A stretch of 64,000 nt of DNA, taken from Deltaproteobacteria bacterium HGW-Deltaproteobacteria-4 (lineage in GTDB: Bacteria; Desulfobacterota; Desulfuromonadia; Desulfuromonadales; UBA2197). Made by a program: the position numbers and the translations under genes. Within the stretch, counting starts at the first letter, position 1; the number at the start of each line of letters is the position of its first letter. Where the stretch lies: the NCBI GenBank assembly GCA_002841765.1, contig PHAV01000002.1, positions 201,604 through 265,603 of the forward strand, written 5' to 3'. Positions 1 to 64,000 of this stretch are shown here, in pieces. The notes beneath the pieces were generated by a model. It was not told where the DNA came from, searched no databases, and saw only the letters and a program-made list of their open reading frames with translations.

Positions 1-1
1 G

Positions 2-1021
2 CGCGGTCTGCGTCCCACCCTGTATGTTAAAGATGAAGATTATCGCTTCTCCTACCTGTACGGCGCTTATGTCACCCTGTCGACGATTCGTGAAGAAGAG
101 GTGCAACGCATCCTCACCGATCAGCTCTCACCGTTATACGTTTCCGTCCATGCCAGCGATGAAGGGCTGCGCGCCCGCCTCCTCGGCCGCAAGATTCTAC
201 CGCCCCTTTTCCCGTTGCTTGAGCGGCTGATCGCCGGCGGCATTGAGATCCACACGCAGATCGTCCTTTGTCCCGGTCTCAATGATGGCGTTGCTCTCGA
301 AAAGACCGTCGCCGCTCTCGGCGCCCTCCGCCCCGGCATCCGCTCCCTCGCCCTCGTCCCCGTCGGGCTGACCGGCCACCGCGCCCACCTGCCGACGCTG
401 CGCACCCATAACCGCGACGAAGCGCGTATCTTGCTGGCGCAGCTGGCGGGCTGGCAGGGTGATTTCCTTGCCAGCGGTGCCAGCCGGTTTGTCTTTGCCG
501 CCGATGAACTTTACCTCAAAGCCGGCGTCGATTTTCCGCCGTTGACGGAATACGAGACTTTGCCGCAATATGAAAATGGCGTCGGCATGATCCCTCTTTT
601 CCGGGCTGATGCTGCCGAAGTCCTGGCGGCGGCGCTACCGCTCCCGCTCCCCCCCTTGACCGTCGATTGCCTCACCGGCGCTTCTTTCTATCCGGAGATG
701 GAAAAATTCGCCGCCGCCCTCAGCGACAAAACCGGCGTCAACATCGTTGTCCATAGCATCGAAAATCATTTCTTTGGCGGCGAGGTCACGGTCACCGGTC
801 TTTTGACCGGCGCTGATATCGTCGCCGGACTGCAGGGGAAGTTGCAGAGTCCGATTCTCCTGATTCCCGATGTCGTGCTGCGGGACGGTGAAGACGTCTT
901 CCTCGACAATATGTCGCCGGAGGAACTGGGATCCACGCTGCAGGTTGAGATCTTTCCGATCGCCGCCAACCCCTGGGGCTTGAGCCAGGCCCTGGAGATG
1001 CTCGCGGCGGATCAGGGGTGA
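2..1021 (+). CDS. DUF512-domain protein (radical-SAM-like), 5'-truncated by window edge
   Basis: Frame is open from base 2 (RGLRPTLYVKDEDYRFSYLYGAYVTLS) into the 101..1021 ORF; motifs LYVSVHA, TQIVLCPGLNDG, ENGVGM, GGEVTVTGLLTG and VFLDNMS are typical of DUF512 proteins. Confidence 0.85.
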   Translation, partial: RGLRPTLYVKDEDYRFSYLYGAYVTLSTIREEEVQRILTDQLSPLYVSVHASDEGLRARLLGRKILPPLFPLLERLIAGGIEIHTQIVLCPGLNDGVALEKTVAALGALRPGIRSLALVPVGLTGHRAHLPTLRTHNRDEARILLAQLAGWQGDFLASGASRFVFAADELYLKAGVDFPPLTEYETLPQYENGVGMIPLFRADAAEVLAAALPLPLPPLTVDCLTGASFYPEMEKFAAALSDKTGVNIVVHSIENHFFGGEVTVTGLLTGADIVAGLQGKLQSPILLIPDVVLRDGEDVFLDNMSPEELGSTLQVEIFPIAANPWGLSQALEMLAADQG

Positions 1022-1054
1022 TTTAGCTCCCCTCCTTTCTTAAGGAGGGGGAGC
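1022..1054. repeat. GC-rich palindrome, short copy of the CCCCTCCTT/AAGGAGGGG repeat
   Basis: GCTCCCCTCCTT-TCTT-AAGGAGGGGGAGC hairpin; 1022-1050 matches 8128-8156 at 28/29 nt. Confidence 0.8.
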
Positions 1055-1086
1055 CAACTTTTTAAAATGGATTAAACGGAGGATTT

Positions 1087-1872
1087 ATGTCGGATTTACA
1101 GGAAAGTTTAGGGAAGGCCCGCAAGTTTCTCGCAAGCGGCAATCTGCCGGCAGCGGCCAGTGCCCTGGAGTCAGCGCTGCAGCTCCAGCCGCAGGAAGAC
1201 GATCTCTACCGCGTTCTCGGTGAAGCCCTGGCCGAGTCCGGGCGGGTCGGGGAGGGGATCGAAGTTCTCGAAAAGGGACGGATTGCCCAGCCGCGCAATC
1301 TTGATCTCCTCTTTGCCCTCGGCGATGCCTATTTTGAGAATCATCAAGCGGAGCAGGCTCTGCAGGTTTATGAAGAGATTCTCGCCGTCGATGCCAACGA
1401 AGCCGATGCCTGGGTGAGCATGGGGCTGGTCCATTTCAACCGTGAGCGTTTCGAGGACGCGATCCGCTGTTATCGTGCGGCGCTGGCCATCGATGCGCAA
1501 TCGGTCTTTGCCCTCAACTCCCTGGGCGACGCCCTCTTTACCCAGGGGGACAACGACGCGGCGTTAAAGTGCTACCGGCAGGTTATCGAACTCGATCCTG
1601 AAGATGCCCAGGCGCACTATAATCTTGCCGAACTTTATTACGATCTCGACCGCCTCGCTGAAGCGGAAGAAGCCTGCAAGAAGGCGATTGAATATGATCC
1701 CGCCCTGTCCTTTGCTTATCTGACTCTGGGGAATATCTGCCTTGATGCCGAAAAGACCCGCGAGGCACTGCGTTACTTTGAAGATTTCCTCCGCCTTGAA
1801 CGTTCCCCGGCTGCCGCCGATATCCGCGCCGAAGTGGCAGCGGTGATCGACGGCCTCAAGTTGGAGATGTAG
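1087..1872 (+). CDS. Tetratricopeptide repeat protein
   Basis: Several 34-aa TPR patterns (LGEALAESG, LGDAYFENH, MGLVHFNRE, AHYNLAELYY, AYLTLGNICL); RBS GGAGG upstream. Confidence 0.9.
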   Translation: MSDLQESLGKARKFLASGNLPAAASALESALQLQPQEDDLYRVLGEALAESGRVGEGIEVLEKGRIAQPRNLDLLFALGDAYFENHQAEQALQVYEEILAVDANEADAWVSMGLVHFNRERFEDAIRCYRAALAIDAQSVFALNSLGDALFTQGDNDAALKCYRQVIELDPEDAQAHYNLAELYYDLDRLAEAEEACKKAIEYDPALSFAYLTLGNICLDAEKTREALRYFEDFLRLERSPAAADIRAEVAAVIDGLKLEM

Positions 1873-1875
1873 GCA

Positions 1876-1906
1876 TAAAAAAAGGGCAGACCGAAGTCTG
1901 CCCTTT
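1876..1906 (-). terminator. Rho-independent terminator between convergent TPR and PxxKW genes
   Basis: Perfect 11-bp stem AAAGGGCAGAC/GTCTGCCCTTT with CGAA loop; the A-run at 1876-1883 gives a U-tract on the minus strand. Confidence 0.85.
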
Positions 1907-1930
1907 GCTGAATCATTTGGTGGTGAAGAA

Positions 1931-2233
1931 TTACTTCTTCTTGCCGCCGCCCTTACCGGCCGCTGCTTTTTTCGATGCTTTCAGGGGGTTGGTCTTGGCA
2001 TCGGAGGTCGCGATTTCCGTGCGACGATGGGTGGCAAAGTTGCAGAGCTCGTTGGCCCACTTTTGCTGCGGGGAGGGAGCAACGGTGCAGACCTTGCCGA
2101 TGGTGCTGTCGACGATGCGCTCACAACCTTCACACTGCTCGACGATCGGCTGGCACTGGTTGCCGTCAAAGATGCAGCCCTGCTTGGACCAGAAGGTGCA
2201 CTCGGCACCGGGTTGAATAGTTTGACACTGCAT
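1931..2233 (-). CDS. PxxKW-family cysteine-rich small protein
   Basis: MQCQT..C..W....C......C...VEQCEGC..CTVAPSPQQKW...CNFATH; basic tail NPLKASKK. Confidence 0.8.
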   Translation of the reverse strand: MQCQTIQPGAECTFWSKQGCIFDGNQCQPIVEQCEGCERIVDSTIGKVCTVAPSPQQKWANELCNFATHRRTEIATSDAKTNPLKASKKAAAGKGGGKKK

Positions 2234-2303
2234 GGATCTTCTCCTTCTTTCCGGTTATAATTGGTCGGACGTAACGATTTGAAGTAACATCACTGAACGT
2301 GTA

Positions 2304-2332
2304 AATTTATTCGCTTTCGCTGTTTCTGTCAA
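2304..2332 (-). promoter_or_regulatory. Putative sigma70 promoter for the PxxKW gene
   Basis: Minus strand TTGACA-N17-TAAATT. Confidence 0.6.
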
Positions 2333-2368
2333 CGAAAAATTATCCACTGACATTCAAGGAGGTTTCAA

Positions 2369-3790
2369 ATGCGGATTTCTTTCGGTACATCCGGCTGGCG
2401 CGGCATTCTCTGCGACGATTTTACCTTTGCCAACGTCAAAGTCGTCACGCAGGCGATCGCTGATGAATTACGCGAAGTCGACGGCGCTGCCGGGGGAGTG
2501 GTGATCGGCTATGACGCCCGTTTCATGGGGGATCGTTTTGCCCGTGAAGCCGCCAAAGTTCTGGCCGGTGCTAAAATTCCCGTCTTCCTTTGTGGCCGCG
2601 ACACCCCGACCCCGGTCATTGCCCATGAACTCCTGCTGCGTCAGGCGGCCGGAGGGATCAACTTTACCGCCAGCCATAATCCGGCAGAATATAACGGCCT
2701 CAAATTCAGCCCGGCCTCCGGCGGCCCGGCCCTGCCAACCACGACCAAAGCGATCGAAGAACGCGCTAATGCCATGCTCCTGGAGATCTGTTACCGGGAG
2801 ATGCCCCTGGAGCAGGCACAGTCGGCCGGTCTCTTCAGTGTCATCGATCCGCTCCCCGCTTATTTTACCACGATCCGCCGGATGATCGATTTTGCCGCCA
2901 TTGCCGCTGCGCAGATCACCATCGCCGTCGATCCCCTGTACGGCACCGCCCGCGGTTATCTCGATCGCCTCCTCCAGGAAGCCGGGGTCAAGACCGTCGT
3001 TATCAACGCTCATCCCGATCCTTACTTTGGCGGTCTCCCCCCCGAACCGGCGGAAGAGAATATTGCCGACTTCATCGCCTTGGTCCGCGGCCGGGACGAT
3101 ATCACCCTCGGCCTGGCGACAGATGGCGATGCCGATCGCTACGGCATCATCGATGCTGATGGCACTTTCATCGAGCCGAACTACATCCTCGCCCTCCTGT
3201 ACGACTACCTGCTGCGTGTGAAAGGGAAGAGCGGGAATGCCGCCCGCTCGGTCGCCACTTCCCACTTTATCGATGCGGTCGCCCGTTATCACGGCACCGA
3301 AATCCTCGAAACGCCGGTCGGCTTCAAGTTTATCGGCGAATATATCAGTCAGGACCGTATCCTCCTCGGCGGTGAAGAGAGTGCCGGCTTAACGGTGCGC
3401 GGTCATGTCCCCGACAAAGACGGCATTCTCGCCTGTCTCCTCGTCGCCGAGATGGTGGCGGTCACCGGCAAGAGCCTTCAGGAACTCCTCGCCGACCTTT
3501 ATGCCCGCGTCGGCGAGTTTTATACCTGTCGGGAAAATCTCCGCCTGGCCCCGGAATTCGAAGCTGGATTACCGGCCAAACTCGCCAATCCGCCGGCGCA
3601 CTTTGCCGGTCAGGCTGTCAGCAGTGTCGTGCGGCTCGACGGCTGCAAGCTTATTCTCAGTGACGGCAGCTGGGTCCTTTTTCGTAAATCCGGCACTGAA
3701 CCGGTGGTGCGGGTCTATGCCGAGGCCGGGTCCAAAGCCGCGCTGCACGAGTTGATCCAGGCGGCGGTGGCTTTTGTTACGCAAAGTTGA
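2369..3790 (+). CDS. Phosphoglucomutase/phosphomannomutase family protein
   Basis: FGTSGWRG, catalytic TASHNP, metal loop DGDADR, sugar-binding GEESAG, FRKSGTEP. Confidence 0.95.
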   Translation: MRISFGTSGWRGILCDDFTFANVKVVTQAIADELREVDGAAGGVVIGYDARFMGDRFAREAAKVLAGAKIPVFLCGRDTPTPVIAHELLLRQAAGGINFTASHNPAEYNGLKFSPASGGPALPTTTKAIEERANAMLLEICYREMPLEQAQSAGLFSVIDPLPAYFTTIRRMIDFAAIAAAQITIAVDPLYGTARGYLDRLLQEAGVKTVVINAHPDPYFGGLPPEPAEENIADFIALVRGRDDITLGLATDGDADRYGIIDADGTFIEPNYILALLYDYLLRVKGKSGNAARSVATSHFIDAVARYHGTEILETPVGFKFIGEYISQDRILLGGEESAGLTVRGHVPDKDGILACLLVAEMVAVTGKSLQELLADLYARVGEFYTCRENLRLAPEFEAGLPAKLANPPAHFAGQAVSSVVRLDGCKLILSDGSWVLFRKSGTEPVVRVYAEAGSKAALHELIQAAVAFVTQS

Positions 3791-4035
3791 GGTTGAAAAA
3801 ATCCTCACCACTCCCGGTACGGAGGGGGGCGCGCTCTTTTCCGGGGGTCGAGCAGGAAAAGATCCTTGCTTTTCCTCGCGAGAAAATGCAATAAAACTAG
3901 CTTGGCTTTTTAGCTGAAGATGTCCAGAGGCGGTGATTATCCTCCGGTTTATCGATGCTGTGAAGGGGCCGGCAGGTTCGCTTCTGGAGGAATGGTTAGC
4001 TAAGGACGGCCGGGAATTGCCCGGCGGTTCAGGGA

Positions 4036-4791
4036 ATGACGACAATGATCGACTGGCACTGCCACATCCTCCCCGGACTCGACGACGGAGCGGCGAATAT
4101 TGAACAAGCGCTGAGCATGGCCGCGGCTCTGACGGCGGCCGGCTTCCAGACCGTTTATTGTACGCCGCACCGGATGCCAGGCTGCTACGAAGCCGATAAT
4201 GATCAGGTGCAGCAGGGGGTTGTCGCCTTGCAGGACCAGCTCCGCGAAAGGGAGATCCCGCTCCTTCTGCAGCCGGGATGCGAATACTGTCTGGATGAAT
4301 TTTTCCTTTCCTCTCTCGATTCTCCTCTCCCTTTGGGTGATAGCCGCCTTGTTCTGGTGGAGATCCTTCCCAGGATCAGCGCAGACCTGGTCCGGCAGGT
4401 TCTTTATGGGGTCGTGCAACGCGGTTTCAGGCCGGTGATTGCCCATCCCGAGCGCTGTCAGTTGCTCGAACCACCGATGCAGCACTCTGCCGGCAATCAG
4501 CTCCTTGGTTCTTTTAAAAATTTCTTCAGCGGTGGCCGCCGTGACAACCCCGAAGCTACTCTGCCCGGTGTGTCCGGTAACCCCCTGCTCGATTATCTGC
4601 GGGAACTCGGCTGCTCTTTTCAGGGGAACCTTGGCAGCTTCAAGGGCTGCTATGGCCGACGGGTGCAGGTTGCAGCGCAAACGCTCAAGAATCTCGGGGT
4701 TTATGATCGCTACGGCAGTGACCTGCATGCGCCGGAGCAGGCCGCAGTGATTTTGAATGACTGTCGTCAGCTGTACTCCTCCCTGCATTAA
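4036..4791 (+). CDS. CpsB/CapC-type PHP-family tyrosine-protein phosphatase
   Basis: DWHCHILPGLDDGA, TPH, IAHPER, GSDLH; lies directly upstream of wza/wzc. Confidence 0.9.
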   Translation: MTTMIDWHCHILPGLDDGAANIEQALSMAAALTAAGFQTVYCTPHRMPGCYEADNDQVQQGVVALQDQLREREIPLLLQPGCEYCLDEFFLSSLDSPLPLGDSRLVLVEILPRISADLVRQVLYGVVQRGFRPVIAHPERCQLLEPPMQHSAGNQLLGSFKNFFSGGRRDNPEATLPGVSGNPLLDYLRELGCSFQGNLGSFKGCYGRRVQVAAQTLKNLGVYDRYGSDLHAPEQAAVILNDCRQLYSSLH

Positions 4792-4820
4792 GCTATCTAA
4801 TGATAAATAAAGGTAAATTT

Positions 4821-5882
4821 ATGTCCCGCATGCATCACATCAGCAAAACTACTCTTCTGGTCGGGCTCCTGTTGTGGACGGTTGTCGGCTGTGCCCCCAC
4901 TTACCGCGAGCTGGCGCCCGGCACTGTCAAGACGATCGACCTGCAGCCCCAGTCTTCAGCGGTGGTGGAACGACAGGTCGATACCATTCCCGCTCTTGCG
5001 CCGGAACCGACGCCACCCTCTGCTTATCTGATTGGCCCTGGTGACCTGCTCGCCATTACGGTTTACGGTCGTCCCGAGCTCGGCAGCACTGCCACGGCAA
5101 CAGGTCCGGGCGGCAGCCGGGTCGATGAGACCGGCAGTGTGCGGCTGCCGCTGGTGGGAAGCATCACCGTGACCGGTCTCTCTGTGACCCAGGCTGAGGA
5201 GCAGCTGCGCCGCGCTTATCTGCCCCTTCTCAAAGAGCCCTGGATCAGTGTCAATGTGCTCGAGCACCGTAGTCGCCCCCTTTACCTCTTCGGCAACTTC
5301 AATAAATCGGGGATCGTCTACATGGATCGTCCCCTCACTCTTTTACAGGGGATCGCTCTGGCCGACGGTATCGGCAACGGTGCCGCTTTACGCAGCGCCC
5401 GCTTGAGCCGCAATGGCAAGGTTCAGCCGGTCGATATTTATGAATTGCTGGCCAACGGTGACCAGAGCCAGAATATCTGGCTGCACCCCGGCGATGCCAT
5501 CTATCTGCCGGACAATAGCGTCGAGCAGGTCTTCATTTTCGGGGCGGTCAACAAGGCCGGGCAGGTGAGCATGATCAATGGCCAGCTCTCCCTGGCCCAG
5601 GCGATTGCCGCCAGCACGCCGCTCAGCACCGGCTATGACTTCACCAATGTGCGCATCATCCGTTCCCTGTCACCCACCCGCGGGGAGCTGCTGATCATCG
5701 ATTTTGATCGCATCTTGCGTGGACTGGCTCCACCCTTCATGCTTGCCAATGGCGATATCATTTACCTGCCGCGGACCCGGCTGGGAGACTGGAATGATGC
5801 AATTCGGGAGATCCTGCCGTCGCTGACTGCCGTCAGTGCACTCCTGCAGCCCTTTGTGAGTATTAAGTTCCTGTCGGATTAA
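4821..5882 (+). CDS. wza: Polysaccharide export outer-membrane lipoprotein (Wza family)
   Basis: Lipobox VVGC, YLIGPGDLLAITVYGRPEL, VDETGSVRLPLVG, SLBB repeats, C-terminal WNDAIREILPS helix; ATG 4821 preferred to 4800. Confidence 0.9.
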   Translation: MSRMHHISKTTLLVGLLLWTVVGCAPTYRELAPGTVKTIDLQPQSSAVVERQVDTIPALAPEPTPPSAYLIGPGDLLAITVYGRPELGSTATATGPGGSRVDETGSVRLPLVGSITVTGLSVTQAEEQLRRAYLPLLKEPWISVNVLEHRSRPLYLFGNFNKSGIVYMDRPLTLLQGIALADGIGNGAALRSARLSRNGKVQPVDIYELLANGDQSQNIWLHPGDAIYLPDNSVEQVFIFGAVNKAGQVSMINGQLSLAQAIAASTPLSTGYDFTNVRIIRSLSPTRGELLIIDFDRILRGLAPPFMLANGDIIYLPRTRLGDWNDAIREILPSLTAVSALLQPFVSIKFLSD

Positions 5883-5946
5883 GTCGTGAGATATTGAACA
5901 GCGGTTCAGAGTGAGCACTTCGAACTTTGCTATGTCTGTATAAAGG

Positions 5947-8091
5947 ATGACCATGACCACGTTTTCGCCCCAACCGCAGCAGCCGGACGAAGTCCATCTC
6001 ACTGACTATCTCAACGTCCTCATGTCCCGCCGGAAGATCTTCCTTTTCGCTTTTCTGGCGGTCTTTTTCGGGGTGGCACTCTACACCTTTACCGTCAAGC
6101 CGGTCTTTGAAGCCTTTACTACCCTGCAGGTTCAGACACCGGGAGGGCAGGGAAGCCTGCTCGCAGAATTGGGAGGGAACGCCCAGAATCCCGTCGATAC
6201 CGAGATCGAAATTATCAAATCGCGCACCATGGCTGAGCAGGTCATCCTCCGCTTGCAGCCCCCTGGCGCCGTTGCTCTGTCCCCTGGGGAGCTTCATGAT
6301 GTTGCCAACCGGCTCAAAAGTGGCATCCTGGTCATGGAGGTCGGTAAAAAAACCGGCATCATCCGCCTTTCCTATAAGAGTACCGATCCGCGTCGCGCCC
6401 GCGATGTCGTCAATACCCTGGCTCAGGTCTATCAAGAGTACAACGTCGATTTCAAAAGCCAGGAAGCGAGCAAAACCCTCGAATTTATCGCCAGCCAGCT
6501 CGATTCGACCCAGAATGATCTCGACAGCGCCGAAAAGAATCTGCAGACTTTCAAGAGCAACAGCAGCGCGGTCACACTCGATGCTGCCAATTCCGACCTG
6601 GTCAGGCGATTGGCCGAGCTTGATACTCAATTGAGTGCTCTGGGGCTGCAGAAGAAACAGCTTGAATTTACCACCGCCTTGCTGCGTCAGGCCATGCAAA
6701 AGGGAGAGGTCCATACGCCTTCGGCAACTCTTCAGGATGGCATCGGCACCGACGGGCTCACCGCCCGCCTCGCTGAACTCGATGTGCAGCGGCAATCCCT
6801 CCTCAGTGAACTCTCCGAAGGCCATCCCCAGGTCAAGGCGCTGAAATCGCAGATCGACGAAGTGCAGAACAAGCTGTTGTCTACTTATGAAGCGACCCTC
6901 AAAGGAATCAGCCGGCAGGAAAGTGCCCTGCAGCAGGAGTTGGGGCGCTATGAGGGGGCGTTTCGCAAGCTCCCCGAGGCGGAGCGTGAGCTGGGCAGGT
7001 TGCTGCGCGTCACCAAGGTCAACGCTGATATCTATACTTTTCTGCTCCAGAAGCATGAGGAGGCGCGCATTACCAAGGCCGCCACGATCAGCAACATTTC
7101 AGTGGTCGATCCTGCTATCACCCCGTCCGCACCGATCAAACCCCAGAAGCAAAAGAATCTCCTCCTCGGTCTCCTGGCCGGACTGATGCTCGGAGCCGGA
7201 CTCGCCTTCTTCATCGAATACCTGGATGACACGATCAAGGGGGGAGAAGAGGCGCAGCGGGTGATCGGCGCCCCGATCCTGGCGGTGATCCCCTGCATAA
7301 GCAGCGACGAAGAAGAGAAATCCGATCCGCAAGCCTCAATGATCACCCATTTTCGCCCCAAGTCGGCCATCGCCGAGGCCTTTCGCTCCCTGCGGACCAG
7401 TCTCCACTTTTCGGCCATCAATCGCGAGAAACAGGTACTGATCATCACCAGCACCTTCCCTGGCGAAGGAAAGTCGACCATCGCCGCCAACCTCGCCATC
7501 ACCATGTCCCAGACCGGGGCCCGGGTGCTGGTGATCGACGGTGATCTGCGCCGGCCGTCACTGCACAGCAAGTTCAAGCACAGCAAGATCCCCGGCCTTG
7601 CCGAATTGCTGGCGGGAGACGTCGCGGCCGTCAGTGTCCTCCACAACACCGGCATCCCCAACCTCAGCCTGATTACCGCCGGAACCACTCCCCCCAACCC
7701 GGCCGAGCTTCTCGGCTCAGAGAAGATGGCCGAGCTCCTCACCGCCCTGCGCGCGCAATATGACCATATTATCATCGACGCCCCGCCGGTTCTGGCGGTC
7801 ACCGATGCGCCTCTTCTCACTAATCGCTGCGATCTGGTACTGGTTGTCCTTGAAACCGAGCGGGTGCCGGTCAAAGCTGCTCAGCGCATGGTCGAGATGC
7901 TTGCCAACGTTCAGGCGCCGGTAGGGGGGATCGTGATCAACGACAAATCCAATACCAGCATGGAGCGCTACGGCTACTACGGGCGGAATTATTCCACCTA
8001 CGACTACTACGCCGAGGATGAAGAATCCCAGGCCGAGCTGTCCCGCAAACGTAAGCAGAAGGCCTGGTGGCAGCGCGTCTTCCGCGGTTAG
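5947..8091 (+). CDS. wzc: Polysaccharide co-polymerase/tyrosine autokinase (Wzc family)
   Basis: N-terminal TM, coiled-coil periplasmic region, second TM, EAFRSLRT, Walker A GEGKST, IDGDLRRP, IIIDAPP, Tyr cluster YGYYGRNYSTYDYY. Confidence 0.95.
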   Translation: MTMTTFSPQPQQPDEVHLTDYLNVLMSRRKIFLFAFLAVFFGVALYTFTVKPVFEAFTTLQVQTPGGQGSLLAELGGNAQNPVDTEIEIIKSRTMAEQVILRLQPPGAVALSPGELHDVANRLKSGILVMEVGKKTGIIRLSYKSTDPRRARDVVNTLAQVYQEYNVDFKSQEASKTLEFIASQLDSTQNDLDSAEKNLQTFKSNSSAVTLDAANSDLVRRLAELDTQLSALGLQKKQLEFTTALLRQAMQKGEVHTPSATLQDGIGTDGLTARLAELDVQRQSLLSELSEGHPQVKALKSQIDEVQNKLLSTYEATLKGISRQESALQQELGRYEGAFRKLPEAERELGRLLRVTKVNADIYTFLLQKHEEARITKAATISNISVVDPAITPSAPIKPQKQKNLLLGLLAGLMLGAGLAFFIEYLDDTIKGGEEAQRVIGAPILAVIPCISSDEEEKSDPQASMITHFRPKSAIAEAFRSLRTSLHFSAINREKQVLIITSTFPGEGKSTIAANLAITMSQTGARVLVIDGDLRRPSLHSKFKHSKIPGLAELLAGDVAAVSVLHNTGIPNLSLITAGTTPPNPAELLGSEKMAELLTALRAQYDHIIIDAPPVLAVTDAPLLTNRCDLVLVVLETERVPVKAAQRMVEMLANVQAPVGGIVINDKSNTSMERYGYYGRNYSTYDYYAEDEESQAELSRKRKQKAWWQRVFRG

Positions 8092-8130
8092 AGCAGACAA
8101 CCTTCAAGATCGGGTTTCTCGCAAGGTTTT

Positions 8131-8260
8131 AGCTCCCCTCCTTTTTTAAGGAGGGGCTGGGGGGGGTAAGATTTTTGGTGTTGTCTTCGTTTTATCCTTA
8201 AGATTGATGAATATCAAAGCAACCACCCCTAACCCCTCCTTGGAAGGAAGGGGGGGGACT
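8131..8260. mobile_element. ~130 bp MITE-like element with ~37 bp imperfect terminal inverted repeats, each itself a hairpin
   Basis: Left end AGCTCCCCTCCTTTTTTAAGGAGGGGCTGGGGGGGGT, right end ACCACCCCTAACCCCTCCTTGGAAGGAAGGGGGGGACT, AT-rich non-coding core. Confidence 0.6.
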
Positions 8261-8408
8261 TAAGGCAACCAAAAACAAGATATAGTTTTCGTCCCTACAG
8301 ATTTTCACAGAATCTCACCGCGACAAAATTGATTCAGACCTTGCTTTCAACCGCTAAGATTATATGTAGAGCTCGCAAAGCAGATCATTTACGTGGAGGA
8401 ATGACTCA

Positions 8409-9692
8409 ATGAAAGAACGGATTATTTCAGTCGTCGGTCTTGGTTACGTCGGCCTCCCGGTCGCCGTCGCCTTTGGCAAATGCCGCAAAACCGTCGGTTT
8501 TGATATCAACCCCACCCGCATCGCCGAGCTCAAAGCCGGACACGACCGCACCGATGAAGTCACCGCCGACGACTTGGCGGCCGCCGATATCCTCTTTACC
8601 AATCAAATCAGCGAACTTTCCCTGGCGGATTTTCATATTGTCGCTGTCCCTACACCGGTTGACGATGCCAAACAACCTGATCTGACGCCGATGCTGCGCG
8701 CCTCCGAGACTGTCGGCAAAGCCCTGAAGAAGGGGGATATTGTGGTTTATGAATCGACCGTCTACCCCGGCGTCACTGAAGACGAATGCGTGCCGGTACT
8801 GGAGCGGTTCTCGGGACTGTGTTGCGGCCGCGACTTCACCGTCGGCTATTCACCGGAACGGATCAATCCCGGTGACAAGGAACACACCTTCACCAAAATC
8901 ACCAAGGTCGTGTCCGGTCAGGATGCCGCCACTCTCGATATCGTTGCCGAAGTTTACGGTTCGGTCGTTACCGCCGGCATCCACCGCGCCCCGTCGATCA
9001 AAGCCGCCGAGGCCTCCAAAGTGATCGAAAATACCCAGCGCGATCTCAATATCGCCCTGATGAACGAACTGGCGATCATCTTCGACCGCATGGGGATTGA
9101 TACCCGCGATGTCCTTGAAGCCGCTGGCACCAAGTGGAATTTCCTCAAATTTTCACCGGGGCTGGTCGGTGGCCACTGTATCGGCGTCGACCCTTATTAT
9201 CTCACCCATAAAGCCGAAAAGATCGGCTACATCCCCCAGGTCATCCTTGCCGGCCGTCGCATCAACGACGGCATGGGCAAGTTTATTGCCCAGCGCACCG
9301 TCAAGGAGATGAGTCTGGTCGGACACTGTCCCGGCAAAGCCGTTGTCACCGTCCTCGGCCTGACCTTCAAAGAGGATTGCCCGGATCTGCGTAATTCGCG
9401 GGTCATCGACATTATTCACGAATTGGAGGATTACGGGATTACTGTCCAGGTGCATGACCCCCACGGTGACGTCGCTGAGGCTCTCCACGAATACAATGTC
9501 CTCCTCGTTCCCTTTGCAGAACTGCAACCGGCTGCCGCCGTCGTCGTGGCGGTGGCGCACCAGGAGTATCGCGCTCTTTCGGTCGAACAGCTCAAGAAAC
9601 TGATGAAAGAAAATCCCGTCCTCATCGATGTCAAGTCGATTTGTGATCCGGTCGCAGTGCAAGGGGCGGGGATCCGTTTTTGGCGGCTGTAA
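8409..9692 (+). CDS. Nucleotide-sugar dehydrogenase (UDP-GlcNAc/GalNAc 6-dehydrogenase, WbpO/TviB-like)
   Basis: GLGYVGLP, YESTVYPG, GYSPERINPGD, KVIENTQRDLNIA, PGLVGGHCIGVDPYYL, GLTFKEDCPDLRNS. Confidence 0.92.
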   Translation: MKERIISVVGLGYVGLPVAVAFGKCRKTVGFDINPTRIAELKAGHDRTDEVTADDLAAADILFTNQISELSLADFHIVAVPTPVDDAKQPDLTPMLRASETVGKALKKGDIVVYESTVYPGVTEDECVPVLERFSGLCCGRDFTVGYSPERINPGDKEHTFTKITKVVSGQDAATLDIVAEVYGSVVTAGIHRAPSIKAAEASKVIENTQRDLNIALMNELAIIFDRMGIDTRDVLEAAGTKWNFLKFSPGLVGGHCIGVDPYYLTHKAEKIGYIPQVILAGRRINDGMGKFIAQRTVKEMSLVGHCPGKAVVTVLGLTFKEDCPDLRNSRVIDIIHELEDYGITVQVHDPHGDVAEALHEYNVLLVPFAELQPAAAVVVAVAHQEYRALSVEQLKKLMKENPVLIDVKSICDPVAVQGAGIRFWRL

Positions 9693-9722
9693 ACCAGACA
9701 AGCAGACAAGAGATTAACAGGG

Positions 9723-9810
9723 CGCAGATAACATCTGAAGAGGCATGATTAAGCATAGAGTTAAATGTTTAGACCAATCGGAAGTTATCAGTTTTGATCA
9801 GCGTCCCATG
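9723..9810. repeat. Dispersed non-coding repeat family B, copy 1
   Basis: 9733-9810 aligns by hand to 38886-38965 at 62/80 columns, same orientation. Confidence 0.75.
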
Positions 9811-10201
9811 GTACTGGTTCAGATTTTCATAGATTCGGGAGTCTGCGTCTCTTGATTTAAACCTAAGTATTCATAATCTTATATATTTATTGGCTTTAGT
9901 TGCTGTAAGGGGAAAAGTAAAGGATTTTCTAAATTATTTTTTTCAAATTAAAATATAAGTCATATAGTCTACATTAGCAATATTGCTAAGTTAGAAAAAA
10001 TTGTTTTGCCCCGCCAAACATCCTGAACTCCTCCCCCCCTTGCATAAAACTGCTCTTTCCCCCCATAGTTTGATTAAGTAAATCCCCTACTTTTGACTGG
10101 GGAATCTACCCGTCGCGTTGTGAGCTAATTTCTGCCGGTTGGGCAGTTTAGTGCTGATTGACTTTTTATTGCATTGAATTATTTTAATTCAGGGAGGTTT
10201 C

Positions 10202-10780
10202 ATGCGTTCACTATTCTTGCGGGGTTTTATCCTCCTTGCCCTCCTTGGCGGCTTGCTGCCGTCCAGCCTCTGTCACGCAGCTGACACCAGATATAAACGT
10301 TCGGTAGAGAAATATACGATTCCGGATGTGACCCTGACCAATCAGGATGGCAAAAAAGTTCAGCTGAAGTCCCTCCTTGAAGCCGACCATCCCGTTGTTG
10401 TCGACTTTATCTATGGCACCTGTACCACCATCTGTCCGGTTCTCTCTGTCGGTTTTCTCAATCTGCAAAAGAAAGTCACGGCCAGCGGCGGCAAGGTGAA
10501 GCTGGTCTCGATCACGATCGACCCGGAAAATGATAACCCCAAGATCTTGAAAGAATATCTGCAGCGTTATCGCGCCAAGCCGGGCTGGGATTTCCTGACC
10601 GGCAGTCGTGCGGACATCAATACGGTGATGCGGGCCTTTGATGCCTATATTCCCGACAAGATGTCGCACTATCCGATCAACCTCATCCGTTCCCCCAAGG
10701 ACGGCAGCTGGGTGCGTCTCTTCGGCATCATGAGCGGCAAAGAGTTTATAGACGAGTATCAACAGGTGACAGGGAAATGA
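10202..10780 (+). CDS. SCO1/SenC-family copper chaperone, exported
   Basis: Signal peptide, DVTLTNQDGK, CxxxC (CTTIC), VSITIDPENDNP, WDFLTG, conserved His (MSH). Confidence 0.9.
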   Translation: MRSLFLRGFILLALLGGLLPSSLCHAADTRYKRSVEKYTIPDVTLTNQDGKKVQLKSLLEADHPVVVDFIYGTCTTICPVLSVGFLNLQKKVTASGGKVKLVSITIDPENDNPKILKEYLQRYRAKPGWDFLTGSRADINTVMRAFDAYIPDKMSHYPINLIRSPKDGSWVRLFGIMSGKEFIDEYQQVTGK

Positions 10781-12474
10781 CCCGCATCGGGATATTCTTG
10801 CTTGTCTGGTTTTTCATCTCCTTCGGACCGCGCGCTCAGGCCGAGGACCAGGGGATGACGACCAAGCTCAGCAATGCCGAGATCATGCGTCTCGGCGAAC
10901 AGATGTACCGGTATGGCCTTCTCCCTTCCGGTGAACCGATGGAAGCCTTCATTCGTGGCGATATTCCCGTCGACAGCACGGCTTTTTCGTGCTCCAGCTG
11001 CCATCTGCGCGCCGGACTGGGATCTTATGAAGGGGGTGTCGTCACCCCGCCGACCACCGGGCGCCGGCTTTATCAACCCTATCGGCGGCCCCCCTCCTTT
11101 GATGACGTCATTGACCAGGCCGGCCGTTATGTTTATGCCAAGACCATCCCGCATCGCGGCGCTTATAGCAAAGAGAGTCTGGCGATTGCTCTGTGGAATG
11201 GCATCGACCCGGGCGGCCAGGAGTTCAATCCGGTCATGCCGCGTTATCTGCTGTCTGAGCGCGATATGGATATTTTGATCCGCTATCTCGAAGAGCTCTC
11301 GGCGAACGATTCACCCGGAGTGACCGGGTCTTCTTTTTCTTTTGCGACGATTATCACCGACGATGTCAGCGCCGAAGACCGTCAGGCCTTGCTCGTCCCC
11401 CTCGAGCGCTTTGTCGCCGCAAGAAATCAGCAGGTCCGGATGTATGACGATTTCATCAAGTTCGGTTATACCCCGACGAACGATATGAAGTATGCCTTCC
11501 GTCCGGCGTCGCTGACCGTCTGGGAGCTCAAGGGGCCGCCGGAGACCTGGCCGGACCAGTTGCAGGCCTATTACGACAAGGGACCGGTCTTTGCCATCCT
11601 TGGCGGGATATCCAATAGCGATTGGCGCCCGATCCACGAATTTTGCGAAGCGCAGCGTTTGCCTTGTCTCTACCCGATCACCAATTACCCGGTGGTCTCC
11701 GAAACGGATTGGTACACCGTCTATTTCAACAAAGGTTTTTATCAGGAAGGGGAGGGGGCGGCCCTTTACCTGAAGAATAGCGAAGACTTCTCCGAAGATG
11801 ACAAAATTCTGCAGCTGGTGCAGGATTCCCTCGCCGGCAAGGCTCTGTCCGCCGGATTTGACAATACCTGGAGCAACTTGCAGCGCCCGGCGGCCAAGAC
11901 TCTCCTCCTCAGTAAAGAACAGCTCCTTGACCAAAAGTTTTTGGCGGCCCTGTTGAAAAAGAATAAAGCCGATGTCCTGCTCCTCTGGGGCGACGGCGAT
12001 CTGGTCCCGGCGCTGCCGGCCATCGTCTCCAAGCTGGCGGCCGGAGCGCAGATCTTTGTTTCATCGACCTTCCTCGGCAAAGAAACCTCCTTGATCGCCG
12101 AATCAATCCGGAGCCGGGTCTTTATTACCTTTCCGTTTCGGTTGACCCCTTTTGTCGGTTCCAAAGAGAGTTTTGACGCCAAGGTTCCGACTCTGACCAC
12201 CGCCAAAGATTTCGGTGACCGCAGGATCACCAGTCGCACCGAGACCATGCTGCAGCAGTCCGCTCTGCAGGGGTTAAAACTCCTTTACGACAACCTTTTT
12301 CGCGATTATTTACTGGATGTCATGAGCATGCAGATGGATCAAATCGTCTTTGATTATGAACGTCTCAGTTTTGGTCCCGGACAACGCTACACCTCTAAGG
12401 GATGTTACATCCTGCAGCTCGGCGCAGGAGCGGATCCGCAGTTAATCCCCCGTAGTGAGTGGGTGATGCATTAA
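10777..12474 (+). CDS. Monoheme c-type cytochrome fused to a periplasmic-binding-protein-like domain
   Basis: Signal peptide, single CxxCH (CSSCH), MPRY distal Met, C-terminal alpha/beta region (VFAILGG, LPCLYP); ATGA overlap with SCO gene. Confidence 0.75.
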   Translation: MTRIGIFLLVWFFISFGPRAQAEDQGMTTKLSNAEIMRLGEQMYRYGLLPSGEPMEAFIRGDIPVDSTAFSCSSCHLRAGLGSYEGGVVTPPTTGRRLYQPYRRPPSFDDVIDQAGRYVYAKTIPHRGAYSKESLAIALWNGIDPGGQEFNPVMPRYLLSERDMDILIRYLEELSANDSPGVTGSSFSFATIITDDVSAEDRQALLVPLERFVAARNQQVRMYDDFIKFGYTPTNDMKYAFRPASLTVWELKGPPETWPDQLQAYYDKGPVFAILGGISNSDWRPIHEFCEAQRLPCLYPITNYPVVSETDWYTVYFNKGFYQEGEGAALYLKNSEDFSEDDKILQLVQDSLAGKALSAGFDNTWSNLQRPAAKTLLLSKEQLLDQKFLAALLKKNKADVLLLWGDGDLVPALPAIVSKLAAGAQIFVSSTFLGKETSLIAESIRSRVFITFPFRLTPFVGSKESFDAKVPTLTTAKDFGDRRITSRTETMLQQSALQGLKLLYDNLFRDYLLDVMSMQMDQIVFDYERLSFGPGQRYTSKGCYILQLGAGADPQLIPRSEWVMH

Positions 12475-12619
12475 GTAAAAAACGCGCAGGAACAACACAA
12501 AGACCACTTATGGGACAAAGTCGTCCTGAATAGTTATAAATGGCGCAAAACTGGTCTGTTGACACTGTCGTCGATAGCCAAAGATTTTTAGAAACAACAA
12601 AGATTTGGGAGGTATTTTA

Positions 12620-15600
12620 ATGAAGAAACAAGTGTCGAAAGTTTTTTGGAGGCTGGGGCTGTTCACCGCCCTGACAACCCTTGGAGGGGGGCTGGCGTTT
12701 GCGGCTGACACAGTCGAGGATCCGATTCTCGCTGCGAAAACCGCTCAGGTTTATAGCCAGATGGAGCAGCGCGTCACCGATGAAGAGCGGGCCCAGGCAG
12801 CGGCGGCCCTCAAGGCTTTGCGCATACAGGTCTATGAAGCCAAAAAGGCGGTCGCCAAGTCGAAGGATGGCGCTCCGGCCAAAGGGATCGAAGTGCTTGA
12901 TTTCAAAGCCATCCCCACCGGCCCCTTTGACGCCAATGGCAAACCGTCCGTTCCCGACTACTACACCACCGCCAACTGGGCGAACAGTCCCCCTTTGGCG
13001 AAATTTGTCGATACCCTGCCGGGTCTTGGCCCGGACAATGCCAACAATCTCGGCAAATATCTGCCGGTTGCGGTCCCGGATACCGTGACTTATCCGGGCT
13101 CGGACTATTACGAGATCGATCTCGTCGAATACAATCAGCAAATGCACTCCGACCTCCCCAAATCAGGGACCAAGCTCCGTGGTTACGTGCAGGCCAACGT
13201 CAATGGGGGAAGCAACACGGCCTGTGGGAACGAGACTGGCGTCGAGTGTAATGATCCCATGCCGGTTCTTTATCTCGGTCCGGTGATCGTCTCCGAAAGA
13301 GACCGTCCGGTCCGCATCAAGTTCACCAACCGTCTCCCGAATACCGGAGCCGGCGGCGATCTCTTTATCCCGGTTGACACCTCGGTCATGGGCGCCGGGA
13401 CCGGCCCGGCTTATATGGGGGTCAGTCGCGGTTTAGGTGAGCCTTGCAACAACGATGTCGAACCGAATGGCTGCGCTACGTATCCGCAGAATCGCGGTAA
13501 CATCCATATGCATGGCGGACGCACTCCCTGGATCAGTGACGGGACGCCGCATCAGTGGATTACTCCCGCCGATGAGAATACCCCCTTCGTTAAAGGGGTA
13601 AGTCTGCAGAATGTTCCGGATATGCCCGATCCGGGGGACGGCGCATCGACCTATTACTTCACCAACCAGCAAAGCGCCCGGTTGATGTTCTATCATGACC
13701 ATTCCTTCGGCATTACCCGCCTCAACGTTTATGTCGGTGGAGCCGCCGGATACCTGATCACCGATGAGTATGAACAGGAGTTGATTAACGATGGTCTTAT
13801 CCCCGAAGACCAGATCCCTCTGGTGCTGCAGGATAAAACTTTTGTCGATGCGTCCGAGATTCGCAAATACGATCCCCTCTGGAACTGGGGCAGCGGCGCC
13901 GTTGACCCGGTGACCAAAGTCCGCGAGCCGGTCGAAGGCGACCTCTGGCTGCCGCATGTCTATATGCCTGCCCAAACCTCGATCGCCGGCTTCGGCGGCG
14001 TCAATCCTTTCGGGCGCTGGATGTATGGCCCCTGGTTCTACCCGGCGACAGCCGTGGAAAAAGGACCGGTTGCCAACCCCTATTACGATCCGGATTGCAG
14101 CAGCACAGTCCCCTATATCCTTGCCGACTGCCAAACTCCCGGCCAGCCGGAACAGATCCCCGGCACTCCCAACACCTCGATGGGGATGGAAGCTTTTCAG
14201 GATAGCGTCGTCGTGAACGGGACAGCTTTCCCGACCCTGACGGTCGATCCCCGGGCTTATCGTTTCCGCATTCTTAATGCGGCCAGCGACCGCTTCTGGA
14301 ATCTCTCATTCTATGAAGCCGACTCTGACCCGAACAATATCAGCCCCGATCCACGCCTCGACCCGACTTCCCCGAGTTATCTGCCCGGTCGTTCCAACAG
14401 AACCGAAGTCAAAATCCTGCCGGCCTCCATTGATCTCGCCAAGCAGAACAATTGGCCGGAAAACTGGCCGGTTGACGGCCGCGACGGCGGCGTCCCCGAC
14501 CCCGCGACCAAGGGTCCGAGCTTTCTGCAGATCGGGACCGAAGGCGGTTTCCTGCCGAAACCGACCATCCGCGAGGCGCAGCCGGTCACCTGGATGAGCG
14601 ATCCCACCGCTTTCTGGGTCGGCGTGGTTGACAAAACCGGTCTGGCCCTCGGCCCGGCCGAGCGTGCCGACGTTATCGTTGACTTCAGCGCGTATGCCGG
14701 CAAAACCCTCATCCTTTACAACGATGCACCGGCCGCGTGGCCAGCTCGCGTGGCCAGCTACGATTACTTCACCGGCGCAGAAGATCTGCGTTCCGGCGGC
14801 GGTTACGGTGCCGGCGGAGTCTACAATCCGATCACCGGTGAATGGGAAGGCGGCCACGGCATTCTGCCCGGTTATGCCCCGAATACCCGGACGGTCATGC
14901 AGATCGTCGTCACCGGCGGCACCTCCGGCTTGGAGGCTGTCGATGAACCCTACGAATTCGACCCGGTTGCCCTGCATGAAGTGTTTGTCCCCACTGATCC
15001 GGAAACCGAAAGTCTCTTCTCCCGGGCCCAAGAGCCGATCATTGTCGGTCAAGCGGCTTATCAGGATGTGTATCCTGATTCCTACTTCCCGACCAACTTC
15101 CCCTGGGAAGGGGTCTCCCAGATTAACGACCAGATGCTTAATTTCGTGACGGTCAATAACACCGTTGACAACCCGCAGCATGTTGTCGCCATTCAGGAGC
15201 CCAAAGGGATTCATGATGAAATGGGCGCTTCTTTCGACCCGATCTACGGTCGGATGAGCGGTAACCTCGCCATGCAGTTGCCCAACCCCACCACCCTCAA
15301 TGCCCTGCTGATCCTTTATGGCTTCTCGGATATTCCGACCGAAGTCATCGAAAACTCGACAGAGCTGGATGTCAGTATTGTCCCCGGCACCACCACCCTG
15401 GCCGATGGCACCCAGATCTGGAAGATTTCGCACAACGGGGTCGATACCCACCCGATTCACTTCCATATCTTCGACGTGCAGTTGATCAATCGCGTCGGCT
15501 GGGATGGCCAGATTGCCCTCCCCGAAGAGAACGAGCTTGGCTGGAAAGACACCATCAAAGTCAGCCCGCTCATGGACACCATCGTTGCCGTACGGCCCCG

Positions 15601-18600
15601 TGCTCCGGCACTCCCCTTCGGCATCACCAACAGTCTGCGCCCGCTCAATCCAGCCATCCCGATCGATTCACCGATGGGCTTCAACAGCGTCGACTGGCAA
15701 ACCGGCGAAGCGAGAAACGAAGCGGTCACCAATGTCCTGTACAACTTCGGTTGGGAGTATGTCTGGCATTGCCACATCCTCAGCCATGAAGAGATGGATA
15801 TGATGCGGCCGATCGTGCTGAATGTCGCTACCGCCAAAGTGAGTGATTTCAGCTCCCCGGCCCCTGGCACTGCTCCGCAGGGTGTCGATGTCACCTGGAT
15901 GGATCCGACCCCGGTTGATTATGAAAATAATAGCGGTTTCGGCAATCCTGACAACGAAATCGGTTTCAAAATCTGGCGCTCCGCCGGCGCTACCGGCCCT
16001 TACACCAAGGTCGGCGCAGCTCTTGCCAACCAGACCACCTATAACGATAAAGACGGCTCCATTGCTGACGATTATGTCATCGAAGCTTTCAACGCCAGCG
16101 GCTCGACCTTCTCCTGGGTGAGTCCGGTCTCCCTTACTGTTGATGGCGGCTTTATTGCCCCGGCCACATTCACCCTGACGGCGACCGTCACACAGCCCTT
16201 GCTCCAGAGCGTCACCAAGGTGGAGTTCTTCAACGGCGACACCCTGATCGGCACTGATCTTGACGCTCCTTACACGGTCACTTTAACAGGGATGCAGCAA
16301 GGGTCTTTCGATTTAAAGGCGAGAGCCACGACCGATACACCGACAGAGAAAGGCCTTGAGGCTTTTGATACACTGACAGTCGATGTCAACACCAGTGGTC
16401 TGGCTGCTGATTTCACCGTCAATAACGGCGTTGAAATCGGCGTTTGTGATACCAGCACCCTTTATGACGCCAGCACCGGTGGCACCGCTACGGCCTGGGA
16501 ATGGCTGGTCAACGGCGTGACTTACACCACGCAAAATCCTGACCTCCCCGTCCTTCCGGCCGGGATTTACCCTGTCACCCTGAAAGTCACCGGCACCAGC
16601 GGTGAAGTCGCATCGGTGACCCAAGATGTAGAAATTGTCAATCATCCCCCGACCGCCGATGCCGGTGGACCGTACACGCTCAATTTTAATGGGACCGTTG
16701 CTCTTACAGGTTCCGGTGCTGATGCTCTCGATCCCTGCAACACCGCTTTCACCTATGCCTGGGATATTGATGGTGATGGAACATTTGAATATTCGCCCAA
16801 TCGGACGATCAGGTATTCCGTTATCCAGCCTTTACTTGGCTCGGGCGATTATCCGATCACCTTTAAAGTGACGGATTCAGGTGGTGCGTTTGCTACGGCT
16901 GATACAACTTTAAGTGTCGGGCCGGCACCGAATGCTGATGCTCCGGCAACCATCACTGTTCCGGCGTACAGTTCGACCGGCAGCTACACCATCTCCTGGG
17001 CTCCGGCAACCATCGTCGGCGCGACCTACACCCTCGAAGAAGCGACGGATAGCAATTTTACTAACGCCACCGTCGTCGCTTCCGGACTCACCACCACCTC
17101 AAAAGCGATTACCGGCAAGACCGGTGGTCTTTACTTTTATCGTGTCCAAACCATCGCCGTCGCCACCGTCCCCAGTACCTGGACCGCTGGTAATAACCCC
17201 TGCGCTATTCTGATCACGGCCATAACTGACCCTGTCAACGGCGCAAACTTCAATCCCGGCCAGTTGACGGCCATTGTCGGGACTGCGACCACCCCGACTG
17301 GTTATGTTGTCGCCAGCATGGCGTTTTACGAAAACGGTGTCCTGATCGGTACGGACAGCGATGGCGCACCTTATACCGTCGCTTACAACCCGACCAGTGG
17401 CGCCCACCTCCTGACCGCGACCACGACTTATGTTGGTGGCGCAGTATCGCCTTCATCTGATGTGGCGATTGCAATTGCCGGGGTCGATGCACCGGTCCTG
17501 ACCACAAGCAGCGCAATCTATGATCTTGGTGGCACCATCACCTTGAATGTCACACCGGCAGCCGTTGTCGGGGTTTTTCCTGTACCGACAGTTGTCGCTG
17601 TTGCCTACTATGAAAATGGCACACCCATTGGCTTTGATGACACTGCACCGTACAGCTTGGCCTGGGTACCGGCGACGGGTGGTGCAAAGGGTGTGACGGC
17701 TGTGGCTCTTTACAGCAATGGCATGTCAGCGACTTCGGCGGTGTTGTCGTTGTCATTGAACACGCAGGTTGCTGCTCCTGGTTTGATTTCTGTGCCAACC
17801 ACTAGTCCGACCGGGACTTATACAGTATCGTGGGGAGCCTCGGCGACGAGTGAAGTGACTTATGTGCTGGAAGAGTCTACGACAAATACTTTTGATGTCG
17901 TGACGTCACATCTGCCATCTAATTGGGCAACGACATCATTTGATATTATGGGAAAGTCTGGCGGGACATATTACTATCGCGTCTCGGCTGTGAAAGCCCC
18001 AATGGTAGCTAGTAATTGGACTGTTGATGGGAATGGTATATTTGTCGGTGCTCAAGCTCCTGCATTACTCAGCGTACCTGCGATCCCAACTAACGGGAAG
18101 GCCACCGTTCTGGCAGCAACCTCGCCAACACCTGGTGCAATATATCTCTTCGAATACAGCACTGACGGTTCGACTTGGACTGTAGCCTCTAATAGCACCA
18201 ATCGCGAGCCAATCATCACCTTACCGGCTCCGAATAACTACCAGTTCCGGGTTTCGGTGACAGCTACAGGCTATCAGCAGAGCAAATACACCGCTGGAAG
18301 TAATAATTGTAATTGGGTTGTTGTCCAAGCAACGGCACCGGTGACATTATCTGTTCCCGTAGCTCCAACCAACAGCAAGGTTGCTGTTCTGGCTGCGACC
18401 TCGCCGACGCCCGGTGCAATTTATCTTTTCGAATATAGTACTAACGGGGCGACATGGAGTATTGGCTCTAATAGTACTAATCGCGGGCCAACAATCACAT
18501 TGCCGGCACCCGGCAACTACCAGTTCCGGGTTTCAGTGACAGCAACCAATTTTACGCAGAGCGATTACACATCTGGCACTAATAACTGCAACTGGGTAGT

Positions 18601-19723
18601 CGTGCCAGCAACTGCACCTTCAACGCTATCTGTACCCCTGACTTCAACGAATGGGAAGGTCACGGTCCTGGCCGCAACCTCACCGACGCCGGGTGCTATT
18701 TATCTTGTCGAATACAGCACTAACGGATCGACCTGGAGTATCGGCTCCAATAGCACTAATCGCGGGCCAACCATCACACTGCCGGCACCTGGCAACTATC
18801 AGTTCCGGGTTTCAGTGACAGCAAGCAATTTTACGAAGAGCAGTTACACCCTTGGTAGCAACAACTGCAGCTGGGTAGCACCTCCTGCTACAGCACCGTC
18901 GTCTTTAAGTGTCCCTGCAATATCAACCAACGGAACAGTTGCATTGTTGGCGTCAATCTCTGCGACACCTAGTGCTATTTATTTGTTCGAATACAGTGTT
19001 GACGGTTCGACTTGGAGTACTGGCTATAGCGGTACAAATATTAACCCAACCATAACCCTGCCGGCTTCTGGCAACTACCAGTTCCGGGTTTCAGTAACAT
19101 CAGCAGCCTTTTCACAAAGTACGTTCACAATGGGCGGTAACAACTGTTATTGGTCAGGTGTAGTCCAGGCAGCGGCGCCAACAAGCCTGTCTGTACCCGT
19201 AGCGCCAACCGATGGAAAGGTTACGGTACTGGCCGCAACCTCGCCAACGCCGGGCGCGATTTATCTTGTCGAATACAGTACCGACGGTTTGACCTGGTCG
19301 AGTATCGGCTCAAATAACAGCGGACGCCAACCAACTATCACCCTGCCTGCCCCTGGCAACTACCAGTTCCGTGTTTCGGTGACAGCCGCAGGATATGCAC
19401 AAAGCACTTACACTGCCGGTAACAATAACTGCAATTGGGTGATTGTACCTGCAACGGCACCAGCGACACTGTCTGTGCCTTTAACTACAACGATCGGGAA
19501 GGTCACGGTTCTGGCCGCTACCTCACCGACGCCGGGTGCTATTTATCTTGTCGAATACAGTACCGACGGTTTGACCTGGTCGAGTATCGGCTCTAATAAC
19601 AGCGGACGCGAACCAACCATCACACTGCCAGCACCTGGTAACTATCAGTTCCGCGTATCGGTGACCGCAACGAACTTCACACAAAGTGGTTTCACCACTG
19701 GCAGTAATAATTGTAGCTGGTAG
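12620..19723 (+). CDS. Giant secreted multicopper oxidase (OmpB-like) with Ig-like, PKD, Fn3 domains and six C-terminal repeats
   Basis: All four MCO copper motifs: HMH (13505), HDH (13694), HPIHFH (15449), HCHILSHEEMDM (15767); Sec-type signal ending AFA; RBS GGAGG before ATG 12620. Confidence 0.92.
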   Translation: MKKQVSKVFWRLGLFTALTTLGGGLAFAADTVEDPILAAKTAQVYSQMEQRVTDEERAQAAAALKALRIQVYEAKKAVAKSKDGAPAKGIEVLDFKAIPTGPFDANGKPSVPDYYTTANWANSPPLAKFVDTLPGLGPDNANNLGKYLPVAVPDTVTYPGSDYYEIDLVEYNQQMHSDLPKSGTKLRGYVQANVNGGSNTACGNETGVECNDPMPVLYLGPVIVSERDRPVRIKFTNRLPNTGAGGDLFIPVDTSVMGAGTGPAYMGVSRGLGEPCNNDVEPNGCATYPQNRGNIHMHGGRTPWISDGTPHQWITPADENTPFVKGVSLQNVPDMPDPGDGASTYYFTNQQSARLMFYHDHSFGITRLNVYVGGAAGYLITDEYEQELINDGLIPEDQIPLVLQDKTFVDASEIRKYDPLWNWGSGAVDPVTKVREPVEGDLWLPHVYMPAQTSIAGFGGVNPFGRWMYGPWFYPATAVEKGPVANPYYDPDCSSTVPYILADCQTPGQPEQIPGTPNTSMGMEAFQDSVVVNGTAFPTLTVDPRAYRFRILNAASDRFWNLSFYEADSDPNNISPDPRLDPTSPSYLPGRSNRTEVKILPASIDLAKQNNWPENWPVDGRDGGVPDPATKGPSFLQIGTEGGFLPKPTIREAQPVTWMSDPTAFWVGVVDKTGLALGPAERADVIVDFSAYAGKTLILYNDAPAAWPARVASYDYFTGAEDLRSGGGYGAGGVYNPITGEWEGGHGILPGYAPNTRTVMQIVVTGGTSGLEAVDEPYEFDPVALHEVFVPTDPETESLFSRAQEPIIVGQAAYQDVYPDSYFPTNFPWEGVSQINDQMLNFVTVNNTVDNPQHVVAIQEPKGIHDEMGASFDPIYGRMSGNLAMQLPNPTTLNALLILYGFSDIPTEVIENSTELDVSIVPGTTTLADGTQIWKISHNGVDTHPIHFHIFDVQLINRVGWDGQIALPEENELGWKDTIKVSPLMDTIVAVRPRAPALPFGITNSLRPLNPAIPIDSPMGFNSVDWQTGEARNEAVTNVLYNFGWEYVWHCHILSHEEMDMMRPIVLNVATAKVSDFSSPAPGTAPQGVDVTWMDPTPVDYENNSGFGNPDNEIGFKIWRSAGATGPYTKVGAALANQTTYNDKDGSIADDYVIEAFNASGSTFSWVSPVSLTVDGGFIAPATFTLTATVTQPLLQSVTKVEFFNGDTLIGTDLDAPYTVTLTGMQQGSFDLKARATTDTPTEKGLEAFDTLTVDVNTSGLAADFTVNNGVEIGVCDTSTLYDASTGGTATAWEWLVNGVTYTTQNPDLPVLPAGIYPVTLKVTGTSGEVASVTQDVEIVNHPPTADAGGPYTLNFNGTVALTGSGADALDPCNTAFTYAWDIDGDGTFEYSPNRTIRYSVIQPLLGSGDYPITFKVTDSGGAFATADTTLSVGPAPNADAPATITVPAYSSTGSYTISWAPATIVGATYTLEEATDSNFTNATVVASGLTTTSKAITGKTGGLYFYRVQTIAVATVPSTWTAGNNPCAILITAITDPVNGANFNPGQLTAIVGTATTPTGYVVASMAFYENGVLIGTDSDGAPYTVAYNPTSGAHLLTATTTYVGGAVSPSSDVAIAIAGVDAPVLTTSSAIYDLGGTITLNVTPAAVVGVFPVPTVVAVAYYENGTPIGFDDTAPYSLAWVPATGGAKGVTAVALYSNGMSATSAVLSLSLNTQVAAPGLISVPTTSPTGTYTVSWGASATSEVTYVLEESTTNTFDVVTSHLPSNWATTSFDIMGKSGGTYYYRVSAVKAPMVASNWTVDGNGIFVGAQAPALLSVPAIPTNGKATVLAATSPTPGAIYLFEYSTDGSTWTVASNSTNREPIITLPAPNNYQFRVSVTATGYQQSKYTAGSNNCNWVVVQATAPVTLSVPVAPTNSKVAVLAATSPTPGAIYLFEYSTNGATWSIGSNSTNRGPTITLPAPGNYQFRVSVTATNFTQSDYTSGTNNCNWVVVPATAPSTLSVPLTSTNGKVTVLAATSPTPGAIYLVEYSTNGSTWSIGSNSTNRGPTITLPAPGNYQFRVSVTASNFTKSSYTLGSNNCSWVAPPATAPSSLSVPAISTNGTVALLASISATPSAIYLFEYSVDGSTWSTGYSGTNINPTITLPASGNYQFRVSVTSAAFSQSTFTMGGNNCYWSGVVQAAAPTSLSVPVAPTDGKVTVLAATSPTPGAIYLVEYSTDGLTWSSIGSNNSGRQPTITLPAPGNYQFRVSVTAAGYAQSTYTAGNNNCNWVIVPATAPATLSVPLTTTIGKVTVLAATSPTPGAIYLVEYSTDGLTWSSIGSNNSGREPTITLPAPGNYQFRVSVTATNFTQSGFTTGSNNCSW
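18044..19720 (+). repeat. Six tandem intragenic repeats of 279-282 bp (93-94 aa)
   Basis: Units start at about 18044, 18323, 18602, 18881, 19163, 19445; consensus AP..LSVP....GKVTVLAATSPTPGAIYL.EYST.G.TW...PTITLPAPGNYQFRVSVTA..NNC.W. Confidence 0.95.
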
Positions 19724-19752
19724 TTGTTAAGTCTGTTATATAGTTGTTCATG

Positions 19753-19790
19753 AACAAACCCCGTCTTATTAGACGGGGTTTGTTTTATTT
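19753..19790 (+). terminator. Rho-independent terminator after the multicopper oxidase
   Basis: 14-bp stem AACAAACCCCGTCT/AGACGGGGTTTGTT, TATT loop, followed by TTATTTT. Confidence 0.9.
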
Positions 19791-19960
19791 TCAAGATAGT
19801 CCTTTTGTTGTTTGTGAAAAAAGTGAAGACTCACTGCAAGCGGGATTGTAAAATACGTTTTTGATTAAATCTCCATCACTCCTTATATTCTGGACAATCA
19901 GCAGCAAATCTAAGATCAGGTGAATGTCGCAGTATAAAAGTTATCTTTTTTTGAGGTCAA

Positions 19961-21430
19961 GTGTCTAATCTTAAAAATAAAATTGTCTCCAGTCTCTCCT
20001 GGAACTTCATGAGTCAAGGGGTTACACAAGTTGTTTCATTATTAATCATGATCCTGCTCACTAGGTTGTTGTCGCCCCGTGAGTTTGGATTAGTGGCGAT
20101 GGTAACGGCAATTTCAGGCTTCGTCGGCATCTTTGCCGAAATGGGGCTTGGCGCCGCTTTGATTCATCAACAGAAGATAGACGACGAACAGTTATCCTCG
20201 GTCTTTTGGCTTAACCTGTTCCTTGGTGTGGTACTCACAGCTGTCTTTGTGTTGGCTGCCCCTTTGGTTGCCGATTTTTATAATGAACCTCTCTTGTTGG
20301 GCATCACGATAGTTGTCGCGTTAAATTTTATTATCAATGCGTTAACCATTGTTCAACGGATACTCGCCACCAAGGCACTCGACTTTCAGACATTAGCAAT
20401 CTCAGAAGTTGCATCGACTCTAATATCTGGTGGCATTGTCCTCTTCTTAGCCTATCAGGGGTACAGTTACTGGAGCATCGTTTGGCAAACTTTGATCATT
20501 TCTGTTGTCAGCAACATAATCCTCTGGCAACGTAGCACCTGGCGTCCCCGATTTTGTTTTAGTTTTGCTTCGATTCGTGGCCTGATGCGTTTTGGAGGGT
20601 ATGTTATCGGCACCCATACTCTCGATTACTGGACGCGCAATATCGATAATCTTCTTATCGGAAAATTTTTTGGTTCAGAAGTCCTCGGACTTTACTCCCG
20701 CGCTTATTCCTTTCTTGTTTTCAGAATTAACAGTGTCTCTCGGATTGTTTCCAGAGTTTTCTTTCCAGCCATTGCCGGGATACAGCATGACAAAGAAAGG
20801 GTCAAAAAGATCTTTCTTAAGACAATCGGTGCCATAGCGTTGGTTACCTTTCCACTGACGGTAGGTCTCTTTGCGACAGCAGACAACTTTGTTTTGACCT
20901 TACTCGGCGCCCGCTGGATGGAGATGGTGCCGATCGTGCGTGCCCTTTGCCTGCTTGGTCTGACGACGGCAGCTGGTTCGTTGACCGCAAACATCTTTCT
21001 TTCACAAGGTGAATCGGGTCTCCATTTTCGTCTCGGATTGATCCTTAAAATGACAGTTGTCGCTGGCATTGTACTCGGTCTGCGGTGGGGAGCCTTTGGG
21101 GTAGCTCTTTGCTACGGTTTGGTGACACTGGTGAACGTCTATCCCACTATCCGCATAGCCGGTCGCCTCATTGGGATGGGTTTTAACGAGTACCTTAAAA
21201 CATTGGCTCCAGCCTTTACTTGTTCTTTGATCATGGCGGGTCCGGTCTGGATATTGCCGAAACTCATCTTCACGGACAATGCTGTTTGGCTGATTCTAAT
21301 CACGCAAATATTGTTGGGAGGAGTGCTGTACGTCGGCACCCTACATCTGTTCCGAATTAAAATTTATCTGGAAATTTTAGAGCTCATGCAGGTTAAATTG
21401 TACGGCAAATCGACGCATATAAAGTGTTAA
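19961..21430 (+). CDS. wzx: Wzx flippase (PST family)
   Basis: Multi-pass hydrophobic protein; LTRLLSPREFGLVAM, EMGLGAALI, IDNLLIGKFFGSEVLGLYSRAY. Confidence 0.9.
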   Translation: MSNLKNKIVSSLSWNFMSQGVTQVVSLLIMILLTRLLSPREFGLVAMVTAISGFVGIFAEMGLGAALIHQQKIDDEQLSSVFWLNLFLGVVLTAVFVLAAPLVADFYNEPLLLGITIVVALNFIINALTIVQRILATKALDFQTLAISEVASTLISGGIVLFLAYQGYSYWSIVWQTLIISVVSNIILWQRSTWRPRFCFSFASIRGLMRFGGYVIGTHTLDYWTRNIDNLLIGKFFGSEVLGLYSRAYSFLVFRINSVSRIVSRVFFPAIAGIQHDKERVKKIFLKTIGAIALVTFPLTVGLFATADNFVLTLLGARWMEMVPIVRALCLLGLTTAAGSLTANIFLSQGESGLHFRLGLILKMTVVAGIVLGLRWGAFGVALCYGLVTLVNVYPTIRIAGRLIGMGFNEYLKTLAPAFTCSLIMAGPVWILPKLIFTDNAVWLILITQILLGGVLYVGTLHLFRIKIYLEILELMQVKLYGKSTHIKC

Positions 21431-21443
21431 TGGAATATTTTTT

Positions 21444-22751
21444 ATGAAAATTCTTATAGTTTCACGTTACTGTGCTCCTCCAAGTTTTCATGGTTCGGCA
21501 CAACATGTTCAGACCTTCGCCAAAGCCTTGGTCGAAGGCGGACATGAGGTTCGGGTTATTTCTGGTGAAGAGGAAGCAGGAACAATTGAGGTCGACGGTT
21601 ACACTGTCACTAAAGTGCAGCTACCACCACAAGCGAAGGGATTCCAAAGACTTCTCGATGGTCGATTCCCAGACGTGCACAACCGTAGACTGGCGGCCAC
21701 GATTTTTGAGAGTTGGAAACCAGATGTCTTGCATGTCGGTGTTTTCATGCGGATGGGTGAGTTTATTTTTGAGGCAGCAGAGAGAAAAATACCTGTAGTG
21801 TTGATGGTGCATGATTACGCCATGCTTTGCCTGAAAAAGTATCTGCAACATTCCGACGGGTCTGTCTGTAACGGGCCACAACCACAATTATGTCATAAAT
21901 GTATTAAGCAAACAGCCGGTTCGAGACTTCGCTTTTTTAGTTCGTTGACAGCTTTTCCTGGAACCGGGCTTCTTTTGGGTCGGGAAAGACATATCAATTT
22001 CCAGCTCGATCGCGCCGTCAAGGAATCTTTCATTTTTATGGAACATCTGCGCTCTGTTGTGAATCGCTATATCGTGCAAACACCGTTGGCTCCTGGAATT
22101 CTCGCATCGTGCGGCATCCCTGAAGAGCGTTGCTACTTTGTCCAGCAATTCATAGGCGAAGAAAAACTCGTTCATTATCCGAAAGCCAGCGGGGTCCCGG
22201 GGACGGATCGTCCTATACGGATTGGTTATGTTGGTCGCTGGTCGGCAGAAAAAGGGATTGAAGTACTCAGCGACGCATGCCGAACTTTTGGCGAAAATGA
22301 TGTTGAAGTATGGCTGATTGCCAAAGGGGCTGATTTACAGTCGGTAAAAGCCTTGTTCGGCGATGAAGCCGTGGATGCAGGAAGAGTAAGGCTCTTCAAT
22401 GATCTCGCTGGTGCCCGCTTAGCCGCGCAGATCGCACAGTTGGATGTTATGGTGATTCCCTCCATATGTCACGACAATAGCCCTCGCGTTCACCTTGAAG
22501 CGTTGGCTCAGGGAGTTCCGACTATCGTTTCCGATTCGGTCGGCAACCGCCATTTGATTTGCGACGGGATCAGCGGTCGCATCTTTCCCAGCGGTGATGC
22601 AATTGTCTTGGCAAAAATTTTACAAGAAATTGTCGAAAATCCCAGAATACTTGATGAGTGGCGGAATCAGTTGACTAAATTGCCAGATAGACAAGAATGG
22701 TATCAGTCACTATTACAGGTCCATCAAGACTTAGTTACGGTCAAATCATGA
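21444..22751 (+). CDS. Glycosyltransferase family 4
   Basis: MKILIVS, GHEVRVI, HDYAMLC, GYVGRWSAEKG, PSICHDNSPRVHLEALAQGVP. Confidence 0.88.
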   Translation: MKILIVSRYCAPPSFHGSAQHVQTFAKALVEGGHEVRVISGEEEAGTIEVDGYTVTKVQLPPQAKGFQRLLDGRFPDVHNRRLAATIFESWKPDVLHVGVFMRMGEFIFEAAERKIPVVLMVHDYAMLCLKKYLQHSDGSVCNGPQPQLCHKCIKQTAGSRLRFFSSLTAFPGTGLLLGRERHINFQLDRAVKESFIFMEHLRSVVNRYIVQTPLAPGILASCGIPEERCYFVQQFIGEEKLVHYPKASGVPGTDRPIRIGYVGRWSAEKGIEVLSDACRTFGENDVEVWLIAKGADLQSVKALFGDEAVDAGRVRLFNDLAGARLAAQIAQLDVMVIPSICHDNSPRVHLEALAQGVPTIVSDSVGNRHLICDGISGRIFPSGDAIVLAKILQEIVENPRILDEWRNQLTKLPDRQEWYQSLLQVHQDLVTVKS

Positions 22752-23935
22752 AACTTGCCTATATTGTTGAAAATTACGGTCAACTTTCAGAAACTTTTGT
22801 CACTGATTTGGTGACAGGTCTCGGCCAAGAGGGAATAGTTGGAAGAGTCTTCACCGACAAGTCCTTCGCAACACCATACGGTGGGTTCGATCTTTGTGAA
22901 ACCCCCTTTTGCCATAAAGGCCAATTCTCAACGCGTTGGCTTGGCCGTTGTGAGAGGTTGCTTGGCGGTAGTGGTTTAGAGGCAAGGCTAGGTCGGCGTT
23001 CCGCCAGAAAAATTTTATTGCCAGCTCTACAGAGCTTCGGGGCTGAAGTCGCCTATATCGATCACGGCAATAATGCTATTCTCGCCCGCGAAGCATTGGT
23101 TGAACTCGGTGTACCTTTTGTCGTTCACTTCCACGGCCGTGATGCTTCAAAGTTGCTGGCTTCCACTGATTACCAAGCCGAAGTACGCAATGTTTTTTGT
23201 GATGCTTTGGCGGTGATCGTCGCTTCGCATCATATCGGGCGGCGTCTCGTATTGGCGGGATGCCCGCCGGAGAAAATCCGTCATGTCAGCCTTGGAGTTG
23301 ACTTTAATCGCATCCCGGAGCCGCAATGGGAACAGCGCCGGGGTTTGCCATTTTCGGTCATCCACGTCGGCAGACTGGTCGAGAAGAAGCAACCGATTGC
23401 CCTGCTTCATGCCTTCTCCATCGTCTCCAAACACATTCCCGAAGCGACTTTAACGTTTATTGGCGACGGTCCGCTACGGTCGCAGCTGGAGGATCGGGTG
23501 GCGATTCTTGGTCTTGGTGCCTCAGTACGAATGGCTGGACCTCTTGCGCATGATTCTGTTCTTGAAGAGTTGCAGCAACACCGCATCTATGCTCAACACT
23601 GCGTTACCGACTCGCAAGGAGACCAGGAGGGGTTTTCGGTCTCGATGCTGGAGGCGGCGGCCTGCGGCTTGCCGGTGGTTTCAACTTTCCATGACGGTAT
23701 CCCCGAGAATGTTCTCGATGGAAAAACTGGCTTCCTGGTTCCAGAATATGACTTTGAGGCAATGGCCGAACGCATTATTCGGTTATTAATCGATCACGAG
23801 TTAGCTGAAAAAATGGGGGCCGTCGGACGGTTGCGTGTTGCCGAGAATTTTCGAATAGAGCAACGGGTTGCGGCGATTCACGCCATACTCAGAGAAGTCG
23901 TTTTTCACTCGACACAACCAGAAAAGGGGTGTTGA
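22748..23935 (+). CDS. Glycosyltransferase family 4 (WcaL-like)
   Basis: SETFV, HFHGRD, VGRLVEKK, DQEGFSVSMLEAAACGLPVVST; ATG 22748 overlaps previous stop (ATGA). Confidence 0.88.
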   Translation: MKLAYIVENYGQLSETFVTDLVTGLGQEGIVGRVFTDKSFATPYGGFDLCETPFCHKGQFSTRWLGRCERLLGGSGLEARLGRRSARKILLPALQSFGAEVAYIDHGNNAILAREALVELGVPFVVHFHGRDASKLLASTDYQAEVRNVFCDALAVIVASHHIGRRLVLAGCPPEKIRHVSLGVDFNRIPEPQWEQRRGLPFSVIHVGRLVEKKQPIALLHAFSIVSKHIPEATLTFIGDGPLRSQLEDRVAILGLGASVRMAGPLAHDSVLEELQQHRIYAQHCVTDSQGDQEGFSVSMLEAAACGLPVVSTFHDGIPENVLDGKTGFLVPEYDFEAMAERIIRLLIDHELAEKMGAVGRLRVAENFRIEQRVAAIHAILREVVFHSTQPEKGC

Positions 23936-24939
23936 TGAGTAGCGCAAAAGTATCGGTCGTCATCCCCTGTTATAACGCGGTCGATTATGTCGCAGAGACC
24001 ATACAATCGGTCTTGTCACAAAACTACGGCAACGTTGAGATCATCGTTATTGACGACGGCTCTTCCGACGGTAGCTGGGAGGTGATCACCTCCTTTGGCG
24101 ACTCTGTTCAAGCCGTGCAACAGGAAAATCGTGGTGGGTGCGCTGCCCGCAACCGGGGGGCGGGGCTGGCGACCGGTGACTATCTCATGTTTCTCGATGC
24201 CGATGACGTGCTCGCCCCCGATGCGCTGGAGCACCTTGTCCAAATTTTTGACAATAAGGGCGGTATTGCTGCCTGTCCTTGGCAGCGTCTGGAGCAGCAA
24301 GGTAATAGCTGGGTTCGGTTACCCTCCGGCCTTTCGGCTACTCCCCCCGAGGGAGACTTCTTCCTTGGCTGGCTGTCTGGCTGGTACCTTCCCCCCTGTG
24401 CACTGCTGTGGTCTAGGAAGGTCTACGAGGCCACCGGTGGTTGGGATGAAGAACTGGCCGCCAACCAGGACGGCGATTTGATATTGCGAGCTTTGCTGAA
24501 CGGGGCAAAAATTCACCTCACAGCAAAGGGGATGGCCTGGTATCGTCATCATGGCACGACACGGGTTTCGGTGAGCAGCACCCTCGGATCACTTCGGGCT
24601 TTTCGATCGCGGGTGCGGGTATTGGAAAAGGTGACTACCAGGATGAAAGAGGTGGGAATTTTCGAGCGTTACGCGGCTCCTCTCGGGCAGGCTTACCACA
24701 AACTGGCGCGGAATAATTTTGTGACTGATCGCTCTTTGGCCCGGGATTGTCTTGAAAGGTCACAACAGTTTGCGGGGACCAAGGCGGTCGTCGGTTCTCT
24801 GTCCCACCGGATGTTGTGTCGCATGATGGGGGTCGAGAGGAAAGAGTCACTTGCCGTAGCCTTGGGCAATTGGTTTTTTTGTAAGGCAAAAAGGCGAAAA
24901 AGCAAACAGCTTCACCAACTGAAATGTGAATCTAAGTAA
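23935..24939 (+). CDS. Glycosyltransferase family 2
   Basis: VSVVIPCYN, IDDGSSD, ARNRG, FLDADD, QDGD; TGATG coupling. Confidence 0.92.
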   Translation: MSSAKVSVVIPCYNAVDYVAETIQSVLSQNYGNVEIIVIDDGSSDGSWEVITSFGDSVQAVQQENRGGCAARNRGAGLATGDYLMFLDADDVLAPDALEHLVQIFDNKGGIAACPWQRLEQQGNSWVRLPSGLSATPPEGDFFLGWLSGWYLPPCALLWSRKVYEATGGWDEELAANQDGDLILRALLNGAKIHLTAKGMAWYRHHGTTRVSVSSTLGSLRAFRSRVRVLEKVTTRMKEVGIFERYAAPLGQAYHKLARNNFVTDRSLARDCLERSQQFAGTKAVVGSLSHRMLCRMMGVERKESLAVALGNWFFCKAKRRKSKQLHQLKCESK

Positions 24940-26105
24940 TGCTGGTACAAAAGAAAAAAATAGCCTTTGTCCTGTTTAGCGATCCCATGATCTACCCGCC
25001 GACCATGAATGCTGCGGCAATTCTGGCGGAACATGGCTACGAAGTTGATATCTTTGGGGTTCACTACCGAACCGGGGATCAAATAGCACCAGCACCGGGG
25101 GTGACGATCAAATACTTGGGAAATCTACGCAAGGGAATCCATTTTCGGATCGATTTTGTCAAATTTTGCGCACAGGTCATTTTCGCTGCAAGGGCAGCAC
25201 AATATTCCTGGATCTTTTCTTACAATATGACCGGTGTGTTGCCCGGATATTTGGCTGCGCAGTTATCGGGGGCGCGTTGGCTTTATCACAACCACGACAT
25301 GACACCCGTCTCGAAAAAATTCGGTTTCTATCCCTTTTTGAAATGGGTGGAAAAATGGACTGCCAAGCGCGCGGATCTGGTTGTCTTTCCGCAAAAAGAA
25401 CGAGCGGATCTTTTCAGAAAAGTCGCAGGTCTTGCAATCCCCCCTTTGGTTGTGGGGAATGGCCCGCGCCGCAGTTGGACAGTTGGTGCTGAACTAGATC
25501 ATGAGATTGTCGAATTCAGGAATCGTTGCGAACAGGTTGTCGTCTACCAGGGAGGCCTGAACTGGATGAGGGGGCTGCGTCGAGTCATTGAATCGATGCC
25601 CCACTGGGAGGTTCCTGCTGGCCTTCTCTTGGTCGGAGGTGCGGAATTACAACCCACCTTTCCTAATGATGCCCTGGCACTGGCCCGCTCTATCGGTGTG
25701 GAAAGCCGGATTCTCATCAAGTCGACCATCCCGTATCTTGATTTACCCAGCTTCACCATGGCATGTGACATCGGTCTTGGGGTCATGGCGACAATTGATG
25801 ATGACCCTTGTCTCAATATCCTCTATTTAGCTGGTGCCTCGAATAAACTTGCCGAATACATGGCCTGTGGTTTGCCGGTGGTGGTTCCCGTCTCGGAGGC
25901 TTATCGACGCTATATCGAAGATCACGGGGTGGGGCTTCTTGTTGACAACAGTTCACCACAAGCCCTTGCCGCGGGTCTCAATCTACTTTTAAAGGATGCA
26001 AGTCTGAGAGAGGCAATTGCTAGCCGGGCAAAAGAACATTTTGCCTCAGCACTTAGTTATGAATCCCAGTTCCAGCCTGTGCTGGATGCTGTTCTGTCGC
26101 GGTAA
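24939..26105 (+). CDS. Glycosyltransferase family 4
   Basis: YHNHD, VVYQGGL..RGL, NKLAEYMACGLPVV; TAATG coupling. Confidence 0.85.
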   Translation: MLVQKKKIAFVLFSDPMIYPPTMNAAAILAEHGYEVDIFGVHYRTGDQIAPAPGVTIKYLGNLRKGIHFRIDFVKFCAQVIFAARAAQYSWIFSYNMTGVLPGYLAAQLSGARWLYHNHDMTPVSKKFGFYPFLKWVEKWTAKRADLVVFPQKERADLFRKVAGLAIPPLVVGNGPRRSWTVGAELDHEIVEFRNRCEQVVVYQGGLNWMRGLRRVIESMPHWEVPAGLLLVGGAELQPTFPNDALALARSIGVESRILIKSTIPYLDLPSFTMACDIGLGVMATIDDDPCLNILYLAGASNKLAEYMACGLPVVVPVSEAYRRYIEDHGVGLLVDNSSPQALAAGLNLLLKDASLREAIASRAKEHFASALSYESQFQPVLDAVLSR

Positions 26106-26109
26106 TTTC

Positions 26110-27162
26110 ATGAATATTATTCACTTTGGCCCTCAGGATATTGCCACATCCTGGCAGCGCATACAGGCGTTCCGGGATCTTGGCCACAATGTCGATATCG
26201 TTTATTATAGTCGTATGGGAGAGAGGCTTAGTCTGCCCAGAAGAGTTTATCGTGCACTGCGCCGGCGAATCGGGTGTCCTGCGGAGCAATGCGCCGAGAA
26301 TAGGACGCTGCTGGAAATGGCAATAAGCGTTCAACCGGACATAATTTTTATCGAGAAGGGGCTGACACTGCGTCCATCGACCCTTGAGCGGTTGAAACAG
26401 GTGTGCCCCAGGACGGTATTGGTCTGCTACAGCCTCGACGACATGATGAACCCTGCGAATCAGTCCCGGTATTATCTTAAGTGTCTGCCCCTTTATGATA
26501 TCCACTTCACCACCAAGACCTACAACATTGACGAATTATTGGCCTGTGGTGCTCGTCGAGTGGAACTCACCGGCAACGCCTATTCCCCCTGTGTGCATCG
26601 GCCGATAACTTGTTCCACCCAGGAACGGGAAGCGTACGGAAGTGAGGTGTCTTTTGTCGGCGGGTATGAATACGACCGGGCGCAGACGTTGAATTATCTG
26701 GCTGATGCTGGGGTGGAGGTCCGGGTATGGGGGAACAATTGGCACAAATTCATTAATCCTCATCCCCGACTGAGGCTTGAAAAAAGGCCGGCGTACGGTG
26801 AGGATTACGGTAAGGTCGTTTGCGCTTCGAAGATTCTCCTCGGTTTTCTGCGCAAGGTGAATCGGGACGTTGAGACTACCCGATCTATGGAAATTCCGGC
26901 CTACGGTGCTTTTCTCCTAGCGGAAAGGACCGTAGCTCAGCAAAACCTTTTCAAAGAGGGGAAAGAGGCCGCGTACTTCGGAGATGATCGAGAACTACTC
27001 GAAAAGATTCATTACTATCTTAAAAATGAGGAGCAGCGTCGCGCCATCGCTGCTGCGGGACGCCAGAGGTGCCTAACTTCAGGGTACAGCTACAACGACC
27101 GTCTGAGGGATTTACTGGAGGTGTGCACTGATATTGCAAAAGAAAAGGATGGGGGCCGATGA
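26110..27162 (+). CDS. Glycosyltransferase, CgeB/GT-B-like
   Basis: VSFVGGYE, VRVWGNNW, KILLGF, RSMEIPAYGAFLLAE, LEKIHYYL; ATG 26110 preferred. Confidence 0.8.
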   Translation: MNIIHFGPQDIATSWQRIQAFRDLGHNVDIVYYSRMGERLSLPRRVYRALRRRIGCPAEQCAENRTLLEMAISVQPDIIFIEKGLTLRPSTLERLKQVCPRTVLVCYSLDDMMNPANQSRYYLKCLPLYDIHFTTKTYNIDELLACGARRVELTGNAYSPCVHRPITCSTQEREAYGSEVSFVGGYEYDRAQTLNYLADAGVEVRVWGNNWHKFINPHPRLRLEKRPAYGEDYGKVVCASKILLGFLRKVNRDVETTRSMEIPAYGAFLLAERTVAQQNLFKEGKEAAYFGDDRELLEKIHYYLKNEEQRRAIAAAGRQRCLTSGYSYNDRLRDLLEVCTDIAKEKDGGR

Positions 27163-28322
27163 AGGTTCTGCTCATCGGTCATTCATACTTGGCCGAAGAA
27201 AACCAGAAACAGCTAACAAGCTTGAGTCAGCATGTCACTGTGGAGGTGGCTTCACCTCGCACCAGCAGAGGGATGATTTTTAACTACGATGTAGCTGAAA
27301 ATGCCATTTTAGGGCAGGGATGGAGAATCCGTCTTTATGACAAGTTGGTCCCACCAAAATTTCCTGAGGCTGCCTATATCTTTAAATCGCTGACCCTTGG
27401 GCTACGAAAATTCCAACCTGACGTGGTGCATATCGAGGGGGATCCCTTTACACCGTTTTTTTTGCAATCGTTTCTATATGCCCGACTCTGGTCGGCACAG
27501 GCAAAGATAGTTTGTACCGTCAAACAAAATACTTATACCAGCAGGGGGATGCTGGGCGATGCAATCAAGGACTTTGTCACTAGGCAGTTAGTCCCTCATG
27601 TTGATCGCTTTATCACCGTGAATCGGGGCGTGGCTGAGATTTATCGGGATCGGTTCGGTGCTGATCCCGAAAGGATGACTTATTGTACCCACCTTGGAGT
27701 CGATACCGAGCTCTTTTCCCCCTGGGACGATGTAGCGCGGAAAAAATCTCTCTCTCACTTCTCTCTTGAACGCGGGGCGGCGTTGATTGGCTATTGCGGC
27801 CGCTTGGTCGATTATAAGGGAGTTTCTGATCTTGTCACTGCCGTTGAACTCCTGAGGTCCCGATCCCAGAGGGATTATCGATTGGCACTGCTCGGGGACG
27901 GGCCGATGCGTGAAGAGCTGGCCGCACGGGCAAGACATACCCCTTGGCTGTATTTGCTTCCTCCCATCCCTCACGCAGAAGTAGCTCAATTTCTCAAGGG
28001 GCTCGATCTTTTCGTCATGCCGCCGCGCATCCTCCCTTGGCATGTGGAACATGACGCCCACGCTCTTTTGGAGGCGATGGCCACTGGACTCCCCTGCATT
28101 GCTACCCGCTGTGGTGCGATTGAAGATGTGTTACCTGGTGTTGGTGTTCTGGTCGATCCCGAACAACCAGAATCACTCAGCGACGCCATTGGGGAGCTTC
28201 TGGTTGATAATGAACGCGCCAGCAGACTGGGCAAAGACGGATGTACAAGAATTACAGAAGAGTACTCCCTTAAATCGGTTGCTGAGGCCTATCTCCATGT
28301 TTATCGACAGGTCTTGGGATAA
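27159..28322 (+). CDS. Glycosyltransferase family 4
   Basis: IGYCGRLVDYKGV, LLGDGP, EAMATGLPCIAT. Confidence 0.88.
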   Translation: MKVLLIGHSYLAEENQKQLTSLSQHVTVEVASPRTSRGMIFNYDVAENAILGQGWRIRLYDKLVPPKFPEAAYIFKSLTLGLRKFQPDVVHIEGDPFTPFFLQSFLYARLWSAQAKIVCTVKQNTYTSRGMLGDAIKDFVTRQLVPHVDRFITVNRGVAEIYRDRFGADPERMTYCTHLGVDTELFSPWDDVARKKSLSHFSLERGAALIGYCGRLVDYKGVSDLVTAVELLRSRSQRDYRLALLGDGPMREELAARARHTPWLYLLPPIPHAEVAQFLKGLDLFVMPPRILPWHVEHDAHALLEAMATGLPCIATRCGAIEDVLPGVGVLVDPEQPESLSDAIGELLVDNERASRLGKDGCTRITEEYSLKSVAEAYLHVYRQVLG

Positions 28323-28369
28323 GTCTTCGGGCGGAAAACAGGTTTTCCCAGCTATTTTCATGTCAGGTC

Positions 28370-29833
28370 ATGTGCTCAATGATATATAAAAAAAATCCGT
28401 TCAGAATTTTTTCTCTTCCCCTTATAGTAGTATTTGGGTTGGCTTTAACCATTTCTCCCGAGAACTGGGATTTGGCTTTTTGGGCTTTGCTTTCCTTGGT
28501 TGTGGCATTGTTACCCCTTTCTCGTTTTCTCACCACCCGGCAGATGAGCCACCTCTGTCTCTTTATTCCTACTATCATGACCTGGCTCTATTTTCTCGGA
28601 CCGTATCTTTATGAAAATCTGCCGACGCACAGCTATAGGGTGATCCCCTATGATCATCTCCCCGATATGGCCATGTACTCAGCACTGAGTATCTGTGCTT
28701 TGGTTCTGGGATTTTATTCTATTTTTCGTCGCTCAACGGGTAGACCTATTTCATCTCTCAATTTTCAGCTCTCTCGTCCTGCACTAGGCCGCGTAGCTCT
28801 GATTATGATCGCGTTTGGTGTCCTGTCTCGTGGGATCGATTATTATCTGTCTTGGGTGCTGGGGCCCTTTGGGCAACTTTTTCAAATTATTGATTTTGCA
28901 CCTGTTTTAGCAATTTGTGCCGGTCTTCTTTATTACCTGCGAGGAGGGCGTGAGCTTGTCATTTTGGTGCCGGTATCGACCTATTTTTTTTTGGAAATTC
29001 TCCTGCGTGTTTCAGAGACTCTTTTCAGCAAAATTATTTACATCATCGCGGGAATGATTATCATTTACATCCTTGAGCGGAAGAAAATCCCTTGGATGGT
29101 AATCGCATTAACTTTTGTTTTAGTCTTTCCAGTTTTTAATTCTCGAATGCTGTTTCGAATGGAAGCTCATAACCGTTGGTACGGCCTTGCCGGCGCCGAA
29201 AAGTTGGGGATTACCGAGTTGATTGGAAAAGGTGGCGGGTACCTGATGCAATCCTACAGCTTCTCGGATTGGGATAATTTGGGTGCTTCGGTTGAAACAC
29301 AGGCCTCCAGTCGTTTTGAAAACATCAGCTATCTGGGGCAATGTGTATATCTTGTGAAAGATCAGGCTAAACCGTTAAAATACGGGGAGACTTTTTGGTG
29401 GTTGCCGCTGACTCCCGTTCCCCGTGCGATTTTCCCTTGGAAACCTCCGAACTATCATGCGACTCTTTTGGCGGAAGAATATGGTTGCAAAGGACTTTTT
29501 TCCAAGGCTGCCATGAACTTTCCAATGCTGGTGGAGATGTTTATCAACTTCGGCTTCGTCGGCATGGTCGCTCTGAGTTTTTTTCAAGGAGGGCTGTATC
29601 GTTGGTGTCTGGGTAAAGTCGCTTACGGCGTTGGAGATCTGAATGCTTTGGCCTTTATCAACATCCTCTGGCATTTGGAAAAGGTGGAGTCGAACATCAC
29701 CATGATCTTTGGCGGAATTTTTCAGGCATTGATAACTTGGTGGCTGCTCGCTCGGTTTCTCAAGGTAAGGAGGGAAGAACCTGATGAGACTGTTACCATT
29801 GGAAGAGATGAGATAAGAGTGGTAGGGAAATGA
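28370..29833 (+). CDS. Multi-pass membrane protein, probable Wzy O-antigen/EPS polymerase
   Basis: About 10-11 hydrophobic segments with a large loop near the C-terminus, inside the GT cluster, and no other Wzy candidate; start could be 28379. Confidence 0.6.
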   Translation: MCSMIYKKNPFRIFSLPLIVVFGLALTISPENWDLAFWALLSLVVALLPLSRFLTTRQMSHLCLFIPTIMTWLYFLGPYLYENLPTHSYRVIPYDHLPDMAMYSALSICALVLGFYSIFRRSTGRPISSLNFQLSRPALGRVALIMIAFGVLSRGIDYYLSWVLGPFGQLFQIIDFAPVLAICAGLLYYLRGGRELVILVPVSTYFFLEILLRVSETLFSKIIYIIAGMIIIYILERKKIPWMVIALTFVLVFPVFNSRMLFRMEAHNRWYGLAGAEKLGITELIGKGGGYLMQSYSFSDWDNLGASVETQASSRFENISYLGQCVYLVKDQAKPLKYGETFWWLPLTPVPRAIFPWKPPNYHATLLAEEYGCKGLFSKAAMNFPMLVEMFINFGFVGMVALSFFQGGLYRWCLGKVAYGVGDLNALAFINILWHLEKVESNITMIFGGIFQALITWWLLARFLKVRREEPDETVTIGRDEIRVVGK

Positions 29834-30978
29834 AGATACTATTTGTCACGCCGGGTTGTTTTGACAAGGGAGGCATCAGCCGTTATTCCCGTTATCAAAT
29901 CAGTGCATTGAGAGATTTGTGGGGAGAGGGAGCGGTACGAGTCTTTTCTCTTCTTGGCCAAAACTGCGATTCTTTTGAAGAAGATTTTAAGGTCCATTGG
30001 TCTGCTGGGGGTATTGGAATGGCCGCAAAAGTGCGATTTGCACTGCGACTTGCCAAGGAGATCTTGTTGTGGCGGCCGGATGTGGTGCATGTGGCTCATG
30101 TGAACCTGAGCGGTCTTGCTTGGGGCCTAGCGCATCTTTCCAATGCTAAGACACTATTGAATACCTATGGACTGGAAGTCTGGAGCGGTCTCAGTCCCGA
30201 TGCGGCATTAGGATTGCGAAAAATGCAACATGTGCTTTCAGACTGTTATTATACAGCCTGTTATCTAGAAAATGAGGGGCTTCGTCCGGCAAAGAGCACC
30301 TCCGTGATTTGGGATTGTGTTGACTTGGATCAGTTCTCTCCAGGGGGTCCATCCCCTGTGGTGCTAGCTCGTTATGGCATCCCCGATCCTGAGCTACATT
30401 TCAATCTGATGACTCTGGGCCGACTGAGTTTTTCCGCCGCGCACAAGGGATATGAACGCCTTCTCAAGGCATTCGCGATTGTGGCACCACTATACCCCCA
30501 ATGCCGCCTCATTATTGCGGGGAAGGGGGACATGTGCGAAGAGTTGCGCAGGCAGGCGGCGAGCTTGGGGGTGAACGATCGTGTAATCTTTACAGGGATG
30601 GTGCATGATGGAGATTTGGCCGACGTCTACCGGGCGGCACATCTCTTCTCTCTGGTAAGCGATCGAGGGCTGCAGCGTGGCGAGGGAATCCCATTGACCC
30701 CCCTTGAGGCGATGGCTTGTGGGGTGCCGATTCTGGTCGGAAATCATGATGGGTCTCAGGAAGCGGTTGCCACGGGTGAGAATGGTTTTGTTCTTGACCC
30801 CTTCGATCTGGATGCCCATGCTGGCATTATTGGTCGATTGGTTGCAGACAGAGAACTCCTGCATAAACTAGGAGTGGGGGCAACGAAGAGAGCCCGGCAG
30901 TTTTTTTCTTATGAGGATTTTCGCGAAAAAAATTGTGAACTATATACAGAAATTTTTAAGAAAGAGGATTGCGTATGA
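29830..30978 (+). CDS. Glycosyltransferase family 4
   Basis: GGISRY, LGRL...HKGYE, EGIPLTPLEAMACGVP. Confidence 0.88.
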   Translation: MKILFVTPGCFDKGGISRYSRYQISALRDLWGEGAVRVFSLLGQNCDSFEEDFKVHWSAGGIGMAAKVRFALRLAKEILLWRPDVVHVAHVNLSGLAWGLAHLSNAKTLLNTYGLEVWSGLSPDAALGLRKMQHVLSDCYYTACYLENEGLRPAKSTSVIWDCVDLDQFSPGGPSPVVLARYGIPDPELHFNLMTLGRLSFSAAHKGYERLLKAFAIVAPLYPQCRLIIAGKGDMCEELRRQAASLGVNDRVIFTGMVHDGDLADVYRAAHLFSLVSDRGLQRGEGIPLTPLEAMACGVPILVGNHDGSQEAVATGENGFVLDPFDLDAHAGIIGRLVADRELLHKLGVGATKRARQFFSYEDFREKNCELYTEIFKKEDCV

Positions 30979-32120
30979 AGAGTAGCTTTCTGCCAATTGC
31001 TGAACCTGATTTGAGTCAAATAGAAGAAGAGATGATTTTGCAGGCAGTGCGGTCGGGGTGGGTCAGTTCTCTGGGGGAATTTATCGGACGATTTGAAAAA
31101 AATTTTGCCAATTTCTGTCAAATGCCCTTTGCTTCAACGGTGTGCAATGGGACGGCTGCACTCCATCTAGCTTTGGTTGCCAGAGGAGTCGGTCCGGGTG
31201 ATGAAGTCATTATCCCCTCCCTTACTTTTGTTGCTACGGCTGCTGCGGTGATGCATGCAGGTGCTACTCCAGTCTTTGTTGATTGCATTGCTGATGTCGG
31301 CGTTATAGATCCCAAGGCGGTGGAGGCGGCTCTTACTAACCGGACAAAGGCGATTATTGCCGTGCACCTTTATGGCCATCCTGCCGACATGGATCCTTTG
31401 CTCGAGATAGCTGAAGCACATAACCTTTTGCTATTGGAAGACGCTGCGGAAGCTCATGGAGCTAGCTACAAGGGGCGGAGAGTCGGCAGCCTAGGGCACA
31501 TGGCGACCTTTTCTTTTTATGGTAACAAGATAATGACCACCGGAGAAGGAGGGATGATTCTTTCCTCTGCAGAGGAAGACGATGCGCGAGTGCGTTTTCT
31601 GCGCGATCATGCCATGGATCCAAAGAAGAGATACTGGCACCCGGAAGTCGGTTTCAATTATCGGATGACCAACATTCAGGCCGCCCTTGGGGTCGCCCAG
31701 CTAAGCCGATTTGCGGAAGTTAGTCGAAAACGGGCTGATATTCTCCTTGCATACCGGCAACTGGGTTTAAATGAGACCTTTGGTTTGGCAATCAATCCTA
31801 AGCTGAGTTGGGCTGAGCCGGCCCCATGGTTAGTCTGCGCTCTCTTGCCTAATGCTCTTCCCCTCGGAACGCGCGACCAGATATGCAGTTCGCTGCGCAC
31901 CCATGATATTGATACCCGTCCCTATTTTTATCCGATTCATCTAATGCCTCCTTACCAGGGGTGCCGGTGTGTGGGGGCTGATGGTACTAGCGAGTTAGTT
32001 AATACCCTGTCATTGTCGGCGCGGGGGTTTAATCTTCCTAGTTCGCCACATATGACCCTACAGGACATCTTCCGGGTGGGAGAGGCATTGAAAATAGAGC
32101 TAGCCAAGGTGATTTCTTAA
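30975..32120 (+). CDS. DegT/DnrJ/EryC1/StrS PLP-dependent sugar aminotransferase (perosamine-synthetase-like)
   Basis: SGWVSSLG, NGTAALHLAL, GPGDEVIIP, EDAAEA, SFYGNKIMTTGEGG, GFNYRMTNIQAA. Confidence 0.93.
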   Translation: MKSSFLPIAEPDLSQIEEEMILQAVRSGWVSSLGEFIGRFEKNFANFCQMPFASTVCNGTAALHLALVARGVGPGDEVIIPSLTFVATAAAVMHAGATPVFVDCIADVGVIDPKAVEAALTNRTKAIIAVHLYGHPADMDPLLEIAEAHNLLLLEDAAEAHGASYKGRRVGSLGHMATFSFYGNKIMTTGEGGMILSSAEEDDARVRFLRDHAMDPKKRYWHPEVGFNYRMTNIQAALGVAQLSRFAEVSRKRADILLAYRQLGLNETFGLAINPKLSWAEPAPWLVCALLPNALPLGTRDQICSSLRTHDIDTRPYFYPIHLMPPYQGCRCVGADGTSELVNTLSLSARGFNLPSSPHMTLQDIFRVGEALKIELAKVIS

Positions 32121-32144
32121 CTGTGGGTGTGCAGGAGTTTTAAA

Positions 32145-33329
32145 GTGAAAATCCTTCAGGTCATTCCTTGCTACCTCCCCGCCCATCGCTATGGCGGGCC
32201 GGTAAAATCGGTTCATGAGCTCAGCCGAAAGTTGGTTGAGCTCGGAGCGGAAGTGACGGTTTTTACCACAAATGCAGATGGGCCGGATGATCTCGATGTC
32301 CCGATTGGTAGCGTAGTCCTTTTGGACGGGGTGAAGGTCCACTATTTCTCCGTTGAAAAACCACGCTCCTATTTCCGCTCGCCAGGCTTGAATCGCGCGT
32401 TGGCCGAACAGATCCACCAGTTCGATTTGGTGCATATCAACTGGCTTTACGTCTACCCGACCCTGACCGCTGCCCGGCAGTGCTTGCGGCAAAACGTTCC
32501 CTATATCCTCTCTTCGAGGGGGATGCTGGACAGTAATGCTGTGGCCATGAAGGGGGAGTTGAAGAAAAAACTTTATTTATCGCTCATTGAGAAAAAACAT
32601 CTCGCAGGGGCAGCAGCATTACACTTCACGTCTTACGGGGAAGAGGCGAATTCGTGGCAATCTGGTTGGAACAAACGCCATGTCGTGGTTTATAACGGCA
32701 TCAACTTGAGCGAATACGCTGATCTGCCGGATATTGCGGAATTTGATCAGCAATTCCCAGAACTTTACGGTAAAAAGATTGTTCTGTTTCTCGGGCGGCT
32801 CAACTATATCAAGGGACTAGATCTGTTGACGCAGGCTTGGCCTATGGTGGTGCGAGATCTTCCCGATGCGCACCTCGTCATAGCCGGTCCGGATGATGAC
32901 GGCTATGGAGTCAAGGTTAGGCAATGGATTAGGGACGGCGGCTGCGAACAAAACGTGACTTTTACCGGCATGTTGTTGGGGAGGGAAAAGCTGGCTGCTC
33001 TTTCGCGGGCCGACATGTTCGTGGCTTCATCCTATTTGGAGAGCTTCGGCATGGCGATTGTTGAAGCCATGGCATGCGGCAAACCGGTGGTTATTACTGA
33101 TAGAGTCAATATTTGCCGGGAAGTGGAACAGGCAGGTGCGGGAATTGTAACCCCGTGTGATCCGCCTCGCATTGCAGATGCGCTGATTATGTTATTAAAA
33201 AACCCGAAAGTGGGCAGGGAAATGGGAACGAAGGGGCTAAAATTTGTCGCGAATAATTTCACATGGGATAAGGCGGCACGGGAAATGACAGATGTTTACG
33301 AGGATGTCCTATTAAAAAGAAAGAGGTAG
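32145..33329 (+). CDS. Glycosyltransferase family 4
   Basis: YGGPVKS, LFLGRL..IKGLD, ESFGMAIVEAMACGKPVV; GTG 32145 with AGGAG RBS. Confidence 0.9.
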   Translation: MKILQVIPCYLPAHRYGGPVKSVHELSRKLVELGAEVTVFTTNADGPDDLDVPIGSVVLLDGVKVHYFSVEKPRSYFRSPGLNRALAEQIHQFDLVHINWLYVYPTLTAARQCLRQNVPYILSSRGMLDSNAVAMKGELKKKLYLSLIEKKHLAGAAALHFTSYGEEANSWQSGWNKRHVVVYNGINLSEYADLPDIAEFDQQFPELYGKKIVLFLGRLNYIKGLDLLTQAWPMVVRDLPDAHLVIAGPDDDGYGVKVRQWIRDGGCEQNVTFTGMLLGREKLAALSRADMFVASSYLESFGMAIVEAMACGKPVVITDRVNICREVEQAGAGIVTPCDPPRIADALIMLLKNPKVGREMGTKGLKFVANNFTWDKAAREMTDVYEDVLLKRKR

Positions 33330-33333
33330 GGGG

Positions 33334-33885
33334 ATGAGTGTTGACCTTTCCAGATTCAATAACTCTTGGTACAATCCTGGCTGTGGATTTTTTGTTCGCA
33401 CACTCTGGCATTATGTCAATGCAGTCTTCCTGCAATCCCCTCTCAACCCGTCATCAAAACTGAAGATAATAATCCTCCGCATGTTCGGTGCAAAAATAGG
33501 GCAGGGGGTTGTGCTTAAACCGAGCATTAACGTCAAATATCCCTGGAAGCTGGAGATCGGCGACTATTCCTGGATAGGTGAGAATGTCTGGCTCGACTCT
33601 CTTGCCCCTATCACCATCGGCAGTAACGTTTGTATCTCCCAAGGTGTCTACTTCTGCACCGGCAACCACGATTGGACTGACCCCGCCTTCGGCCTGATCG
33701 TCAAACCGATAGTAATTGAAGACGGTGCTTGGGTCGGGGCGCGAGCAACAGTCCTTCCGGGAGTAACAATCAAGAGTCATTCCATCGTCGCGGCCGGTTC
33801 GGTCATCGCCAAGGATACGGACGCATATGGTATTTATGTCGGCAACCCTGCGATGAAAGTCAAAGAACGGAAGATAAGGTCTTAG
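33334..33885 (+). CDS. wcaF: WcaF-family polysaccharide acetyltransferase
   Basis: LRMFGAKIG, NVKYPWKLEIGDYSWIGE, CISQGVYFCTGNHDW, hexapeptide repeats. Confidence 0.85.
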   Translation: MSVDLSRFNNSWYNPGCGFFVRTLWHYVNAVFLQSPLNPSSKLKIIILRMFGAKIGQGVVLKPSINVKYPWKLEIGDYSWIGENVWLDSLAPITIGSNVCISQGVYFCTGNHDWTDPAFGLIVKPIVIEDGAWVGARATVLPGVTIKSHSIVAAGSVIAKDTDAYGIYVGNPAMKVKERKIRS

Positions 33886-33887
33886 TT

Positions 33888-34649
33888 GTGCAGATTTCCA
33901 TCATCACCGCCAGCTACAATGCTGGTGCCACCATCACCGACTGCCTCAAAAGCATCAACTTTCAGACCACGCCGGTCGAGCATCTCATCATCGACGGCGC
34001 TTCCACCGATAACACCCTTGAACTCGTCCGGCAAATCAGTCCGCACGCCCGTATCCTCTCCGAACCTGACCGCGGTATTTACGACGCCATGAACAAGGGA
34101 ATCCGTCTGGCCAGCGGCGACATTATCGGCATCCTCAATGCCGATGATTTTTATGCCTCCCCCGATGTTCTCGCCCAAGTGGCAGCGGTCTTTGCAGACC
34201 CGACCGTTGCCGCCTGTTACGGCGATCTGCAATATGTTCAGGGGGGTGTGGGAGAAAAACCAACGGAATGCTTTAAAGTTGTCCGGCACTGGCAGTCCGA
34301 TCCCTTTTGCAGGTCAAGGTTTCTGTGGGGCTGGATGCCGCCGCACCCGACTTTCTTTGTGCGGAAAGAGATCTATGAACAGTACGGTACTTTCCGCCTC
34401 GACCTCGGTTCTGCGGCTGATTATGAGCTGATGCTCCGTCTTCTTTTCAAGCACCAGATCAAGGCGGTCTATATCACGCAAGTTCTGGTCAAGATGAGGG
34501 TAGGGGGGGTTAGCAATGCGAGTCTGAAAAACCGGATCACGGCGAACCTGATGGATCGCCGTGCCTGGGAGGTGAATGGGCTGAAGCCTTACCCGTGGAC
34601 GCTGCTGATGAAACCGCTACGCAAGTTGCGGCAGTTTTTGCAGCGATGA
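33888..34649 (+). CDS. Glycosyltransferase family 2 (WcaE-like)
   Basis: ISIITASYN, IDGASTD, EPDRGIYDAMNKG, LNADD, GWMPPHP, ADYELMLR; GTG 33888. Confidence 0.9.
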   Translation: MQISIITASYNAGATITDCLKSINFQTTPVEHLIIDGASTDNTLELVRQISPHARILSEPDRGIYDAMNKGIRLASGDIIGILNADDFYASPDVLAQVAAVFADPTVAACYGDLQYVQGGVGEKPTECFKVVRHWQSDPFCRSRFLWGWMPPHPTFFVRKEIYEQYGTFRLDLGSAADYELMLRLLFKHQIKAVYITQVLVKMRVGGVSNASLKNRITANLMDRRAWEVNGLKPYPWTLLMKPLRKLRQFLQR

Positions 34650-34670
34650 ATCGGAGGTCAAAATCAATTT

Positions 34671-34760
34671 GCCGCGGTGAAAATCTGTAAAAATCTGTTA
34701 GGACGGAAGCCATAGCTTTTTTGGTTAAACCAACAGACCTTGACAGATTTTCACCGCGGC
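34671..34760. repeat. Repeat family A, copy 1: 90-bp element with perfect 18-bp terminal inverted repeat
   Basis: GCCGCGGTGAAAATCTGT ... ACAGATTTTCACCGCGGC; internal TTGGTT-A-AACCAA palindrome. Confidence 0.9.
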
Positions 34761-34904
34761 TCATCGGCCTGAGAAGATATTATCAGAAGTCGATCTCGCC
34801 AGAAGTAGGCGCCCCGAGGCGAGTGAGCCAAGCGAACGTGCGAGACAAAGCTTTTCGTGCGGTGTTTAAAAGCGAATGGTCCCATTTTCCCAGGAGAAGT
34901 TGTC

Positions 34905-35153
34905 ATGCCTGAAATATGTCGCTTTCTTGGTATTGTTATCAGTATGTATTTTGATGAACACAACCCGCCACTCTTTCACGTCAAGTATAATGAACATAAA
35001 GCAGTCGTAGCGATATAAACCCTCAACATTCTGGACGGTCATCTCCCTGCCCGTGTCCGCGGGCTTATTGAAGAATGGGCAGAGTTACATCAGGATGAAT
35101 TGCTGAGCATGTGGGAATCACAAGAATTTCATAAAATTAAACCACTTGTCTAG
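34905..35153 (+). pseudogene. DUF4160-like gene with in-frame TAA at codon 38
   Basis: MPEICRFLGIVISMYFDEHNPPLFHVKYNEHKAVVAI*TLNILDGHLPARVRGLIEEWAELHQDELLSMW; AGGAG RBS; TAA at 35016-35018. Confidence 0.8.
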
Positions 35154-35163
35154 GAGGCCTGCC

Positions 35164-35457
35164 ATGATCGAGGTACTTGAGGCGGCATATCAGGAAGAAT
35201 ACAAAGTTTGGTTAAGATTCAACACCGGCGAAAGCGGCGTTGCTGATCTTAAGGATTTATTGCTCAAGTATAAAGTGGCCGCACCGCTCATTGATCAAAA
35301 TGAATTCAAAAAGTTTTACCTGGATGAATGGCCGACGCTGGCGTGGCCATGCGGTTTTGATGTTGCCCCGGAAACTCTGTATGAACGGGTCACCGGCAAA
35401 CGGCCAGATTGGCAGCAGTCAGCAATGGTCCATGAGGCACGAGAAGATTACAAGTAG
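35164..35457 (+). CDS. DUF2442-like protein (partner of DUF4160)
   Basis: YKVWLRFNTGESGVADL, TLAWPCGFDVAPETLY; ATG 35164 after AGGAGG. Confidence 0.8.
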   Translation: MIEVLEAAYQEEYKVWLRFNTGESGVADLKDLLLKYKVAAPLIDQNEFKKFYLDEWPTLAWPCGFDVAPETLYERVTGKRPDWQQSAMVHEAREDYK

Positions 35458-35495
35458 AGGCTCGTTCTCAAGATTCTCTCCGAGTCCTCTGTCCC

Positions 35496-35660
35496 TGGCA
35501 TACGGTGGTCAGCCTCGAAGCCGGCTCGGTCTTTTACGAAGCCAAACCTGGTCCCTTTGATCCCAGCCACAAAAGTGACATGGCGAGCTGGGCTCCGGAA
35601 GAAGGGAGCCCGGAACCGGCGTTCTTCTTCAAAGCGCTAAAGGGAACAAGCACCTTTTAA
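35496..35660 (+). pseudogene. 3' remnant of a WbuC-like cupin gene
   Basis: WHTVVSLEAGSVFYEAKPGPFDP..KSDMASWAPEEGSPE resembles the WbuC cupin C-terminus; no start or 5' half. Confidence 0.6.
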
Positions 35661-35723
35661 TAAAGCCAAAAGGAGCCAGCCGGCAGTCGCCGCATAGATT
35701 GTTTGGGAGACACGTTTTTTATT

Positions 35724-36092
35724 TTATTTCCGGTCTGATACGAAGGGGAGCAGTTGGCGAAGGGCTGCTATTATTTTATCCTGATCCGGGCTGGCGAGTT
35801 TTCCAGCTTTTCTGATAATCAACTTTTCGTCCAAGGTAAAGAGTTTCATCCGTATCACGGAAGGGGAGGGCAGGCCGGCAGAATCAAGATTTTGGATTTC
35901 AATATCCAGGGGCCAACCTGAATTTTTGGCACTGGTAATCATCGCCATGACGGCCTGGCCAACTTGGCAATTAAAGACCTGAGCATCGGAGAGAATCAAT
36001 GCCGGTCGGCGCTTGGTTGTGTTTTTGTCCGTAAAGGGGAAGGGGACAACAACCACATCGAAGGCATCAAAGTTCACGGTAGGCCTCTTCAT
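35724..36092 (-). CDS. PemK/MazF-family toxin
   Basis: DVVVVPFPFTD..TKRRPALILS, MITS, GLPSPSVIR. Confidence 0.9.
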   Translation of the reverse strand: MKRPTVNFDAFDVVVVPFPFTDKNTTKRRPALILSDAQVFNCQVGQAVMAMITSAKNSGWPLDIEIQNLDSAGLPSPSVIRMKLFTLDEKLIIRKAGKLASPDQDKIIAALRQLLPFVSDRK

Positions 36093-36297
36093 CGGCAGCT
36101 GATTCCCATTCGTTCAACGTCCCTTTCAGTGCCTCGGCAAAGACCAGATCCACAGGTCTTGCTTTTCTGAGGAGTATCTGATGACCCTCAATCTCAAAGG
36201 CAATGGCATCACCGGCTTTCAGGTGCAGTACTTTGCGGACCGGTTCCGGAATGGTTGCTTGATATTTTGATGTGATTTTGCTTGTCGCCGTTGCCAT
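36067..36297 (-). CDS. AbrB/MazE/SpoVT-family antitoxin
   Basis: SKITSKYQATIPEPVRKVLHLKAGDAIAF; acidic tail; ATG 36297 with AAGGAGG RBS; overlaps toxin start. Confidence 0.88.
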   Translation of the reverse strand: MATATSKITSKYQATIPEPVRKVLHLKAGDAIAFEIEGHQILLRKARPVDLVFAEALKGTLNEWESAADEEAYREL

Positions 36298-36315
36298 GGT
36301 TATGACCTCCTTTTT

Positions 36316-36348
36316 GGTAATACTAGCATTACCTGGTGCGTGTCGCAA
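36316..36348 (-). promoter_or_regulatory. sigma70 promoter with palindromic operator for the mazEF-like pair
   Basis: Minus strand TTGCGA-N17-TAGTAT; GGTAAT-N6-ATTACC (36316-36333) overlaps the -10. Confidence 0.7.
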
Positions 36349-36461
36349 GGTTGAGGGGGAGGAAGGTCAAAGGGGACAGGCACCCTTTAATGAGTCCACA
36401 AGAAGACAGTCCCTGTTCTCTGGCGGCTACTGATCTTGGAACTGACTGAATGGAAGATCGA

Positions 36462-36501
36462 TTGACCTGATAAGATGTACGTGATACGTTGTACATCACG
36501 T
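36462..36501 (+). promoter_or_regulatory. sigma70 promoter with overlapping palindromes for the phd-vapC pair
   Basis: TTGACC-N17-TACGTT; GATGTAC-N10-GTACATC and ACGTGAT-N9-ATCACGT span the -10. Confidence 0.7.
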
Positions 36502-36516
36502 TTACTGGAGGTCAAT

Positions 36517-36759
36517 ATGAGATCTTTATCCGTATCATCAGCGCGTAGCCAACTGCCGTCCCTTCTTGATGATGTTTTTACCAAGCACGAAACCATCATT
36601 ATCAGTCGTAAAGGAAAGCCTGTTGCCCAACTGACGCCAATCCCGTCCGATGCCTCTCTGGATGAAAGCAAACGCTTTCCCCTGCGGAGTATTGCCATTT
36701 CCATTGCTGACGATTTTGATGAACCGGCTCCGGAATTGTGGGAGGCGTTAGAGTCATGA
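36517..36759 (+). CDS. Phd/YefM-family antitoxin
   Basis: SVSSARSQLPSLLDDV...IIISRKGKPVAQLTPI, DDFDEP; ATG 36517 after GGAGG. Confidence 0.88.
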   Translation: MRSLSVSSARSQLPSLLDDVFTKHETIIISRKGKPVAQLTPIPSDASLDESKRFPLRSIAISIADDFDEPAPELWEALES

Positions 36760-37151
36760 TTGTGCTTGATACGCATGTCTGGCTCTGGTGGTTGCATGAT
36801 CCTGCCAAATTATCACCGACTGCTGTTAAGTTAATTGAGCAAGAGCAAGAATTAGGAGCGCTTATCCTCTCTTCTATCTCTATCTGGGAGGTGGCAGTCA
36901 AGGTCCAATCGGGCAGACTAGCTATTCCCATGGAGATATTGCAGTGGTATGAGTTGGCAAGAAGTTATCCAGCAACAGTGATTGAGCCACTTTCGCCCGT
37001 CGATGCTATTGCCAGCACTCAACTTCCCGGTGATTTTCATAAAGACCCAGCGGATCGAATGATTATCTCTCTCGCCCGGCGGTTGGCCATACCGCTTATT
37101 ACCTGCGATCGAAAAATCCTTGAGTACAAACATGTCCTGACTGCTTGGTGA
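36756..37151 (+). CDS. vapC: VapC PIN-domain toxin
   Basis: IVLDTHVWLWW, SISIWEV, FHKDPADRMI, LITCD; ATGA overlap with antitoxin. Confidence 0.92.
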   Translation: MIVLDTHVWLWWLHDPAKLSPTAVKLIEQEQELGALILSSISIWEVAVKVQSGRLAIPMEILQWYELARSYPATVIEPLSPVDAIASTQLPGDFHKDPADRMIISLARRLAIPLITCDRKILEYKHVLTAW

Positions 37152-37155
37152 ATTT

Positions 37156-37302
37156 GGCAAGCGCTCTATCACTGCTGATACCGCCTTGCGGCTGGGGCTT
37201 TATTTTGGGGTGTCTCCGGAACATTGGCTGAATCTGCAAACGGATTATGATTTGCGGGTTGCCCGGCGGCCGGCCGGAACCGGCGACCTTGATGGAAAGT
37301 GA
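37156..37302 (+). pseudogene. 3' remnant of a HigA-family antitoxin
   Basis: GKRSITADTALRLGLYFGVSPEHWLNLQTDYDL; the upstream frame is closed by TGA at 37138 and the N-terminal HTH part is missing. Confidence 0.75.
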
Positions 37303-37314
37303 ACAAGGCGTGAT

Positions 37315-37611
37315 CTAACTGCGGGATTTGATGCGGTTGGGATTTTGTTTCCCATGGAGACAGGCAATGATGACGATGTTCTCGTTGGTGATGATATAAA
37401 AAATCCCGTATGGGAACCTGCGCAGTAATGCCCTTTTTACAGTGCGATAAACAGTGGCATACATGGCGGGATTGCGGGCAATAGAGGCAATACAAACGTC
37501 AACGGCCCGAAGATACTCCGTTCCTAGTCCAGGATTTTGCTGGTCATACCAGATAGCCGCTGCCGCTATATCCGCTTCAGCTTGCTTCCGGACAACAATT
37601 TTGAGGTTCAT
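37315..37611 (-). CDS. RelE/ParE-family toxin
   Basis: AEADIAAAAIWYDQQNPGLG.EY, RALLRRFPYGIFY, IIACLH. Confidence 0.88.
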   Translation of the reverse strand: MNLKIVVRKQAEADIAAAAIWYDQQNPGLGTEYLRAVDVCIASIARNPAMYATVYRTVKRALLRRFPYGIFYIITNENIVIIACLHGKQNPNRIKSRS

Positions 37612-37829
37612 ACCCTACGCCATAAACGGGAGCGGACTTCATCCCAGGATGATTGTTCCTGGGGTTGTTGTGCGTACTCTTCAAGACGTTGATCTAATTC
37701 GTATTTTATGTCCGATGTTAGTTCAACCTTCTCTGGTTGGATGGCGATACTATCCCAAATATCTTCTACCAATTGAATCCGCTCCGGGATACTTAAGGAA
37801 AACAAGTCTTCAGCGGTTATTTGCGGCAT
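37608..37829 (-). CDS. Addiction-module antitoxin (TIGR02574-like)
   Basis: LSIPERIQLVEDIWDSI, ELDQRL, SWDEV; ATG 37829 with AAGGAG RBS; overlaps parE start. Confidence 0.85.
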   Translation of the reverse strand: MPQITAEDLFSLSIPERIQLVEDIWDSIAIQPEKVELTSDIKYELDQRLEEYAQQPQEQSSWDEVRSRLWRRV

Positions 37830-37938
37830 CGTGGTTATCTCCTTCGAAGTCATGCGTAACGCTTTGGATGAATATATATCATGACATCCGGAAAAATCTT
37901 AAGTTGAAAATTTGTTTCTCGGTTCGTTTGGCGGAAGC

Positions 37939-37969
37939 GAAGTGATCAGATTTTGATCCGCGTGCGATG
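37939..37969. repeat. Repeat family B, partial copy
   Basis: GAAGTGATCAGATTTTGATCCGCGTGCGATG, near-identical to 38936-38965. Confidence 0.8.
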
Positions 37970-38001
37970 ATTGTTGTTACTGCTAAGGTCAGAACTATTT
38001 T

Positions 38002-38094
38002 GCCGCGGTGAGAATCTATGAAAATCTGTCAGGGCGAAAGCTAAAAGCTTGTTTTTGGTTAAACCAACAGACCTTGACAGATTTTCACCGCGGC
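38002..38094. repeat. Repeat family A, copy 2
   Basis: GCCGCGGTGAGAATCTATGAAAATCTGTCA ... TTGGTTAAACCAACAGACCTTGACAGATTTTCACCGCGGC; the last 40 nt are identical to copy 1. Confidence 0.9.
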
Positions 38095-38112
38095 TAATTT
38101 GTTTGTGAAGTA

Positions 38113-38147
38113 ATATTATCAGAACTTATCAGATTTGATCCGCGTGC
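38113..38147. repeat. Repeat family B, partial copy following A2
   Basis: ATATTATCAGAACTTATCAGATTTGATCCGCGTGC; ATATTATCAGAA also follows A1 at 34777. Confidence 0.75.
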
Positions 38148-38173
38148 GGCGATGGGTGATTTTGAGTTTTGCG

Positions 38174-38202
38174 TTGACATACCGCACTGCCAATCGTACT
38201 AT
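38174..38202 (+). promoter_or_regulatory. Near-consensus sigma70 promoter for the last TA pair
   Basis: TTGACA-N17-TACTAT. Confidence 0.75.
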
Positions 38203-38238
38203 TCATGGTGTTGTTAAGCGCTTTATGGGAGGTGAGGT

Positions 38239-38499
38239 ATGAATACGATTTCAGCCAACGAATTGAAGACCAAGGGTGTTGCTTCGATTGAGTCGGCTTT
38301 AGCGAAGGGTGCGGAGGCGATTATTTCGGTGCGTGGCCAAGAGCGTTATGTGGTCATGAATCTGGACGAGTATAACCGGTTGAGGGTCTGCGAACTTGAA
38401 TCAGCCCTCTACGAAACGCGGCAGGAGTTTGCAGCCGGCGCGTTTGTCGAGGAGAGCGTGGATGAGCATATCGCGCGGATCCGGACGGCGGCGAGATGA
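38239..38499 (+). CDS. Phd/YefM-family antitoxin
   Basis: MNTISANELKTKG, IISVRGQERYVVM; GGAGG RBS. Confidence 0.82.
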   Translation: MNTISANELKTKGVASIESALAKGAEAIISVRGQERYVVMNLDEYNRLRVCELESALYETRQEFAAGAFVEESVDEHIARIRTAAR

Positions 38500-38771
38500 G
38501 CTTTCGGATCATCTATACCGATGCTTATCTGAAGCGCGCTACAAAGTTTATCAAGCGACATCCCGAAATTCTCCCTCAGTATGAAAAAACCCTGAAACTG
38601 CTGGAACTCAACCCGTCACACCCGTCTCTTCGCTTGCATCGTCTTGGTGGGGCTTTGCGGGATCTGCATTCAGTATCGATCAACATCAGCTATCGAATGA
38701 CCCTGGAGTTTTTTCTCGATGACGAGATGATCGTTTTGGTGAACGTCGGCAGTCATGATGACGTTTATTGA
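38496..38771 (+). CDS. RelE-superfamily (YafQ-like) mRNA interferase toxin
   Basis: LLELNPSHPSLRLHRL, SVSINISYR, C-terminal VGSHDDVY; ATGA overlap. Confidence 0.82.
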   Translation: MSFRIIYTDAYLKRATKFIKRHPEILPQYEKTLKLLELNPSHPSLRLHRLGGALRDLHSVSINISYRMTLEFFLDDEMIVLVNVGSHDDVY

Positions 38772-38809
38772 TGTTGGAATCGGATAACATCCCAAGGCCA
38801 TAACCCTTC

Positions 38810-38838
38810 GCCGCGGCGAGAATCTATGAAAATCTGTC
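38810..38838. repeat. Repeat family A, left half only
   Basis: GCCGCGGCGAGAATCTATGAAAATCTGTC, 28/29 identical to the start of A2. Confidence 0.8.
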
Positions 38839-38875
38839 TCGCTTGCAGTTACCAATATCTTAAAGACTTATTGGA

Positions 38876-38965
38876 CGCAGTTAAAATCTGAAAAGGCATG
38901 ATTTTAAACACAAAGCTAATTGATTGGTTCAATCAGAAGTGATCAGATTTGATCCGCGTGCGATG
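38876..38965. repeat. Repeat family B, full copy 2
   Basis: Homologous to 9723-9810 (62/80 in the core alignment). Confidence 0.75.
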
Positions 38966-39134
38966 AATGAGGGCTTTGTTGCCCTCCTGTTGCGATCCCC
39001 TCGCAAAATACTTTGCGGCGTTCTCTTCCTGTGCTATTAATCCTTCGTACCGCTCTTATCTGAACACGTTGACAGCGCCCGCTTCAGTCGGGCCGCGCTG
39101 CGGCGCTTTAATTATACCTGGATGGGGTTCCTGA

Positions 39135-40787
39135 ATGCCTTCAATCACCCTCTTTTATATCCTGCTGACCGCTCTCTTCGTTGTCCTGATCCTGATCCCG
39201 CCCATCACCCGTTTGGCGATCACTCTCGATAAAGTCGATATCCCGGACGCGCGCAAGATCCATAGCGGTAAAATTCCCCGTCTTGCCGGTATCGCCATCT
39301 TCCTTGCGGTGTTGTTCTCGATTCTCCTTTTCTGCGACATTACCCGTCCGGTTCGGGGCTTTCTCGCCGGCGGGGTCATTATCTTTGCCACCGGGCTTTA
39401 TGACGATCTCATCGGTCTGCGGCCGCGCTGGAAATTGCTCGGGGAGATCCTGGCCGCGCTGACCGCCGTGCTCATCGGTGATGTCGCTCTTAACAACCTC
39501 GGAAATCTGGTCGGCACCGGCGATCTTCATCTCGGCTGGCTGGCCATTCCCTTTACGGTGCTGGGGATTGTCGGGGTCACCAATGCCATCAATCTGCTCG
39601 ATGGTCTTGATGGCCTCGCCGGCGGTATTTCCACCATTGCCGCTGTTGCCCTGGCCCTTCTGGCTTATATGGCCGGTCACCAGCAACTCCTTTATTTGCT
39701 TGTCGCCCTCCTCGGCGCCCTCCTCGGCTTCCTCAAATTCAACACTTATCCGGCCCGCATCTTTATGGGCGACAGCGGCAGCCTCTTTATCGGCTACAGC
39801 CTTGCGCTCTTTGCCGTCATCCTGTGCGGCGGCGCTGAAAGCCATATTTCCGCAATCACTCCGCTGCTGCTGCTGGTGGTGCCGATCGTCGATACCTTTA
39901 TTGTCATGGTCAGCCGCTGGCGCCGTGGTCTGGCCCTCTCTTCCCCGGATAATACCCATATCCATCATCGTCTGCTCGGGGTCGGTTTCGGCCACAAAGC
40001 GACGGTGATCATTCTCTATTCCCTCAGTTATTGCATGGCGATTGTCGCTATCGGGCTCAGTCGCTTGCCGGATTATCAGCAGCTGGGGTTCCTTGTGCCG
40101 ATTATCCTCGTTTTGGCGTTTCTGCATCACTACATCAACCCGCAGCTACTCGATAATCTTCCGCTGCTGCGCAGCGATGAGTCGTTGCGGCAGAGTCCCG
40201 CCTACCGGCTCCTGCTCCTTTATTCCGGAAATATCCTGTCGATGGTGAAATATCTGGTACTGATCGCGGTCGCCCTGGCGGTCTTTCTCCCGGCCGACCT
40301 TTCGATCAATGCCCCGATCGTTGCACTGCTGCTGCTGCTGTTGTCCCTCACCGTTCTGGCGATGACGCGCGACTGGGGCAACCCTTTCCTCCATTTCCTT
40401 CTTTATGTCGACGGTGCTTATCTCCTCTTTCTGCTCGAGAACTACGGCAAGGCTGCGCACTTCGCCGGACTCCCGCTTTTGGCTCTTTCCCACGTCCTCT
40501 TTTTGCTGCTGCTGCTGTGTTGTGCTCTCCGACTTTATATCGATCGCCGCTCGCGCCATCTGATGCAATCGCCGCTGGAGTATCTCCTTTTTTTCCTCGT
40601 GGTCTCGGTGCCGCTCCTCCCTCAGGATTTCTTGCAACGCTATGATCTTTTGATGGTGATGGCGAAGACGGTGATCCTCTTTGCTGCCTATCGCATGGTG
40701 CAGTTGCGCAAGGGGCAGCGGCACCGGCGGATCGTGTTGGTCACGCTGCTGACCTTGCTGGTGGTGGCGGTGAAGGGTTTTCTCTAA
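39135..40787 (+). CDS. wecA: MraY/WecA-family undecaprenyl-phosphate sugar-1-phosphate transferase with C-terminal membrane extension
   Basis: ARKIH, GLYDD, NAINLLDGLDGLAGG, IFMGDSG, PDNTHIHHRLL. Confidence 0.88.
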   Translation: MPSITLFYILLTALFVVLILIPPITRLAITLDKVDIPDARKIHSGKIPRLAGIAIFLAVLFSILLFCDITRPVRGFLAGGVIIFATGLYDDLIGLRPRWKLLGEILAALTAVLIGDVALNNLGNLVGTGDLHLGWLAIPFTVLGIVGVTNAINLLDGLDGLAGGISTIAAVALALLAYMAGHQQLLYLLVALLGALLGFLKFNTYPARIFMGDSGSLFIGYSLALFAVILCGGAESHISAITPLLLLVVPIVDTFIVMVSRWRRGLALSSPDNTHIHHRLLGVGFGHKATVIILYSLSYCMAIVAIGLSRLPDYQQLGFLVPIILVLAFLHHYINPQLLDNLPLLRSDESLRQSPAYRLLLLYSGNILSMVKYLVLIAVALAVFLPADLSINAPIVALLLLLLSLTVLAMTRDWGNPFLHFLLYVDGAYLLFLLENYGKAAHFAGLPLLALSHVLFLLLLLCCALRLYIDRRSRHLMQSPLEYLLFFLVVSVPLLPQDFLQRYDLLMVMAKTVILFAAYRMVQLRKGQRHRRIVLVTLLTLLVVAVKGFL

Positions 40788-40880
40788 AGCTGAAGGGGTG
40801 CCTTCCCTGGCCGGATGGCTTTTCTTCCGGATCAGGCTGTGCTACTATCCGCCGCCAATTCACTCGAAACGGCAGTCTTC

Positions 40881-43064
40881 ATGACCAAGACCTTTACAGC
40901 GCTCCTTCCGCACATTCTCCCCTGGCTCGTCGATGAAACGGGTCTGCGTCCGCAACAGCTGCAACAGACCGCCCGGCTCTTTGATGAAGGCGGCACCGTC
41001 CCCTTTATTGCCCGCTACCGCAAGGAACAGACCGGTGAGCTCGATGAGGTGCAGATCCGCAGCATCGAGGAGCGCCTTTGCTATTACAGCGAACTCCTCG
41101 ACCGCAAGGCAACGATCCTTGCGTCGATCCGCGAGCAGGGGAAGCTCAGTGATGAACTGGCGGACCGCATCGCCCTTACCCGGCAAAAGACCGAACTCGA
41201 AGACCTTTACCTCCCTTACAAGCCGAAGCGCCGCACCAAGGCGATCATTGCCCGCGAACGCGGCCTTGAGCCCTTGGCCGACCTTCTTGCGGCGCAGGAA
41301 GCGACGACCCTGACTCTGGCTGAGCTTGCCGCCCCCTTTGTCGATGCGGACAAGGAGGTGCCCGATGCGGCCACTGCCCTGGCCGGTGCCGGTCATATTC
41401 TCGCCGAGCGCCTGGCCGAAGATGCCGACGTCCGGGCCCGGGTGCGGCAGCTGACCTGGGACGCCGGGATCATCACCAGCCGGGTGGCAACCGAGAAGCT
41501 CGGTACGGTCAGCAAGTTCGAGATGTACTACGATTACCGCGAGGCGCTGAAGAGTATCCCTTCGCACCGCATGCTCGCCATGCGCCGCGGCGAGGTCGAG
41601 GAAGTGCTGCGTCTGGCTCTGGAAGCGCCGGAGGCAGAGATACTCCTTTATCTGCAGGGGCGCCTGCTCAAGGGGGCAAGTGTCTTTGCGCCCTTTCTTT
41701 GCGCCGTGGCGGGCGATGCCTACAAGCGTCTGATCTCGGCTTCGATCGAGGTTGAGCTGCGCCTGGAAGCGAAAAAACGTGCTGACGAAGGTGCGATTGC
41801 GATCTTTGCCGGCAATCTGCGCAACCTCCTGCTGGCGCCGCCGGTGGGGAATCTGCGCGTTCTCGGTGTCGATCCCGGTCTGCGTACCGGTTCGAAGCTG
41901 GCAGTCATCGATGCCACCGGTAAATTCTGCGAACATGTCACTATCTACCCCCACACCGGCGAAGCACGGGTGGCGGCGGCAAAGAAAGAGCTGCTGCGTC
42001 TGATTGCCGCGCATCAGGTGGAGATGGTCGCCATCGGCAACGGCACCGCCGGCCGCGAGATGGAAGAGTTCGTCAAGGTGACCTGCGTTGAGGCGGGGCT
42101 GCGCCTGCCGGTTGTCGCGGTCAGTGAGTCCGGGGCGAGTATCTATTCGGCTTCGGATATTGCCCGTGAAGAGTTCCCCGAGCTCGATCTCACCGTGCGC
42201 GGCGCTATCTCCATTGCCCGCCGCCTGCAGGATCCGTTGGCGGAGCTGGTCAAGCTCGATGCCAAGAGCATCGGTGTCGGCCAGTATCAGCATGATGTCA
42301 ATCAAGTTGCCCTGAAGAAGGCCCTCGACGCCGTGGTCGAAAGCTGCGTCAACTGGGTCGGCGTAGATCTCAATACCGCCAGCTGGGCGCTCCTGGCTTA
42401 CGTTGCCGGCATCGGTGATTCCCTCGCCCAGGCGATTGTCCGTTATCGCGATGAGCACGGCCCCTTTGCCACCCGCAAGGCGCTGCTCAAGGTCCCCCGC
42501 TTCGGCGCCAAGGCCTTTGAACAGGCCGCCGGCTTTCTCCGTATTCGCGGCGGCAGTGATCCCCTGGATAATACTGCGGTCCATCCCGAACGGTATCCTC
42601 TGGTTAAGGTCATGGCCGCTGATCTCGGCAGCAGTGTCGCCCTGCTGGCCAGGGAACCGGCGCTGGCGGGGCAGATCGATCTGCTGCGCTATGTCACCGC
42701 CGAAGTCGGCCTGCCGACCTTGCGCGACATTGTTGCCGAGCTCAAAAAGCCGGGCCGCGATCCGCGCGCCAGCTTCCAGATGGCGAGTTTTCGCGACGAC
42801 GTCAAGGAGCTCAGTGATTTGCGCGCAGGGATGATCCTGGAAGGGGTGGTCACCAACGTCACCGCCTTTGGCGCGTTTGTCGACGTCGGTGTACATCAGG
42901 ACGGATTGGTGCATGTCAGTCACCTCGGGCACCGCTTTATCCGTGATCCGAACGAGGCGGTGAAGGTCGGGCAGATCGTCAAGGTCAAGGTTCTCAGCGT
43001 CGATACGCCGCGCAAGCGTATCGGTCTGTCGATCAAGGAGGCGTCTCCGGCGCCGGCAAGGTAG
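40881..43064 (+). CDS. tex: Tex-family RNA-binding transcription accessory protein
   Basis: TVPFIARYRKEQTG, LEDLYLPYKPKRRT, GVDPGLRTG, IARRLQDPLAELVK, C-terminal S1 (NVTAFGAFVDVGVHQDGLVH); ATG 40881 preferred. Confidence 0.95.
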   Translation: MTKTFTALLPHILPWLVDETGLRPQQLQQTARLFDEGGTVPFIARYRKEQTGELDEVQIRSIEERLCYYSELLDRKATILASIREQGKLSDELADRIALTRQKTELEDLYLPYKPKRRTKAIIARERGLEPLADLLAAQEATTLTLAELAAPFVDADKEVPDAATALAGAGHILAERLAEDADVRARVRQLTWDAGIITSRVATEKLGTVSKFEMYYDYREALKSIPSHRMLAMRRGEVEEVLRLALEAPEAEILLYLQGRLLKGASVFAPFLCAVAGDAYKRLISASIEVELRLEAKKRADEGAIAIFAGNLRNLLLAPPVGNLRVLGVDPGLRTGSKLAVIDATGKFCEHVTIYPHTGEARVAAAKKELLRLIAAHQVEMVAIGNGTAGREMEEFVKVTCVEAGLRLPVVAVSESGASIYSASDIAREEFPELDLTVRGAISIARRLQDPLAELVKLDAKSIGVGQYQHDVNQVALKKALDAVVESCVNWVGVDLNTASWALLAYVAGIGDSLAQAIVRYRDEHGPFATRKALLKVPRFGAKAFEQAAGFLRIRGGSDPLDNTAVHPERYPLVKVMAADLGSSVALLAREPALAGQIDLLRYVTAEVGLPTLRDIVAELKKPGRDPRASFQMASFRDDVKELSDLRAGMILEGVVTNVTAFGAFVDVGVHQDGLVHVSHLGHRFIRDPNEAVKVGQIVKVKVLSVDTPRKRIGLSIKEASPAPAR

Positions 43065-43094
43065 CGAAGTCTCTAAAATTAAAGGAGTAGAGGT

Positions 43095-44006
43095 ATGGAA
43101 GTGTTGGACTGGAACGGCATGATCAAATCAGCCTGGAGCATCTGTCTGGTGCTGGCGGTTGCCTGGGTCGGTTTTTTCCTTCTCGACAAAATCATTCTCA
43201 GGGCCAAGGATACGATGCTCAAAAAGAGCGAACAGGAAGGGGAGCCGCTGAGCGAGGCCGGCAAGCGCATCGACACTTTAATGCGTCTGGTGCGGCAAGG
43301 GGCGAGATTGGCGTTGCTCGCCGTGGTGCTGTTGATGGTGTTGGGCGAACTCGGGGTACAGATCGCCCCGATTCTGGCCGGCGCCGGAGTGCTCGGCCTG
43401 GCCGTCGGTTTCGGAGCCCAGGCCCTGGTCCGCGACATCATTTCCGGCTTCTTTTTCATCATGGAGAATCAGGTACGGGTCGGCGACGTTGCGGTGGTGA
43501 ACGGCACCGGTGGTTTGGTGCAGGAGATGAATTTCCGCACCCTGGTGCTGCGGGATCTATCCGGTACGGTCCATATCTTTCCCAACGGCACCATCAATAC
43601 CTTGAGCAACATGACCAATGAATGGTCGGCCTACGTCTTCGAAATCGGCGTCGCTTACAAGGAAAATACCGATCGCGTCATCGAAGTGATCCGCGAGGTG
43701 GGCGCTGACCTGCAACAGGACCCTGCTTTCGATGCTTTTATTCTCGAACCGGTGGAGATCTTCGGTGTCGACAGCTTTGGCGATTCGGCGGTAGTGATCA
43801 AGGGACGGATCAAGACCAGGCCGATGCAGAAATGGGTCACGGGCCGCGAATTCCTGCGCCGTCTCAAGATGGCGTTCGACGCGCAGGGGATCGAAATACC
43901 CTTTCCGCACCGCACCCTTTACTTCGGCGAAACGAGTCTGCCCGGAGATCTGCGTTTGCTGGCGAAGGGGCCGGAGCCCGGCGACGGAGTTGCCAAAAGT
44001 GCATAA
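43095..44006 (+). CDS. Small-conductance mechanosensitive channel (MscS/YbiO family)
   Basis: GLAVGFGAQALVRDIISG, VRVGD, GTVHIFPNG, GIEIPFP. Confidence 0.92.
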   Translation: MEVLDWNGMIKSAWSICLVLAVAWVGFFLLDKIILRAKDTMLKKSEQEGEPLSEAGKRIDTLMRLVRQGARLALLAVVLLMVLGELGVQIAPILAGAGVLGLAVGFGAQALVRDIISGFFFIMENQVRVGDVAVVNGTGGLVQEMNFRTLVLRDLSGTVHIFPNGTINTLSNMTNEWSAYVFEIGVAYKENTDRVIEVIREVGADLQQDPAFDAFILEPVEIFGVDSFGDSAVVIKGRIKTRPMQKWVTGREFLRRLKMAFDAQGIEIPFPHRTLYFGETSLPGDLRLLAKGPEPGDGVAKSA

Positions 44007-44069
44007 ACAGGGTAATGTAGCCGCTGGTTACGGCGTCAATTTTTCAAACTTTGCCAAGGAGTCAACAAA

Positions 44070-44912
44070 ATGGTCCGTCAAATAGTGATTCTGTGCATGG
44101 CCTTTTCCTTGCTGACTGTTCCGGTCTTTGCCTTTTCGCAAGAAGGGGGGATGGGCTGTGGCGCCGGCAAATGCAGCGATTGCCACAGTCTTTCACTGAA
44201 AGAAGCCACCACCCTGCTCAAGGGGATTGACAAGGTCCTGGCGGTCGAATTCTCGGAGCTTCCCGGTTTCTGGACCGTCGATGCCGAAAAGGCCGGGCAG
44301 AAGTTCCCCATCTTTGTCGATTTTTCGAAAAAATATGTCCTGGCCGGCAGCATCATCAAGATTGCCACCGGCGAAGACCTGACCCAGCAACGCATGGCTC
44401 AGCTGAACAAGGGGAATCCTGCTGCCGCTCCGTCCAGTGCTGTTGCCAAAAAAGTCGACATCAAGTCGATTCCTGTCGATGATGCCATTCTCCTCGGCAG
44501 AGCCGATGCCAAATCCAAGGTGATCGTCTTTACCGATCCCGAATGTCCCTACTGTAAAAAAGTGCACAGCGAGATGCAGGAAGTCGTCAAGGCCGATCCG
44601 AATATCGCGTTCCTGATTAAGCTGATGCCCTTGAAGATGCACCCGAATGCTTACGGTCTCTCCAAGACCATCCTTTGTTCGACCAATCCCCTTTCCGTCC
44701 TGGAAGCGGTCTTTCACGGGGCGCCGGTCGCTCCTTCTGCCTGTCCGACCACCAAGGTCGATGAAACCCTGGCATCGGCCCAGCAATTGGGGATTACCTC
44801 GACCCCGACGCTGATCCTGCCGGACGGTACGATTCTGCCCGGCTATAAAAAAGCCCCTGATCTTCTCAAGATTCTCGGGTCGAACGTGACTCTCCCCGCG
44901 GCGGGGAAGTAA
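44070..44912 (+). CDS. DsbC/DsbG-like periplasmic thiol-disulfide isomerase
   Basis: Signal peptide, dimerisation region, FTDPECPYC, GITSTPT; extra N-terminal CGAGKCSDCH. Confidence 0.85.
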   Translation: MVRQIVILCMAFSLLTVPVFAFSQEGGMGCGAGKCSDCHSLSLKEATTLLKGIDKVLAVEFSELPGFWTVDAEKAGQKFPIFVDFSKKYVLAGSIIKIATGEDLTQQRMAQLNKGNPAAAPSSAVAKKVDIKSIPVDDAILLGRADAKSKVIVFTDPECPYCKKVHSEMQEVVKADPNIAFLIKLMPLKMHPNAYGLSKTILCSTNPLSVLEAVFHGAPVAPSACPTTKVDETLASAQQLGITSTPTLILPDGTILPGYKKAPDLLKILGSNVTLPAAGK

Positions 44913-44983
44913 GTGCCGGTTGATTTTTTCGCAGTCTTCTGTTAAAAGTGACCACCGATTTTAGTGTAGAAGGAGAGTATTAG

Positions 44984-45757
44984 ATGGGTTTGATGAGCGG
45001 GAAACGCGGCGTGGTCTTTGGTGTTGCCAACGATATGAGTATTGCCTGGGGAATTGCGCAGCAATTGCGGGCGCATGGGGCTGAAATTGCATTTACCTAC
45101 CTCAATGAAGCCCTGGAAAAGCGGGTGCGTCCCCTGGCCGAGAGTCTCGGCTCGGAGCTGATCCTCCCTTGCGATGTCGCCAAAGATGAAGATATTGAAG
45201 CAGTCTTCACCGAGATCGGCAAGCGCTGGGGGAAGATCGATTTCGTCGTGCATGCTGTGGCTTATGCCAATCGCGAAGACCTGAAACAGCCTTTTTCGCA
45301 GACGAGTCGCGAAGGCTTCCTCCTTGCCCTTGATATCAGCGCTTATTCGCTGGTCGCCGTGACCCGTTATGCCATCCCGGTGATGAACGAAGGCGGCAGC
45401 ATCCTCACCATGAGTTATCTTGGAGCGGTCCGCTATGTCCCCAATTACAACGTCATGGGTGTGGCAAAAGCCGCGCTGGAATCTTCGGTCCTTTATCTGG
45501 CCGCGGAACTCGGCGAGAAGGGGATCCGCGTCAACGCCATCTCCGCCGGCCCGATCAAGACTCTGGCCGCCTCGGGAATTGCCAACTTCAAGGCGAAAAT
45601 CAAGTTGATGGACGATTACGCGCCGCTGCGCCGGACCGTGACCCAGGATGAAGTCGGCAAATCTTCTTTGTACCTCCTTTCCGATCTGTCGAGCGGCGTC
45701 ACCGGTGAAGTCCATTATGTCGACGCCGGCTTCAACTTTGTCGTCGTTTCCGGATGA
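44984..45757 (+). CDS. fabI: Enoyl-ACP reductase FabI
   Basis: GVANDMSIAWGIA, DISAYS, YNVMGVAKAALE, NAISAGPIKTLAA. Confidence 0.96.
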   Translation: MGLMSGKRGVVFGVANDMSIAWGIAQQLRAHGAEIAFTYLNEALEKRVRPLAESLGSELILPCDVAKDEDIEAVFTEIGKRWGKIDFVVHAVAYANREDLKQPFSQTSREGFLLALDISAYSLVAVTRYAIPVMNEGGSILTMSYLGAVRYVPNYNVMGVAKAALESSVLYLAAELGEKGIRVNAISAGPIKTLAASGIANFKAKIKLMDDYAPLRRTVTQDEVGKSSLYLLSDLSSGVTGEVHYVDAGFNFVVVSG

Positions 45758-45786
45758 TCAGTTTTTCCCACTGTTGTTCTGTTTCA

Positions 45787-45814
45787 CAAAAAGGGCCCCT
45801 CCGGGCTCTTTTTG
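45787..45814. terminator. Terminator-like hairpin after fabI
   Basis: CAAAAAGGGCCC-CTCC-GGGCTCTTTTTG. Confidence 0.7.
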
Positions 45815-45834
45815 CGTCTGGGGGAGGGCGCTAG

Positions 45835-47490
45835 ATGGTTGTGCATGGCAACCTGGCCGGTCTGCGGGCCGCGCAGATTCTCAATCTCGAACGTCTTTAC
45901 CAGCGGCGTCTGCCGGCCAGTCAACTCCTCACCCCGGAGTTGGCCCGCGAGCTTGCCGAGCGTTCTTTTGAGCTGAAACGCCAGATCGGTCTGATTATCG
46001 ATCGTTTCGGAGCGATCCGCCACGTGATTGTCGGTGACGACCGGCAGATCGTCATCCCCGACCTCTCGGCGTTAAGTCTCGGCCGCAGTCGTTTGCGCGG
46101 GGTGCGCTGTCTCCATACCCATCTGCATGATGAACCCCTCAGCCGCGATGACCTCGCCGACCTCTCGCTGTTGCGTCTTGATATGATGCTGGCGCTGCAG
46201 GTGACAGCCGCCGGTCTGCCTGGCCGCATCGATTATGCCTTTCTCCTCCCGACGCAGGGGGAGAAGGAGAAGACTGAAGTCGCCTCCGCCCCGTCGATCT
46301 ATGAGCTGGCGATCGATCCGCAGGAGTTCATCCGCGCCCTCGAAGGGGAGATGGAGAAGCGTCTTGCCGAGACTGTCGATCTCGGCGACCCCCGTGAGCG
46401 CGCCATCCTCATTTCCGTCAGTAACGAGGCGCGCGAGGAAGCGGAGGATTCTCTCGATGAACTCGCCGAGCTGGCGCGTACTGCCGATCTGGTGATTCTC
46501 GATCGGGTTCTGCAGCGCACTCGCCAGATCAATCCGAGATATCTTTTGGGGGAAGGGAAGCTGCGGGAAGTAGTGATCAGTGCCCTGGAGCAGGGAGCGA
46601 CCCTCCTGGTCTTTGATCAGGATCTCTCCCCGTCGCAGGTGCGCTCGATCTCGGAGGTCACCGAACTCAAGGTTATTGACCGCACCCAGCTGATTCTCGA
46701 TATCTTTGCCAGGCGTGCCCATACCCGCGACGGCAAGGTGCAGGTGGAGCTGGCGCAGCTCAAGTACATCCTGCCCCGCCTCAGCGGCAAGGGGATCGCT
46801 TTGTCGCGGCTGATGGGGGGGATTGGGGGCCGCGGCCCCGGGGAGACCAAGCTTGAGGTCGATCGCCGCCGGATCCGCGACCGTATCAGTCGTCTTGAAA
46901 AGCAGCTGGAGGAGCTCTCCAAGGGGCGTTTTCAACGCCGGCAAAAACGCATTCGCGCTGGTGTGCCGATCATCTCCATCGTCGGCTACACCAATGCCGG
47001 CAAGTCGACCCTGCTCAATGCCCTGACCCAGAGTGAGATCTTTACCGAAGATCTCCTCTTTGCCACTCTTGATACCTCGAGCCGGCGGTTGCGCTTCCCC
47101 CTGGAGCGGGAGGTGATTATTACCGACACGGTCGGCTTTATCCGCCGGCTGCCGAAGAGTCTGGTCGGGGCCTTCAAGTCGACCCTGGAAGAGTTGGAGG
47201 ATGCCGACCTCCTCCTCCAGGTGGTCGATCTTTCTCATCCCCGTTTTGCCGATCATATTGCCGCTGTCGAGGCAATTCTTGACGAGTTGGATCTCGGCAA
47301 GATCCCCCGGCTCCTCGTCTTTAACAAGATTGATCGTGTCCCCCCCGGGGAAATCGAGCCGCTTTGCCGGCGTTATGCCGCGCTGCCGGTTGCGGCCCGT
47401 GATCGTAAGAGCTTCGGACCGTTGCTGGCGGAGTTGGAGCGGCGCTGCTGGCCGGATCCGCAAGCAGGGCTGACAACCCTGGAGACTTGA
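45835..47490 (+). CDS. hflX: GTPase HflX (long N-terminal form)
   Basis: LDIFARRA, GGRGPGETKLE, GYTNAGKST, LFATLD, DTVGFI, NKID. Confidence 0.95.
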   Translation: MVVHGNLAGLRAAQILNLERLYQRRLPASQLLTPELARELAERSFELKRQIGLIIDRFGAIRHVIVGDDRQIVIPDLSALSLGRSRLRGVRCLHTHLHDEPLSRDDLADLSLLRLDMMLALQVTAAGLPGRIDYAFLLPTQGEKEKTEVASAPSIYELAIDPQEFIRALEGEMEKRLAETVDLGDPRERAILISVSNEAREEAEDSLDELAELARTADLVILDRVLQRTRQINPRYLLGEGKLREVVISALEQGATLLVFDQDLSPSQVRSISEVTELKVIDRTQLILDIFARRAHTRDGKVQVELAQLKYILPRLSGKGIALSRLMGGIGGRGPGETKLEVDRRRIRDRISRLEKQLEELSKGRFQRRQKRIRAGVPIISIVGYTNAGKSTLLNALTQSEIFTEDLLFATLDTSSRRLRFPLEREVIITDTVGFIRRLPKSLVGAFKSTLEELEDADLLLQVVDLSHPRFADHIAAVEAILDELDLGKIPRLLVFNKIDRVPPGEIEPLCRRYAALPVAARDRKSFGPLLAELERRCWPDPQAGLTTLET

Positions 47491-47545
47491 CCCGAAGAGC
47501 GACTTTCTTTACTCTGTTTTCAATCAATTTGCCTGGAGATTTTAC

Positions 47546-49354
47546 ATGCAGTTGAACCGTTGTCTTCCCTTCCTGGTCCTGTTCGTCCTGTCACTCTGGG
47601 GCGGGGATCTGCTGGCTGTCCCTTCCTCTGCTCCGGAAAGTTGGGGAGAGCGGACTGTCAGCCCCTCGTTGCAGCTGCCGCAATCAATTCGTCAACAGAA
47701 TGAAGCTGCTGTTCCGGCTTTGGAGACGGTGCCGGGCAGGTTGCAACCCGCAGACGTTTCTTCCCTTTTGTCCGCTGATGATGTTGCAGCGGGAGAGGGG
47801 GCTGACGACGCTGAAGAGAATGAGGATCTACTGACTTTGGTCGATCCGGAAGCGATTGAGGAAGCCCTGATTCTCACCGAGGACGAAACAAGTCCGCCGG
47901 AGGACGAAGGGGCAACCATCGCCGTGACCGAGCTACAATTCGATTTCCCGGTTGTTGAAAACCAGAAGGTTCAGTACTACATCGATTACTTCACCGGTCC
48001 CGGCCGCAACGTCTTTAGTCGCTGGCTGGAGCGTTCACCCCGCTATCTCCCTTATATGCAGGAGGTCTTTGCCGCGGAAGGACTGCCGCGTGACCTGGTC
48101 TATCTCTCGATTGTCGAGTCCGGGCTTAACCCCAAGGCGTACAGTTGGGCACATGCTTCCGGCCCCTGGCAGTTTATCCCGAGCACCGGCAAAATTTTCG
48201 GTCTGGAAGCGGATTACTGGTGGGATGAACGGCGGGATTTTGAAAAATCGACTTATGCGGCTGCCCGTTTTCTCAAAGAGTTGTACGGAGTCTTTAACGG
48301 CAACTGGTATCTGGCAGTAGCCGCCTATAATGCCGGTCCCGGTGCGGTAGCACGGGCGATTGAGCGCAGCGGCAGTAGCGATTTCTGGATGATTTCCCAT
48401 AACCTGCACCTTCCGCTTGAGACCAGGAATTACGTCCCTAAGCTTTTGGCGGTACTCCTGATCGCCAAGCAGCCGGGAAAATACGGTTTTACCGATACGC
48501 AGTTTCTTGAGCCGATCGCCTGCGACACGGTCACGGTTGAAGGTCCGGTTGATCTTGCCGTGGTCGCCCGTCTTGCCGACAGCAGCTACGGTGAGATCAA
48601 GGCCCTGAATCCTGAGTTGAAGCGCTGGTGTACCCCCCCCAAGCAGCAAAACTATCAAATCAATCTGCCCCTCGGGACGAAAGATGATTTTCTGGCAGCG
48701 TATGCGGAACTCCCGGCGACACAGCGCCGCGACTATAAAGTTCATAAACTCGCCAAAGGCGAGACCTTGAAAGGTTTGGCCAAGCAGTACCGCTTGAGCG
48801 TGAATGACATCTTGCGGGCCAATTCATTATCCACGGCCAAAGCCGTCAAGGTCGGTCGCAATCTCGCCATTCCGTTGCGGGCGGGGGTGGAAGTGATTCC
48901 GCGGGAAGACCTGCTCGACGATCCGGTGGTGAGCAAGATTGCCAAGTCCCGGAGCTACAAGGTGAAGAAGGGGGATACCTTAAGTAAAATCGCCCGGAAC
49001 AGCGGTGCGACCCTGGCGCAGTTGAAGAGCTGGAACCGCCTGACCGACCGAAGTCGTCTGCAGATCGGGCAGGTCCTGCGGGTCGGACCGGGCAAGAAAG
49101 CGGCTCAATCATCAACGGCCAAGGCGAAAACTACGACAAAAAAGGCTGGTTCGCAAATCGCAAAAAAGCCGGCATCGTCCGCGGGCAAGAAGATCGTGCA
49201 TAAGGTGAAGAAGGGGGATACTGTTTACGGGATTGCCCGGCAATACGCGGTCAACCCGGCGCAGGTTCTGTCCTGGAACAATCTCGGCAGCGAACATATT
49301 CTGCAGCCTGGGCAAAATTTGACCGTACGCGTTCAGAACCGCAAAGGCGGTTAA
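47546..49354 (+). CDS. mltD: Lytic murein transglycosylase with LysM repeats (MltD-like)
   Basis: SLT motifs IVESG, GPWQF, AAYNAG, ETRNYVPK; three LysM domains. Confidence 0.9.
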   Translation: MQLNRCLPFLVLFVLSLWGGDLLAVPSSAPESWGERTVSPSLQLPQSIRQQNEAAVPALETVPGRLQPADVSSLLSADDVAAGEGADDAEENEDLLTLVDPEAIEEALILTEDETSPPEDEGATIAVTELQFDFPVVENQKVQYYIDYFTGPGRNVFSRWLERSPRYLPYMQEVFAAEGLPRDLVYLSIVESGLNPKAYSWAHASGPWQFIPSTGKIFGLEADYWWDERRDFEKSTYAAARFLKELYGVFNGNWYLAVAAYNAGPGAVARAIERSGSSDFWMISHNLHLPLETRNYVPKLLAVLLIAKQPGKYGFTDTQFLEPIACDTVTVEGPVDLAVVARLADSSYGEIKALNPELKRWCTPPKQQNYQINLPLGTKDDFLAAYAELPATQRRDYKVHKLAKGETLKGLAKQYRLSVNDILRANSLSTAKAVKVGRNLAIPLRAGVEVIPREDLLDDPVVSKIAKSRSYKVKKGDTLSKIARNSGATLAQLKSWNRLTDRSRLQIGQVLRVGPGKKAAQSSTAKAKTTTKKAGSQIAKKPASSAGKKIVHKVKKGDTVYGIARQYAVNPAQVLSWNNLGSEHILQPGQNLTVRVQNRKGG

Positions 49355-49414
49355 AAGATCAAGTCGTGATGTGACGCAGGTGCAGGGCTCATTGCTGCAA
49401 AGGAGAGTAAGGTT

Positions 49415-49951
49415 ATGCGCAATGTCATCGTGATTGCTGGTATCTGTATGCTGTTGTCCGGTTGTGCGGCCACGGCCGGGGATCTCTCGCCAGCGCCCCC
49501 CTCGACCGCTGCGAGCCGCTGGGTTGTCAGTGCCGGCACCACCTTGAAGTCTGACGCGGTGGCAACGTCTGCCGATATTGCTCCCCTCGCGGTCGGAGCT
49601 CAGGTGCTGGTGCTGGAGAATGCCGGTCGCTGGTTAAAGGTGCAGACGGCGGCGCAAAAAACCGGTTGGGTCTTTGCCGGCCGGCTGGCTTTGACCCCGC
49701 CGGTCGCTGAGGTTGCAATCAGCGATGATCTCCTTTCCGCTTCAGCCCGGCAGAGCCAGATTGAAGTTGCGCAGGCGGACAGTGCCCGCAGCATTCGCGG
49801 TTTGTCGGCGGAGACGGAAAACTACGCCCGGGAGCGGGGGACTCCGCAGGAGTATCGTCAGGCTCTTGACCGGATTCTGGCGCGTCAGGTGAGTCAGGAT
49901 GAAGTCACCGCTTTTATGCGCGCCGGCAAACTTGGCGAGTATGCGCAGTGA
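49415..49951 (+). CDS. Lipoprotein with bacterial SH3-like domain
   Basis: Lipobox LSGC; VLVLENAGRWLKVQT..KTGWV; ARSIRGL. Confidence 0.7.
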   Translation: MRNVIVIAGICMLLSGCAATAGDLSPAPPSTAASRWVVSAGTTLKSDAVATSADIAPLAVGAQVLVLENAGRWLKVQTAAQKTGWVFAGRLALTPPVAEVAISDDLLSASARQSQIEVAQADSARSIRGLSAETENYARERGTPQEYRQALDRILARQVSQDEVTAFMRAGKLGEYAQ

Positions 49952-49961
49952 GGAGAGGATG

Positions 49962-50822
49962 ATGAAGATGAAAAGATATTTTCTGCTACTCTGTTGTCTG
50001 GGGATCGCTGTCACCGCCAACGCCGCCTGGATGGACCAGTTGCAGAAGCTCGCTGACCCTGAGTCCAAAGAACGCCAGATCCTTTCCGGTACCACACAAG
50101 TGCTTAGCAGTAGTAAAGAGATCGACTACGCAACGGAACGAACGATCGGTGAAGCCCTGGCCCTGGAGAGTATGCAGCGTTTCGGGCGCCCGGTCGACAA
50201 TGAGAGTTTGCAGCGCTATGTCAATCTTGTCGGTGCGGTCGTGGCGCAAAGCAGTTTACGTTCGACCATCCCTTATCGCTTTACCGTTCTGGACAGCCCT
50301 GTCCAGAATGCCTTTGCGGCACCGGGCGGGGTGATCTTTATCAGTAAAGCGCTCCTCGGGACATTGGCCGACGAGGCGGAACTCGCCGCGGTTCTAGCCC
50401 ATGAAATCGGCCATGTTGCTGGCAAACACGCACTGAAAAGTACCCGGCGTGCGCAATTTTTCCAAGGGGTCGGGACGATTGCCGCGGCGACCAGTGGCGG
50501 CAAGGGGATGGAATATCAGGCGTTGATCGGCGATTTGCAGGGTGCGCTCTTTGATCAGGGGCTTGATAAGAGTATGGAGTTTGAGGCTGACCTGGCGGCG
50601 ATGGAGACCAGCTATCGCGCCGGCTATAATCCTATAGCGATGATTCGGGTTCTCGAACGTTTGCAGAAGATTGAAGCGACCAGTGTCAAAAAGGGGTCGT
50701 GGTTCTCAACCCATCCACCGCTGCAGGAGCGGATCACCCGACTTAAAAAGGAGGGACACCGTTATCCTGACGCGGTCAGCCTTGCGGAACTGCCGGCGCG
50801 TTTTCAGGGAAAAATGAAGTGA
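49962..50822 (+). CDS. M48-family exported zinc metalloprotease
   Basis: Signal peptide, NAFAAPGG, HEIGH, EFEAD, STHPP..ERI; start among ATG 49959/49962/49968. Confidence 0.88.
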   Translation: MKMKRYFLLLCCLGIAVTANAAWMDQLQKLADPESKERQILSGTTQVLSSSKEIDYATERTIGEALALESMQRFGRPVDNESLQRYVNLVGAVVAQSSLRSTIPYRFTVLDSPVQNAFAAPGGVIFISKALLGTLADEAELAAVLAHEIGHVAGKHALKSTRRAQFFQGVGTIAAATSGGKGMEYQALIGDLQGALFDQGLDKSMEFEADLAAMETSYRAGYNPIAMIRVLERLQKIEATSVKKGSWFSTHPPLQERITRLKKEGHRYPDAVSLAELPARFQGKMK

Positions 50823-51017
50823 AATTTAGTCGTTACCGATAAATCCCGGGATCAGGCTGAGGGTTGATCGAACCGACAGGGTAATGATTAATAGATGTGT
50901 AAAAATCTGTTATTTATACAGTTTTGTTCATTTCTATTAACTGCTTGCAAATTGTTTTGGAATAGGCTAAAGAATGTCCTCGTTTTTTTGGCTCTTTGCT
51001 TCGAGTCCCCTTTTCCC

Positions 51018-51045
51018 TTGACACCGGGCGTCCTCTGCATATACT
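51018..51045 (+). promoter_or_regulatory. Putative sigma70 promoter of the yceD-rpmF-plsX-fab operon
   Basis: TTGACA-N16-TATACT. Confidence 0.6.
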
Positions 51046-51072
51046 AGGCGCCTTTGGCAGGATCGATCCAGG

Positions 51073-51624
51073 ATGATCATTCAGCTCGATCAAATTAAAG
51101 ATCAGGGCCTATCCCGTCAGTATCAGCTTGCTCCCCACGATTTCCCGGATGCCTCAGCCTGGGAGGAATCAGGGGATTTTAAATTGCATGAACCGATCAA
51201 GATTGACCTCACGCTCAACCGTATCGGCGGGTTGATTGAGGTCAGAGGGCAGATCGCGACCAGAATCGCATCGTCCTGCGGTCGCTGCCTGAAGTCTTTT
51301 TACTTTGATCTTGATGAAACTTTTGTTCTGACCTTTACCAACGAACCCCTGACAGTTCATGAGGACGGGGTCGATGATGAAGAGGGGATAGAGTTAAGTG
51401 CAGAAGAACTCGGTCTGATCCCTTTTATCGGTGACTCTATCGATTTAACTGAAACCATTGCAGAACAGTTCTTTTTGGCTCTACCGGTTCGTCCGCTTTG
51501 CTCGGAGGAGTGTCAGGGACTTTGTCCTTACTGCGGCATTGATTTAAATGACAGGAAGTGCAATTGTGCTCCTCCTGATTTTGCAAACAAATTTTCCGCG
51601 CTCAAGAATGTGAAAATTAATTAA
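51073..51624 (+). CDS. yceD: DUF177/YceD family protein
   Basis: CGRCL, PLCSEECQGLCPYCG, FSALK; canonical position before rpmF. Confidence 0.92.
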   Translation: MIIQLDQIKDQGLSRQYQLAPHDFPDASAWEESGDFKLHEPIKIDLTLNRIGGLIEVRGQIATRIASSCGRCLKSFYFDLDETFVLTFTNEPLTVHEDGVDDEEGIELSAEELGLIPFIGDSIDLTETIAEQFFLALPVRPLCSEECQGLCPYCGIDLNDRKCNCAPPDFANKFSALKNVKIN

Positions 51625-51722
51625 CGGTAATCACGATGACCTGATCCTTGCTTTCCGGGTCAGGACAAAAATAAAGACCGGGAGTGCAAATTTATGACTC
51701 CCCATGAACAGGAGATGAACCC

Positions 51723-51905
51723 ATGGCAGTTCCTAAGAAGAAGACTTCCAAATCAAAACGCGACATGCGCCGTGCCCATGACGCTTTGACCCCCCCGGGA
51801 CTTTCCCTTTGCCCGGAATGTAAAGAGCCGAAGCAGTCGCATCGTGTTTGTCCGAGTTGCGGCGTTTATAAGGGTAAAAAAGAGATCAAAGCAGCGGCTG
51901 AATAG
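51723..51905 (+). CDS. rpmF: 50S ribosomal protein L32 (zinc-ribbon form)
   Basis: [34 protein letters not shown]. Confidence 0.97.
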
Positions 51906-51915
51906 GTCGCTTGAC

Positions 51916-52911
51916 ATGTCTCGTTTTGTTGTTGCCGTGGACGTCATGGGGGGGGATAATGCTCCGGCCATTGAGGTCGAAGGTGCGGTAGCGGCGGCGC
52001 GTCGCTGGAATATCCCCCTGATACTGGTTGGAGATGCCGACCGGGTTAAGGCGGAGCTTGCCAAACACAACAGCAAGGGACTCGATATCACCATCCATCA
52101 TGCCAGTGAAGTTGTCGGGATGATGGATTCTGCTTCCGATGCTATTCGTAAAAAGCGGGATTCTTCCATTCGCGTTGCGTTTGAGCTCGTCAAGAGCGGA
52201 GCAGCGCACGCGGTTGTCAGTGCCGGGAATTCAGGCGCGACCATGGCGGCGGGGATGTTTGTGCTCAAGCGGGTTCCCGGGATCGATCGTCCGGCGATCG
52301 CGACGATCTTTCCGAACCTCAACGATCAGACTCTCTTTCTTGATGCCGGTGGCAATGTCGATTGCAAGGCGCAGCATCTGGTTCAGTTTGCGATGATGGG
52401 CGAGGTCTACGCGCGCAATGTCCTCCATAAGGAGCGTCCGCGGGTTGGACTGTTGTCCAACGGTGAAGAAGAGTGCAAGGGGAATGAGCTGACCCGCGAA
52501 ACCCATGCGCTATTGAAAGATGCGCCCTATAACTATATCGGCTATGTTGAAGGACGGGATATCTTCAGGGGCCAGGTCGACGTTGTCGTCTGTGACGGTT
52601 TTGTCGGTAATATTGTGCTCAAAGCAGCTGAAGGTCTGGCTGATACCTTGATGACCATTTTGCGACGGGAATTTGCCGCTCACCCCCTGGCCAAGTTAGG
52701 TTATTTACTGGCCCGACCCGCTTTTGCTGCTTTTAAAAAGCGGGTCGATTACGCTGAATACGGCGGTGCCCCCCTGCTTGGCATCGATGGCACCGGCATG
52801 ATCTGTCACGGCGGCTCCAGTGCCAAGGCGGTGATGAATGCGGTCCGCATGGCGCACGAGTCAGCGCAACTCAAAGTCAATGACAAGCTTGTCGCCCAGT
52901 TGAATGGGTGA
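51916..52911 (+). CDS. plsX: Phosphate acyltransferase PlsX
   Basis: [44 protein letters not shown]; ATG 51916. Confidence 0.95.
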
Positions 52912-52959
52912 GTCAGAAGTTATCAGGCGGGAGTTTGCCGCGCAGGACGGAGTCTGAAG

Positions 52960-53940
52960 ATGAAGAGAGTGCGGATTATCGGTACCGGCTCGTACGCACC
53001 GGAAAAGATCCTGACCAATTTTGATCTGGAAAAGTTTGTAGACACCACCGATGAATGGATTTCCACCCGTACCGGCATTCGTGAACGTCATGTTGCTGCC
53101 GAGGGTGAATATACTTCCGATCTTGCTGTTAAAGCTGCCGAACGGGCGCTGGAGATGGCCGGCCTGACCGCTGACCAGATCGATCTGATTATCGTTGCGA
53201 CGATTACCGGCGATTATCCCTGGCCGGCGACCGCTTGTGTTGTCCAGGAAAAACTCAAAGCAACCAATGCCTTTGCCTTTGATCTTTCCGCAGCCTGCAG
53301 CGGTTTTGTGTACGCTCTTGCCAACGCCAGCGCCTTTATCACCGCCGGGACAGTGAAGCGGGCTCTGGTCATCGGTGCCGAAGTCTTTACCCGCGCTGTC
53401 GACTGGAATGATCGCAACACCTGTGTCCTCTTCGGCGACGGGGCCGGTGCGGTTGTTATTGAAGCGCAAGAAGGGGAGCAGGGGATCCTTTCCTCGCATC
53501 TGCACTCGGATGGCTCCTACGCCGAGCTTCTGTATCAGCCGGGATTCGGATCCGTCCATCCGGCATCAGAACAGGGACTGAAAGAAGGTCTCCCTTTTTT
53601 GAAGATGCAGGGGACGGAAGTCTTCAAAGTGGCAGTGCGTTCTCTTTCCGATGTGGCTCTTGAGGCGATCGCTGCCAATCAACTCACAGTCGCGGATATC
53701 AATCTCTTTATCCCCCACCAGGCGAATCAGCGGATTCTCGATGCCACTGCCAAGCGGGTCGGCTTTCATGCCGATCAGGTCTTCTGTAACGTCGAGCGTT
53801 ACGGCAATACCTCGAGCGCATCGATCCCTCTGGCTCTGGATGAAGCGAATCGCGGTGGGAGAATCAAGGAAGGCGATTACGTCCTGCTTGATGCTTTTGG
53901 CGGTGGATTTACCTGGGGCGCCATTCTGTTGCGCTGGTAG
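52960..53940 (+). CDS. fabH: Beta-ketoacyl-ACP synthase III
   Basis: AACSGF, LFGDGAGA, PHQAN, GNTSSAS, FGGGFTWG. Confidence 0.97.
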   Translation: MKRVRIIGTGSYAPEKILTNFDLEKFVDTTDEWISTRTGIRERHVAAEGEYTSDLAVKAAERALEMAGLTADQIDLIIVATITGDYPWPATACVVQEKLKATNAFAFDLSAACSGFVYALANASAFITAGTVKRALVIGAEVFTRAVDWNDRNTCVLFGDGAGAVVIEAQEGEQGILSSHLHSDGSYAELLYQPGFGSVHPASEQGLKEGLPFLKMQGTEVFKVAVRSLSDVALEAIAANQLTVADINLFIPHQANQRILDATAKRVGFHADQVFCNVERYGNTSSASIPLALDEANRGGRIKEGDYVLLDAFGGGFTWGAILLRW

Positions 53941-53970
53941 TTTCTGCCTTTTCATGGAGTCATCGGAAAA

Positions 53971-54885
53971 ATGAACGCATTTATCTTCCCGGGGCAAGGG
54001 GCGCAGTTTCCCGGCATGGGAAAGGATCTCTTCGAGAGTTTCAGCGTTTCCCGGCAGGTCTTCGAAGAAGCCAATGAAGTTTTGGAATTTGATCTCGCCG
54101 GCCTTTGTTTTAATGGGCCCGAGGATGATCTGAAACTGACCAGAAATACCCAGCCGGCAATATTGACCATGAGTATTGCTGCCCTGAGGGTCGTGGAGAC
54201 TGAGACAGGTCTGCGTCCGTCCTTTGCTGCCGGCCACTCTCTTGGTGAATATTCGGCTTTGGTCTGTAGTGGCGCCATCGATTTCGCGGCGGCGGTCAAG
54301 ACGGTCCGTTTACGCGGTACCTTTATGCAGGAAGCGGTGCCGGTCGGCGTCGGTGCCATGGCAGCGATCCTCTCGGCCGAAGCGGATGCACTGGTCGAAA
54401 TTTGTGCCGAAGCGGCTCAGGGCGAAGTTGTCGCCCCGGCCAACTATAATTCCCCGGGGCAGATTGTCATTGCCGGCCATGCCTCTGCTGTGCAGCGGGC
54501 GATGGAGATTGCCAAAGGGAAGGGCTACCGCAAGGCGATGTTGCTGCCGGTCAGCGCTCCCTTCCATTGTGCGTTGATGCAACCGGCGGCGGACCGGCTC
54601 AAGGCGGTACTGGACGGACTGACCTACCAGAAGATGCAGTTGCCGGTGGTGACGAATGTTGAAGCCCACGCTAATGTCGATTGCACCCGTGTGCAGGATC
54701 TTCTCGTGGCTCAGGTTTGTGCTCCGGTCCTGTGGGAACAGTCGGTGAATGCGATGATCCGGAGTGGGGTGACCCGTTTCATTGAGATCGGTCCAGGGAA
54801 GGTCCTTTCCGGCCTGGTCAAACGTATCAGTAAAGACGTGCAACTTGCTAACGTCGAAGATCGCAGCAGTCTGGCTCTTCTTTAG
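53971..54885 (+). CDS. fabD: Malonyl-CoA:ACP transacylase
   Basis: FPGQGAQ, NTQPAI, GHSLGEY, SAPFH. Confidence 0.97.
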   Translation: MNAFIFPGQGAQFPGMGKDLFESFSVSRQVFEEANEVLEFDLAGLCFNGPEDDLKLTRNTQPAILTMSIAALRVVETETGLRPSFAAGHSLGEYSALVCSGAIDFAAAVKTVRLRGTFMQEAVPVGVGAMAAILSAEADALVEICAEAAQGEVVAPANYNSPGQIVIAGHASAVQRAMEIAKGKGYRKAMLLPVSAPFHCALMQPAADRLKAVLDGLTYQKMQLPVVTNVEAHANVDCTRVQDLLVAQVCAPVLWEQSVNAMIRSGVTRFIEIGPGKVLSGLVKRISKDVQLANVEDRSSLALL

Positions 54886-54937
54886 TCACTCCGGCAGTTG
54901 ACCGCCGTATATCCTGATTGAAAGGGAATATATTATT

Positions 54938-55675
54938 ATGGCAAAAGATAAAGTTGCAGTTATAACCGGCGCATCCCGCGGCATTGGTCGCAGCATTGCC
55001 CTGGCTCTGGCTGAAGCCGGCGCCAAGATTGTGGCTGTCGATCTTGATCCGGTTGCCACGGAGGCGATTGTCGCCGAGTTGAAGGAAATGGGGACAGAAG
55101 CGATTGCCGTAATCGGCAACGTGACAGTGACCGAGGATACGGAAAAGATGATCGATGCCGCGATGGCTGCTTTCGGCCGCGTCGATATTCTGGTGAATAA
55201 TGCCGGGATCACCCGCGACGGCCTGCTCATGCGCATGAAGGATGAAGACTGGGATGCGGTCATGACCGTGAATCTCAAGGGCGCCTTCCTCTGTTCCCGA
55301 GCTGCCGCCAAGGTGATGACCAAGCAGCGTTATGGCCGGATCATTAACATTGCTTCGGTCGTCGGGCAGATGGGAAACGCCGGGCAGGCGAACTACTGCG
55401 CCAGTAAAGCCGGTCTTATCGGTCTGACCAAATCGAATGCGCGGGAACTGGCGAAACGGAATGTCACGGTGAATGCGGTAGCGCCCGGTTTTATTGCCAC
55501 GGCGATGACCGATGCTCTGCCGGAAAAGGTCCGGGATGAACTGACCGCCCAGATTCCGTTGGCCCGCCTTGGTAGCGCCGATGATATCGCCAATGCGGTC
55601 GTCTTTTTAGCTTTAGAAAAATCTGCTTATATTACTGGCCAGGTCATTGCCGTCAACGGCGGCATGTACATGTAG
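54938..55675 (+). CDS. fabG: 3-oxoacyl-ACP reductase
   Basis: TGASRGIG, NNAGITRD, YCASK, NAVAPGFI. Confidence 0.97.
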   Translation: MAKDKVAVITGASRGIGRSIALALAEAGAKIVAVDLDPVATEAIVAELKEMGTEAIAVIGNVTVTEDTEKMIDAAMAAFGRVDILVNNAGITRDGLLMRMKDEDWDAVMTVNLKGAFLCSRAAAKVMTKQRYGRIINIASVVGQMGNAGQANYCASKAGLIGLTKSNARELAKRNVTVNAVAPGFIATAMTDALPEKVRDELTAQIPLARLGSADDIANAVVFLALEKSAYITGQVIAVNGGMYM

Positions 55676-55737
55676 TTAACCCGCAATCCGACCTGTAGTC
55701 GGCTTGATCACACAAACAAAAAACTGGAGGTGAAGTA

Positions 55738-55971
55738 ATGGCTTCGATTGCTGAAAGAGTGAAACAGATTGTTGTTGAGCAGTTGGGTGTTGAAGAAGAT
55801 CAGGTAAGCAACGAATCTTCCTTTATGGAAGACCTCGGCGCTGACTCCCTGGATACTGTTGAGTTGGTCATGGCTCTCGAAGAAGAGTTCGACATCGAAA
55901 TCGCCGATGAAGATGCCGAGAAGATTCAGACCGTTCAGGATGCTATCGACTACATCACTGAGCACTCCTAA
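55738..55971 (+). CDS. acpP: Acyl carrier protein
   Basis: [20 protein letters not shown]. Confidence 0.98.
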
Positions 55972-55983
55972 AAAAGTCATGAG

Positions 55984-56012
55984 AGAGGGAGGCGCAGTCA
56001 GCCTCCCTCTTT
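55984..56012 (+). terminator. Hairpin after acpP (partial terminator or mRNA stabiliser)
   Basis: AGAGGGAGGC-GCAGTCA-GCCTCCCTCT followed by TT. Confidence 0.65.
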
Positions 56013-56078
56013 CGCGTTTAAGTTCGGTACGTCTTGTCGACGGCCTTATTCATACCCTTAAAGGGAGGATGTAGGAGC

Positions 56079-57311
56079 ATGCGCAGAGTTGTCGTGACGG
56101 GCATTGGAGTTGTTTCCGCCCTAGGAACCGGGGTTGAAAAGAACTGGGATGCACTTTTGCAGGGTCATTCCGGCGTAGACCGCATTACCCGCTTTGATGC
56201 CTCGGATCTTCCAACCCAGATCGCCGGTGAAATTAAAGATTTTAACGCCGAAGAGTTTATCGATAAAAAAGAGATCAAGAAGATGGATCTCTTTATTCAA
56301 TATGCGCTGGCAGCAGCGGATATGGCGATGAAAGATTCTGCTTTGGTGATTAATGAAGCGAATGCCGAGCGGGTCGGTGTCCTTGTCGGTTCCGGCCTTG
56401 GGGGTTTGCCGACCATCGAAAAATATCACGAAGCCCTCGGCGAAGGCGGCTATAAGAAGGTTACGCCCTTCTTCATTCCGATGCTTATTATCAACCTCGC
56501 CCCCGGGCAGATTTCCATCCGTTATGGTGCCAAGGGTCCCAATTTCTCAGCCGTCTCTGCCTGTGCGGCGGGGACGCACGCGATCGGTGAAGCCTACCAT
56601 GTCATTCGCCGTGGCGATGCCGATGCGATGATTACCGGTGGCGCCGAGTCGACGATCACTCCGCTGGCGATTGCCGGCTTCAATGCCATGAAAGCTCTTT
56701 CGACCCGCAACGATGATCCGCAGGGCGCCAGTCGTCCCTTTGACAAGGATCGCGATGGTTTCGTCATGGGCGAAGGCGCCGGTATTCTTATCCTCGAAGA
56801 GTACGAAGGGGCGAAGGCGCGCGGCGCGAAAATTTATGCCGAAGTGGTCGGTTACGGCCTGTCTGGCGATGCTTATCATCTCACTGCCCCTGCCCCAGAA
56901 GGTGAAGGGGCGGCCCGCTGCATGAAGATGGCTTTGCATAACGCTCGCCTCAATCCGGAAGAGGTCGATTATATCAATGCCCATGGCACCTCGACCCCTT
57001 TCAACGATTATTATGAAACTCTGGCGATTAAATCAGCCCTTGGTGCCCATAGTCGTAAAGTCATGATCAGTTCGACTAAAGGGATGACCGGGCACGCCCT
57101 CGGCGCTGCCGGTGGCATTGAAGCGGTCTTTTCTCTCCTCGCCATGGAGCGTGGTGTCGTTCCGCCGACGATCAACTACACAACGCCTGATCCTGACTGT
57201 GATCTCGATTATGTTGCCAATACCGCCCGTCAGGCGAAGGTGAATGTCGCGGTGAGTAATTCCCTCGGATTTGGCGGCACCAACGCGACTATAATCTTTA
57301 AGAAGGTCTGA
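56079..57311 (+). CDS. fabF: Beta-ketoacyl-ACP synthase II
   Basis: [43 protein letters not shown]; ATG 56079. Confidence 0.97.
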
Positions 57312-57313
57312 AG

Positions 57314-57769
57314 ATGATTGCCATTGGCAGTGACCACGGTGGTTTGCAGCTCAAAGACGCCATCAGAAATTATCTAGTTGGTCGCGGCTTGACAGTCGAT
57401 GACCTCGGTACCAATAATGAAGAATCGGTCGATTACCCTGATTTCGGGGCGCGGGTGGCGCAAGCCGTCTCCAGTCAGGCCATCGCTAAAGGTATTCTGA
57501 TCTGTGGCACCGGCATCGGTATGTCGATCGCAGCTAACAAATTCCCTGGTATTCGTGCCGCCCTGGTTTGGGATGATTTTACCGCGCAGATGGCCAAAGA
57601 GCACAATGATGCCAACATTCTTGTGCTCGGCGGACGGGTCCTTGCTGTCGATGATGCCTGCCGTATGGTCGGAATCTGGCTCGATACCGCCTTTGCCGGC
57701 GGTCGCCATCAGGGACGTCTCGACAAAATTGCGCAAATTGAAGAGGATGTCCGGCACGGACGTCTCTAG
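57314..57769 (+). CDS. rpiB: Ribose-5-phosphate isomerase B
   Basis: GSDHGG, VDYPD, CGTGIGMSIAANK, HNDAN, GGRHQ.R. Confidence 0.96.
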   Translation: MIAIGSDHGGLQLKDAIRNYLVGRGLTVDDLGTNNEESVDYPDFGARVAQAVSSQAIAKGILICGTGIGMSIAANKFPGIRAALVWDDFTAQMAKEHNDANILVLGGRVLAVDDACRMVGIWLDTAFAGGRHQGRLDKIAQIEEDVRHGRL

Positions 57770-57791
57770 ATTTTGCAAGGTTTCGCCTGTC

Positions 57792-57818
57792 AAGGCAGGC
57801 TTCGGCCTGCCTTTTCTT
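57792..57818 (+). terminator. Rho-independent terminator after rpiB
   Basis: AAGGCAGGC-TTCG-GCCTGCCTT followed by TTCTT (cUUCGg tetraloop). Confidence 0.85.
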
Positions 57819-57868
57819 ATTCAAGGCAGTTTCCCCTTTATCAATCCCTTATCCGGAGGTGACAGACC

Positions 57869-59119
57869 ATGTCTGACCGTCTGAAGCAATTTGATCCGCA
57901 GATCGACGCGGCGATCCATCACGAGACCGAGCGCCAGGAGCACAACCTTGAATTTATCGCTTCAGAGAATTTTGTCAGCGAAAATGTTCTGGAAGCACAA
58001 GGTTCAGTCCTGACCAATAAATATGCGGAAGGCTACCCCGGAAAGCGTTACTATGGGGGTTGCGATATCGTTGATATCGCAGAGAATCTGGCGATCGACC
58101 GGGCCAAGGAGCTCTTCGGTGCCGAGCATGCCAATGTCCAGCCCCATTCCGGTTCGCAGGCAAACATGGCTGTCTATTTCGCCGAGTGTCAGCCCGGTGC
58201 AACGATCCTCGGGATGAATCTGGCGCATGGCGGGCATTTGACTCACGGCTCTCCGGTCAACTTTTCCGGAAAACTTTTTAACGTCGTCCCCTACGGGGTC
58301 AAGCGTGAAACCGGCCGGATCGATTACGACGAAGTGGAGGCTCTCGCTAAGGAGCATCGGCCGAAGATGATCGTTGTCGGCGCGAGCGCTTATCCGCGCG
58401 CCATCGATTTCAAAGCTTTCCGTCAGGTCGCCGATCAGGTCGGGGCGGTGGTTATGGTCGATATGGCCCATATCTCCGGACTCGTTGCCGCTGGCGTTCA
58501 CGCCAATCCGGTCCCGGATGCCGAGTATGTGACCACGACCACTCACAAGACCTTGCGCGGCCCGCGCGGCGGCATGATCCTGTGCCGGGAAGAGTTTGCC
58601 AAGAAACTCAACAGCAACATCTTCCCGGGGATTCAGGGCGGACCGTTGATGCACGTCATCGCCGCCAAGGCCGTGGCCTTCAAGGAAGCGTTGCAGCCGG
58701 AGTTTAAGCTTTATGCGCAGCAGGTGGTGAAGAATGCCCAGGCTTTGGCCGGAGCGCTGATGGAGCGAGGTTTCAACCTTGTCTCCGGCGGCACCGATAA
58801 CCATCTCATGCTTGTCGATCTCTCCGGCACCGAACTGACCGGCAAACTTGCCGAAGCGACTCTTGAACTTGCCGGCATTACGGTCAACAAAAATGCTGTC
58901 CCCTTTGATACGCGTTCGCCCTTTGTCACCAGCGGCTTCCGCATCGGGACGCCGGCGACCACGACCCGCGGTCTGCAGGAGAAGGATATGCTGCTGGTTG
59001 CAGGCTGGATCGATCGGGCGCTTAAAGGCCACGATCAGCCGGAGCTTTTGGCCCGAATCCGCGGCGAAGTACAGGATCTCTGTCAGTCCTACCCCCTTTA
59101 CGCGCATCGCCTCAAGTAG
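57869..59119 (+). CDS. glyA: Serine hydroxymethyltransferase
   Basis: [41 protein letters not shown]. Confidence 0.98.
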
Positions 59120-59126
59120 GGTGACG

Positions 59127-59582
59127 ATGAATCGCCCGTCCTGGGATGAATATTTTATGGAGATTGCCCGGCTGGTGGCGAGCCGGTCGACCTGTCTGCG
59201 ACGTCAGGTCGGGGCGGTGATGGTCAAGGACAAGAATATCCTGGCCACCGGCTACAACGGCACCCCCTCGGGGATCCGCCACTGTTCGGAAGTCGGCTGT
59301 CTGCGGCAGCAGATGAATGTCCCCTCCGGCGAGCGCCACGAACTCTGCCGCGGTCTCCATGCTGAACAGAATGCCATTATTCAGGCGGCCAAACATGGTG
59401 TCAACATCGACGGTGCTGTGCTGTATTGCACCCATTCGCCCTGTATCATCTGCAGCAAGATGCTGATCAATTCGGGAGTCAAACGGATCGTCTGCACCGA
59501 TGGCTATCCCGATCCCTTGGCAAAAGCGATGCTCGACGAAGCCGGATTGATTGTCGAGAATATGGAAGTGAAAGAACCATGA
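59127..59582 (+). CDS. dCMP/cytidine deaminase family protein (ComEB-like)
   Basis: [30 protein letters not shown]; ATG 59127. Confidence 0.92.
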
Positions 59583-60052
59583 AGTGTCCCTTTTGCGCTT
59601 ATACTGACACCAAAGTCATCGACTCGCGGTTGGGAAAAGAGGGGAATAATATCCGCCGGCGTCGTGAGTGTGTCGAGTGCGAACGGCGCTTTACCACCTA
59701 TGAACGTGTTGAGGAGGTGCAACCCCTGGTCGTCAAGAAGGATGGCCGACGCCAGCCCTTTGACCGGGTAAAGATTTTGGCCGGTATCCAGCGTGCCTGT
59801 GAAAAGCGGCCGGTGTCGAGTGAGGCGATCGAGAAGGTTATCGATCGCCTTGAACTCTCCTTTCTCGAGAGTGGTGAGCGGGAGATCGAATCGAGCCGGA
59901 TCGGTGAAGCGGTTATGGCGGCTTTACGCAATCTCGACGAGGTGGCTTATGTCCGCTTTGCTTCGGTCTACCGTCAGTTCAAGGATATCAACGAGTTTAT
60001 GAGCGAACTCAAGGAGATCCTTGCCAAAGGTGAAGGGCATAACGGTGGCTGA
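59579..60052 (+). CDS. nrdR: Transcriptional repressor NrdR
   Basis: [26 protein letters not shown] cone, AYVRFASVY; ATG 59579. Confidence 0.97.
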
Positions 60053-61178
60053 CGCTGCTGTTGTTGCTTTGCAGGGCGAGGACGAGCGCTATATGCGCCG
60101 CGCCCTTGAGCTGGCGCGCCAGGCTGAGGGGCGCACTGCGCCGAATCCGGCGGTCGGGGCAGTGATTGTTCGGGACGGCGTCATTGTCGGTGCAGGATTC
60201 CATCCTGCTGCCGGAGAGCCGCACGCCGAGATCTTTGCCCTGCGTCAGGCCGGGCTCGCGGCACAGGGAGCCACGCTTTATGTCACCCTGGAACCCTGCT
60301 GTCATCGCGGCCGGACCGGGCCCTGTGCGACGGCTGTCATTGCTGCCGGTATCGTCCGGGTGGTGGCGGGGTGTCGCGATCCCAATCCCCAGGTCTCCGG
60401 TGGCGGTTTTGCCCAGTTGCAGGGAGCCGGGATTGAGGTGCTGAGCGGTATTCTCGAAGATGAGTGTCGGCGCCTTATTGCTCCTTTTGCCAAACATATT
60501 CGCACCGGACGACCCTATGTTACCCTGAAAGCCGGGATGACCATCGACGGCGCCGTTGCCACCGCCCGTGGCGAGTCGCAATGGATCACCGGCGCCGAGA
60601 GTCGGGCTGCTGTCCATCATCTGCGCAATACCCATGATGCGATCATGGTCGGGATCGGGACGGTTTTAGCTGATAATCCCCGGCTCACCACCCGTCTGGA
60701 TCAAGGGGAGGGCAAGAATCCCTTGCGGGTTGTTGTCGACAGCACCCTGCGGACACCGTCATCGTCGTCTTTGCTGGCACAAGCAGGAAGGACCCTGATC
60801 CTGACCAGCGCCTCCGCCAGCTCTGCCGATGCGGAGCGCTTGCGGTCAGAGCAGGTCGAGATCCTCCGCGTCCCCGGTCATCCCGGAGCGATCGATCTTG
60901 CCGAGGCCATGCGCCAACTCGGGGCGCGCGGCATCCAGAGCATCCTTCTCGAAGGGGGAGGGAGGCTCCATCATGGCGCCCTGCACGCCGGGATTGTTGA
61001 TCGCCTTTGCGTCTTTGTCGCGCCGCTGCTCCTTGGCGGGAATGGCCTTCCCGTCTTTTGTGGTCCAGGCGTTAGTAATCTGAAGGACGCCTTTCGCCTG
61101 CGGCAACTGCACGTCGAACGTTATGGCGACGACCTGCTGCTGCATGGAGAGCTGGAGTCATCATGTTTACCGGATTAA
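60045..61178 (+). CDS. ribD: Bifunctional riboflavin deaminase/reductase RibD
   Basis: [36 protein letters not shown]; GTG 60045 preferred. Confidence 0.96.
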
Positions 61179-61819
61179 TTGAAAGTATTGGCGTTGTCCG
61201 CTCTTTGCGCCGTACCGCCGGGAGCGGTATTCTCAGCGTCTCTGCCCCTTTTGCCGATGATTCCTATCTCCTCGGTGAAAGTATTGCGGTCAACGGAGCC
61301 TGTCTCACTGTTGTTGCTTTCGGTGCTGGCGGCTTCCAAGCCGACGTCTCACCGGAGACCCTGAATTGTACGACTCTGGTCACCGTTAAGGCGGGACAGC
61401 AGGTCAATCTTGAGCGGGCCCTGCGGCTTGGCGATCGTCTCGGCGGGCACATTGTCAGCGGCCATATCGATACCGTTGCCACTCTGGCTGACCTCCGTAA
61501 CGATGGCAATGCGCAGCGTATGACCTTTGCCCTGGATCCTGTTTGCAATCGTTTTCTCGTTGAAAAGGGGTCGGTGGCGATTGACGGCATCAGTCTGACC
61601 GTTAACAGTGTCGATGTTGACAGCTTCTCTGTCGCCATTATCCCCCATAGCCTGCAGAACACCACGCTGGCAATGATGAAGATCGGCCAACGGGTCAATA
61701 TTGAAACCGACCTGATCGCCAAATATGTGCTGCGGCTCTTCCCGGGAGGGCGTGAAACGACGCCTGCCGACCGTCCGGCACTGAGTCTGGACTTTCTTGC
61801 CAAGCACGGTTTTCTGTGA
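61163..61819 (+). CDS. ribE: Riboflavin synthase (alpha chain)
   Basis: [34 protein letters not shown]. Confidence 0.97.
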
Positions 61820-61887
61820 GATAGTTCCACCTCTTTGCGGGCAGGCAGTGTGCCCTGTGCCCATTCTCCTCTAGAAAGTGACGGTTT

Positions 61888-63090
61888 ATGCCGATTGCAA
61901 AGATCGAAGCAGCGTTAGAAGATATTCGTAATGGCAAGATGGTGATTCTCGTCGATGACGAGGATCGGGAAAACGAAGGCGATCTGGCCATGGCCGCTGA
62001 GTTGGTCACGCCGGAAGCAATCAACTTCATGGCCAAGGAAGGACGCGGCTTGATCTGTCTGACTTTGACGGAGGATCGGGCTGACTTTCTCGATTTGCCG
62101 CTGATGGTCCGCGATAATACCTCCTCTTTCGGTACCGCCTTTACCGTCTCCATCGAAGCCCGTAAAGGGGTGACCACCGGCATCTCTGCGGCGGATCGCG
62201 CCCAGACCATACGTGTTGCTATTGCTGATGAGTCGACCGCCGCCGATCTGGCGCGGCCCGGCCACATCTTCCCGCTGCGCGCCAAAAAAGGCGGGGTGAT
62301 GGTCCGCACCGGTCAGACTGAAGGATCGGTCGATCTTGCTCGTATTGCCGGTTTGAAACCGGCCGGAGTGATCTGCGAAATCATGAACGATGACGGGACC
62401 ATGTCCCGCTTGGCAGAGTTGACGAGCTTTGCCGCGCGCCACGATCTCAAGATTGTGACGATTGCCGATCTTGTCGCTTACCGGATGCGTAAAGAGCTGC
62501 TGGTACGGCGGGTTGCACAAACGATTCTGCCGACGGCTTTTGGTGATTTTACGGCAATTGTTTATGATAATGATGTTGATGATGCCGAGCATGTGGCGCT
62601 GGTCAAGGGGGTAATCGATCCGAATCAGCCGGTTCTGGTGCGTGTCCATTCGGAATGCCTGACCGGTGATGTCTTTGGTTCGCAGCGTTGCGATTGCGGC
62701 GAACAGCTTCATAATGCCATGGCGCAGGTTGAGGCGGAAGGGAATGGTGTGATCCTTTATATGCGACAGGAAGGCCGCGGCATCGGTCTTGTTAACAAAC
62801 TCAAGGCCTACGCTCTGCAGGACAAGGGAAAGGATACGGTCGAAGCGAACGAAGCCCTGGGCTTTAATGCCGATCTCCGTGATTACGGCATCGGCGCGCA
62901 GATTCTTGCTGAACTCGGGGTGAAAAAGATCCGGCTCATGACCAATAACCCGAAGAAGATCGTCGGCTTGCAAGGCTACGGTATCGAAATTGTCGAGCGG
63001 GTTTCCATTCAGGTTCCATCCACCTGCACTAATCGCCGCTATCTACAAACCAAACGGGAAAAGATGGGGCATCTTCTTGAAAACATTTAA
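61888..63090 (+). CDS. ribBA: Bifunctional DHBP synthase / GTP cyclohydrolase II
   Basis: [44 protein letters not shown]. Confidence 0.97.
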
Positions 63091-63108
63091 GCTTAAGGGA
63101 GTGTGACC

Positions 63109-63573
63109 ATGAACAGAACTTTGGAAGGGAAGCTGGACGGTTCCGGATTGCGTTTCGCCATCATCGTCAGCCGTTTCAACAGCTTTATCGGAGAGCGTTT
63201 GGTTGAAGGTGCCCTTGATGCGCTGCATCGTCACGGCACTGATCCGACGTCGATTACCACTGTGCGCGTCCCCGGGGCCTTTGAAATTCCCTTGGTGGCG
63301 AAACGGTTGGCGGCCACCGGCGAGTACGATGCCTTGATCTGCCTTGGTGCGGTCATTCGTGGTGCGACCCCGCACTTTGATTACGTCGCTTCCGAGGTCT
63401 CGAAAGGGATTGCCACGGTCAGTCTCGAAAGTGGGCTGCCGATCGCTTTCGGGATCCTGACGACCGAGACGATTGAGCAGGCGATTGAGCGGGCCGGGAC
63501 CAAGGCCGGGAACAAGGGCTTTGATGCCGCTGTCTCTGTCATTGAGATGGTCAACTTGTTAAAGGCGATCTAG
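63109..63573 (+). CDS. ribH: 6,7-dimethyl-8-ribityllumazine synthase
   Basis: [36 protein letters not shown]. Confidence 0.97.
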
Positions 63574-63577
63574 GCAT

Positions 63578-64000
63578 ATGGGCGCAGGAAGTAGACGGCA
63601 GGGGCGGGAGATTGCCCTGAAGATGATTTACAGCCTCTTTGACCAGGACCAGTCGCTGCAAATTGCGCTTGACGATTTCTGGCGGGCTTTCCGTTTTCGT
63701 GACGATATCCTTGGAGACGCTCTTGAAGAAGCCGATCAGAGCGTGTCGCCCGAGGTGCGGGCCTTTGCCGAGGAGTTGGTGCGGGGCGTTTATGATCAAC
63801 TCGAAACGATCGACGAGACTCTGCATTCTTATTCGACCAACTGGTCGCTGGAGCGCATGGCGCGCGTTGATCTCGCCCTGCTGCGGCTGAGTGCCTACGA
63901 GTTGATGTATCGCCATGATATTCCAGTTAATGTCATTATTAATGAAGCGGTGGAGATCGGCAAACGTTACGGCACCAAAGAGACCCCCGCATTTATTAAC
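63578..64000 (+). CDS. nusB: Transcription antitermination factor NusB, 3'-truncated by window edge
   Basis: MGAGSRRQGREIALKMIYS..NWSLERMARVDLALLRL..VIINEAVEIGKRYGTKETPAFIN; not in the ORF track because it has no stop within the window. Confidence 0.95.
   Translation, partial: MGAGSRRQGREIALKMIYSLFDQDQSLQIALDDFWRAFRFRDDILGDALEEADQSVSPEVRAFAEELVRGVYDQLETIDETLHSYSTNWSLERMARVDLALLRLSAYELMYRHDIPVNVIINEAVEIGKRYGTKETPAFIN

Follow-up and report, generated by a model that had tools for sequence, protein, structure and literature searches.

A probable operon of the Mof/OmpB type for an extracellular multicopper oxidase at a block junction of an exopolysaccharide locus

Organization of the locus and its gene products

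In the window, the 64-kb stretch of DNA that was analysed, three co-oriented genes occupy positions 10202-19723 and all of their products are exported. On their upstream side lie wza, wzc and ugd of an exopolysaccharide (EPS) locus, and on their downstream side wzx and glycosyltransferase genes (Table 1). The initial annotation had described this arrangement, with an AT-rich region before the genes and a strong terminator after them, and had named the three genes as SCO, a heme-c/binding-protein fusion and a giant multicopper oxidase (MCO). Each of these elements was found where it had been placed, and the identities were confirmed by the PF02630 match, by CSSCH and Met154 together with a periplasmic-binding-protein fold, and by CotA-type copper motifs, respectively.

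The surrounding locus carries the features of a Wzx/Wzy-dependent system, namely Wza, Wzc, a phosphatase, a Wzx flippase, glycosyltransferases and an initiating transferase. Its variable block encodes nine glycosyltransferases (GT4/GT2), a Wzy-like membrane protein, DegT and a WecA-type transferase. The Wzy-like protein of 487 aa gave no Pfam match above cut-off; its location and its 68% identity to the counterpart in a related locus (L051) appear compatible with a polymerase.

Table 1. Positions of the features of the locus within the window.
Feature	Position (nt)	Strand	Basis or remark
EPS locus, conserved export block	4036-9692	+	Pfam; GC 57-59%
CpsB/CapC-type phosphatase (CpsB/PHP type)	4036-4791	+	Pfam
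Wza	4800-5882	+	Pfam
Wzc	5947-8091	+	Pfam
UDP-sugar dehydrogenase (ugd)	8409-9692	+	Pfam
AT-rich non-coding region upstream of the module	9693-10201	+	37% GC; no ORF of ≥80 aa
SCO1/SenC-family protein, 192 aa	10202-10780	+	PF02630, E=2e-19
MofC-like protein, 565 aa	10777-12474	+	heme motif, fold, homologues
MCO ORF	12605-19723	+	CotA-like, copper motifs
MCO N-terminal segment, supplies the signal peptide	12620-12910	+	HMM match to small exported proteins
MCO catalytic core, ~1000 aa, large insertions	12911-15904	+	CotA PDB matches, copper motifs
MCO C-terminal tail, ~1270 aa, beta-sandwich modules	15905-19723	+	Pfam and PDB fn3/Ig/PKD matches
Intrinsic terminator closing the module	19752-19785	+	stem of 15 pairs, 7 of them G-C; loop of 4; T tract
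EPS locus, variable block	19961-40787	+	Pfam; GC 46-51%
Wzx	19961-21430	+	Pfam
Wzy-like protein, 487 aa	28370-29833	+	position in locus
Toxin-antitoxin cluster (MazEF/PIN/Phd-RelE) embedded in the variable block	~35.1-38.8 kb		Pfam
WecA-type initiating transferase	39135-40787	+	Pfam

The product of the first gene, which matched PF02630 with 70 bits against a cut-off of 22.8, bears a Sec-type signal peptide, as read from its translation, and has kept the CxxxC motif CTTIC (aa 74-78) and a distal His156, C74, C78 and H156 being shared by 95% or more of 37 orthologues. These residues and the thioredoxin fold of the family suggest a periplasmic copper chaperone or thiol-disulfide protein. Its stop codon overlaps the start of the second gene by 4 nt.

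The second gene encodes a protein for which we took the name MofC, and its definition as a cytochrome c/periplasmic-binding fusion, from He et al. (2017; PMC5566968). A signal peptide, which the translation shows to be of the Sec type, is followed first by a monoheme cytochrome c domain of class I (~aa 30-175) and then by a type-I periplasmic-binding domain (~aa 185-565). The CSSCH motif lies at aa 72-76 (nt 10990-11004), and C72, C75, H76, M154 and P155 did not vary among 74 homologues with identities as low as 28%, so that the N-terminal domain is predicted to be a class I c-type cytochrome with a CxxCH site and a distal Met ligand. An AF2 model of the protein (pLDDT 89, pTM 0.89) was searched with Foldseek, and the C-terminal ~400 aa retrieved LIVBP-type binding proteins (E~1e-15 to 1e-12, TM ~0.6 against target), which points to the fold of a type-I periplasmic binding protein. 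The MofC family comprises 603 clusters at 50% identity (E≤1e-30).

The third gene most likely starts at ATG 12620, which stands 8 nt past a GGGAGG and would give an MCO of 2367 aa, whose translation likewise begins with a Sec-type signal peptide. An HMM built from 35 small ORFs of relatives matched residues 12-98 of the MCO (E=1e-20). In other relatives the small exported protein of ~90 aa is encoded apart from the MCO, both products having their own signal peptide, and the homology of the MCO N-terminus to that protein therefore denotes a gene fusion, which was also found in three related loci (L002, L054 and L055). The core has the three-domain architecture of CotA and bilirubin oxidase (CotA matches in the PDB, E~1e-34). 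Its copper motifs, aligned to the CotA ligands, are HMHGG (aa 296-300), YHDH (358-361), HPIHFH (944-949) and HCHILSHEEMDMM (1050-1062); in this alignment the T1 site (His, Cys, His, Met) and the eight T2/T3 His in HxH motifs are all intact. Over 100 large MCOs share 55-82% identity with the core, and the MCO is 55-72% identical to those of Trichlorobacter, Geopsychrobacter and Geobacteraceae MAGs. The tail consists of Big_7, PKD and two fn3-like units and of six repeats of 93-95 aa, each with a terminal NNCxW, the latter corresponding to a 279-nt tandem period at 18074-19720 (~71-77% identity). Pfam and PDB comparisons of the tail gave only generic Ig/PKD/fn3-like units and no confident carbohydrate-binding module.

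The AT-rich region before SCO is probably the promoter or regulatory region of the module itself. About 240 nt of it can be aligned to the sequence that precedes SCO in L055, despite the different upstream gene there. Sigma-70-like hexamers occur at 9940-9968 and 10158-10185, in a number not above chance, and no sigma-54 site was found upstream of the module. The closing terminator, whose arms form a perfect 14-nt inverted repeat, was the top terminator-like site within 8-21.5 kb, an interval in which the total number of such sites did not exceed the shuffled expectation. Between ugd and SCO no terminator was found, so that read-through from the EPS export genes is possible.

The GC content of the module (52-58%, genome backbone 57-60%) groups it with the wza-wzc-ugd block, and the fall to 46-51% starts only past the terminator, at wzx. 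The module therefore sits at the seam of the locus and is not a foreign insert inside it; the earlier claim that it is embedded within a capsule locus holds for its location between wzc and wzx, but the base composition moves it to the seam. Neither insertion scars, flanking repeats nor mobility genes were found around the module, and antisense ORFs in the region had no family match. Its own upstream region, conserved with L055, its strong terminator, its backbone GC and the lack of insertion scars speak for an autonomous module.

The module in relatives and in described systems

By its composition the triad is a Mof/OmpB-type cluster, a type already published (mofABC/ompB; also Rubrivivax). 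The window contains the features of this type, a large exported MCO with four copper motifs, an adjacent MofC-type gene and an adjacent SCO1/SenC gene, and the kinship of the MCO to OmpB and MofA was assigned by cluster composition and literature description. A look-up of the members of its sequence cluster yielded no protein named OmpB. In G. sulfurreducens, ompB (GSU1394) is accompanied by a MofC-like cytochrome c/periplasmic-binding gene (GSU1397) and a SCO1/SenC gene (GSU1398), and the mofABC genes of Leptothrix likewise form such a cluster (He et al., 2017; PMC5566968). The placing, in the initial annotation, of SCO and monoheme cytochrome genes near Geobacter ompB was thus accurate, whereas its proposal of an undescribed coupled system was not upheld, the triad being of the published type and kept as a block in about 35 relatives.

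This block, with the order FKBP-SCO-MofC-small exported protein-MCO, was found in about 35 Geobacteraceae/Desulfuromonadales loci, FKBP being present in more than 30 related loci. It is often accompanied by a copper-type accessory set of NosL/FtsX/ABC and by a sigma-54 two-component system, and in some relatives T2SS-E genes lie nearby. In the window no type II secretion genes, no sigma-54 regulator and no FKBP (MofB) homologue were detected anywhere along the 64 kb. Since FKBP, the sigma-54 regulator and the sigma-54 promoter are all absent here, regulation would be unlike that of most relatives. MofB belongs to the Leptothrix form of the cluster and is not a defining feature of the Geobacter form: this FKBP-type prolyl isomerase is reported to be absent from G. 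sulfurreducens as well (PMC5566968).

The ompB cluster of G. sulfurreducens, a member of the same bacterial order, is the same in gene order, with SCO, a cytochrome c/periplasmic-binding fusion and a large secreted MCO. GSU1395, also of the ompB cluster, is listed as down-regulated together with GSU1394. The small gene beside ompB is probably the counterpart of the small exported protein, which here has become part of the MCO. The tail of the MCO is about twice as long as that of OmpB, with Big_7/PKD units and six 93-aa repeats in contrast to a single fibronectin type III domain (PMC5566968), and the module of the window lies in an EPS locus. A large MCO and MofC are also shared with mofA-mofB-mofC of Leptothrix discophora and with Rubrivivax sp. 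A210, whose mof operon of five genes, including a metallochaperone and an uncharacterised exported protein, equals the five-part module of the Geobacteraceae relatives. Unlike in Leptothrix, mofB is absent and the host is a deltaproteobacterial-type anaerobe instead of a sheathed betaproteobacterium; we know of no Mn oxidation in this host. Compared with CotA laccase and bilirubin oxidase (PDB 1GSK, 9BD5, 2XLL), which agree with the MCO in domain order and in every copper-ligand motif, insertions roughly double the length of the catalytic region, the N-terminal fused segment and the ~1270-aa tail are additional, and dedicated SCO and MofC partners are encoded alongside.

As in group-1-capsule-like loci (wza-wzb-wzc followed by a serotype-specific block), a conserved export block precedes a lower-GC exchangeable block of wzx, wzy and glycosyltransferase genes, with a terminator-like element at the junction. 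The capsule locus of E. coli K30 has an attenuator at that junction. The window differs in carrying a 10-kb redox-enzyme operon there, a CpsB/PHP-type phosphatase, and toxin-antitoxin genes embedded further downstream.

Proximity of the oxidase module to EPS genes

EPS genes lay at most 10 kb from the module in 12 of the 29 relatives with usable flanks, and none was nearby in the other 17. In one relative, L002, whose MofC is sister to that of the window in the tree, wzc and wzx likewise flank the module; the two Wzc proteins are 54% identical and the two wzx genes unrelated. Elsewhere wza-wzc precedes a co-oriented module (L039; Wza and Wzc 47% and 44% identical), a ugd 80% identical to that of the window lies 200 nt from the module (L009), a divergent Wzc-Wza-Wzi-CapD cluster stands 0.7-0.9 kb upstream of FKBP in at least six loci, and WecG-GT4-Wzy-GT4 begins at most 150 nt downstream of the module in two. 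Seven Wza genes in ~330 kb of flanks, spread over five or more distinct branches of the MofC tree, amount to ~21 per Mb, which, by an estimate of plausibility, is far above any genome-wide density to be expected. Nonetheless, in the locus with the closest MCO (L054, 82%) the upstream neighbours of the module are genes for a sensor kinase, a sigma-54 regulator and an S8 peptidase, that with the closest MofC (L055, 75%) has another upstream gene, and the wzx-glycosyltransferase cassette is collinear with L050-L052 (56-73% aa identity), where the module is missing. The expectation that the triad recurs between wzc and wzx was therefore borne out in L002 and, more loosely, in the loci with EPS genes within 10 kb, but not in the remainder, in the closest relatives or around the collinear cassette. 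The adjacency of such modules to EPS genes appears to be a real, recurrent but dispensable linkage to surface-polymer loci.

This linkage could be read in two ways. The junction between conserved and variable EPS genes may be a recombination seam that gathers unrelated cargo, with the MCO module as a passenger without functional tie, a reading to which we give somewhat less than an even chance. It is favoured by toxin-antitoxin genes at the equivalent junction in L002 (an NTP_transf_2 pair) and in L050-L052 (HepT/MNT, HicA), by the MazEF/PIN/Phd-RelE cluster within the same locus, by the exchangeable, lower-GC variable cassette, and by the fact that the module brings its own upstream region into different contexts. 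On the other hand, the module has the GC of the backbone and is flanked by neither repeats nor mobility genes, and EPS adjacency in at least four architectures over the MofC tree is not what chance would readily yield.

Alternatively, the polysaccharide of the locus may anchor the MCO, or the MCO may modify or cross-link the polymer or mineralise metals on it, whence the linkage; we consider this coupling possible but doubtful. The arrangements in L002, L039 and L009, the divergent and downstream EPS clusters, the density and spread of Wza and the terminator-free ugd-SCO gap all speak for it, as do two observations from Leptothrix: its Mn-oxidising factor is associated with the sheath or exopolymer, and in L. 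ochracea mats mofA and wza/wzb/wzc are both highly expressed. Against it stand the 17 loci without a nearby EPS gene, the other neighbours in L054 and L055, the cassette without module in L050-L052, the tail without a confident carbohydrate-binding module and the strong terminator that separates the module from wzx. The sequence itself offers no sign that the oxidase is anchored to the polysaccharide or modifies it, and a functional dependence of the MCO module on EPS seems rather unlikely.

Two further readings concern single genes. A periplasmic enzyme of the CueO/PcoA type, engaged with SCO in Cu(I) detoxification instead of acting at the surface, is improbable: a weak NCBIfam similarity to CueO (E=1e-12, far below cut-off), the adjoining copper chaperone and the NosL-type copper lipoproteins of relatives would agree with it, but the top structural relatives are CotA and bilirubin oxidase, the MCO lacks both a Tat signal and a Met-rich CueO insert, its ~1270-aa tail is adhesin-like, Gram-positive homologues have cell-wall-binding repeats, which indicates a surface location, and OmpB is reported as a surface protein (PMC5566968). 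That the middle gene has no relation to the oxidase and encodes the substrate-binding protein of an amino-acid ABC transporter, as the database names of its homologues and its LIVBP-like C-terminal fold would have it, can be rejected almost entirely, given the heme motif and distal Met invariant throughout the family, a Pfam score of 24.4 under the gathering cut-off of 31.7, the position locked between SCO and MCO in about 35 loci, where stop and start codons overlap, and the lack of importer permease or ATPase genes next to it and in the window, the FtsX/ABC pair of relatives being another type of transporter.

Proposed working of the module and its implications

We thus consider the segment to be, with good probability, a self-contained Mof/OmpB-type operon for an extracellular MCO, located where the export block meets the variable block of a Wzx/Wzy-dependent EPS locus. 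Judging from the signal peptides, all three products would be exported by Sec. By analogy with its family, SCO would then provide or handle copper for the oxidase in the periplasm through its CxxxC and His. The His/Met-ligated heme c of the MofC-like protein might relay single electrons, while the binding-protein domain might dock the oxidase or bind a ligand for it or for its maturation; both roles are guesses. Because the small exported protein is here fused to the MCO, the N-terminal segment would act on the oxidase in cis, most likely as a pro-region or chaperone. The folded, copper-loaded oxidase would cross the outer membrane, in analogy with the type II secretion of OmpB. At the surface, the beta-sandwich tail of ~1270 aa would keep the CotA-like core distant from the cell, and the core, with its intact T1/T2/T3 ligands, could couple the reduction of O2 to water with the oxidation of a one-electron donor, be it Fe(II), Mn(II), Cu(I) or a phenolic.

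A wider and more speculative proposal, which we regard as unlikely, is that Mof/OmpB-type modules of this Geobacteraceae/Desulfuromonadales clade are genetically and functionally coupled to Wza/Wzc-type export. If it were true, the cell would build a redox-active capsule or sheath-like matrix, in which an anionic polymer holds a giant copper oxidase off the cell. Such a matrix oxidase would oxidise or mineralise Fe/Mn or scavenge O2, in parallel to the sheath-bound Mn-oxidising factor of Leptothrix, and would be assembled with the help of MofC and of the small protein fused to it.

Organization of the oxidase module and its locus

ORF listing and Pfam scans of the window revealed a polysaccharide (EPS) locus of the Wzx/Wzy type on the plus strand, as compiled in the table. 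Between the UDP-sugar dehydrogenase gene (ugd) and wzx lies the module, three genes encoding SCO, MofC (a cytochrome c/type-I periplasmic-binding fusion) and a giant CotA-like multicopper oxidase (MCO), all of which start with Sec-type signal peptides. The SCO gene is preceded by 509 nt of non-coding DNA with 37% GC, and the top terminator-like hairpin of the 8-21.5 kb stretch was located 29 nt past the MCO stop codon. These features bear out the initial annotation, which had described a triad of exported-protein genes with an AT-rich upstream region and a terminator of its own. Antisense ORFs of the module region were without family match, and the sole Rfam match, a sub-threshold "rnk leader", proved to be the terminator itself. 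Wzx is followed by nine glycosyltransferases, a 487-aa Wzy-like membrane protein, a DegT aminotransferase and a block of small genes; housekeeping genes come after the WecA-type gene, around which an unusually strong AT skew (-0.33) was observed across 39-41 kb. Inside the EPS locus, a toxin-antitoxin (TA) cluster (35146-38771) separates the last GT2 gene from the WecA-type gene.

Features of the polysaccharide locus and the oxidase module (window coordinates in nt unless marked aa)
Feature	Position	Strand	Remarks
Phosphoglucomutase	2369-3790	+	ORF listing, Pfam
CpsB/CapC-type phosphatase	4036-4791	+	ORF listing, Pfam
Wza	4800-5882	+	ORF listing, Pfam
Wzc	5947-8091	+	ORF listing, Pfam
UDP-sugar dehydrogenase	8409-9692	+	ORF listing, Pfam
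SCO1/SenC	10202-10780	+	PF02630, 70 bits
MofC	10777-12474	+	565 aa; CSSCH, weak Peripla_BP_6 match
MCO	12605-19723 (ORF)	+	Giant multicopper oxidase
Copper motifs of the MCO	aa 296-300; 358-361; 944-949; 1050-1062		HMHGG; YHDH; HPIHFH; HCHILSHEEMDMM; alignment to CotA
Terminator-like hairpin	19752-19785
Wzx	19961-21430	+	First gene 3' of the module in the EPS locus
DUF2442	35146-35457		TA cluster
MazF-like toxin	35724-36092	-	TA cluster
MazE/PrlF-like antitoxin	36067-36348	-	TA cluster
PIN-domain toxin	36738-37151		TA cluster
Phd-like	38239-38499		TA cluster
RelE/HigB-like	38496-38771		TA cluster; paired with Phd-like
WecA-type initiating transferase	39135-40787	+	550 aa; Glycos_transf_4 domain only at aa 75-230

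By gene content, the module belongs to the ompB/mof cluster type

The initial annotation had put the triad forward as the best candidate for an undescribed coupled system, a view that did not hold, the module being by its gene content a member of a described operon family. The ompB cluster of G. sulfurreducens comprises GSU1394, the MofC homologue GSU1397, which combines a cytochrome c domain with a periplasmic binding domain, and the SCO1/SenC protein GSU1398, and it was related to mofA-mofB-mofC of Leptothrix (He et al., 2017, PMC5566968); the initial annotation had thus rightly placed SCO and cytochrome genes near Geobacter ompB. Likewise, in Rubrivivax a five-gene mof operon joins mofA, mofB and mofC to genes for a metallochaperone and an unknown exported protein (PMC8218464). 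By gene content and published description, the window has the same MCO, MofC and SCO families as the ompB cluster; a look-up by name among the MCO homologues returned no named OmpB.

By scanning one genome per species, we found 43 loci with the module, whose ORFs were labelled by phmmer (L numbers denote compared loci from other genomes or metagenomes). The block conserved in these relatives consists of FKBP (MofB), SCO, MofC, a small exported protein of about 90 aa and then the MCO. Genes for a PAS sensor kinase and a sigma-54 regulator frequently lie ahead of it, and common companions are NosL, an FtsX/ABC pair and two proteins without a family assignment. The genes beside the module in L003, L005, L013, L022, L025, L030 and L038 often encode NosL, an FtsX-type permease, an ABC ATPase and an unknown protein of 330 aa, and those downstream often an unknown protein of 430 aa and a T2SS-E/MshE ATPase; together, these neighbours may constitute a copper-supply and secretion accessory set, no member of which was found in the window. 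The accessory proteins unk430, unk330 and unk258 and the small protein matched no Pfam family.

Unlike the block of most relatives, the window locus lacks FKBP and carries the small protein fused to the oxidase; neither a two-component system nor a sigma-54 site was found in the window. In L015, L023, L028, L037 and L049 the small ORF is preceded, at a distance of 85-120 nt, by good -24/-12 sites (TGGCAC-N5-CTGCT), and L048 has a sixth such site ahead of FKBP. Several relatives with such sites also encode a sigma-54 activator nearby, whereas the window has neither. A promoter of this type proposed by eye upstream of SCO (~10139-10155) was rejected, as it agreed at 7 of 11 specified positions by hand count, below the scan threshold of 8 of 11. 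Two modest points are new in the window, namely the fusion of the small protein and the recurrent neighbourhood of EPS genes; no description of the latter was found in the literature searched.

The oxidase, its fused segment and its partner proteins

The MCO most likely starts at the ATG at 12620, behind GGGAGG, which gives a protein of 2367 aa. In an alignment to CotA and bilirubin oxidase every copper ligand was present, together with large insertions. The core of about 1000 aa shares 55-82% identity with over 100 large MCOs, whose tails are diverse (FG-GAP, Big_7, PKD, fn3, He_PIG and, in Coriobacteriia, cell-wall-binding repeats). The tail of the window MCO is composed of Big_7, PKD, two fn3-like units and six repeats of 93-95 aa (279-nt period, about 71-77% identity). 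No confident carbohydrate-binding module was detected in this tail, where the summed F5/8-type-C and lectin-like scores were weak and no single domain passed. The core was also matched at 53-62% identity, with most alignments covering only about 45% of the query, by Coriobacteriia/Anaerosomatales proteins with cell-wall-binding repeats (PF04122; P0327, P0334, P0338, P0341, P0344-P0347), so that it would also sit on the surface of Gram-positive anaerobes.

MCO residues 12-98 (window 12620-12910) matched the HMM of the small protein (E=1e-20). In about 30 relatives this protein is encoded by a separate gene upstream of the MCO, which then has its own signal peptide. Because the N-terminus of the window MCO matches the small protein and the oxidase's own signal peptide has been lost, we conclude that a gene fusion took place. 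The same in-frame fusion was present in L002 (from 14042), L054 (from 10001) and L055 (from 2770), and such a natural fusion argues that the small protein would act directly on the oxidase. An S8 peptidase gene adjoins the module in L002, L054, L031 and L042; that this enzyme could process the fused segment is speculation.

In SCO, residues C74xxxC78 and His156 were conserved in at least 95% of 37 orthologues compared. MofC is about 65% identical among hundreds of Geobacteraceae/Desulfuromonadales sequences, and its family (E<=1e-30) comprises 603 clusters at 50% identity, nearly all full length. Among the residues invariant in 74 members, down to 28% identity, were C72, C75, H76 and M154-P155; C72/C75/H76 and M154 are the predicted covalent heme site and distal methionine. 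An AlphaFold model from the 74-sequence alignment was confident (pLDDT 89, pTM 0.89) and replaced a poor one from 17 sequences (pLDDT 62). Its C-terminal part of about 400 residues resembles LIVBP-type periplasmic binding proteins by structure match, at no more than 15% identity, and a fusion of cytochrome c and binding protein as in MofC was found in no solved structure. Given the heme site and the fused binding-protein fold, the database name "ABC transporter substrate-binding protein" is misleading. The MSMQMD motif (aa 516-521, window 12322-12339) resembles Cu(I) sites in being methionine-rich; as a family-wide Cu(I) site it was discarded, since its invariance is confined to 17 Geobacteraceae-type MofC proteins and does not extend to the wider family. 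Beside the main module in L002 (3080-9852), and upstream of FKBP in L008, L010 and L012, there is another MofC paralogue, divergent at 41% identity, whose partner is an MCO of a different and smaller type (664-1299 aa); the MofC-MCO pairing is therefore repeated with another oxidase family.

From what is known of these families, SCO would handle copper for the oxidase, the MofC heme would relay single electrons, and the MofC binding domain may dock to the oxidase or to a ligand. At the surface, the oxidase could use Fe(II), Mn(II), Cu(I) or phenolics as substrates and pass the electrons to O2, its beta-sandwich tail serving as a putative spacer or adhesin. Secretion in folded form, reported for OmpB (PMC5566968), may also apply to it.

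Association with polysaccharide genes

A loose recurrent association of such modules with surface-polymer loci is likely to be real. The initial annotation had asked whether the triad recurs between wzc and wzx in relatives. This is the case in L002, the sister of the window MofC in a neighbour-joining tree, where the oxidase modules are bordered by wzc (54% identical) on one side and by an unrelated wzx on the other. In L039, wza (47%) and wzc (44%) are followed by regulators, SCO and MofC; in L009, an 80%-identical dehydrogenase gene lies 200 nt from the module in divergent orientation. A divergent Wzc-Wza-Wzi-CapD cluster was found 0.7-0.9 kb upstream of FKBP in at least six loci, and WecG-GT4-Wzy-GT4 within 150 nt downstream in two. 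Among the 29 distinct loci whose flanks measured 8 kb or more, EPS genes occurred in 12 and core export/polymerisation genes in 11. These flanks, about 330 kb in all, contain seven Wza genes, or about 21 per Mb, a density equivalent to about 85 copies per 4-Mb genome; no such genome is known to carry that many. The seven genes fall on at least five branches of the MofC tree.

Functional coupling of the module to the polysaccharide matrix is nevertheless less likely than not. No EPS gene was seen in the remaining 17 loci. In L054, which has the most similar MCO (82%), the upstream genes encode a kinase, a sigma-54 regulator and an S8 peptidase, and the only further locus from a metagenome scan for close relatives has a sigma-54 two-component system there and no EPS gene. 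In L055, which has the most similar MofC (75%), the gene upstream is another one, and yet about 240 nt of upstream non-coding DNA are common to this locus and the window; the module thus brings its own regulatory DNA along into differing surroundings. The wzx-GT cassette is collinear with the metagenome contigs L050-L052 (eight genes, 56-73% aa identity), which have no oxidase there but, on the upstream side, genes of sugar-nucleotide metabolism together with toxin-antitoxin pairs (HepT/MNT and HicA). The gene order wzx-GT4-GT2-GT4-GT-GT4-Wzy-like-GT4 spans 19961-30978 in the window and 9914-21363 in L051, and its GC content of 46-51%, compared with 57% elsewhere in the window, points to a serotype cassette that can be exchanged. 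Toxin-antitoxin genes also lie at the wzc side in L002 and within the window locus at 35.1-38.8 kb, so that such junctions collect unrelated cargo. In GC content the module itself (52-58%) goes together with wza-wzc-ugd and the backbone (57-60%), with the fall coming only past the terminator, and direct repeats, looked for as insertion scars, were not found flanking it. We read the module as a long-standing resident beside the conserved export block rather than a recent insertion. As a whole, the EPS reading is partly supported.

The Mn-oxidising factor of Leptothrix is polymer-associated, and oxidases of the OmpB/MofA type have repeatedly been connected with the reduction of Fe(III) oxide and the oxidation of Mn/Fe. 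In L. ochracea mats, mofA and wza/wzb/wzc were reported to be highly co-expressed (PMC11412304). The small-protein/oxidase fusion, the very large MofC family with its invariant His/Met heme site and the recurrent, non-obligatory polysaccharide-export neighbourhood provide usable leads. If that neighbourhood is not functional, the module adds one more ordinary example to an operon family already described; if it is, matrix polysaccharide would be linked to extracellular copper redox chemistry in metal-cycling anaerobes.

Follow-up and report, generated by a model that had tools for sequence, protein, structure and literature searches.

Palindromic intergenic elements at the junctions of a serotype-like polysaccharide locus in a Geobacter-like bacterium

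REPs are 20–40 nt long, occur in hundreds of copies and are associated with RAYT transposases. The attC sites of integrons end in R'' (RYYYAAC) and R' (GTTRRRY) boxes and belong to co-oriented cassettes beside intI/attI; among the cassettes of integrons and CALIN arrays, TA pairs are found. The 5' leader of polysaccharide operons carries JUMPstart, a 39-nt sequence with ops (GGCGGTAG). Nearer to the organism considered here, the genomes of Geobacter contain many multicopy intergenic families, including paired inverted sites of tandem short repeats, which are found in 12% of the intergenic regions of G. bemidjiensis (PMC2700814, PMC2996986), and the element Chunjie measures 178–235 bp, with 21-bp TIRs and 9-bp direct repeats (PMC3184786).

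The window analysed here, a 64,000-nt stretch of DNA from the Geobacter-like bacterium HGW-Deltaproteobacteria-4, holds a polysaccharide locus in which two direct repeats of a family “B” bracket a 29 kb block. In a preliminary description of this DNA, these copies were taken for the exchange or insertion boundaries of a swappable cassette. This interpretation is partly supported by our data: the copies do lie near the places where relatives differ, but they form an unmatched pair, and the SCO1 module inside the block is shared with relatives.

Outer repeats and the elements between them

The gene identities assigned from the sequence hold for Wza, Wzc, the UDP-sugar dehydrogenase, SCO1, Wzx, the glycosyltransferases, the five TA pairs and the GT4 WecA-like gene. 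The outer repeats, B1 and B4, were also placed correctly: both are on the + strand, B1 starts 19–31 nt downstream of the dehydrogenase stop (9692) and B4 ends 170 nt before the WecA-like gene (39135). Global alignment of 9733–9810 with 38886–38965 reproduces the 62 matching columns of 80, and the additional likeness noticed upstream is represented by the motif CGCAGnTAAnATCTGAAnAGGCATGA, which occurs at 9723 and 38876 only (0 expected by chance). By blastn, the similarity extends to 9711–9817 against 38864–38972 (75% over 102 nt); the local alignment score of the two copies is 51, while about 3000 random window segments gave a maximum of 17 (mean 8.1, sd 1.6). Over the full length, global alignment matches 79 of 109 positions (72%), with no identical run longer than 10 nt. 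The features of the locus are as follows.

8267..8342, − strand: half copy of family A in the interval that separates wzc from the dehydrogenase gene, 80–83% identical to A1/A2, inverted
9693..38940, + strand: stretch without a collinear counterpart in the closest relatives, with the SCO1/565-aa/2372-aa module, wzx, about 13 sugar-modifying genes and the TA array
9711..9817, + strand: B1, full B-type element, left arm GGGCGCAGATAACATCTGAA, right arm TTATCAGTTTTGATCAGCGTCC(CATGG), 19 nt after the dehydrogenase stop
9820..9836, − strand: family A arm fragment CAGATTTTCATAGATTC directly after B1, 17/17 match to 38012–38028 and 38820–38836, inverted
34655..34776, + strand: A1, full family A palindrome at the start of the TA array, with the last glycosyltransferase gene directly 5'
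34857..38771, mixed strands: TA array with DUF4160/DUF2442, PemK/MazE (−), Phd/PIN, ParE/Unstab_antitox (−) and Phd/HigB-like pairs
37939..37976, + strand: B2, solo right arm with one extra T
37986..38110, + strand: A2, full family A palindrome between B2 and B3 (fold z −5.6)
38114..38158, + strand: B3, solo right arm that precedes the Phd/HigB-like cassette; present in the X8 relative as well
38794..38849, + strand: half copy of family A just past the last toxin gene
38864..38972, + strand: B4, chimeric element, B-type left half 38864–38940, canonical right arm 38941–38965 (GATCAGATTTGATCCGCGTGC)
38966..39134, + strand: conserved leader 5' of the WecA-like gene, comprising a small GAGGGC...GCCCTC hairpin and then a TGTGCTATTAAT...GGATGGGG region

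An nhmmer search with the arm profile found four right arms in the 64 kb window, B1–B4, all on the + strand, and A2 is indeed flanked by partial 3' copies of B, namely B2 and B3. The order of a B element followed by an A arm, seen at B1, recurs in L020, L021 and L065. A1 is predicted to fold into a DNA hairpin of −29.8 kcal/mol (z −7.4), B1 folds no better than shuffled sequences (z −0.4) and B4 has a z of −1.3. The wecA leader was delimited by aligning the upstream regions of the window, L082, L083, L095 and L098. Promoter and terminator scans gave no such signal inside B1/B4; a short ORF starting from AGGCATGATT inside B was rejected, being unconserved between copies. The Phd/HigB-like cassette has its own sigma-70-like promoter at 38174–38202.

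B4 is chimeric, joining a B-type left half to a canonical right arm. Its left half (38864–38940) is specific to this strain, the right arm (38941–38965) is common to relatives, the identity with L082/L083 beginning at 38941, and B4 is the sole member of 38 aligned elements with a broken terminal pair (G-G). Copies from JAXMLA01 are nearer to B1 and to B4 (86/109 and 87/111) than these two are to each other.

Were family B an abundant generic repeat, the bracketing would be expected by chance. In the source metagenome, however, the B-type is low-copy: its reference sequence matched the B1 and B4 contigs only, and both regions are at single-copy depth, while the A right-arm region 38048–38111 reaches about 3.8 times the single-copy depth in the source run X1. 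A metagenome scan with the B-left-half pattern gave 0 matches, and a scan with the WecA protein returned only 35–41% relatives. In the closest reference genome, all B-type copies are at junctions of the same polysaccharide locus; in JAXMLA01, where some of them are tandem and the gene order differs, they follow wzc, flank the dehydrogenase gene on both sides and precede SCO1. The confinement of the B-type to this locus in two genomes is more specific than a generic selfish repeat predicts. Low copy number and confinement together therefore point to a junction-associated repeat, which may be an occasional recombination substrate, and not to an excision site.

Breakpoints and gene content in relatives

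The suggestion that strains would differ at the repeats is borne out in part, since the breakpoints are very near to them but occupy non-equivalent positions in the two copies. On the left, four relatives with a dehydrogenase of 93% amino acid identity lose similarity at 9693, 18 nt before B1. On the right, two relatives (L082/L083, WecA 92–93%) regain 91% identity from 38941, that is, inside B4.

The elements are also polymorphic for presence at orthologous sites, as found for B1, for B2 together with A2, for half-A together with the left part of B4, and for the A copy upstream of the dehydrogenase gene. B1 has an ortholog after the dehydrogenase gene in JAXMLA01 (L060; 87.5% over 8383–9816) and is missing in L084–L088 despite the same flanks. 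The A copy upstream of this gene is full in L088 and half in the window, and the segment 8123–8372 is missing in L084–87. In the X8 relative, B2 and A2 are absent (joint 37917 to 38122), as are half-A and the left part of B4 (joint 38786 to 38933). L096/L097 also lack the half-A at 38794..38849, and in both the same last TA cassette abuts wecA with no repeat between them.

Treating 9.7–38.9 kb as a single accessory unit is justified insofar as relatives differ there, but it does not agree with the conservation of the SCO1 module, which is kept in two relatives, L088 and JAXMLA01, nor with base composition. L088 and L004 keep the region between 10184 and about 16900, and G+C falls from 0.55–0.61 to 0.46–0.52 starting only at about 18–20 kb, so that the exchanged unit is not the whole of 9.7–38.9 kb. 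At the other edge, TA arrays recur in relatives with shuffled content: PemK/MazE (35666–36349) and Phd/PIN (36419–37159) are found at 93–95% in L082/L083, in a different order and with other TA pairs among them.

The traces that an integration would leave were also sought. Near-identical direct repeats of one integration event are not represented by B1 and B4 (79/109), Pfam domains reveal no recombinase or integrase among the block genes (9.7–39 kb), and a tRNA gene that could have served as the target of an island is lacking. An empty site was not found either, since no relative joins the dehydrogenase gene to wecA and other content is present there. The 565-aa and 487-aa proteins of the block have no informative domain.

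The wider palindromic family

Family B is a subtype of a palindromic intergenic element of about 100–130 nt found in Geobacter-like bacteria, and family A appears as its sister type with related arms. Exact copies of the 22-nt right arm TKATCAGATTTGATCMGCGTSC were found in 78 stretches from about 37 genomes, chiefly MAGs of Geobacteraceae/Desulfuromonadales with some Nitrospirota, at no more than seven exact-arm loci per genome; a left arm that matches accompanies 51 copies, and there are solo arms and tandem arrays as well. The canonical element, to which the copies studied conform, has the right arm TKATCAGWTTTGATCMGCGTSC and a complementary left arm G[CG]ACGC[GAT]GAT 70–120 nt upstream. B1 and B4 align over their full length with 36 other members, the arms being invariant at 26 columns. 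The arms are built of TTATCnGA units with a period of 10–11 nt and end in the highly conserved GCACGCGGAT...ATCCGCGTGC.

The consensus arms are complementary at 15 of 17 positions, and the canonical and A elements fold as hairpins (z −4 to −7) with two conserved mismatches; B1/B4 themselves are degraded. Three arm pairs covary (CG29/GC8, GC29/UA4 and GC12/UA12). The ends of 44 copies show no direct repeats, their flanks being part of the palindrome (tCAAAAcCGTT / AAnGnTTTTGa), which continues for about 14 nt outward. No transposase, RAYT gene or parent insertion sequence was noticed in the inspected 8-kb loci.

Rfam gave no family match for the elements in the whole window at gathering thresholds, and in E-value mode, for 37850–39140 and five element-rich loci, it returned only generic hairpin (miRNA) noise on A2. 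None of the arm strings turned up in the supplementary files that accompany the genome papers on G. metallireducens and G. bemidjiensis, and in the literature searched only unrelated primers matched. To our knowledge, the DnaA box, the Fur box, the IHF consensus, dif and the Tn7/Tn402 ends show some resemblance, none of them being a good fit.

Possible roles and comparison with known systems

On balance, we consider it probable that B1 and B4 are old, diverged copies of palindromic elements that share junction DNA with the breakpoints, rather than matched excision or integration sites. The family to which they belong is probably a short palindromic intergenic element of the same general kind as MITEs and REPs, and the B-type a lineage-specific subtype of it. 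We suppose that such elements would settle and duplicate locally in the long non-coding gaps between the modules of the locus and the neighbouring TA array, the element-bearing gaps being the same places where strains differ. The cluster itself may be replaced by recombination in its conserved flanks, the dehydrogenase gene on the left and the wecA leader on the right, and the short arms may act as occasional crossover points, which would give rise to the hybrid B4. The sharing of junction DNA by repeats and breakpoints would thus account for the bracketing, rather than a matched pair of sites. This reading draws on the anatomy, distribution and divergence of the elements, the chimerism of B4, the presence and absence of copies among relatives and the breakpoints, which were all observed directly.

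It is unlikely that the B-type elements are cis-regulatory sites of the locus, acting as platforms for a regulator or nucleoid protein or as leader RNA/DNA structures ahead of operons, with positions unrelated to exchange. All B copies point as the genes do in both genomes, which would equally be expected from local tandem duplication; they lie upstream of SCO1, the Phd cassette and wecA, and in JAXMLA01 upstream of the dehydrogenase gene and SCO1, but the element is missing in close relatives whose downstream genes are the same (before SCO1 in L088, before wecA in L095 and L096). The arm period of 10–11 nt would put the sites on one face of the helix, and confinement to this locus would also suit such a role; against it stand the lack of promoter- or terminator-like signals in B1/B4 and of an Rfam match. 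The right arms of the canonical family show no useful orientation bias towards neighbouring genes (41:35 downstream, 44:25 upstream). JUMPstart/ops gave no Rfam match, and the four matches to GGCGGTAG are all inside coding regions, with none in any intergenic region. Binding of the IHF/HU type was proposed for the anatomically similar paired sites by Aklujkar et al. (PMC2700814).

Somewhat less likely still is that a site-specific recombination system recognises the right arm (22–24 nt) or crosses over there, in the way known from attC sites and Xer-dependent pdif modules. Such a system would insert and shuffle small cassettes (TA pairs and defence genes), possibly also entire polysaccharide modules, and B and A would be paired or degenerate forms of its site. 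Breakpoints fall at the 5' edge of the arm in three lineages, where three unrelated sequences precede the same arm before wecA; the similarity with L082/L083 begins exactly there. These edges, together with a 22-mer identical across phyla, are more readily explained by a site that a protein recognises than by a passive repeat, and the covariation and conserved mismatches of the hairpin point the same way. However, L096 joins the same cassette to wecA without an arm. The Phd/HigB-like cassette of the X8 relative lies between two direct solo right arms, in L082/L083 a left-arm-like sequence and a right arm enclose a TA array of 4.7–6.1 kb, and element–gene–element arrays occur with PDDEXK_3, HipBA, NTP_transf_8, Fic and AIPR genes; yet most cassette junctions of the TA arrays carry other repeats, many elements adjoin ordinary genes, and no recombinase was found in the window or beside arrays at the inspected loci. 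Doubtful to a greater degree is the broader proposal that the arm TKATCAGATTTGATCCGCGTGC (22–24 nt), the same to the base in Geobacterales and Nitrospirota, would be targeted, or used for crossover, by an unrecognised recombination system that inserts and shuffles TA, defence and polysaccharide modules immediately 5' of the arm, with the palindromes as its paired form and the B-bracketed block as one large product.

It is highly improbable that one swappable 29 kb cassette runs from B1 to B4, that recombination of these copies would remove it and that the TA array selects against such a loss: B1 and B4 are direct copies at the outer edges of the strain-variable region, the only full B-type copies detectable in the source metagenome, and TA arrays are consistently at cluster edges in relatives, but their 72% identity, their identical run of no more than 10 nt and the closer copies in JAXMLA01 mean that they did not arise as att-like sites in a single event and that homologous excision has no usable substrate in them, and the non-equivalent breakpoints, the relatives lacking one or both copies, the shared SCO1 module and the composition shift also speak against it. 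RecA-dependent recombination needs at least roughly 20–30 identical bases, and because of their divergence the present copies would be unable to drive block deletion at an appreciable rate; no deletion joint occurs in the contigs of the runs (X1–X4, X7, X8), which is a weak test.

Under the preferred reading of B1 and B4 as old copies in shared junction DNA, the locus represents a serotype-like polysaccharide cluster of a groundwater Geobacter-like organism, exchanged between conserved flanks and not as a discrete island with matched ends, its edges being filled with TA cassettes and small palindromic repeats. The repeat family is newly defined, absent from Rfam and with arm strings that have no relevant match in the literature searched, and its 22-nt arm is kept exactly across many genomes beside TA and defence genes. 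If the arm is a recombination or binding site, it would explain the assembly of accessory arrays in this clade; if not, the family is one more selfish intergenic repeat, chiefly causing assembly breaks in MAGs.

Among known systems, the elements resemble the Geobacter “paired global-regulator binding sites” (Aklujkar et al. 2009, 2010) in clade, intergenic position, opposite-strand pairs of tandem repeats with a variable spacer, and clustering of several per gap near accessory genes; the published classes differ in their units (GTTGCTYN, TCTCCGTS, MTYCTGA, CCYTC) and 7–8-nt periods, and their function is conjectured only (PMC2700814, PMC2996986). Like bacterial MITEs (Chunjie of Geobacter uraniireducens, Correia, ERIC), they are small, non-coding and multicopy, with inverted ends and strong hairpin potential, they vary in presence between close strains, and they are inserted between operon genes, including those of envelope polysaccharide loci (PMC3184786). 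Terminal inverted repeats and a small non-coding body are both found here, but, unlike in Chunjie, no target duplication was seen at the ends of the copies, each genome has few copies, and solo arms occur often. With REP/BIME they share extragenic palindromes, mosaic clusters of inverted units, and the potential to be hot spots of recombination and IS insertion; their size (about 100 nt) and copy number (at most seven exact-arm loci per genome) are different.

The attC sites and CALIN arrays are similar in being imperfect palindromes of about 60–140 nt with conserved ends, a variable centre and single-strand folding, which separate small accessory genes. The candidate boxes here (GGATAAC/GTTATCA or TCAAAAC/GTTTTGA) are off the R''/R' consensus, the TA cassettes are on both strands, and no IntI or other tyrosine recombinase was found in the scanned window region and inspected loci; in addition, the sequence is conserved past the putative core, and an element is missing from most TA junctions. 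The locus as a whole differs from O-antigen and capsule clusters by the TA arrays and palindromic repeats at its junctions and by the lack of JUMPstart/ops. It is similar to O-antigen and capsule replacement (galF/gnd-type flanks) in its low-G+C wzx/glycosyltransferase block between conserved export/precursor genes and the initiating transferase, with breakpoints at the inner edges of the conserved flanks.

Repeat copies around the polysaccharide locus

According to the preliminary description, direct repeats of family B are the inferred ends of a swappable 29-kb cassette, the loss of which would be counter-selected by its toxin–antitoxin (TA) array. Our analysis confirms the observation itself and supports part of the interpretation. 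The alignment of 9733-9810 with 38886-38965 is indeed 62/80, the upstream motif CGCAGnTAAnATCTGAAnAGGCATGA occurs in the window at these two sites only, and partial 3' copies flank the second family A palindrome. The likeness extends over the whole of copies B1 and B4 (75% over 102 nt in blastn; 79/109 in the global alignment), with a local score of 51, whereas about 3000 random segments of the window scored 17 at most. A 3'-arm profile detected four sites in the 64 kb, B1 to B4, all on the plus strand.

Features of the locus (window coordinates, approximately in gene order)
1022-1050 and 8128-8156: terminator-like hairpin TTTAGCTCCCCTCCTTTYTTAAGGAGGGG, 3' of two genes
First module: phosphomannomutase, CpsB, Wza, Wzc, UDP-sugar dehydrogenase (8409-9692)
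8267-8342 (minus strand): half family A element
9711-9817 (plus strand): B1
9820-9836: family A fragment
After the dehydrogenase: SCO1, 565-aa protein, 2372-aa protein (12605-19723; Big_7, PKD and Cu-oxidase_2 domains)
Then: Wzx, about 13 glycosyltransferase or sugar-modifying genes, five TA pairs (34857-38771)
34655-34776: full family A palindrome A1
34790-34848 and 35460-35500: TCTCNCCAGAAGTAGGCGCYCCGAGGCGAGTGAGCMAAGCGAACGGGCGAGAG/GTTTCTCGCAGAGCCCGCAGAGACCACAGAGAGAAAAC repeats
35600-35689, 36370-36413 and 37262-37294: short repeats of TA-cassette junctions
37939-37976 (plus strand): B2, partial
37986-38110: full family A palindrome A2
38114-38158 (plus strand): B3, partial
38794-38849: half family A element
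38864-38972 (plus strand): B4
39135: GT4 WecA-like gene, then Tex

B1 and B4 are 72% identical, their longest identical run is 10 nt and they are not mutual nearest relatives; therefore, they are not two products of one insertion. RecA requires about 20–30 identical bases or more, and thus this pair offers no substrate for efficient homologous deletion, which argues against its role as an excision or exchange pair. No deletion joint was found in the contigs of six runs, a weak result since contigs drop rare variants, and the domain scan of the block revealed no recombinase domain in its genes.

The G+C content falls from 0.55–0.61 to 0.46–0.52 only from about 18–20 kb. The regional drop starts within six tandem repeats of 279–285 nt (93–95 aa; 61–86% identity) at 18074-19720, which encode the C-terminus of the 2372-aa protein. 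At about 27-fold single-copy depth in the source metagenome, and with many contigs ending within it, the hairpin stretch TTTAGCTCCCCTCCTTTYTTAAGGAGGGG is a high-copy repeat.

Breakpoints in related genomes

On the left side, four relatives with a 93% identical dehydrogenase (L084-87) share with the window all the upstream DNA, and the similarity ends at 9693, right after the dehydrogenase stop codon and 18 nt 5' of B1. Beyond this point, L084 carries a TA array of AbiEii, PIN and two MNT/HepT pairs. In L088 (95%), B1 is absent and a mini A-like palindrome occurs instead, while the genes for SCO1 and for the 565-aa and 2372-aa proteins are retained at about 71% nucleotide identity. The closest reference genome, JAXMLA01, retains a B1 ortholog 3' of the dehydrogenase, which there comes after the last glycosyltransferase gene and not after wzc. 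In L086 and L087 (5150-6700), cpsB is reduced to a 51-nt match and the phosphomannomutase region is called as an opposite-strand gene; thus, the “conserved” left flank varies too. The counterparts of the AT-rich stretch 9840-10184 upstream of SCO1 in L088 and L004 are alike but unrelated to the window sequence, indicating replacement of the SCO1 operon's promoter region in this strain.

On the right side, L082 and L083 (WecA 92–93% identical) are 91% identical to the window over 38941-50740, starting with the first base of the B4 right arm. Upstream, they differ in the TA array and sugar genes; PemK/MazE and Phd/PIN cassettes are common with the window (93–95%) in a changed order. A relative from metagenome run X8 keeps right arms on both sides of a Phd/HigB-like cassette and lacks both B2 with A2 (joint 37917->38122) and the half-A element with the left part of B4 (joint 38786->38933). 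The same last TA cassette lies 140 nt from wecA in L096/L097 (88%), with no A or B element; at this place L095 (90%) has a different repeat and L098 (70%) has ParDE.

As the preliminary description proposed, the family B repeats border the strain-variable region, but the mapped breakpoints (9693, before B1; 38941, within B4) do not correspond in position between the copies. With unchanged flanks, either copy can be missing, and two lineages keep the bracketed SCO1 module. Together with the divergence of B1 and B4, these findings overturn the proposed mechanism.

The proposal that TA arrays are part of the variable-region edges stands. TA or abortive-infection genes (AbiEii, PIN, MNT/HepT, Phd/PIN, PemK/MazE, ParDE, HEPN/Polbeta) occupy one or both locus edges in every relative examined, the content differing each time (L084 11469-16000; L082/L083 2800-9760; L096 3660-6562; L098 8379-8887). 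The window also retains an HTH_3 gene remnant (37156-37276), the 121 nt of which match an intact 96-aa gene of L082 (6851-7141), while the preceding 234 nt (L082 6752-6986) are absent; hence, the TA array holds decayed cassettes.

Anatomy, copy number and spread of the element

Family B is a weak palindrome with left arm CGCAGnTAAnATCTGA and right arm TCAGATTTGATCCGCG, resembling the family A arms GCCGCGGTGAAAATCTGT and ACAGATTTTCACCGCGGC. From the flanks of arm matches, a canonical element of 100–130 nt was derived: (tCAAAAcCGTT)KCACGCGGATAAC-WTCKGAT-AAAATCTGAT..., a variable centre, and ...TTTATCCGCC-TTTATCCGAAG-TTATCAGATTTGATCCGCGTGC(AAnGnTTTTGa), with arms that are arrays of 10–11-nt TTATCnGA units. 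The B subtype has the ends GGACGCWG...CAGCGTCC and the centre AAAGGCATGATTTAAAC. Between subtypes the ends covary, as does one more arm pair among canonical elements (counts from RNAalifold: CG 29/GC 8, GC 29/UA 4, GC 12/UA 12). Folded as single-stranded DNA, canonical and A elements are far more stable than their shuffles (z -3.9 to -7.4; the strong family A hairpins, -5.6 to -7.4), whereas B1 (z -0.4) and B4 (z -1.3) are not and thus are degraded copies. The terminal pair is broken in B4 alone among 38 aligned elements, consistent with B4 being a hybrid in which a B-type left half is joined to the resident canonical arm.

All Logan contigs of the source run (strain at about 100x) were compared with a B-type reference at a threshold of at least 80% likeness. 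Only the B1 and B4 contigs matched, both regions at single-copy depth; the canonical reference attracted one 45-nt contig. In JAXMLA01, three of the four exact-arm contigs come from the same polysaccharide locus, with B copies, some of them tandem, 3' of wzc, on either side of the dehydrogenase and 5' of SCO1. This rarity and clustering show that B is not an abundant generic repeat, for which bracketing would be expected by chance; the family is widespread, but its B subtype is low-copy and associated with this locus.

Scanning one genome per species with the arm query TKATCAGWTTTGATCMGCGTSC returned 78 stretches from about 37 assemblies. Almost all of these are MAGs of Geobacteraceae or Desulfuromonadales, each with 1–7 loci; three Nitrospirota MAGs contribute several contigs, and single contigs come from bins assigned to Gammaproteobacteria, Rhodanobacteraceae and Fusobacteriaceae. 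The unchanged 22-mer (the exact right-arm sequence), often as a solo arm, in contigs of the Nitrospirota and these other bins (L033, L035, L041, L042, L053, L054, L062, L063, L067, L075, L077, L078, L080) could reflect horizontal spread, strong constraint or mis-binning.

The 96 element clusters of the fetched loci include 29 simple left–right pairs and 48 solo arms, the remainder being arrays, either tandem or mixed, with as many as seven arms. Their neighbours are diverse (145 of 176 flanking ORFs are unique), with recurrent PDDEXK_3 “GxxExxY” genes and the TA/defence genes HipBA, NTP_transf_8, Fic and AIPR. In at least five genomes, the PDDEXK_3 nuclease-like gene starts about 20–45 nt 3' of a right arm and is often followed by another element (L007 5046-5477, L013, L029 2295-2721, L031, L037 3164-3636, L055 5283-5730), which suggests that this multicopy gene family is linked to the elements.

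In L020, L021, L046 and L065, an A arm lies about 15–40 nt from a B-type element, as after B1, so the two types travel together. In the window and in relatives (L082 5440-5475, 5970-6010, 8842-8916; L095 ~80-110), most TA-cassette junctions carry the short repeats GGGGACAGGCACCTTTTAATGAAGCCAAAAGGAGCCAGTCCCC and GGCAGCCGGCCGGAACCGGCGMCCTT, more than carry A or B. In several relatives, gaps beside the dehydrogenase and TA array are filled by a separate family, ...TCTCNCCAGAAGTAGGCGCYCCGAGGCGAGTGAGCMAAGCGAACGGGCGAGAG and GTTTCTCGCAGAGCCCGCAGAGACCACAGAGAGAAAAC (L060 1840-2070; L084 11300-11440; L088 4880-4905).

Possible origin of the junctions and comparison with known repeats

We suppose that the elements occupy the same junction DNA in which the breakpoints fall. 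Replacement of the cluster would proceed via its conserved flanks, the non-coding gaps of which may gather TA cassettes and palindromic repeats that spread locally, and the arms, as in B4, might occasionally serve as crossover points.

Three features suggest a more active role, with the 22-mer as a possible attC- or pdif-like site-specific recombination site: the arm is exactly conserved, unrelated DNA reaches its 5' edge in three lineages, and cassettes flanked by arms occur. However, the block and the loci inspected yielded no recombinase, other repeats occupy most TA junctions and, in contrast to integron attC sites, the elements lack the attC consensus. It is also possible that B is a regulatory element, as every B copy is co-oriented with the genes and stands ahead of operons, but it is missing before the same genes in close relatives and shows no promoter, terminator, ops or Rfam signal. 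Among the elements of the fetched loci, there is no orientation bias relative to the downstream gene (41:35).

The elements matched no Rfam family and the arm strings had no relevant match in the literature searched. In its general anatomy, the repeat belongs to a known kind, the small palindromic intergenic repeats of Geobacter-like genomes: Geobacter genomes contain many multicopy intergenic families that share this general anatomy (PMC2700814, PMC2996986), and Chunjie of G. uraniireducens is a larger MITE (PMC3184786).

What the first reader, a model, noticed from the sequence alone, without database searches (positions are those of the whole stretch)
12620..19723. ~2370 aa multicopper oxidase with an adhesin-like stalk of about 1300 aa
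Seen: a complete T1/T2/T3 ligand set in roughly the first 1070 aa. It is followed by three Ig-like domains (e.g. VEFFNGDTLIGTD, AFYENGVLIGTD, AYYENGTPIGFD), two PKD-like domains (WEWLVNG..YPVTLKVT; PTADAGGPY..YAWDIDGDG), Fn3-like domains and six tandem repeats. It has a Sec-type signal without twin arginines and no recognisable PEP-CTERM, LPXTG, RTX or beta-barrel anchor, and it ends in NNCSW. Inference: the catalytic head is projected on a long beta-sandwich stalk, perhaps to span the capsule, with the terminal repeats as the anchoring or ligand-binding end.
Basis: partly seen in the sequence, partly recalled or inferred. Interest (0 to 1): 0.68.

Follow-up and report, generated by a model that had tools for sequence, protein, structure and literature searches.

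The report
Long-tailed secreted multicopper oxidase (OmpB/MofA type)
This is a real, intact 2367-residue secreted copper oxidase of the known OmpB/MofA type carrying a tail of 14 small beta-sandwich modules; such long variable tails are common in its family, and the more unusual point is that its three-gene operon lies inside the variable part of a capsule/exopolysaccharide gene cluster.

Summary
A single ORF (ATG 12620 to stop 19723, 2367 aa) encodes a Sec-signal protein. Its first about 1070 aa carry all twelve CotA-type copper ligands. The tail has 14 beta-sandwich modules: Fn3, Big_7, two PKD, Fn3, two Big_7, Fn3, then six 93-aa repeats. No RTX, LPXTG, PEP-CTERM or hydrophobic C-terminus is present.

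It is a member of the known OmpB/MofA family of large secreted multicopper oxidases. The SCO1/SenC copper chaperone and the MofC-like cytochrome c gene described for that family lie directly upstream. Long variable tails are common: listed homologs are 1310-2540 aa, 12 of 119 are at least 2200 aa, and one (P0003) has the same module order.

The six terminal repeats are ordinary Fn3 modules (AlphaFold pLDDT 85; best PDB matches are Fn3 domains). They belong to the same family as two inner stalk modules and also occur on subtilases and cytochromes. They therefore look like stalk extension, not a dedicated anchor.

The capsule idea gains circumstantial support. The operon lies between ugd and wzx of a Wzx/Wzy-type polysaccharide locus, as in several close relatives, and it falls in the locus's fast-diverging part. 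Coriobacteriia relatives end in cell-wall-binding CWB2 repeats.

Verdict: new member of a known kind, moderate interest.

The parts
9700..10201 (+). AT-rich intergenic region upstream of the three-gene operon (candidate promoter region)
   Evidence: Read directly. Two weak sigma-70-like matches at 9940-9968 and 10158-10185, not above the shuffle expectation. The DNA identity to the sister locus L083 drops across this region.
10202..10780 (+). SCO1/SenC-family copper chaperone with signal peptide and CxxxCP motif (CTTICP)
   Evidence: Pfam SCO1-SenC E 2e-19; sequence. Conserved directly upstream in Desulfuromonadota relatives at 67-77% identity.
10777..12474 (+). MofC-like protein: one CxxCH haem motif (CSSCH) plus a periplasmic-binding-protein-like domain
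   Evidence: Sequence. Pfam Peripla_BP_6 is sub-threshold: 24.4 bits, below the 31.7-bit cut-off (E 2.7e-5). Conserved next to the MCO in relatives at 58-67% identity. The family description is in PMC5566968.
12620..12703 (+). Sec-type signal peptide (aa 1-28, predicted cleavage AFA|AD), no twin arginine, no lipobox
   Evidence: Read directly.
12710..12874 (+). N-terminal Ala/Lys/Glu/Gln-rich extension (aa 31-85), helical by composition (inferred, not predicted); present in only some homologs
   Evidence: Sequence. A similar segment is in P0027 and P0111 and is absent from P0003, P0005 and P0009. No Pfam match.
12902..15829 (+). Multicopper oxidase head (aa ~95-1070): a CotA-like three-cupredoxin enzyme with large insertions and all 12 copper ligands
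   Evidence: PDB phmmer to CotA E 3e-34, six aligned blocks. Motif positions. Pfam Cu-oxidase_2 36.8 bits against a cut-off of 20.4. 47-73% identity over the head in at least 594 stretches of GTDB species genomes.
15857..16135 (+). First Fn3-like module after the head (aa 1080-1172)
   Evidence: Sequence pattern only; no Pfam hit here. The equivalent position in relatives carries PF00041/PF25833 (precomputed Pfam lists). An Fn3 domain is described for OmpB in PMC5566968.
16136..16390 (+). Big_7 Ig-like module 1
   Evidence: Pfam Big_7 E 2.8e-10.
16391..16639 (+). PKD-like module 1 (sub-threshold)
   Evidence: PKD_4 E 0.0074, TcfC E-set E 0.001.
16640..16939 (+). PKD module 2
   Evidence: K319L-like_PKD 56.5 bits in the whole-protein scan; 29.2 bits when scanned alone.
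16940..17221 (+). Fn3 module (type 'A', aa 1441-1534) with the conserved C-terminal Cys (C1528)
   Evidence: 35% identical to terminal repeat 1 and alignable over its full length.
17222..17773 (+). Big_7 Ig-like modules 2 and 3
   Evidence: Pfam Big_7 E 2e-10 and 5.2e-6.
17774..18055 (+). Fn3 module (type 'A', aa 1719-1812)
   Evidence: 29% identical to terminal repeat 1.
18056..19720 (+). Six tandem 93-94-aa Fn3 repeats (aa 1813-2367), each with one Cys in NNC(N/S/Y)W; the last ends the protein
   Evidence: TRF 279 bp x5.7. Repeat coordinates. Alignments A3 and A5. AlphaFold2 pLDDT 85, pTM 0.71. Foldseek best PDB matches are Fn3 domains, best TMq 0.79.
19752..19785 (+). Intrinsic terminator (15-bp stem, T-run) 29 nt after the stop codon
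   Evidence: sequence.
2369..9692 (+). Conserved 5' flank of the polysaccharide locus: Pgm/Pmm, CpsB phosphatase, Wza, Wzc, Ugd
   Evidence: Pfam. 93-94% protein identity to L083, except CpsB at 73%.
19961..34649 (+). Variable part of the polysaccharide locus: Wzx flippase, glycosyltransferases (GT4 and GT2 families), a candidate Wzy, DegT aminotransferase, a hexapeptide acyltransferase
   Evidence: Pfam. No DNA similarity to L083. GC 0.46-0.52 against 0.58 in the flanks.

Best explanation
What it is. The gene encodes a member of the OmpB/MofA family of large secreted multicopper oxidases. It is made as one transcription unit with a SCO1/SenC copper chaperone and a MofC-like mono-haem cytochrome c.

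Proposed route (all inferred). The apo-protein is exported unfolded through Sec, since it has no Tat motif. It receives its four coppers outside the cytoplasm with help from the SCO1 protein. It is then passed across the outer membrane, by analogy with G. sulfurreducens OmpB, through a type II secretion system.

Catalysis. The N-terminal head of about 1000 aa is a CotA-like three-domain oxidase. It takes single electrons from a substrate at the T1 copper and reduces O2 to water at the T2/T3 cluster. The substrate is not known. Fe(II), Mn(II), Cu(I) or a phenolic/quinol compound are the family's candidates, possibly supplied via the MofC cytochrome.

The tail. The C-terminal 1290 aa form a chain of 14 independently folding Fn3, Ig-like and PKD modules. 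If extended, this chain would be roughly 50 nm long (an estimate from the usual 3.5-4 nm per module). I infer that it acts as a spacer and a multivalent, low-affinity tether that holds the enzyme in the cell's own exopolysaccharide layer. The six terminal repeats would be extra length and avidity, not a distinct anchor.

Shown versus inferred. Shown: the ORF, the ligands, the module types, the operon partners, the locus position and family variability. Inferred: the secretion route, the EPS tethering, the substrate and the tail's physical length.
For: Identity:
- All copper ligands are present and align to CotA at E 3e-34.
- At least 594 GTDB genome stretches encode the same head at 47-73% identity.
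- The sco1-mofC-MCO order is conserved in Desulfuromonadota relatives. It matches the published OmpB/MofA cluster description (PMC5566968).
- OmpB is secreted by the Pul-type T2SS (PMC3543383) and is surface-associated (PMC5566968).

Tail as a modular spacer:
- Homolog lengths are 1310-2540 aa with very different Pfam sets behind the same head.
- Tail length after the head ranges from about 105 to 1431 aa in 80 GTDB loci.
- The repeat unit is Fn3 and is related to inner stalk modules.
- The same module occurs in 304 representative proteins, mostly as C-terminal arrays on other secreted enzymes.

Link to EPS:
- The operon lies between ugd and wzx.
- The site is identical in L083. P0003 is followed by wzx and glycosyltransferases. 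P0009 is flanked by wza-wzc-cpsB and sugar-modifying genes. D. carbonis P0027 is followed by an epimerase and ugd.
- Against L083, protein identity falls from 93-94% (Pgm, Wza, Wzc, Ugd) to 82% (SCO1), 63% (MofC), 61% (head), 49% (proximal tail), 28% (distal repeats) and none (Wzx). The operon therefore belongs to the locus's variable part.
- EPS anchoring of extracellular redox proteins has a precedent in Geobacter (PMC3495685).

Topology: Coriobacteriia homologs end in 3x CWB2 at E 3e-47.
Against: - No carbohydrate-binding module or any known anchor is detectable in the tail.
- Many Geobacter-type loci, and L086, carry the operon without detectable EPS genes within 10 kb. EPS linkage is therefore not a family rule.
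- The apparent association of long tails with EPS neighbours (median 842 vs 388 aa) is confounded. The loci were chosen in a biased way, phylogeny is not controlled, and my tblastn-based detection of EPS genes is crude.
- Gene adjacency does not prove physical interaction.
- The secretion route, the substrate and localisation rest on analogy with one organism.
- The head structure was not modelled.
Confidence: 0.6

Rival explanations
1. The tail is a mineral adhesin. The Fn3/Ig/PKD chain binds Fe(III)/Mn(IV) oxide or other solid surfaces and brings the oxidase, or the cell, to the mineral. This was proposed for the Fn3 domain of G. sulfurreducens OmpB.
For: The literature proposes that the OmpB Fn3 domain and EXXE motifs attach to Fe(III) oxides, and OmpB is needed for reduction of insoluble Fe(III) oxides (PMC5566968; PMC3495685). 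The protein has four ExxE motifs in the head, and the tail is net acidic (76 D+E against 37 K+R).
Against: ExxE is a four-residue pattern expected by chance in 2367 aa. No metal- or mineral-binding domain was detected. The extreme between-strain variability of the tail is not what binding to a chemically invariant mineral would predict. The position inside the EPS locus is left unexplained.
Confidence: 0.15
2. The tail is a passive spacer or stabiliser on an enzyme that is simply released into the medium or biofilm matrix. Its length and repeat number drift by recombination, or under phage or predator pressure, without any specific binding role. The EPS-locus position is a hitch-hiking accident in a recombination hot spot.
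For: Fn3 modules are generic linkers in secreted bacterial enzymes; the PDB matches include cellulosomal and glycoside-hydrolase Fn3 modules. The same module is appended to unrelated enzymes. Many family members lie outside EPS loci. Toxin-antitoxin genes and low GC mark the locus as a variable region.
Against: The same insertion site or neighbourhood recurs in several non-identical genomes. In monoderm relatives the C-terminus is a bona fide wall anchor, which argues that retention at the cell matters for the family.
Confidence: 0.2
3. One reading: the six terminal repeats are a distinct anchoring or ligand-binding end, different in role from the rest of the stalk.
For: The repeats are at the C-terminus, where relatives carry recognisable binding modules such as CWB2 and FG-GAP. 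Each has a conserved Cys, and the family-wide conservation is 328 of 351 instances. Arrays of this module reach the C-terminus in 82 of 147 carrier proteins.
Against: The fold is plain Fn3. The repeats are homologous to inner stalk modules of the same protein. The close relative L083 has four repeats of a different subtype and P0003 has three. No anchor motif follows them. The CV39L lectin hit is far below its cut-off (33 vs 350 bits), and that lectin is a propeller, not an Fn3 (PMC11186620).
Confidence: 0.12

Closest known systems
OmpB (GSU1394) and OmpC (GSU2657) of Geobacter sulfurreducens
   Same: Both are large secreted multicopper oxidases with a laccase/CotA-type ligand set and an Fn3 module behind the head. 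Both have a gene cluster with a SCO1/SenC chaperone and a MofC-like cytochrome c (PMC5566968). The query's relatives come from the same bacterial group, Desulfuromonadota.
   Different: The tail here has 14 modules (about 1290 aa) ending in six Fn3 repeats, and the gene lies inside a Wzx/Wzy polysaccharide locus. From memory, OmpB is about 1300 aa; this was not checked. Direct sequence comparison with GSU1394 was not possible with these tools.
MofA of Leptothrix discophora (putative Mn(II)-oxidising multicopper oxidase; mofABC operon)
   Same: It is described as homologous to OmpB, and it is clustered with mofC, which encodes a cytochrome c plus periplasmic-binding domain (PMC5566968).
   Different: No mofB (peptidyl-prolyl isomerase) homolog is seen next to the gene here; a SCO1 chaperone is present instead, as in Geobacter. 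The host is probably an anaerobic metal or sulfur reducer, not a Mn oxidiser.
CotA laccase / bilirubin oxidase (three-domain multicopper oxidases, PDB 1GSK, 9BD5, 2XLL)
   Same: All four copper-binding motifs and the three cupredoxin domains align.
   Different: The head is about twice as long. It has insertions at about aa 410-507, 566-674, 702-924 and 987-1043, plus about 150 extra N-terminal residues. It is secreted, and it carries a 1290-aa tail.
Gram-positive surface enzymes and adhesins with an N-terminal functional domain, a repeat stalk and a C-terminal wall anchor (for example CWB2-anchored proteins)
   Same: The order is the same: functional head, chain of beta-sandwich modules, then the C-terminus. 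Coriobacteriia members of this same MCO family really do end in 3x CWB2.
   Different: This protein is from a diderm lineage and has no CWB2, LPXTG or other recognised anchor.

Membership tests
Three-domain multicopper oxidase (laccase/CotA type) | Four conserved copper motifs: HxHG, HxH, HxxHxH and HCHxxxHxxxxM (10 His, 1 Cys, axial Met) | tested here: met
   H296/H298, H359/H361, H944/H947/H949, H1050/C1051/H1052/H1056/M1061, aligned residue by residue to CotA.
Three-domain multicopper oxidase (laccase/CotA type) | Significant profile match to cupredoxin MCO domains | tested here: met
   Pfam Cu-oxidase_2 at 36.8 bits against a cut-off of 20.4. PDB CotA E 3e-34 in six collinear blocks. NCBIfam equivalogs (PhsA, CueO) are far below their cut-offs, so it is not one of those specific enzymes.
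Three-domain multicopper oxidase (laccase/CotA type) | Copper content and O2-dependent oxidase activity | not testable with these tools
   Needs purified protein.
OmpB/MofA-type large secreted MCO | Enlarged (~1000 aa) head shared across the family | tested here: met
   47-73% identity over query residues ~1-1077 in the 80 GTDB loci kept, out of at least 594 matching stretches. About 120 listed proteins have the same head.
OmpB/MofA-type large secreted MCO | Neighbouring genes for a MofC-like cytochrome c/periplasmic-binding protein and a SCO1/SenC copper chaperone | tested here: met
   SCO1-SenC E 2e-19. The 565-aa protein has CSSCH and a sub-threshold Peripla_BP_6 match (24.4 bits, cut-off 31.7). 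Synteny holds in relatives. The definition is from PMC5566968.
OmpB/MofA-type large secreted MCO | Fn3 domain following the catalytic region | tested here: inconclusive
   The module at aa 1080-1172 has an Fn3-like sequence pattern but no Pfam hit. Relatives carry PF00041/PF25833 in their tails. Other tail modules are Fn3 by fold.
OmpB/MofA-type large secreted MCO | Direct sequence similarity to GSU1394 or to L. discophora MofA | not tested
   Neither reference sequence was retrievable with the available collections. Membership rests on the features above and on Geobacter/Desulfuromonas homologs.
OmpB/MofA-type large secreted MCO | Type II secretion and outer-surface location | not testable with these tools
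   Known only for G. sulfurreducens OmpB (PMC3543383, PMC5566968). No T2SS genes lie in the window.
RTX / type I-secreted giant adhesins (LapA, SiiE type) | C-terminal RTX nonapeptide repeats (GGxGxD) and a T1SS signal, with no N-terminal Sec signal | tested here: not met
   No GGxGxD anywhere, and a clear Sec signal peptide is present.
Sortase-, exosortase- or rhombosortase-sorted surface proteins | C-terminal LPXTG, PEP-CTERM or GlyGly-CTERM motif followed by a hydrophobic helix and a basic tail | tested here: not met
   The last 60 aa are an Fn3 repeat ending NNCSW. Hydropathy of the last 19 aa is -0.6. The only LPxTG (LPNTG at 239) is inside the head.
CV39L/BP39L propeller lectins | NCBIfam NF052350 at or above its cut-off; seven-bladed propeller fold | tested here: not met
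   33 bits against a cut-off of 350. The repeat is modelled as Fn3. The nature of the lectin is from PMC11186620.

The most novel reading that the evidence does not exclude
The sco1-mofC-MCO operon is a functional, type-specific component of the capsule/EPS locus. On this reading, the oxidase's Fn3/Ig tail has co-diversified with the polysaccharide made by the neighbouring variable genes and binds it specifically. The cell would then wear an enzymatically active, O2- or metal-reactive capsule, and exchanging the locus would swap sugar and enzyme together.
Probability: 0.2. Interest if true: 0.6.

Novelty: new member of a known kind. Interest (0 to 1): 0.33.

Why it matters

This example adds no new kind of protein. 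It does show three things:
- The family has a constant head and a freely shuffled beta-sandwich tail.
- The tail end is a genuine wall anchor in monoderm members.
- In one Desulfuromonas-like lineage the operon sits in the variable core of a capsule locus and diverges as fast as the sugar genes.

The third point turns the question of how the oxidase is held at the surface into a testable hypothesis: tethering in the cognate exopolysaccharide. The specific claim of a unique 'adhesin-like oxidase' should be marked down, because dozens of equally long relatives exist.

Tried and rejected
1. The CV39L-lectin hit in the repeats was rejected. The score is a tenth of the cut-off, the lectin is a propeller, and the repeat is Fn3.

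2. The Y_Y_Y, F5/8-type-C and PPC hits in the repeats are all sub-threshold once a single repeat is scanned. They are best read as generic beta-sandwich similarity.

3. AlphaFold2 on two repeats with a 5-row alignment gave an unusable model (pLDDT 50). It was repeated on one repeat with a 52-row alignment (pLDDT 85).

4. The search for homologous proteins with the repeat profile returned a single hit and not even the query, so it was uninformative. The exhaustive profile search was used instead.

5. The metagenome scan with MofC returned one locus only, so an unbiased sample of operon contexts was not obtained.

6. Tail length against EPS neighbourhood gave a Mann-Whitney p of 8e-5. I do not rely on it. 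L081-L084 were picked because they were long, phylogeny is not controlled, and within Desulfuromonadota the difference is not evident.

7. Dockerin-like C-termini in L013 and L046 were suspected from the sequence but were not confirmed by Pfam.

8. The exact protein is not on record in the contig index. The window was traced through its Tex protein to GCA_017973775.1, contig JAEMOH010000029.1.

9. The head structure was not modelled, because both prediction jobs went to the repeats.
Full report

Yes. The only long ORF in 12605-19723 is on the + strand. A GGGAGG ribosome-binding site lies 7 nt before ATG 12620, so the product is 2367 aa.

The four multicopper-oxidase motifs are all present. They align residue by residue with Bacillus CotA (PDB 9BD5/1GSK, E about 3e-34, six collinear blocks):
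- HMHGG: H296, H298
- YHDHS: H359, H361
- HPIHFH: H944, H947, H949
- HCHILSHEEMDMM: H1050, C1051, H1052, H1056, M1061

The head is about twice the length of CotA. It has insertions at roughly aa 410-507, 566-674, 702-924 and 987-1043, plus an N-terminal extension.

Behind the head the tail is as follows:
- an Fn3-like module (aa 1080-1172, assigned by pattern only)
- three Big_7 Ig-like modules, all above the Pfam cut-off
- one clear PKD module and one sub-threshold PKD module
- two further Fn3 modules
- six tandem units of 93-94 aa (TRF 279 bp x5.7; 62-82% identical to one another)

The signal peptide is Sec-type (AFA|AD) with no twin arginine. There is no GGxGxD, no C-terminal LPXTG, no PEP-CTERM and no hydrophobic end. 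One refinement applies: the second 'PKD-like' domain is only weakly supported.

**2. What are the six repeats?**

The repeats are 29-35% identical to the two inner 'Fn3-like' modules of the same protein and align with them end to end.

An exhaustive profile search of 1.84 billion representative proteins found the module in 304 proteins, 107 of them at E <= 1e-10. It nearly always occurs in multiple copies, and in 82 of 147 carriers the array reaches the C-terminus. The carriers include subtilases, another multicopper oxidase and a cytochrome c7-like protein.

With a 52-row alignment, AlphaFold2 gives a confident model (pLDDT 85, pTM 0.71). Its best PDB matches are fibronectin type III domains, with TM-scores normalised to the query of about 0.65-0.79 for the closest ones.

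The repeats are therefore ordinary Fn3 modules, an expansion of a module type already used in the stalk. They are not a recognisable anchor or lectin. The weak CV39L-lectin hit (33 bits against a 350-bit cut-off) is spurious, because that lectin is a seven-bladed propeller (PMC11186620).

**3. What family is it?**

The two genes directly upstream form a unit with the oxidase. They encode a SCO1/SenC copper chaperone (CTTICP motif) and a 565-aa protein with one CSSCH haem motif and a periplasmic-binding-protein-like domain. The unit is preceded by a 500-bp AT-rich gap and followed by a 15-bp-stem terminator.

This is the cluster published for G. sulfurreducens OmpB (GSU1394) and its homolog MofA of Leptothrix: a large oxidase, a mofC-like cytochrome gene and a SCO1/SenC gene (PMC5566968). 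The order sco1-mofC-oxidase recurs in the Desulfuromonadota relatives retrieved, with SCO1 at 67-77% and MofC at 58-67% identity.

The head is very widespread. At least 594 stretches in GTDB species genomes encode it at 47-73% identity. They span Desulfuromonadota, Nitrospirota, Actinomycetota, Coriobacteriia, Chloroflexota and others.

OmpB is reported to be secreted by a Pul-type type II system (PMC3543383). [quoted passage not shown]

I could not align the protein directly with GSU1394 or MofA. Membership therefore rests on these defining features.

**4. Is the size or architecture unusual?**

No. The 119 best homologs are 1310-2540 aa long, and twelve of them are at least 2200 aa. Behind the same head they carry very different Pfam sets: Big_7, PKD, fn3, He_PIG, FG-GAP, InlB B-repeats, F5/8-C and Y_Y_Y-like arrays.

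Several examples were read in full:
- P0003 (2124 aa) has the same module order as the query and three terminal repeats of the same subtype.
- P0027 of Desulfuromonas carbonis, P0023, P0018 and P0111 end in multi-copy tandem arrays of other beta-sandwich units (from about 4 to more than a dozen copies by reading the sequences).

In the 80 GTDB loci the tail ranges from about 105 to 1431 aa, with a median near 390. The query is at the long end of a continuous distribution.

**5. Which end faces the cell?**

Coriobacteriia members of the family (L030, L027 and similar) end in three CWB2 cell-wall-binding repeats (E 3e-47). In those organisms the C-terminus is the cell-proximal anchor and the oxidase head is distal. 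Geobacter-type members end in FG-GAP or InlB-type modules.

This supports the 'head on a stalk' picture at family level. The query itself has no identifiable anchor.

**6. Context.**

The window comes from GCA_017973775.1, contig JAEMOH010000029.1.

The operon lies inside a Wzx/Wzy-type polysaccharide locus with this gene order:
- pgm, cpsB, wza, wzc, ugd
- sco1, mofC, the oxidase
- wzx, then a series of glycosyltransferases, a candidate polymerase, degT and an acyltransferase
- a toxin-antitoxin island
- wecA

This position is not a family rule. Most Geobacter-type loci, and L086, show no EPS genes within 10 kb. It does recur in the relatives that share most of the tail:
- L083 (P0013) has the identical insertion site.
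- L081 (P0003) is followed by wzx and glycosyltransferases.
- L084 (P0009) lies between wza-wzc-cpsB and sugar-modifying genes.
- D. carbonis P0027 is followed by an epimerase and ugd.

Comparison with L083 is the most informative result. Protein identity to L083:

| Protein or segment | Identity to L083 |
|---|---|
| Pgm, Wza, Wzc, Ugd | 93-94% |
| SCO1 | 82% |
| MofC | 63% |
| Oxidase head | 61% |
| Proximal tail | 49% |
| Terminal repeats | 28% |
| Wzx | not alignable |

The nucleotide picture agrees: about 88% in the flank, about 71% across sco1-mofC, about 69% in the head, and nothing beyond.

The operon therefore belongs to the fast-diverging, probably recombining, type-specific part of the locus. 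That part also has lower GC (0.46-0.52 against 0.58).

**7. Most likely mechanism.**

Shown: an intact oxidase with a full ligand set, a Sec signal, an adjacent copper chaperone and cytochrome, and a tail of 14 beta-sandwich modules.

Inferred:
- The protein is exported by Sec and loaded with copper outside the cytoplasm with SCO1's help.
- It crosses the outer membrane by type II secretion, as OmpB does.
- It is retained in the cell's exopolysaccharide layer by many weak contacts along a tail about 50 nm long. That figure is an estimate from typical module sizes.
- The six terminal Fn3 units add length and avidity.

The substrate is unknown. Candidates from the family are Fe(II), Mn(II), Cu(I), a quinol or the MofC cytochrome.

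EPS anchoring of extracellular redox proteins has a precedent in Geobacter (PMC3495685).

**8. Rivals.**

- The tail is a mineral adhesin, which is the published suggestion for the OmpB Fn3 domain.
- The tail is a passive spacer on a released enzyme, and the locus position is a hitch-hiking accident.

Each is weighed in its own section of this report. None is excluded, and the last is the least supported.

**9. Verdict.**

The protein is a new member of the known OmpB/MofA kind. Its length and 'adhesin-like' tail are normal for the family.

The moderately interesting residue is the recurrent placement of the operon in the variable core of a capsule locus. This suggests, but does not show, that the enzyme and the polysaccharide work together.

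Noticed in passing
window 35146-38771: A cluster of type II toxin-antitoxin genes lies inside the polysaccharide locus, between the last glycosyltransferase and wecA. It comprises DUF2442, MazE/MazF (- strand), a PIN-domain toxin and a Phd/HigB-like pair. L083 also has a toxin-antitoxin pair (NTP_transf_2/HepT) between wzc and ugd.
   Followed up: partly
window aa 1528, 1897, 1990, 2083, 2176, 2271, 2365 of the oxidase (DNA ~17199-19714): Each Fn3 module of this type carries a single Cys near its C-terminal end (NNC.W). The Cys is conserved in 328 of 351 family instances. Many relatives have a second Cys 5-6 residues later (C-x5-C) that could pair with it. This protein lacks the second Cys, which leaves seven apparently unpaired cysteines along the tail.
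   Followed up: partly
window 9692-10202 versus L083 7063-7461: There is a sharp step in identity between two related genomes exactly at the ugd/sco1 intergenic region. Nucleotide identity is 88% upstream, about 71% across sco1-mofC, about 69% in the oxidase head and absent beyond about 16900. This is the pattern expected at a recombination boundary of a type-specific capsule locus.
   Followed up: yes
window 12710-12874 (aa 31-85 of the oxidase): An Ala/Lys/Glu/Gln-rich N-terminal extension (…EERAQAAAALKALRIQVYEAKKAVAKSK…), which looks helical by composition. It is present in D. carbonis P0027 and Anaeromyxobacter P0111 but absent from P0003, P0005 and P0009. It has no Pfam match and its role is unknown.
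   Followed up: no
L081 1-9342: In the metagenomic contig carrying P0003, a second large multicopper oxidase, a 755-aa protein, a 537-aa protein and a 1018-aa protein with faint Y_Y_Y and PKD matches lie directly upstream. This suggests tandem duplication of the system.
   Followed up: no
window 28370-29833: A 487-aa ORF in the middle of the glycosyltransferase run has no significant Pfam match (GtrII-like E 8e-4 only). Its position makes it a candidate Wzy-type polymerase.
   Followed up: no
L013 and L046, last ~70 aa of the oxidase: The C-termini of two Geobacteraceae homologs (…HADVAPL…DGKINLGDVSVLLMRAVG…) look dockerin-like by eye, but no Pfam dockerin match was returned.
   Followed up: partly
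window 18001-38000: GC content falls to 0.46-0.52 across the terminal repeats of the oxidase and the variable polysaccharide genes, against 0.55-0.60 in the flanks.
   Followed up: no
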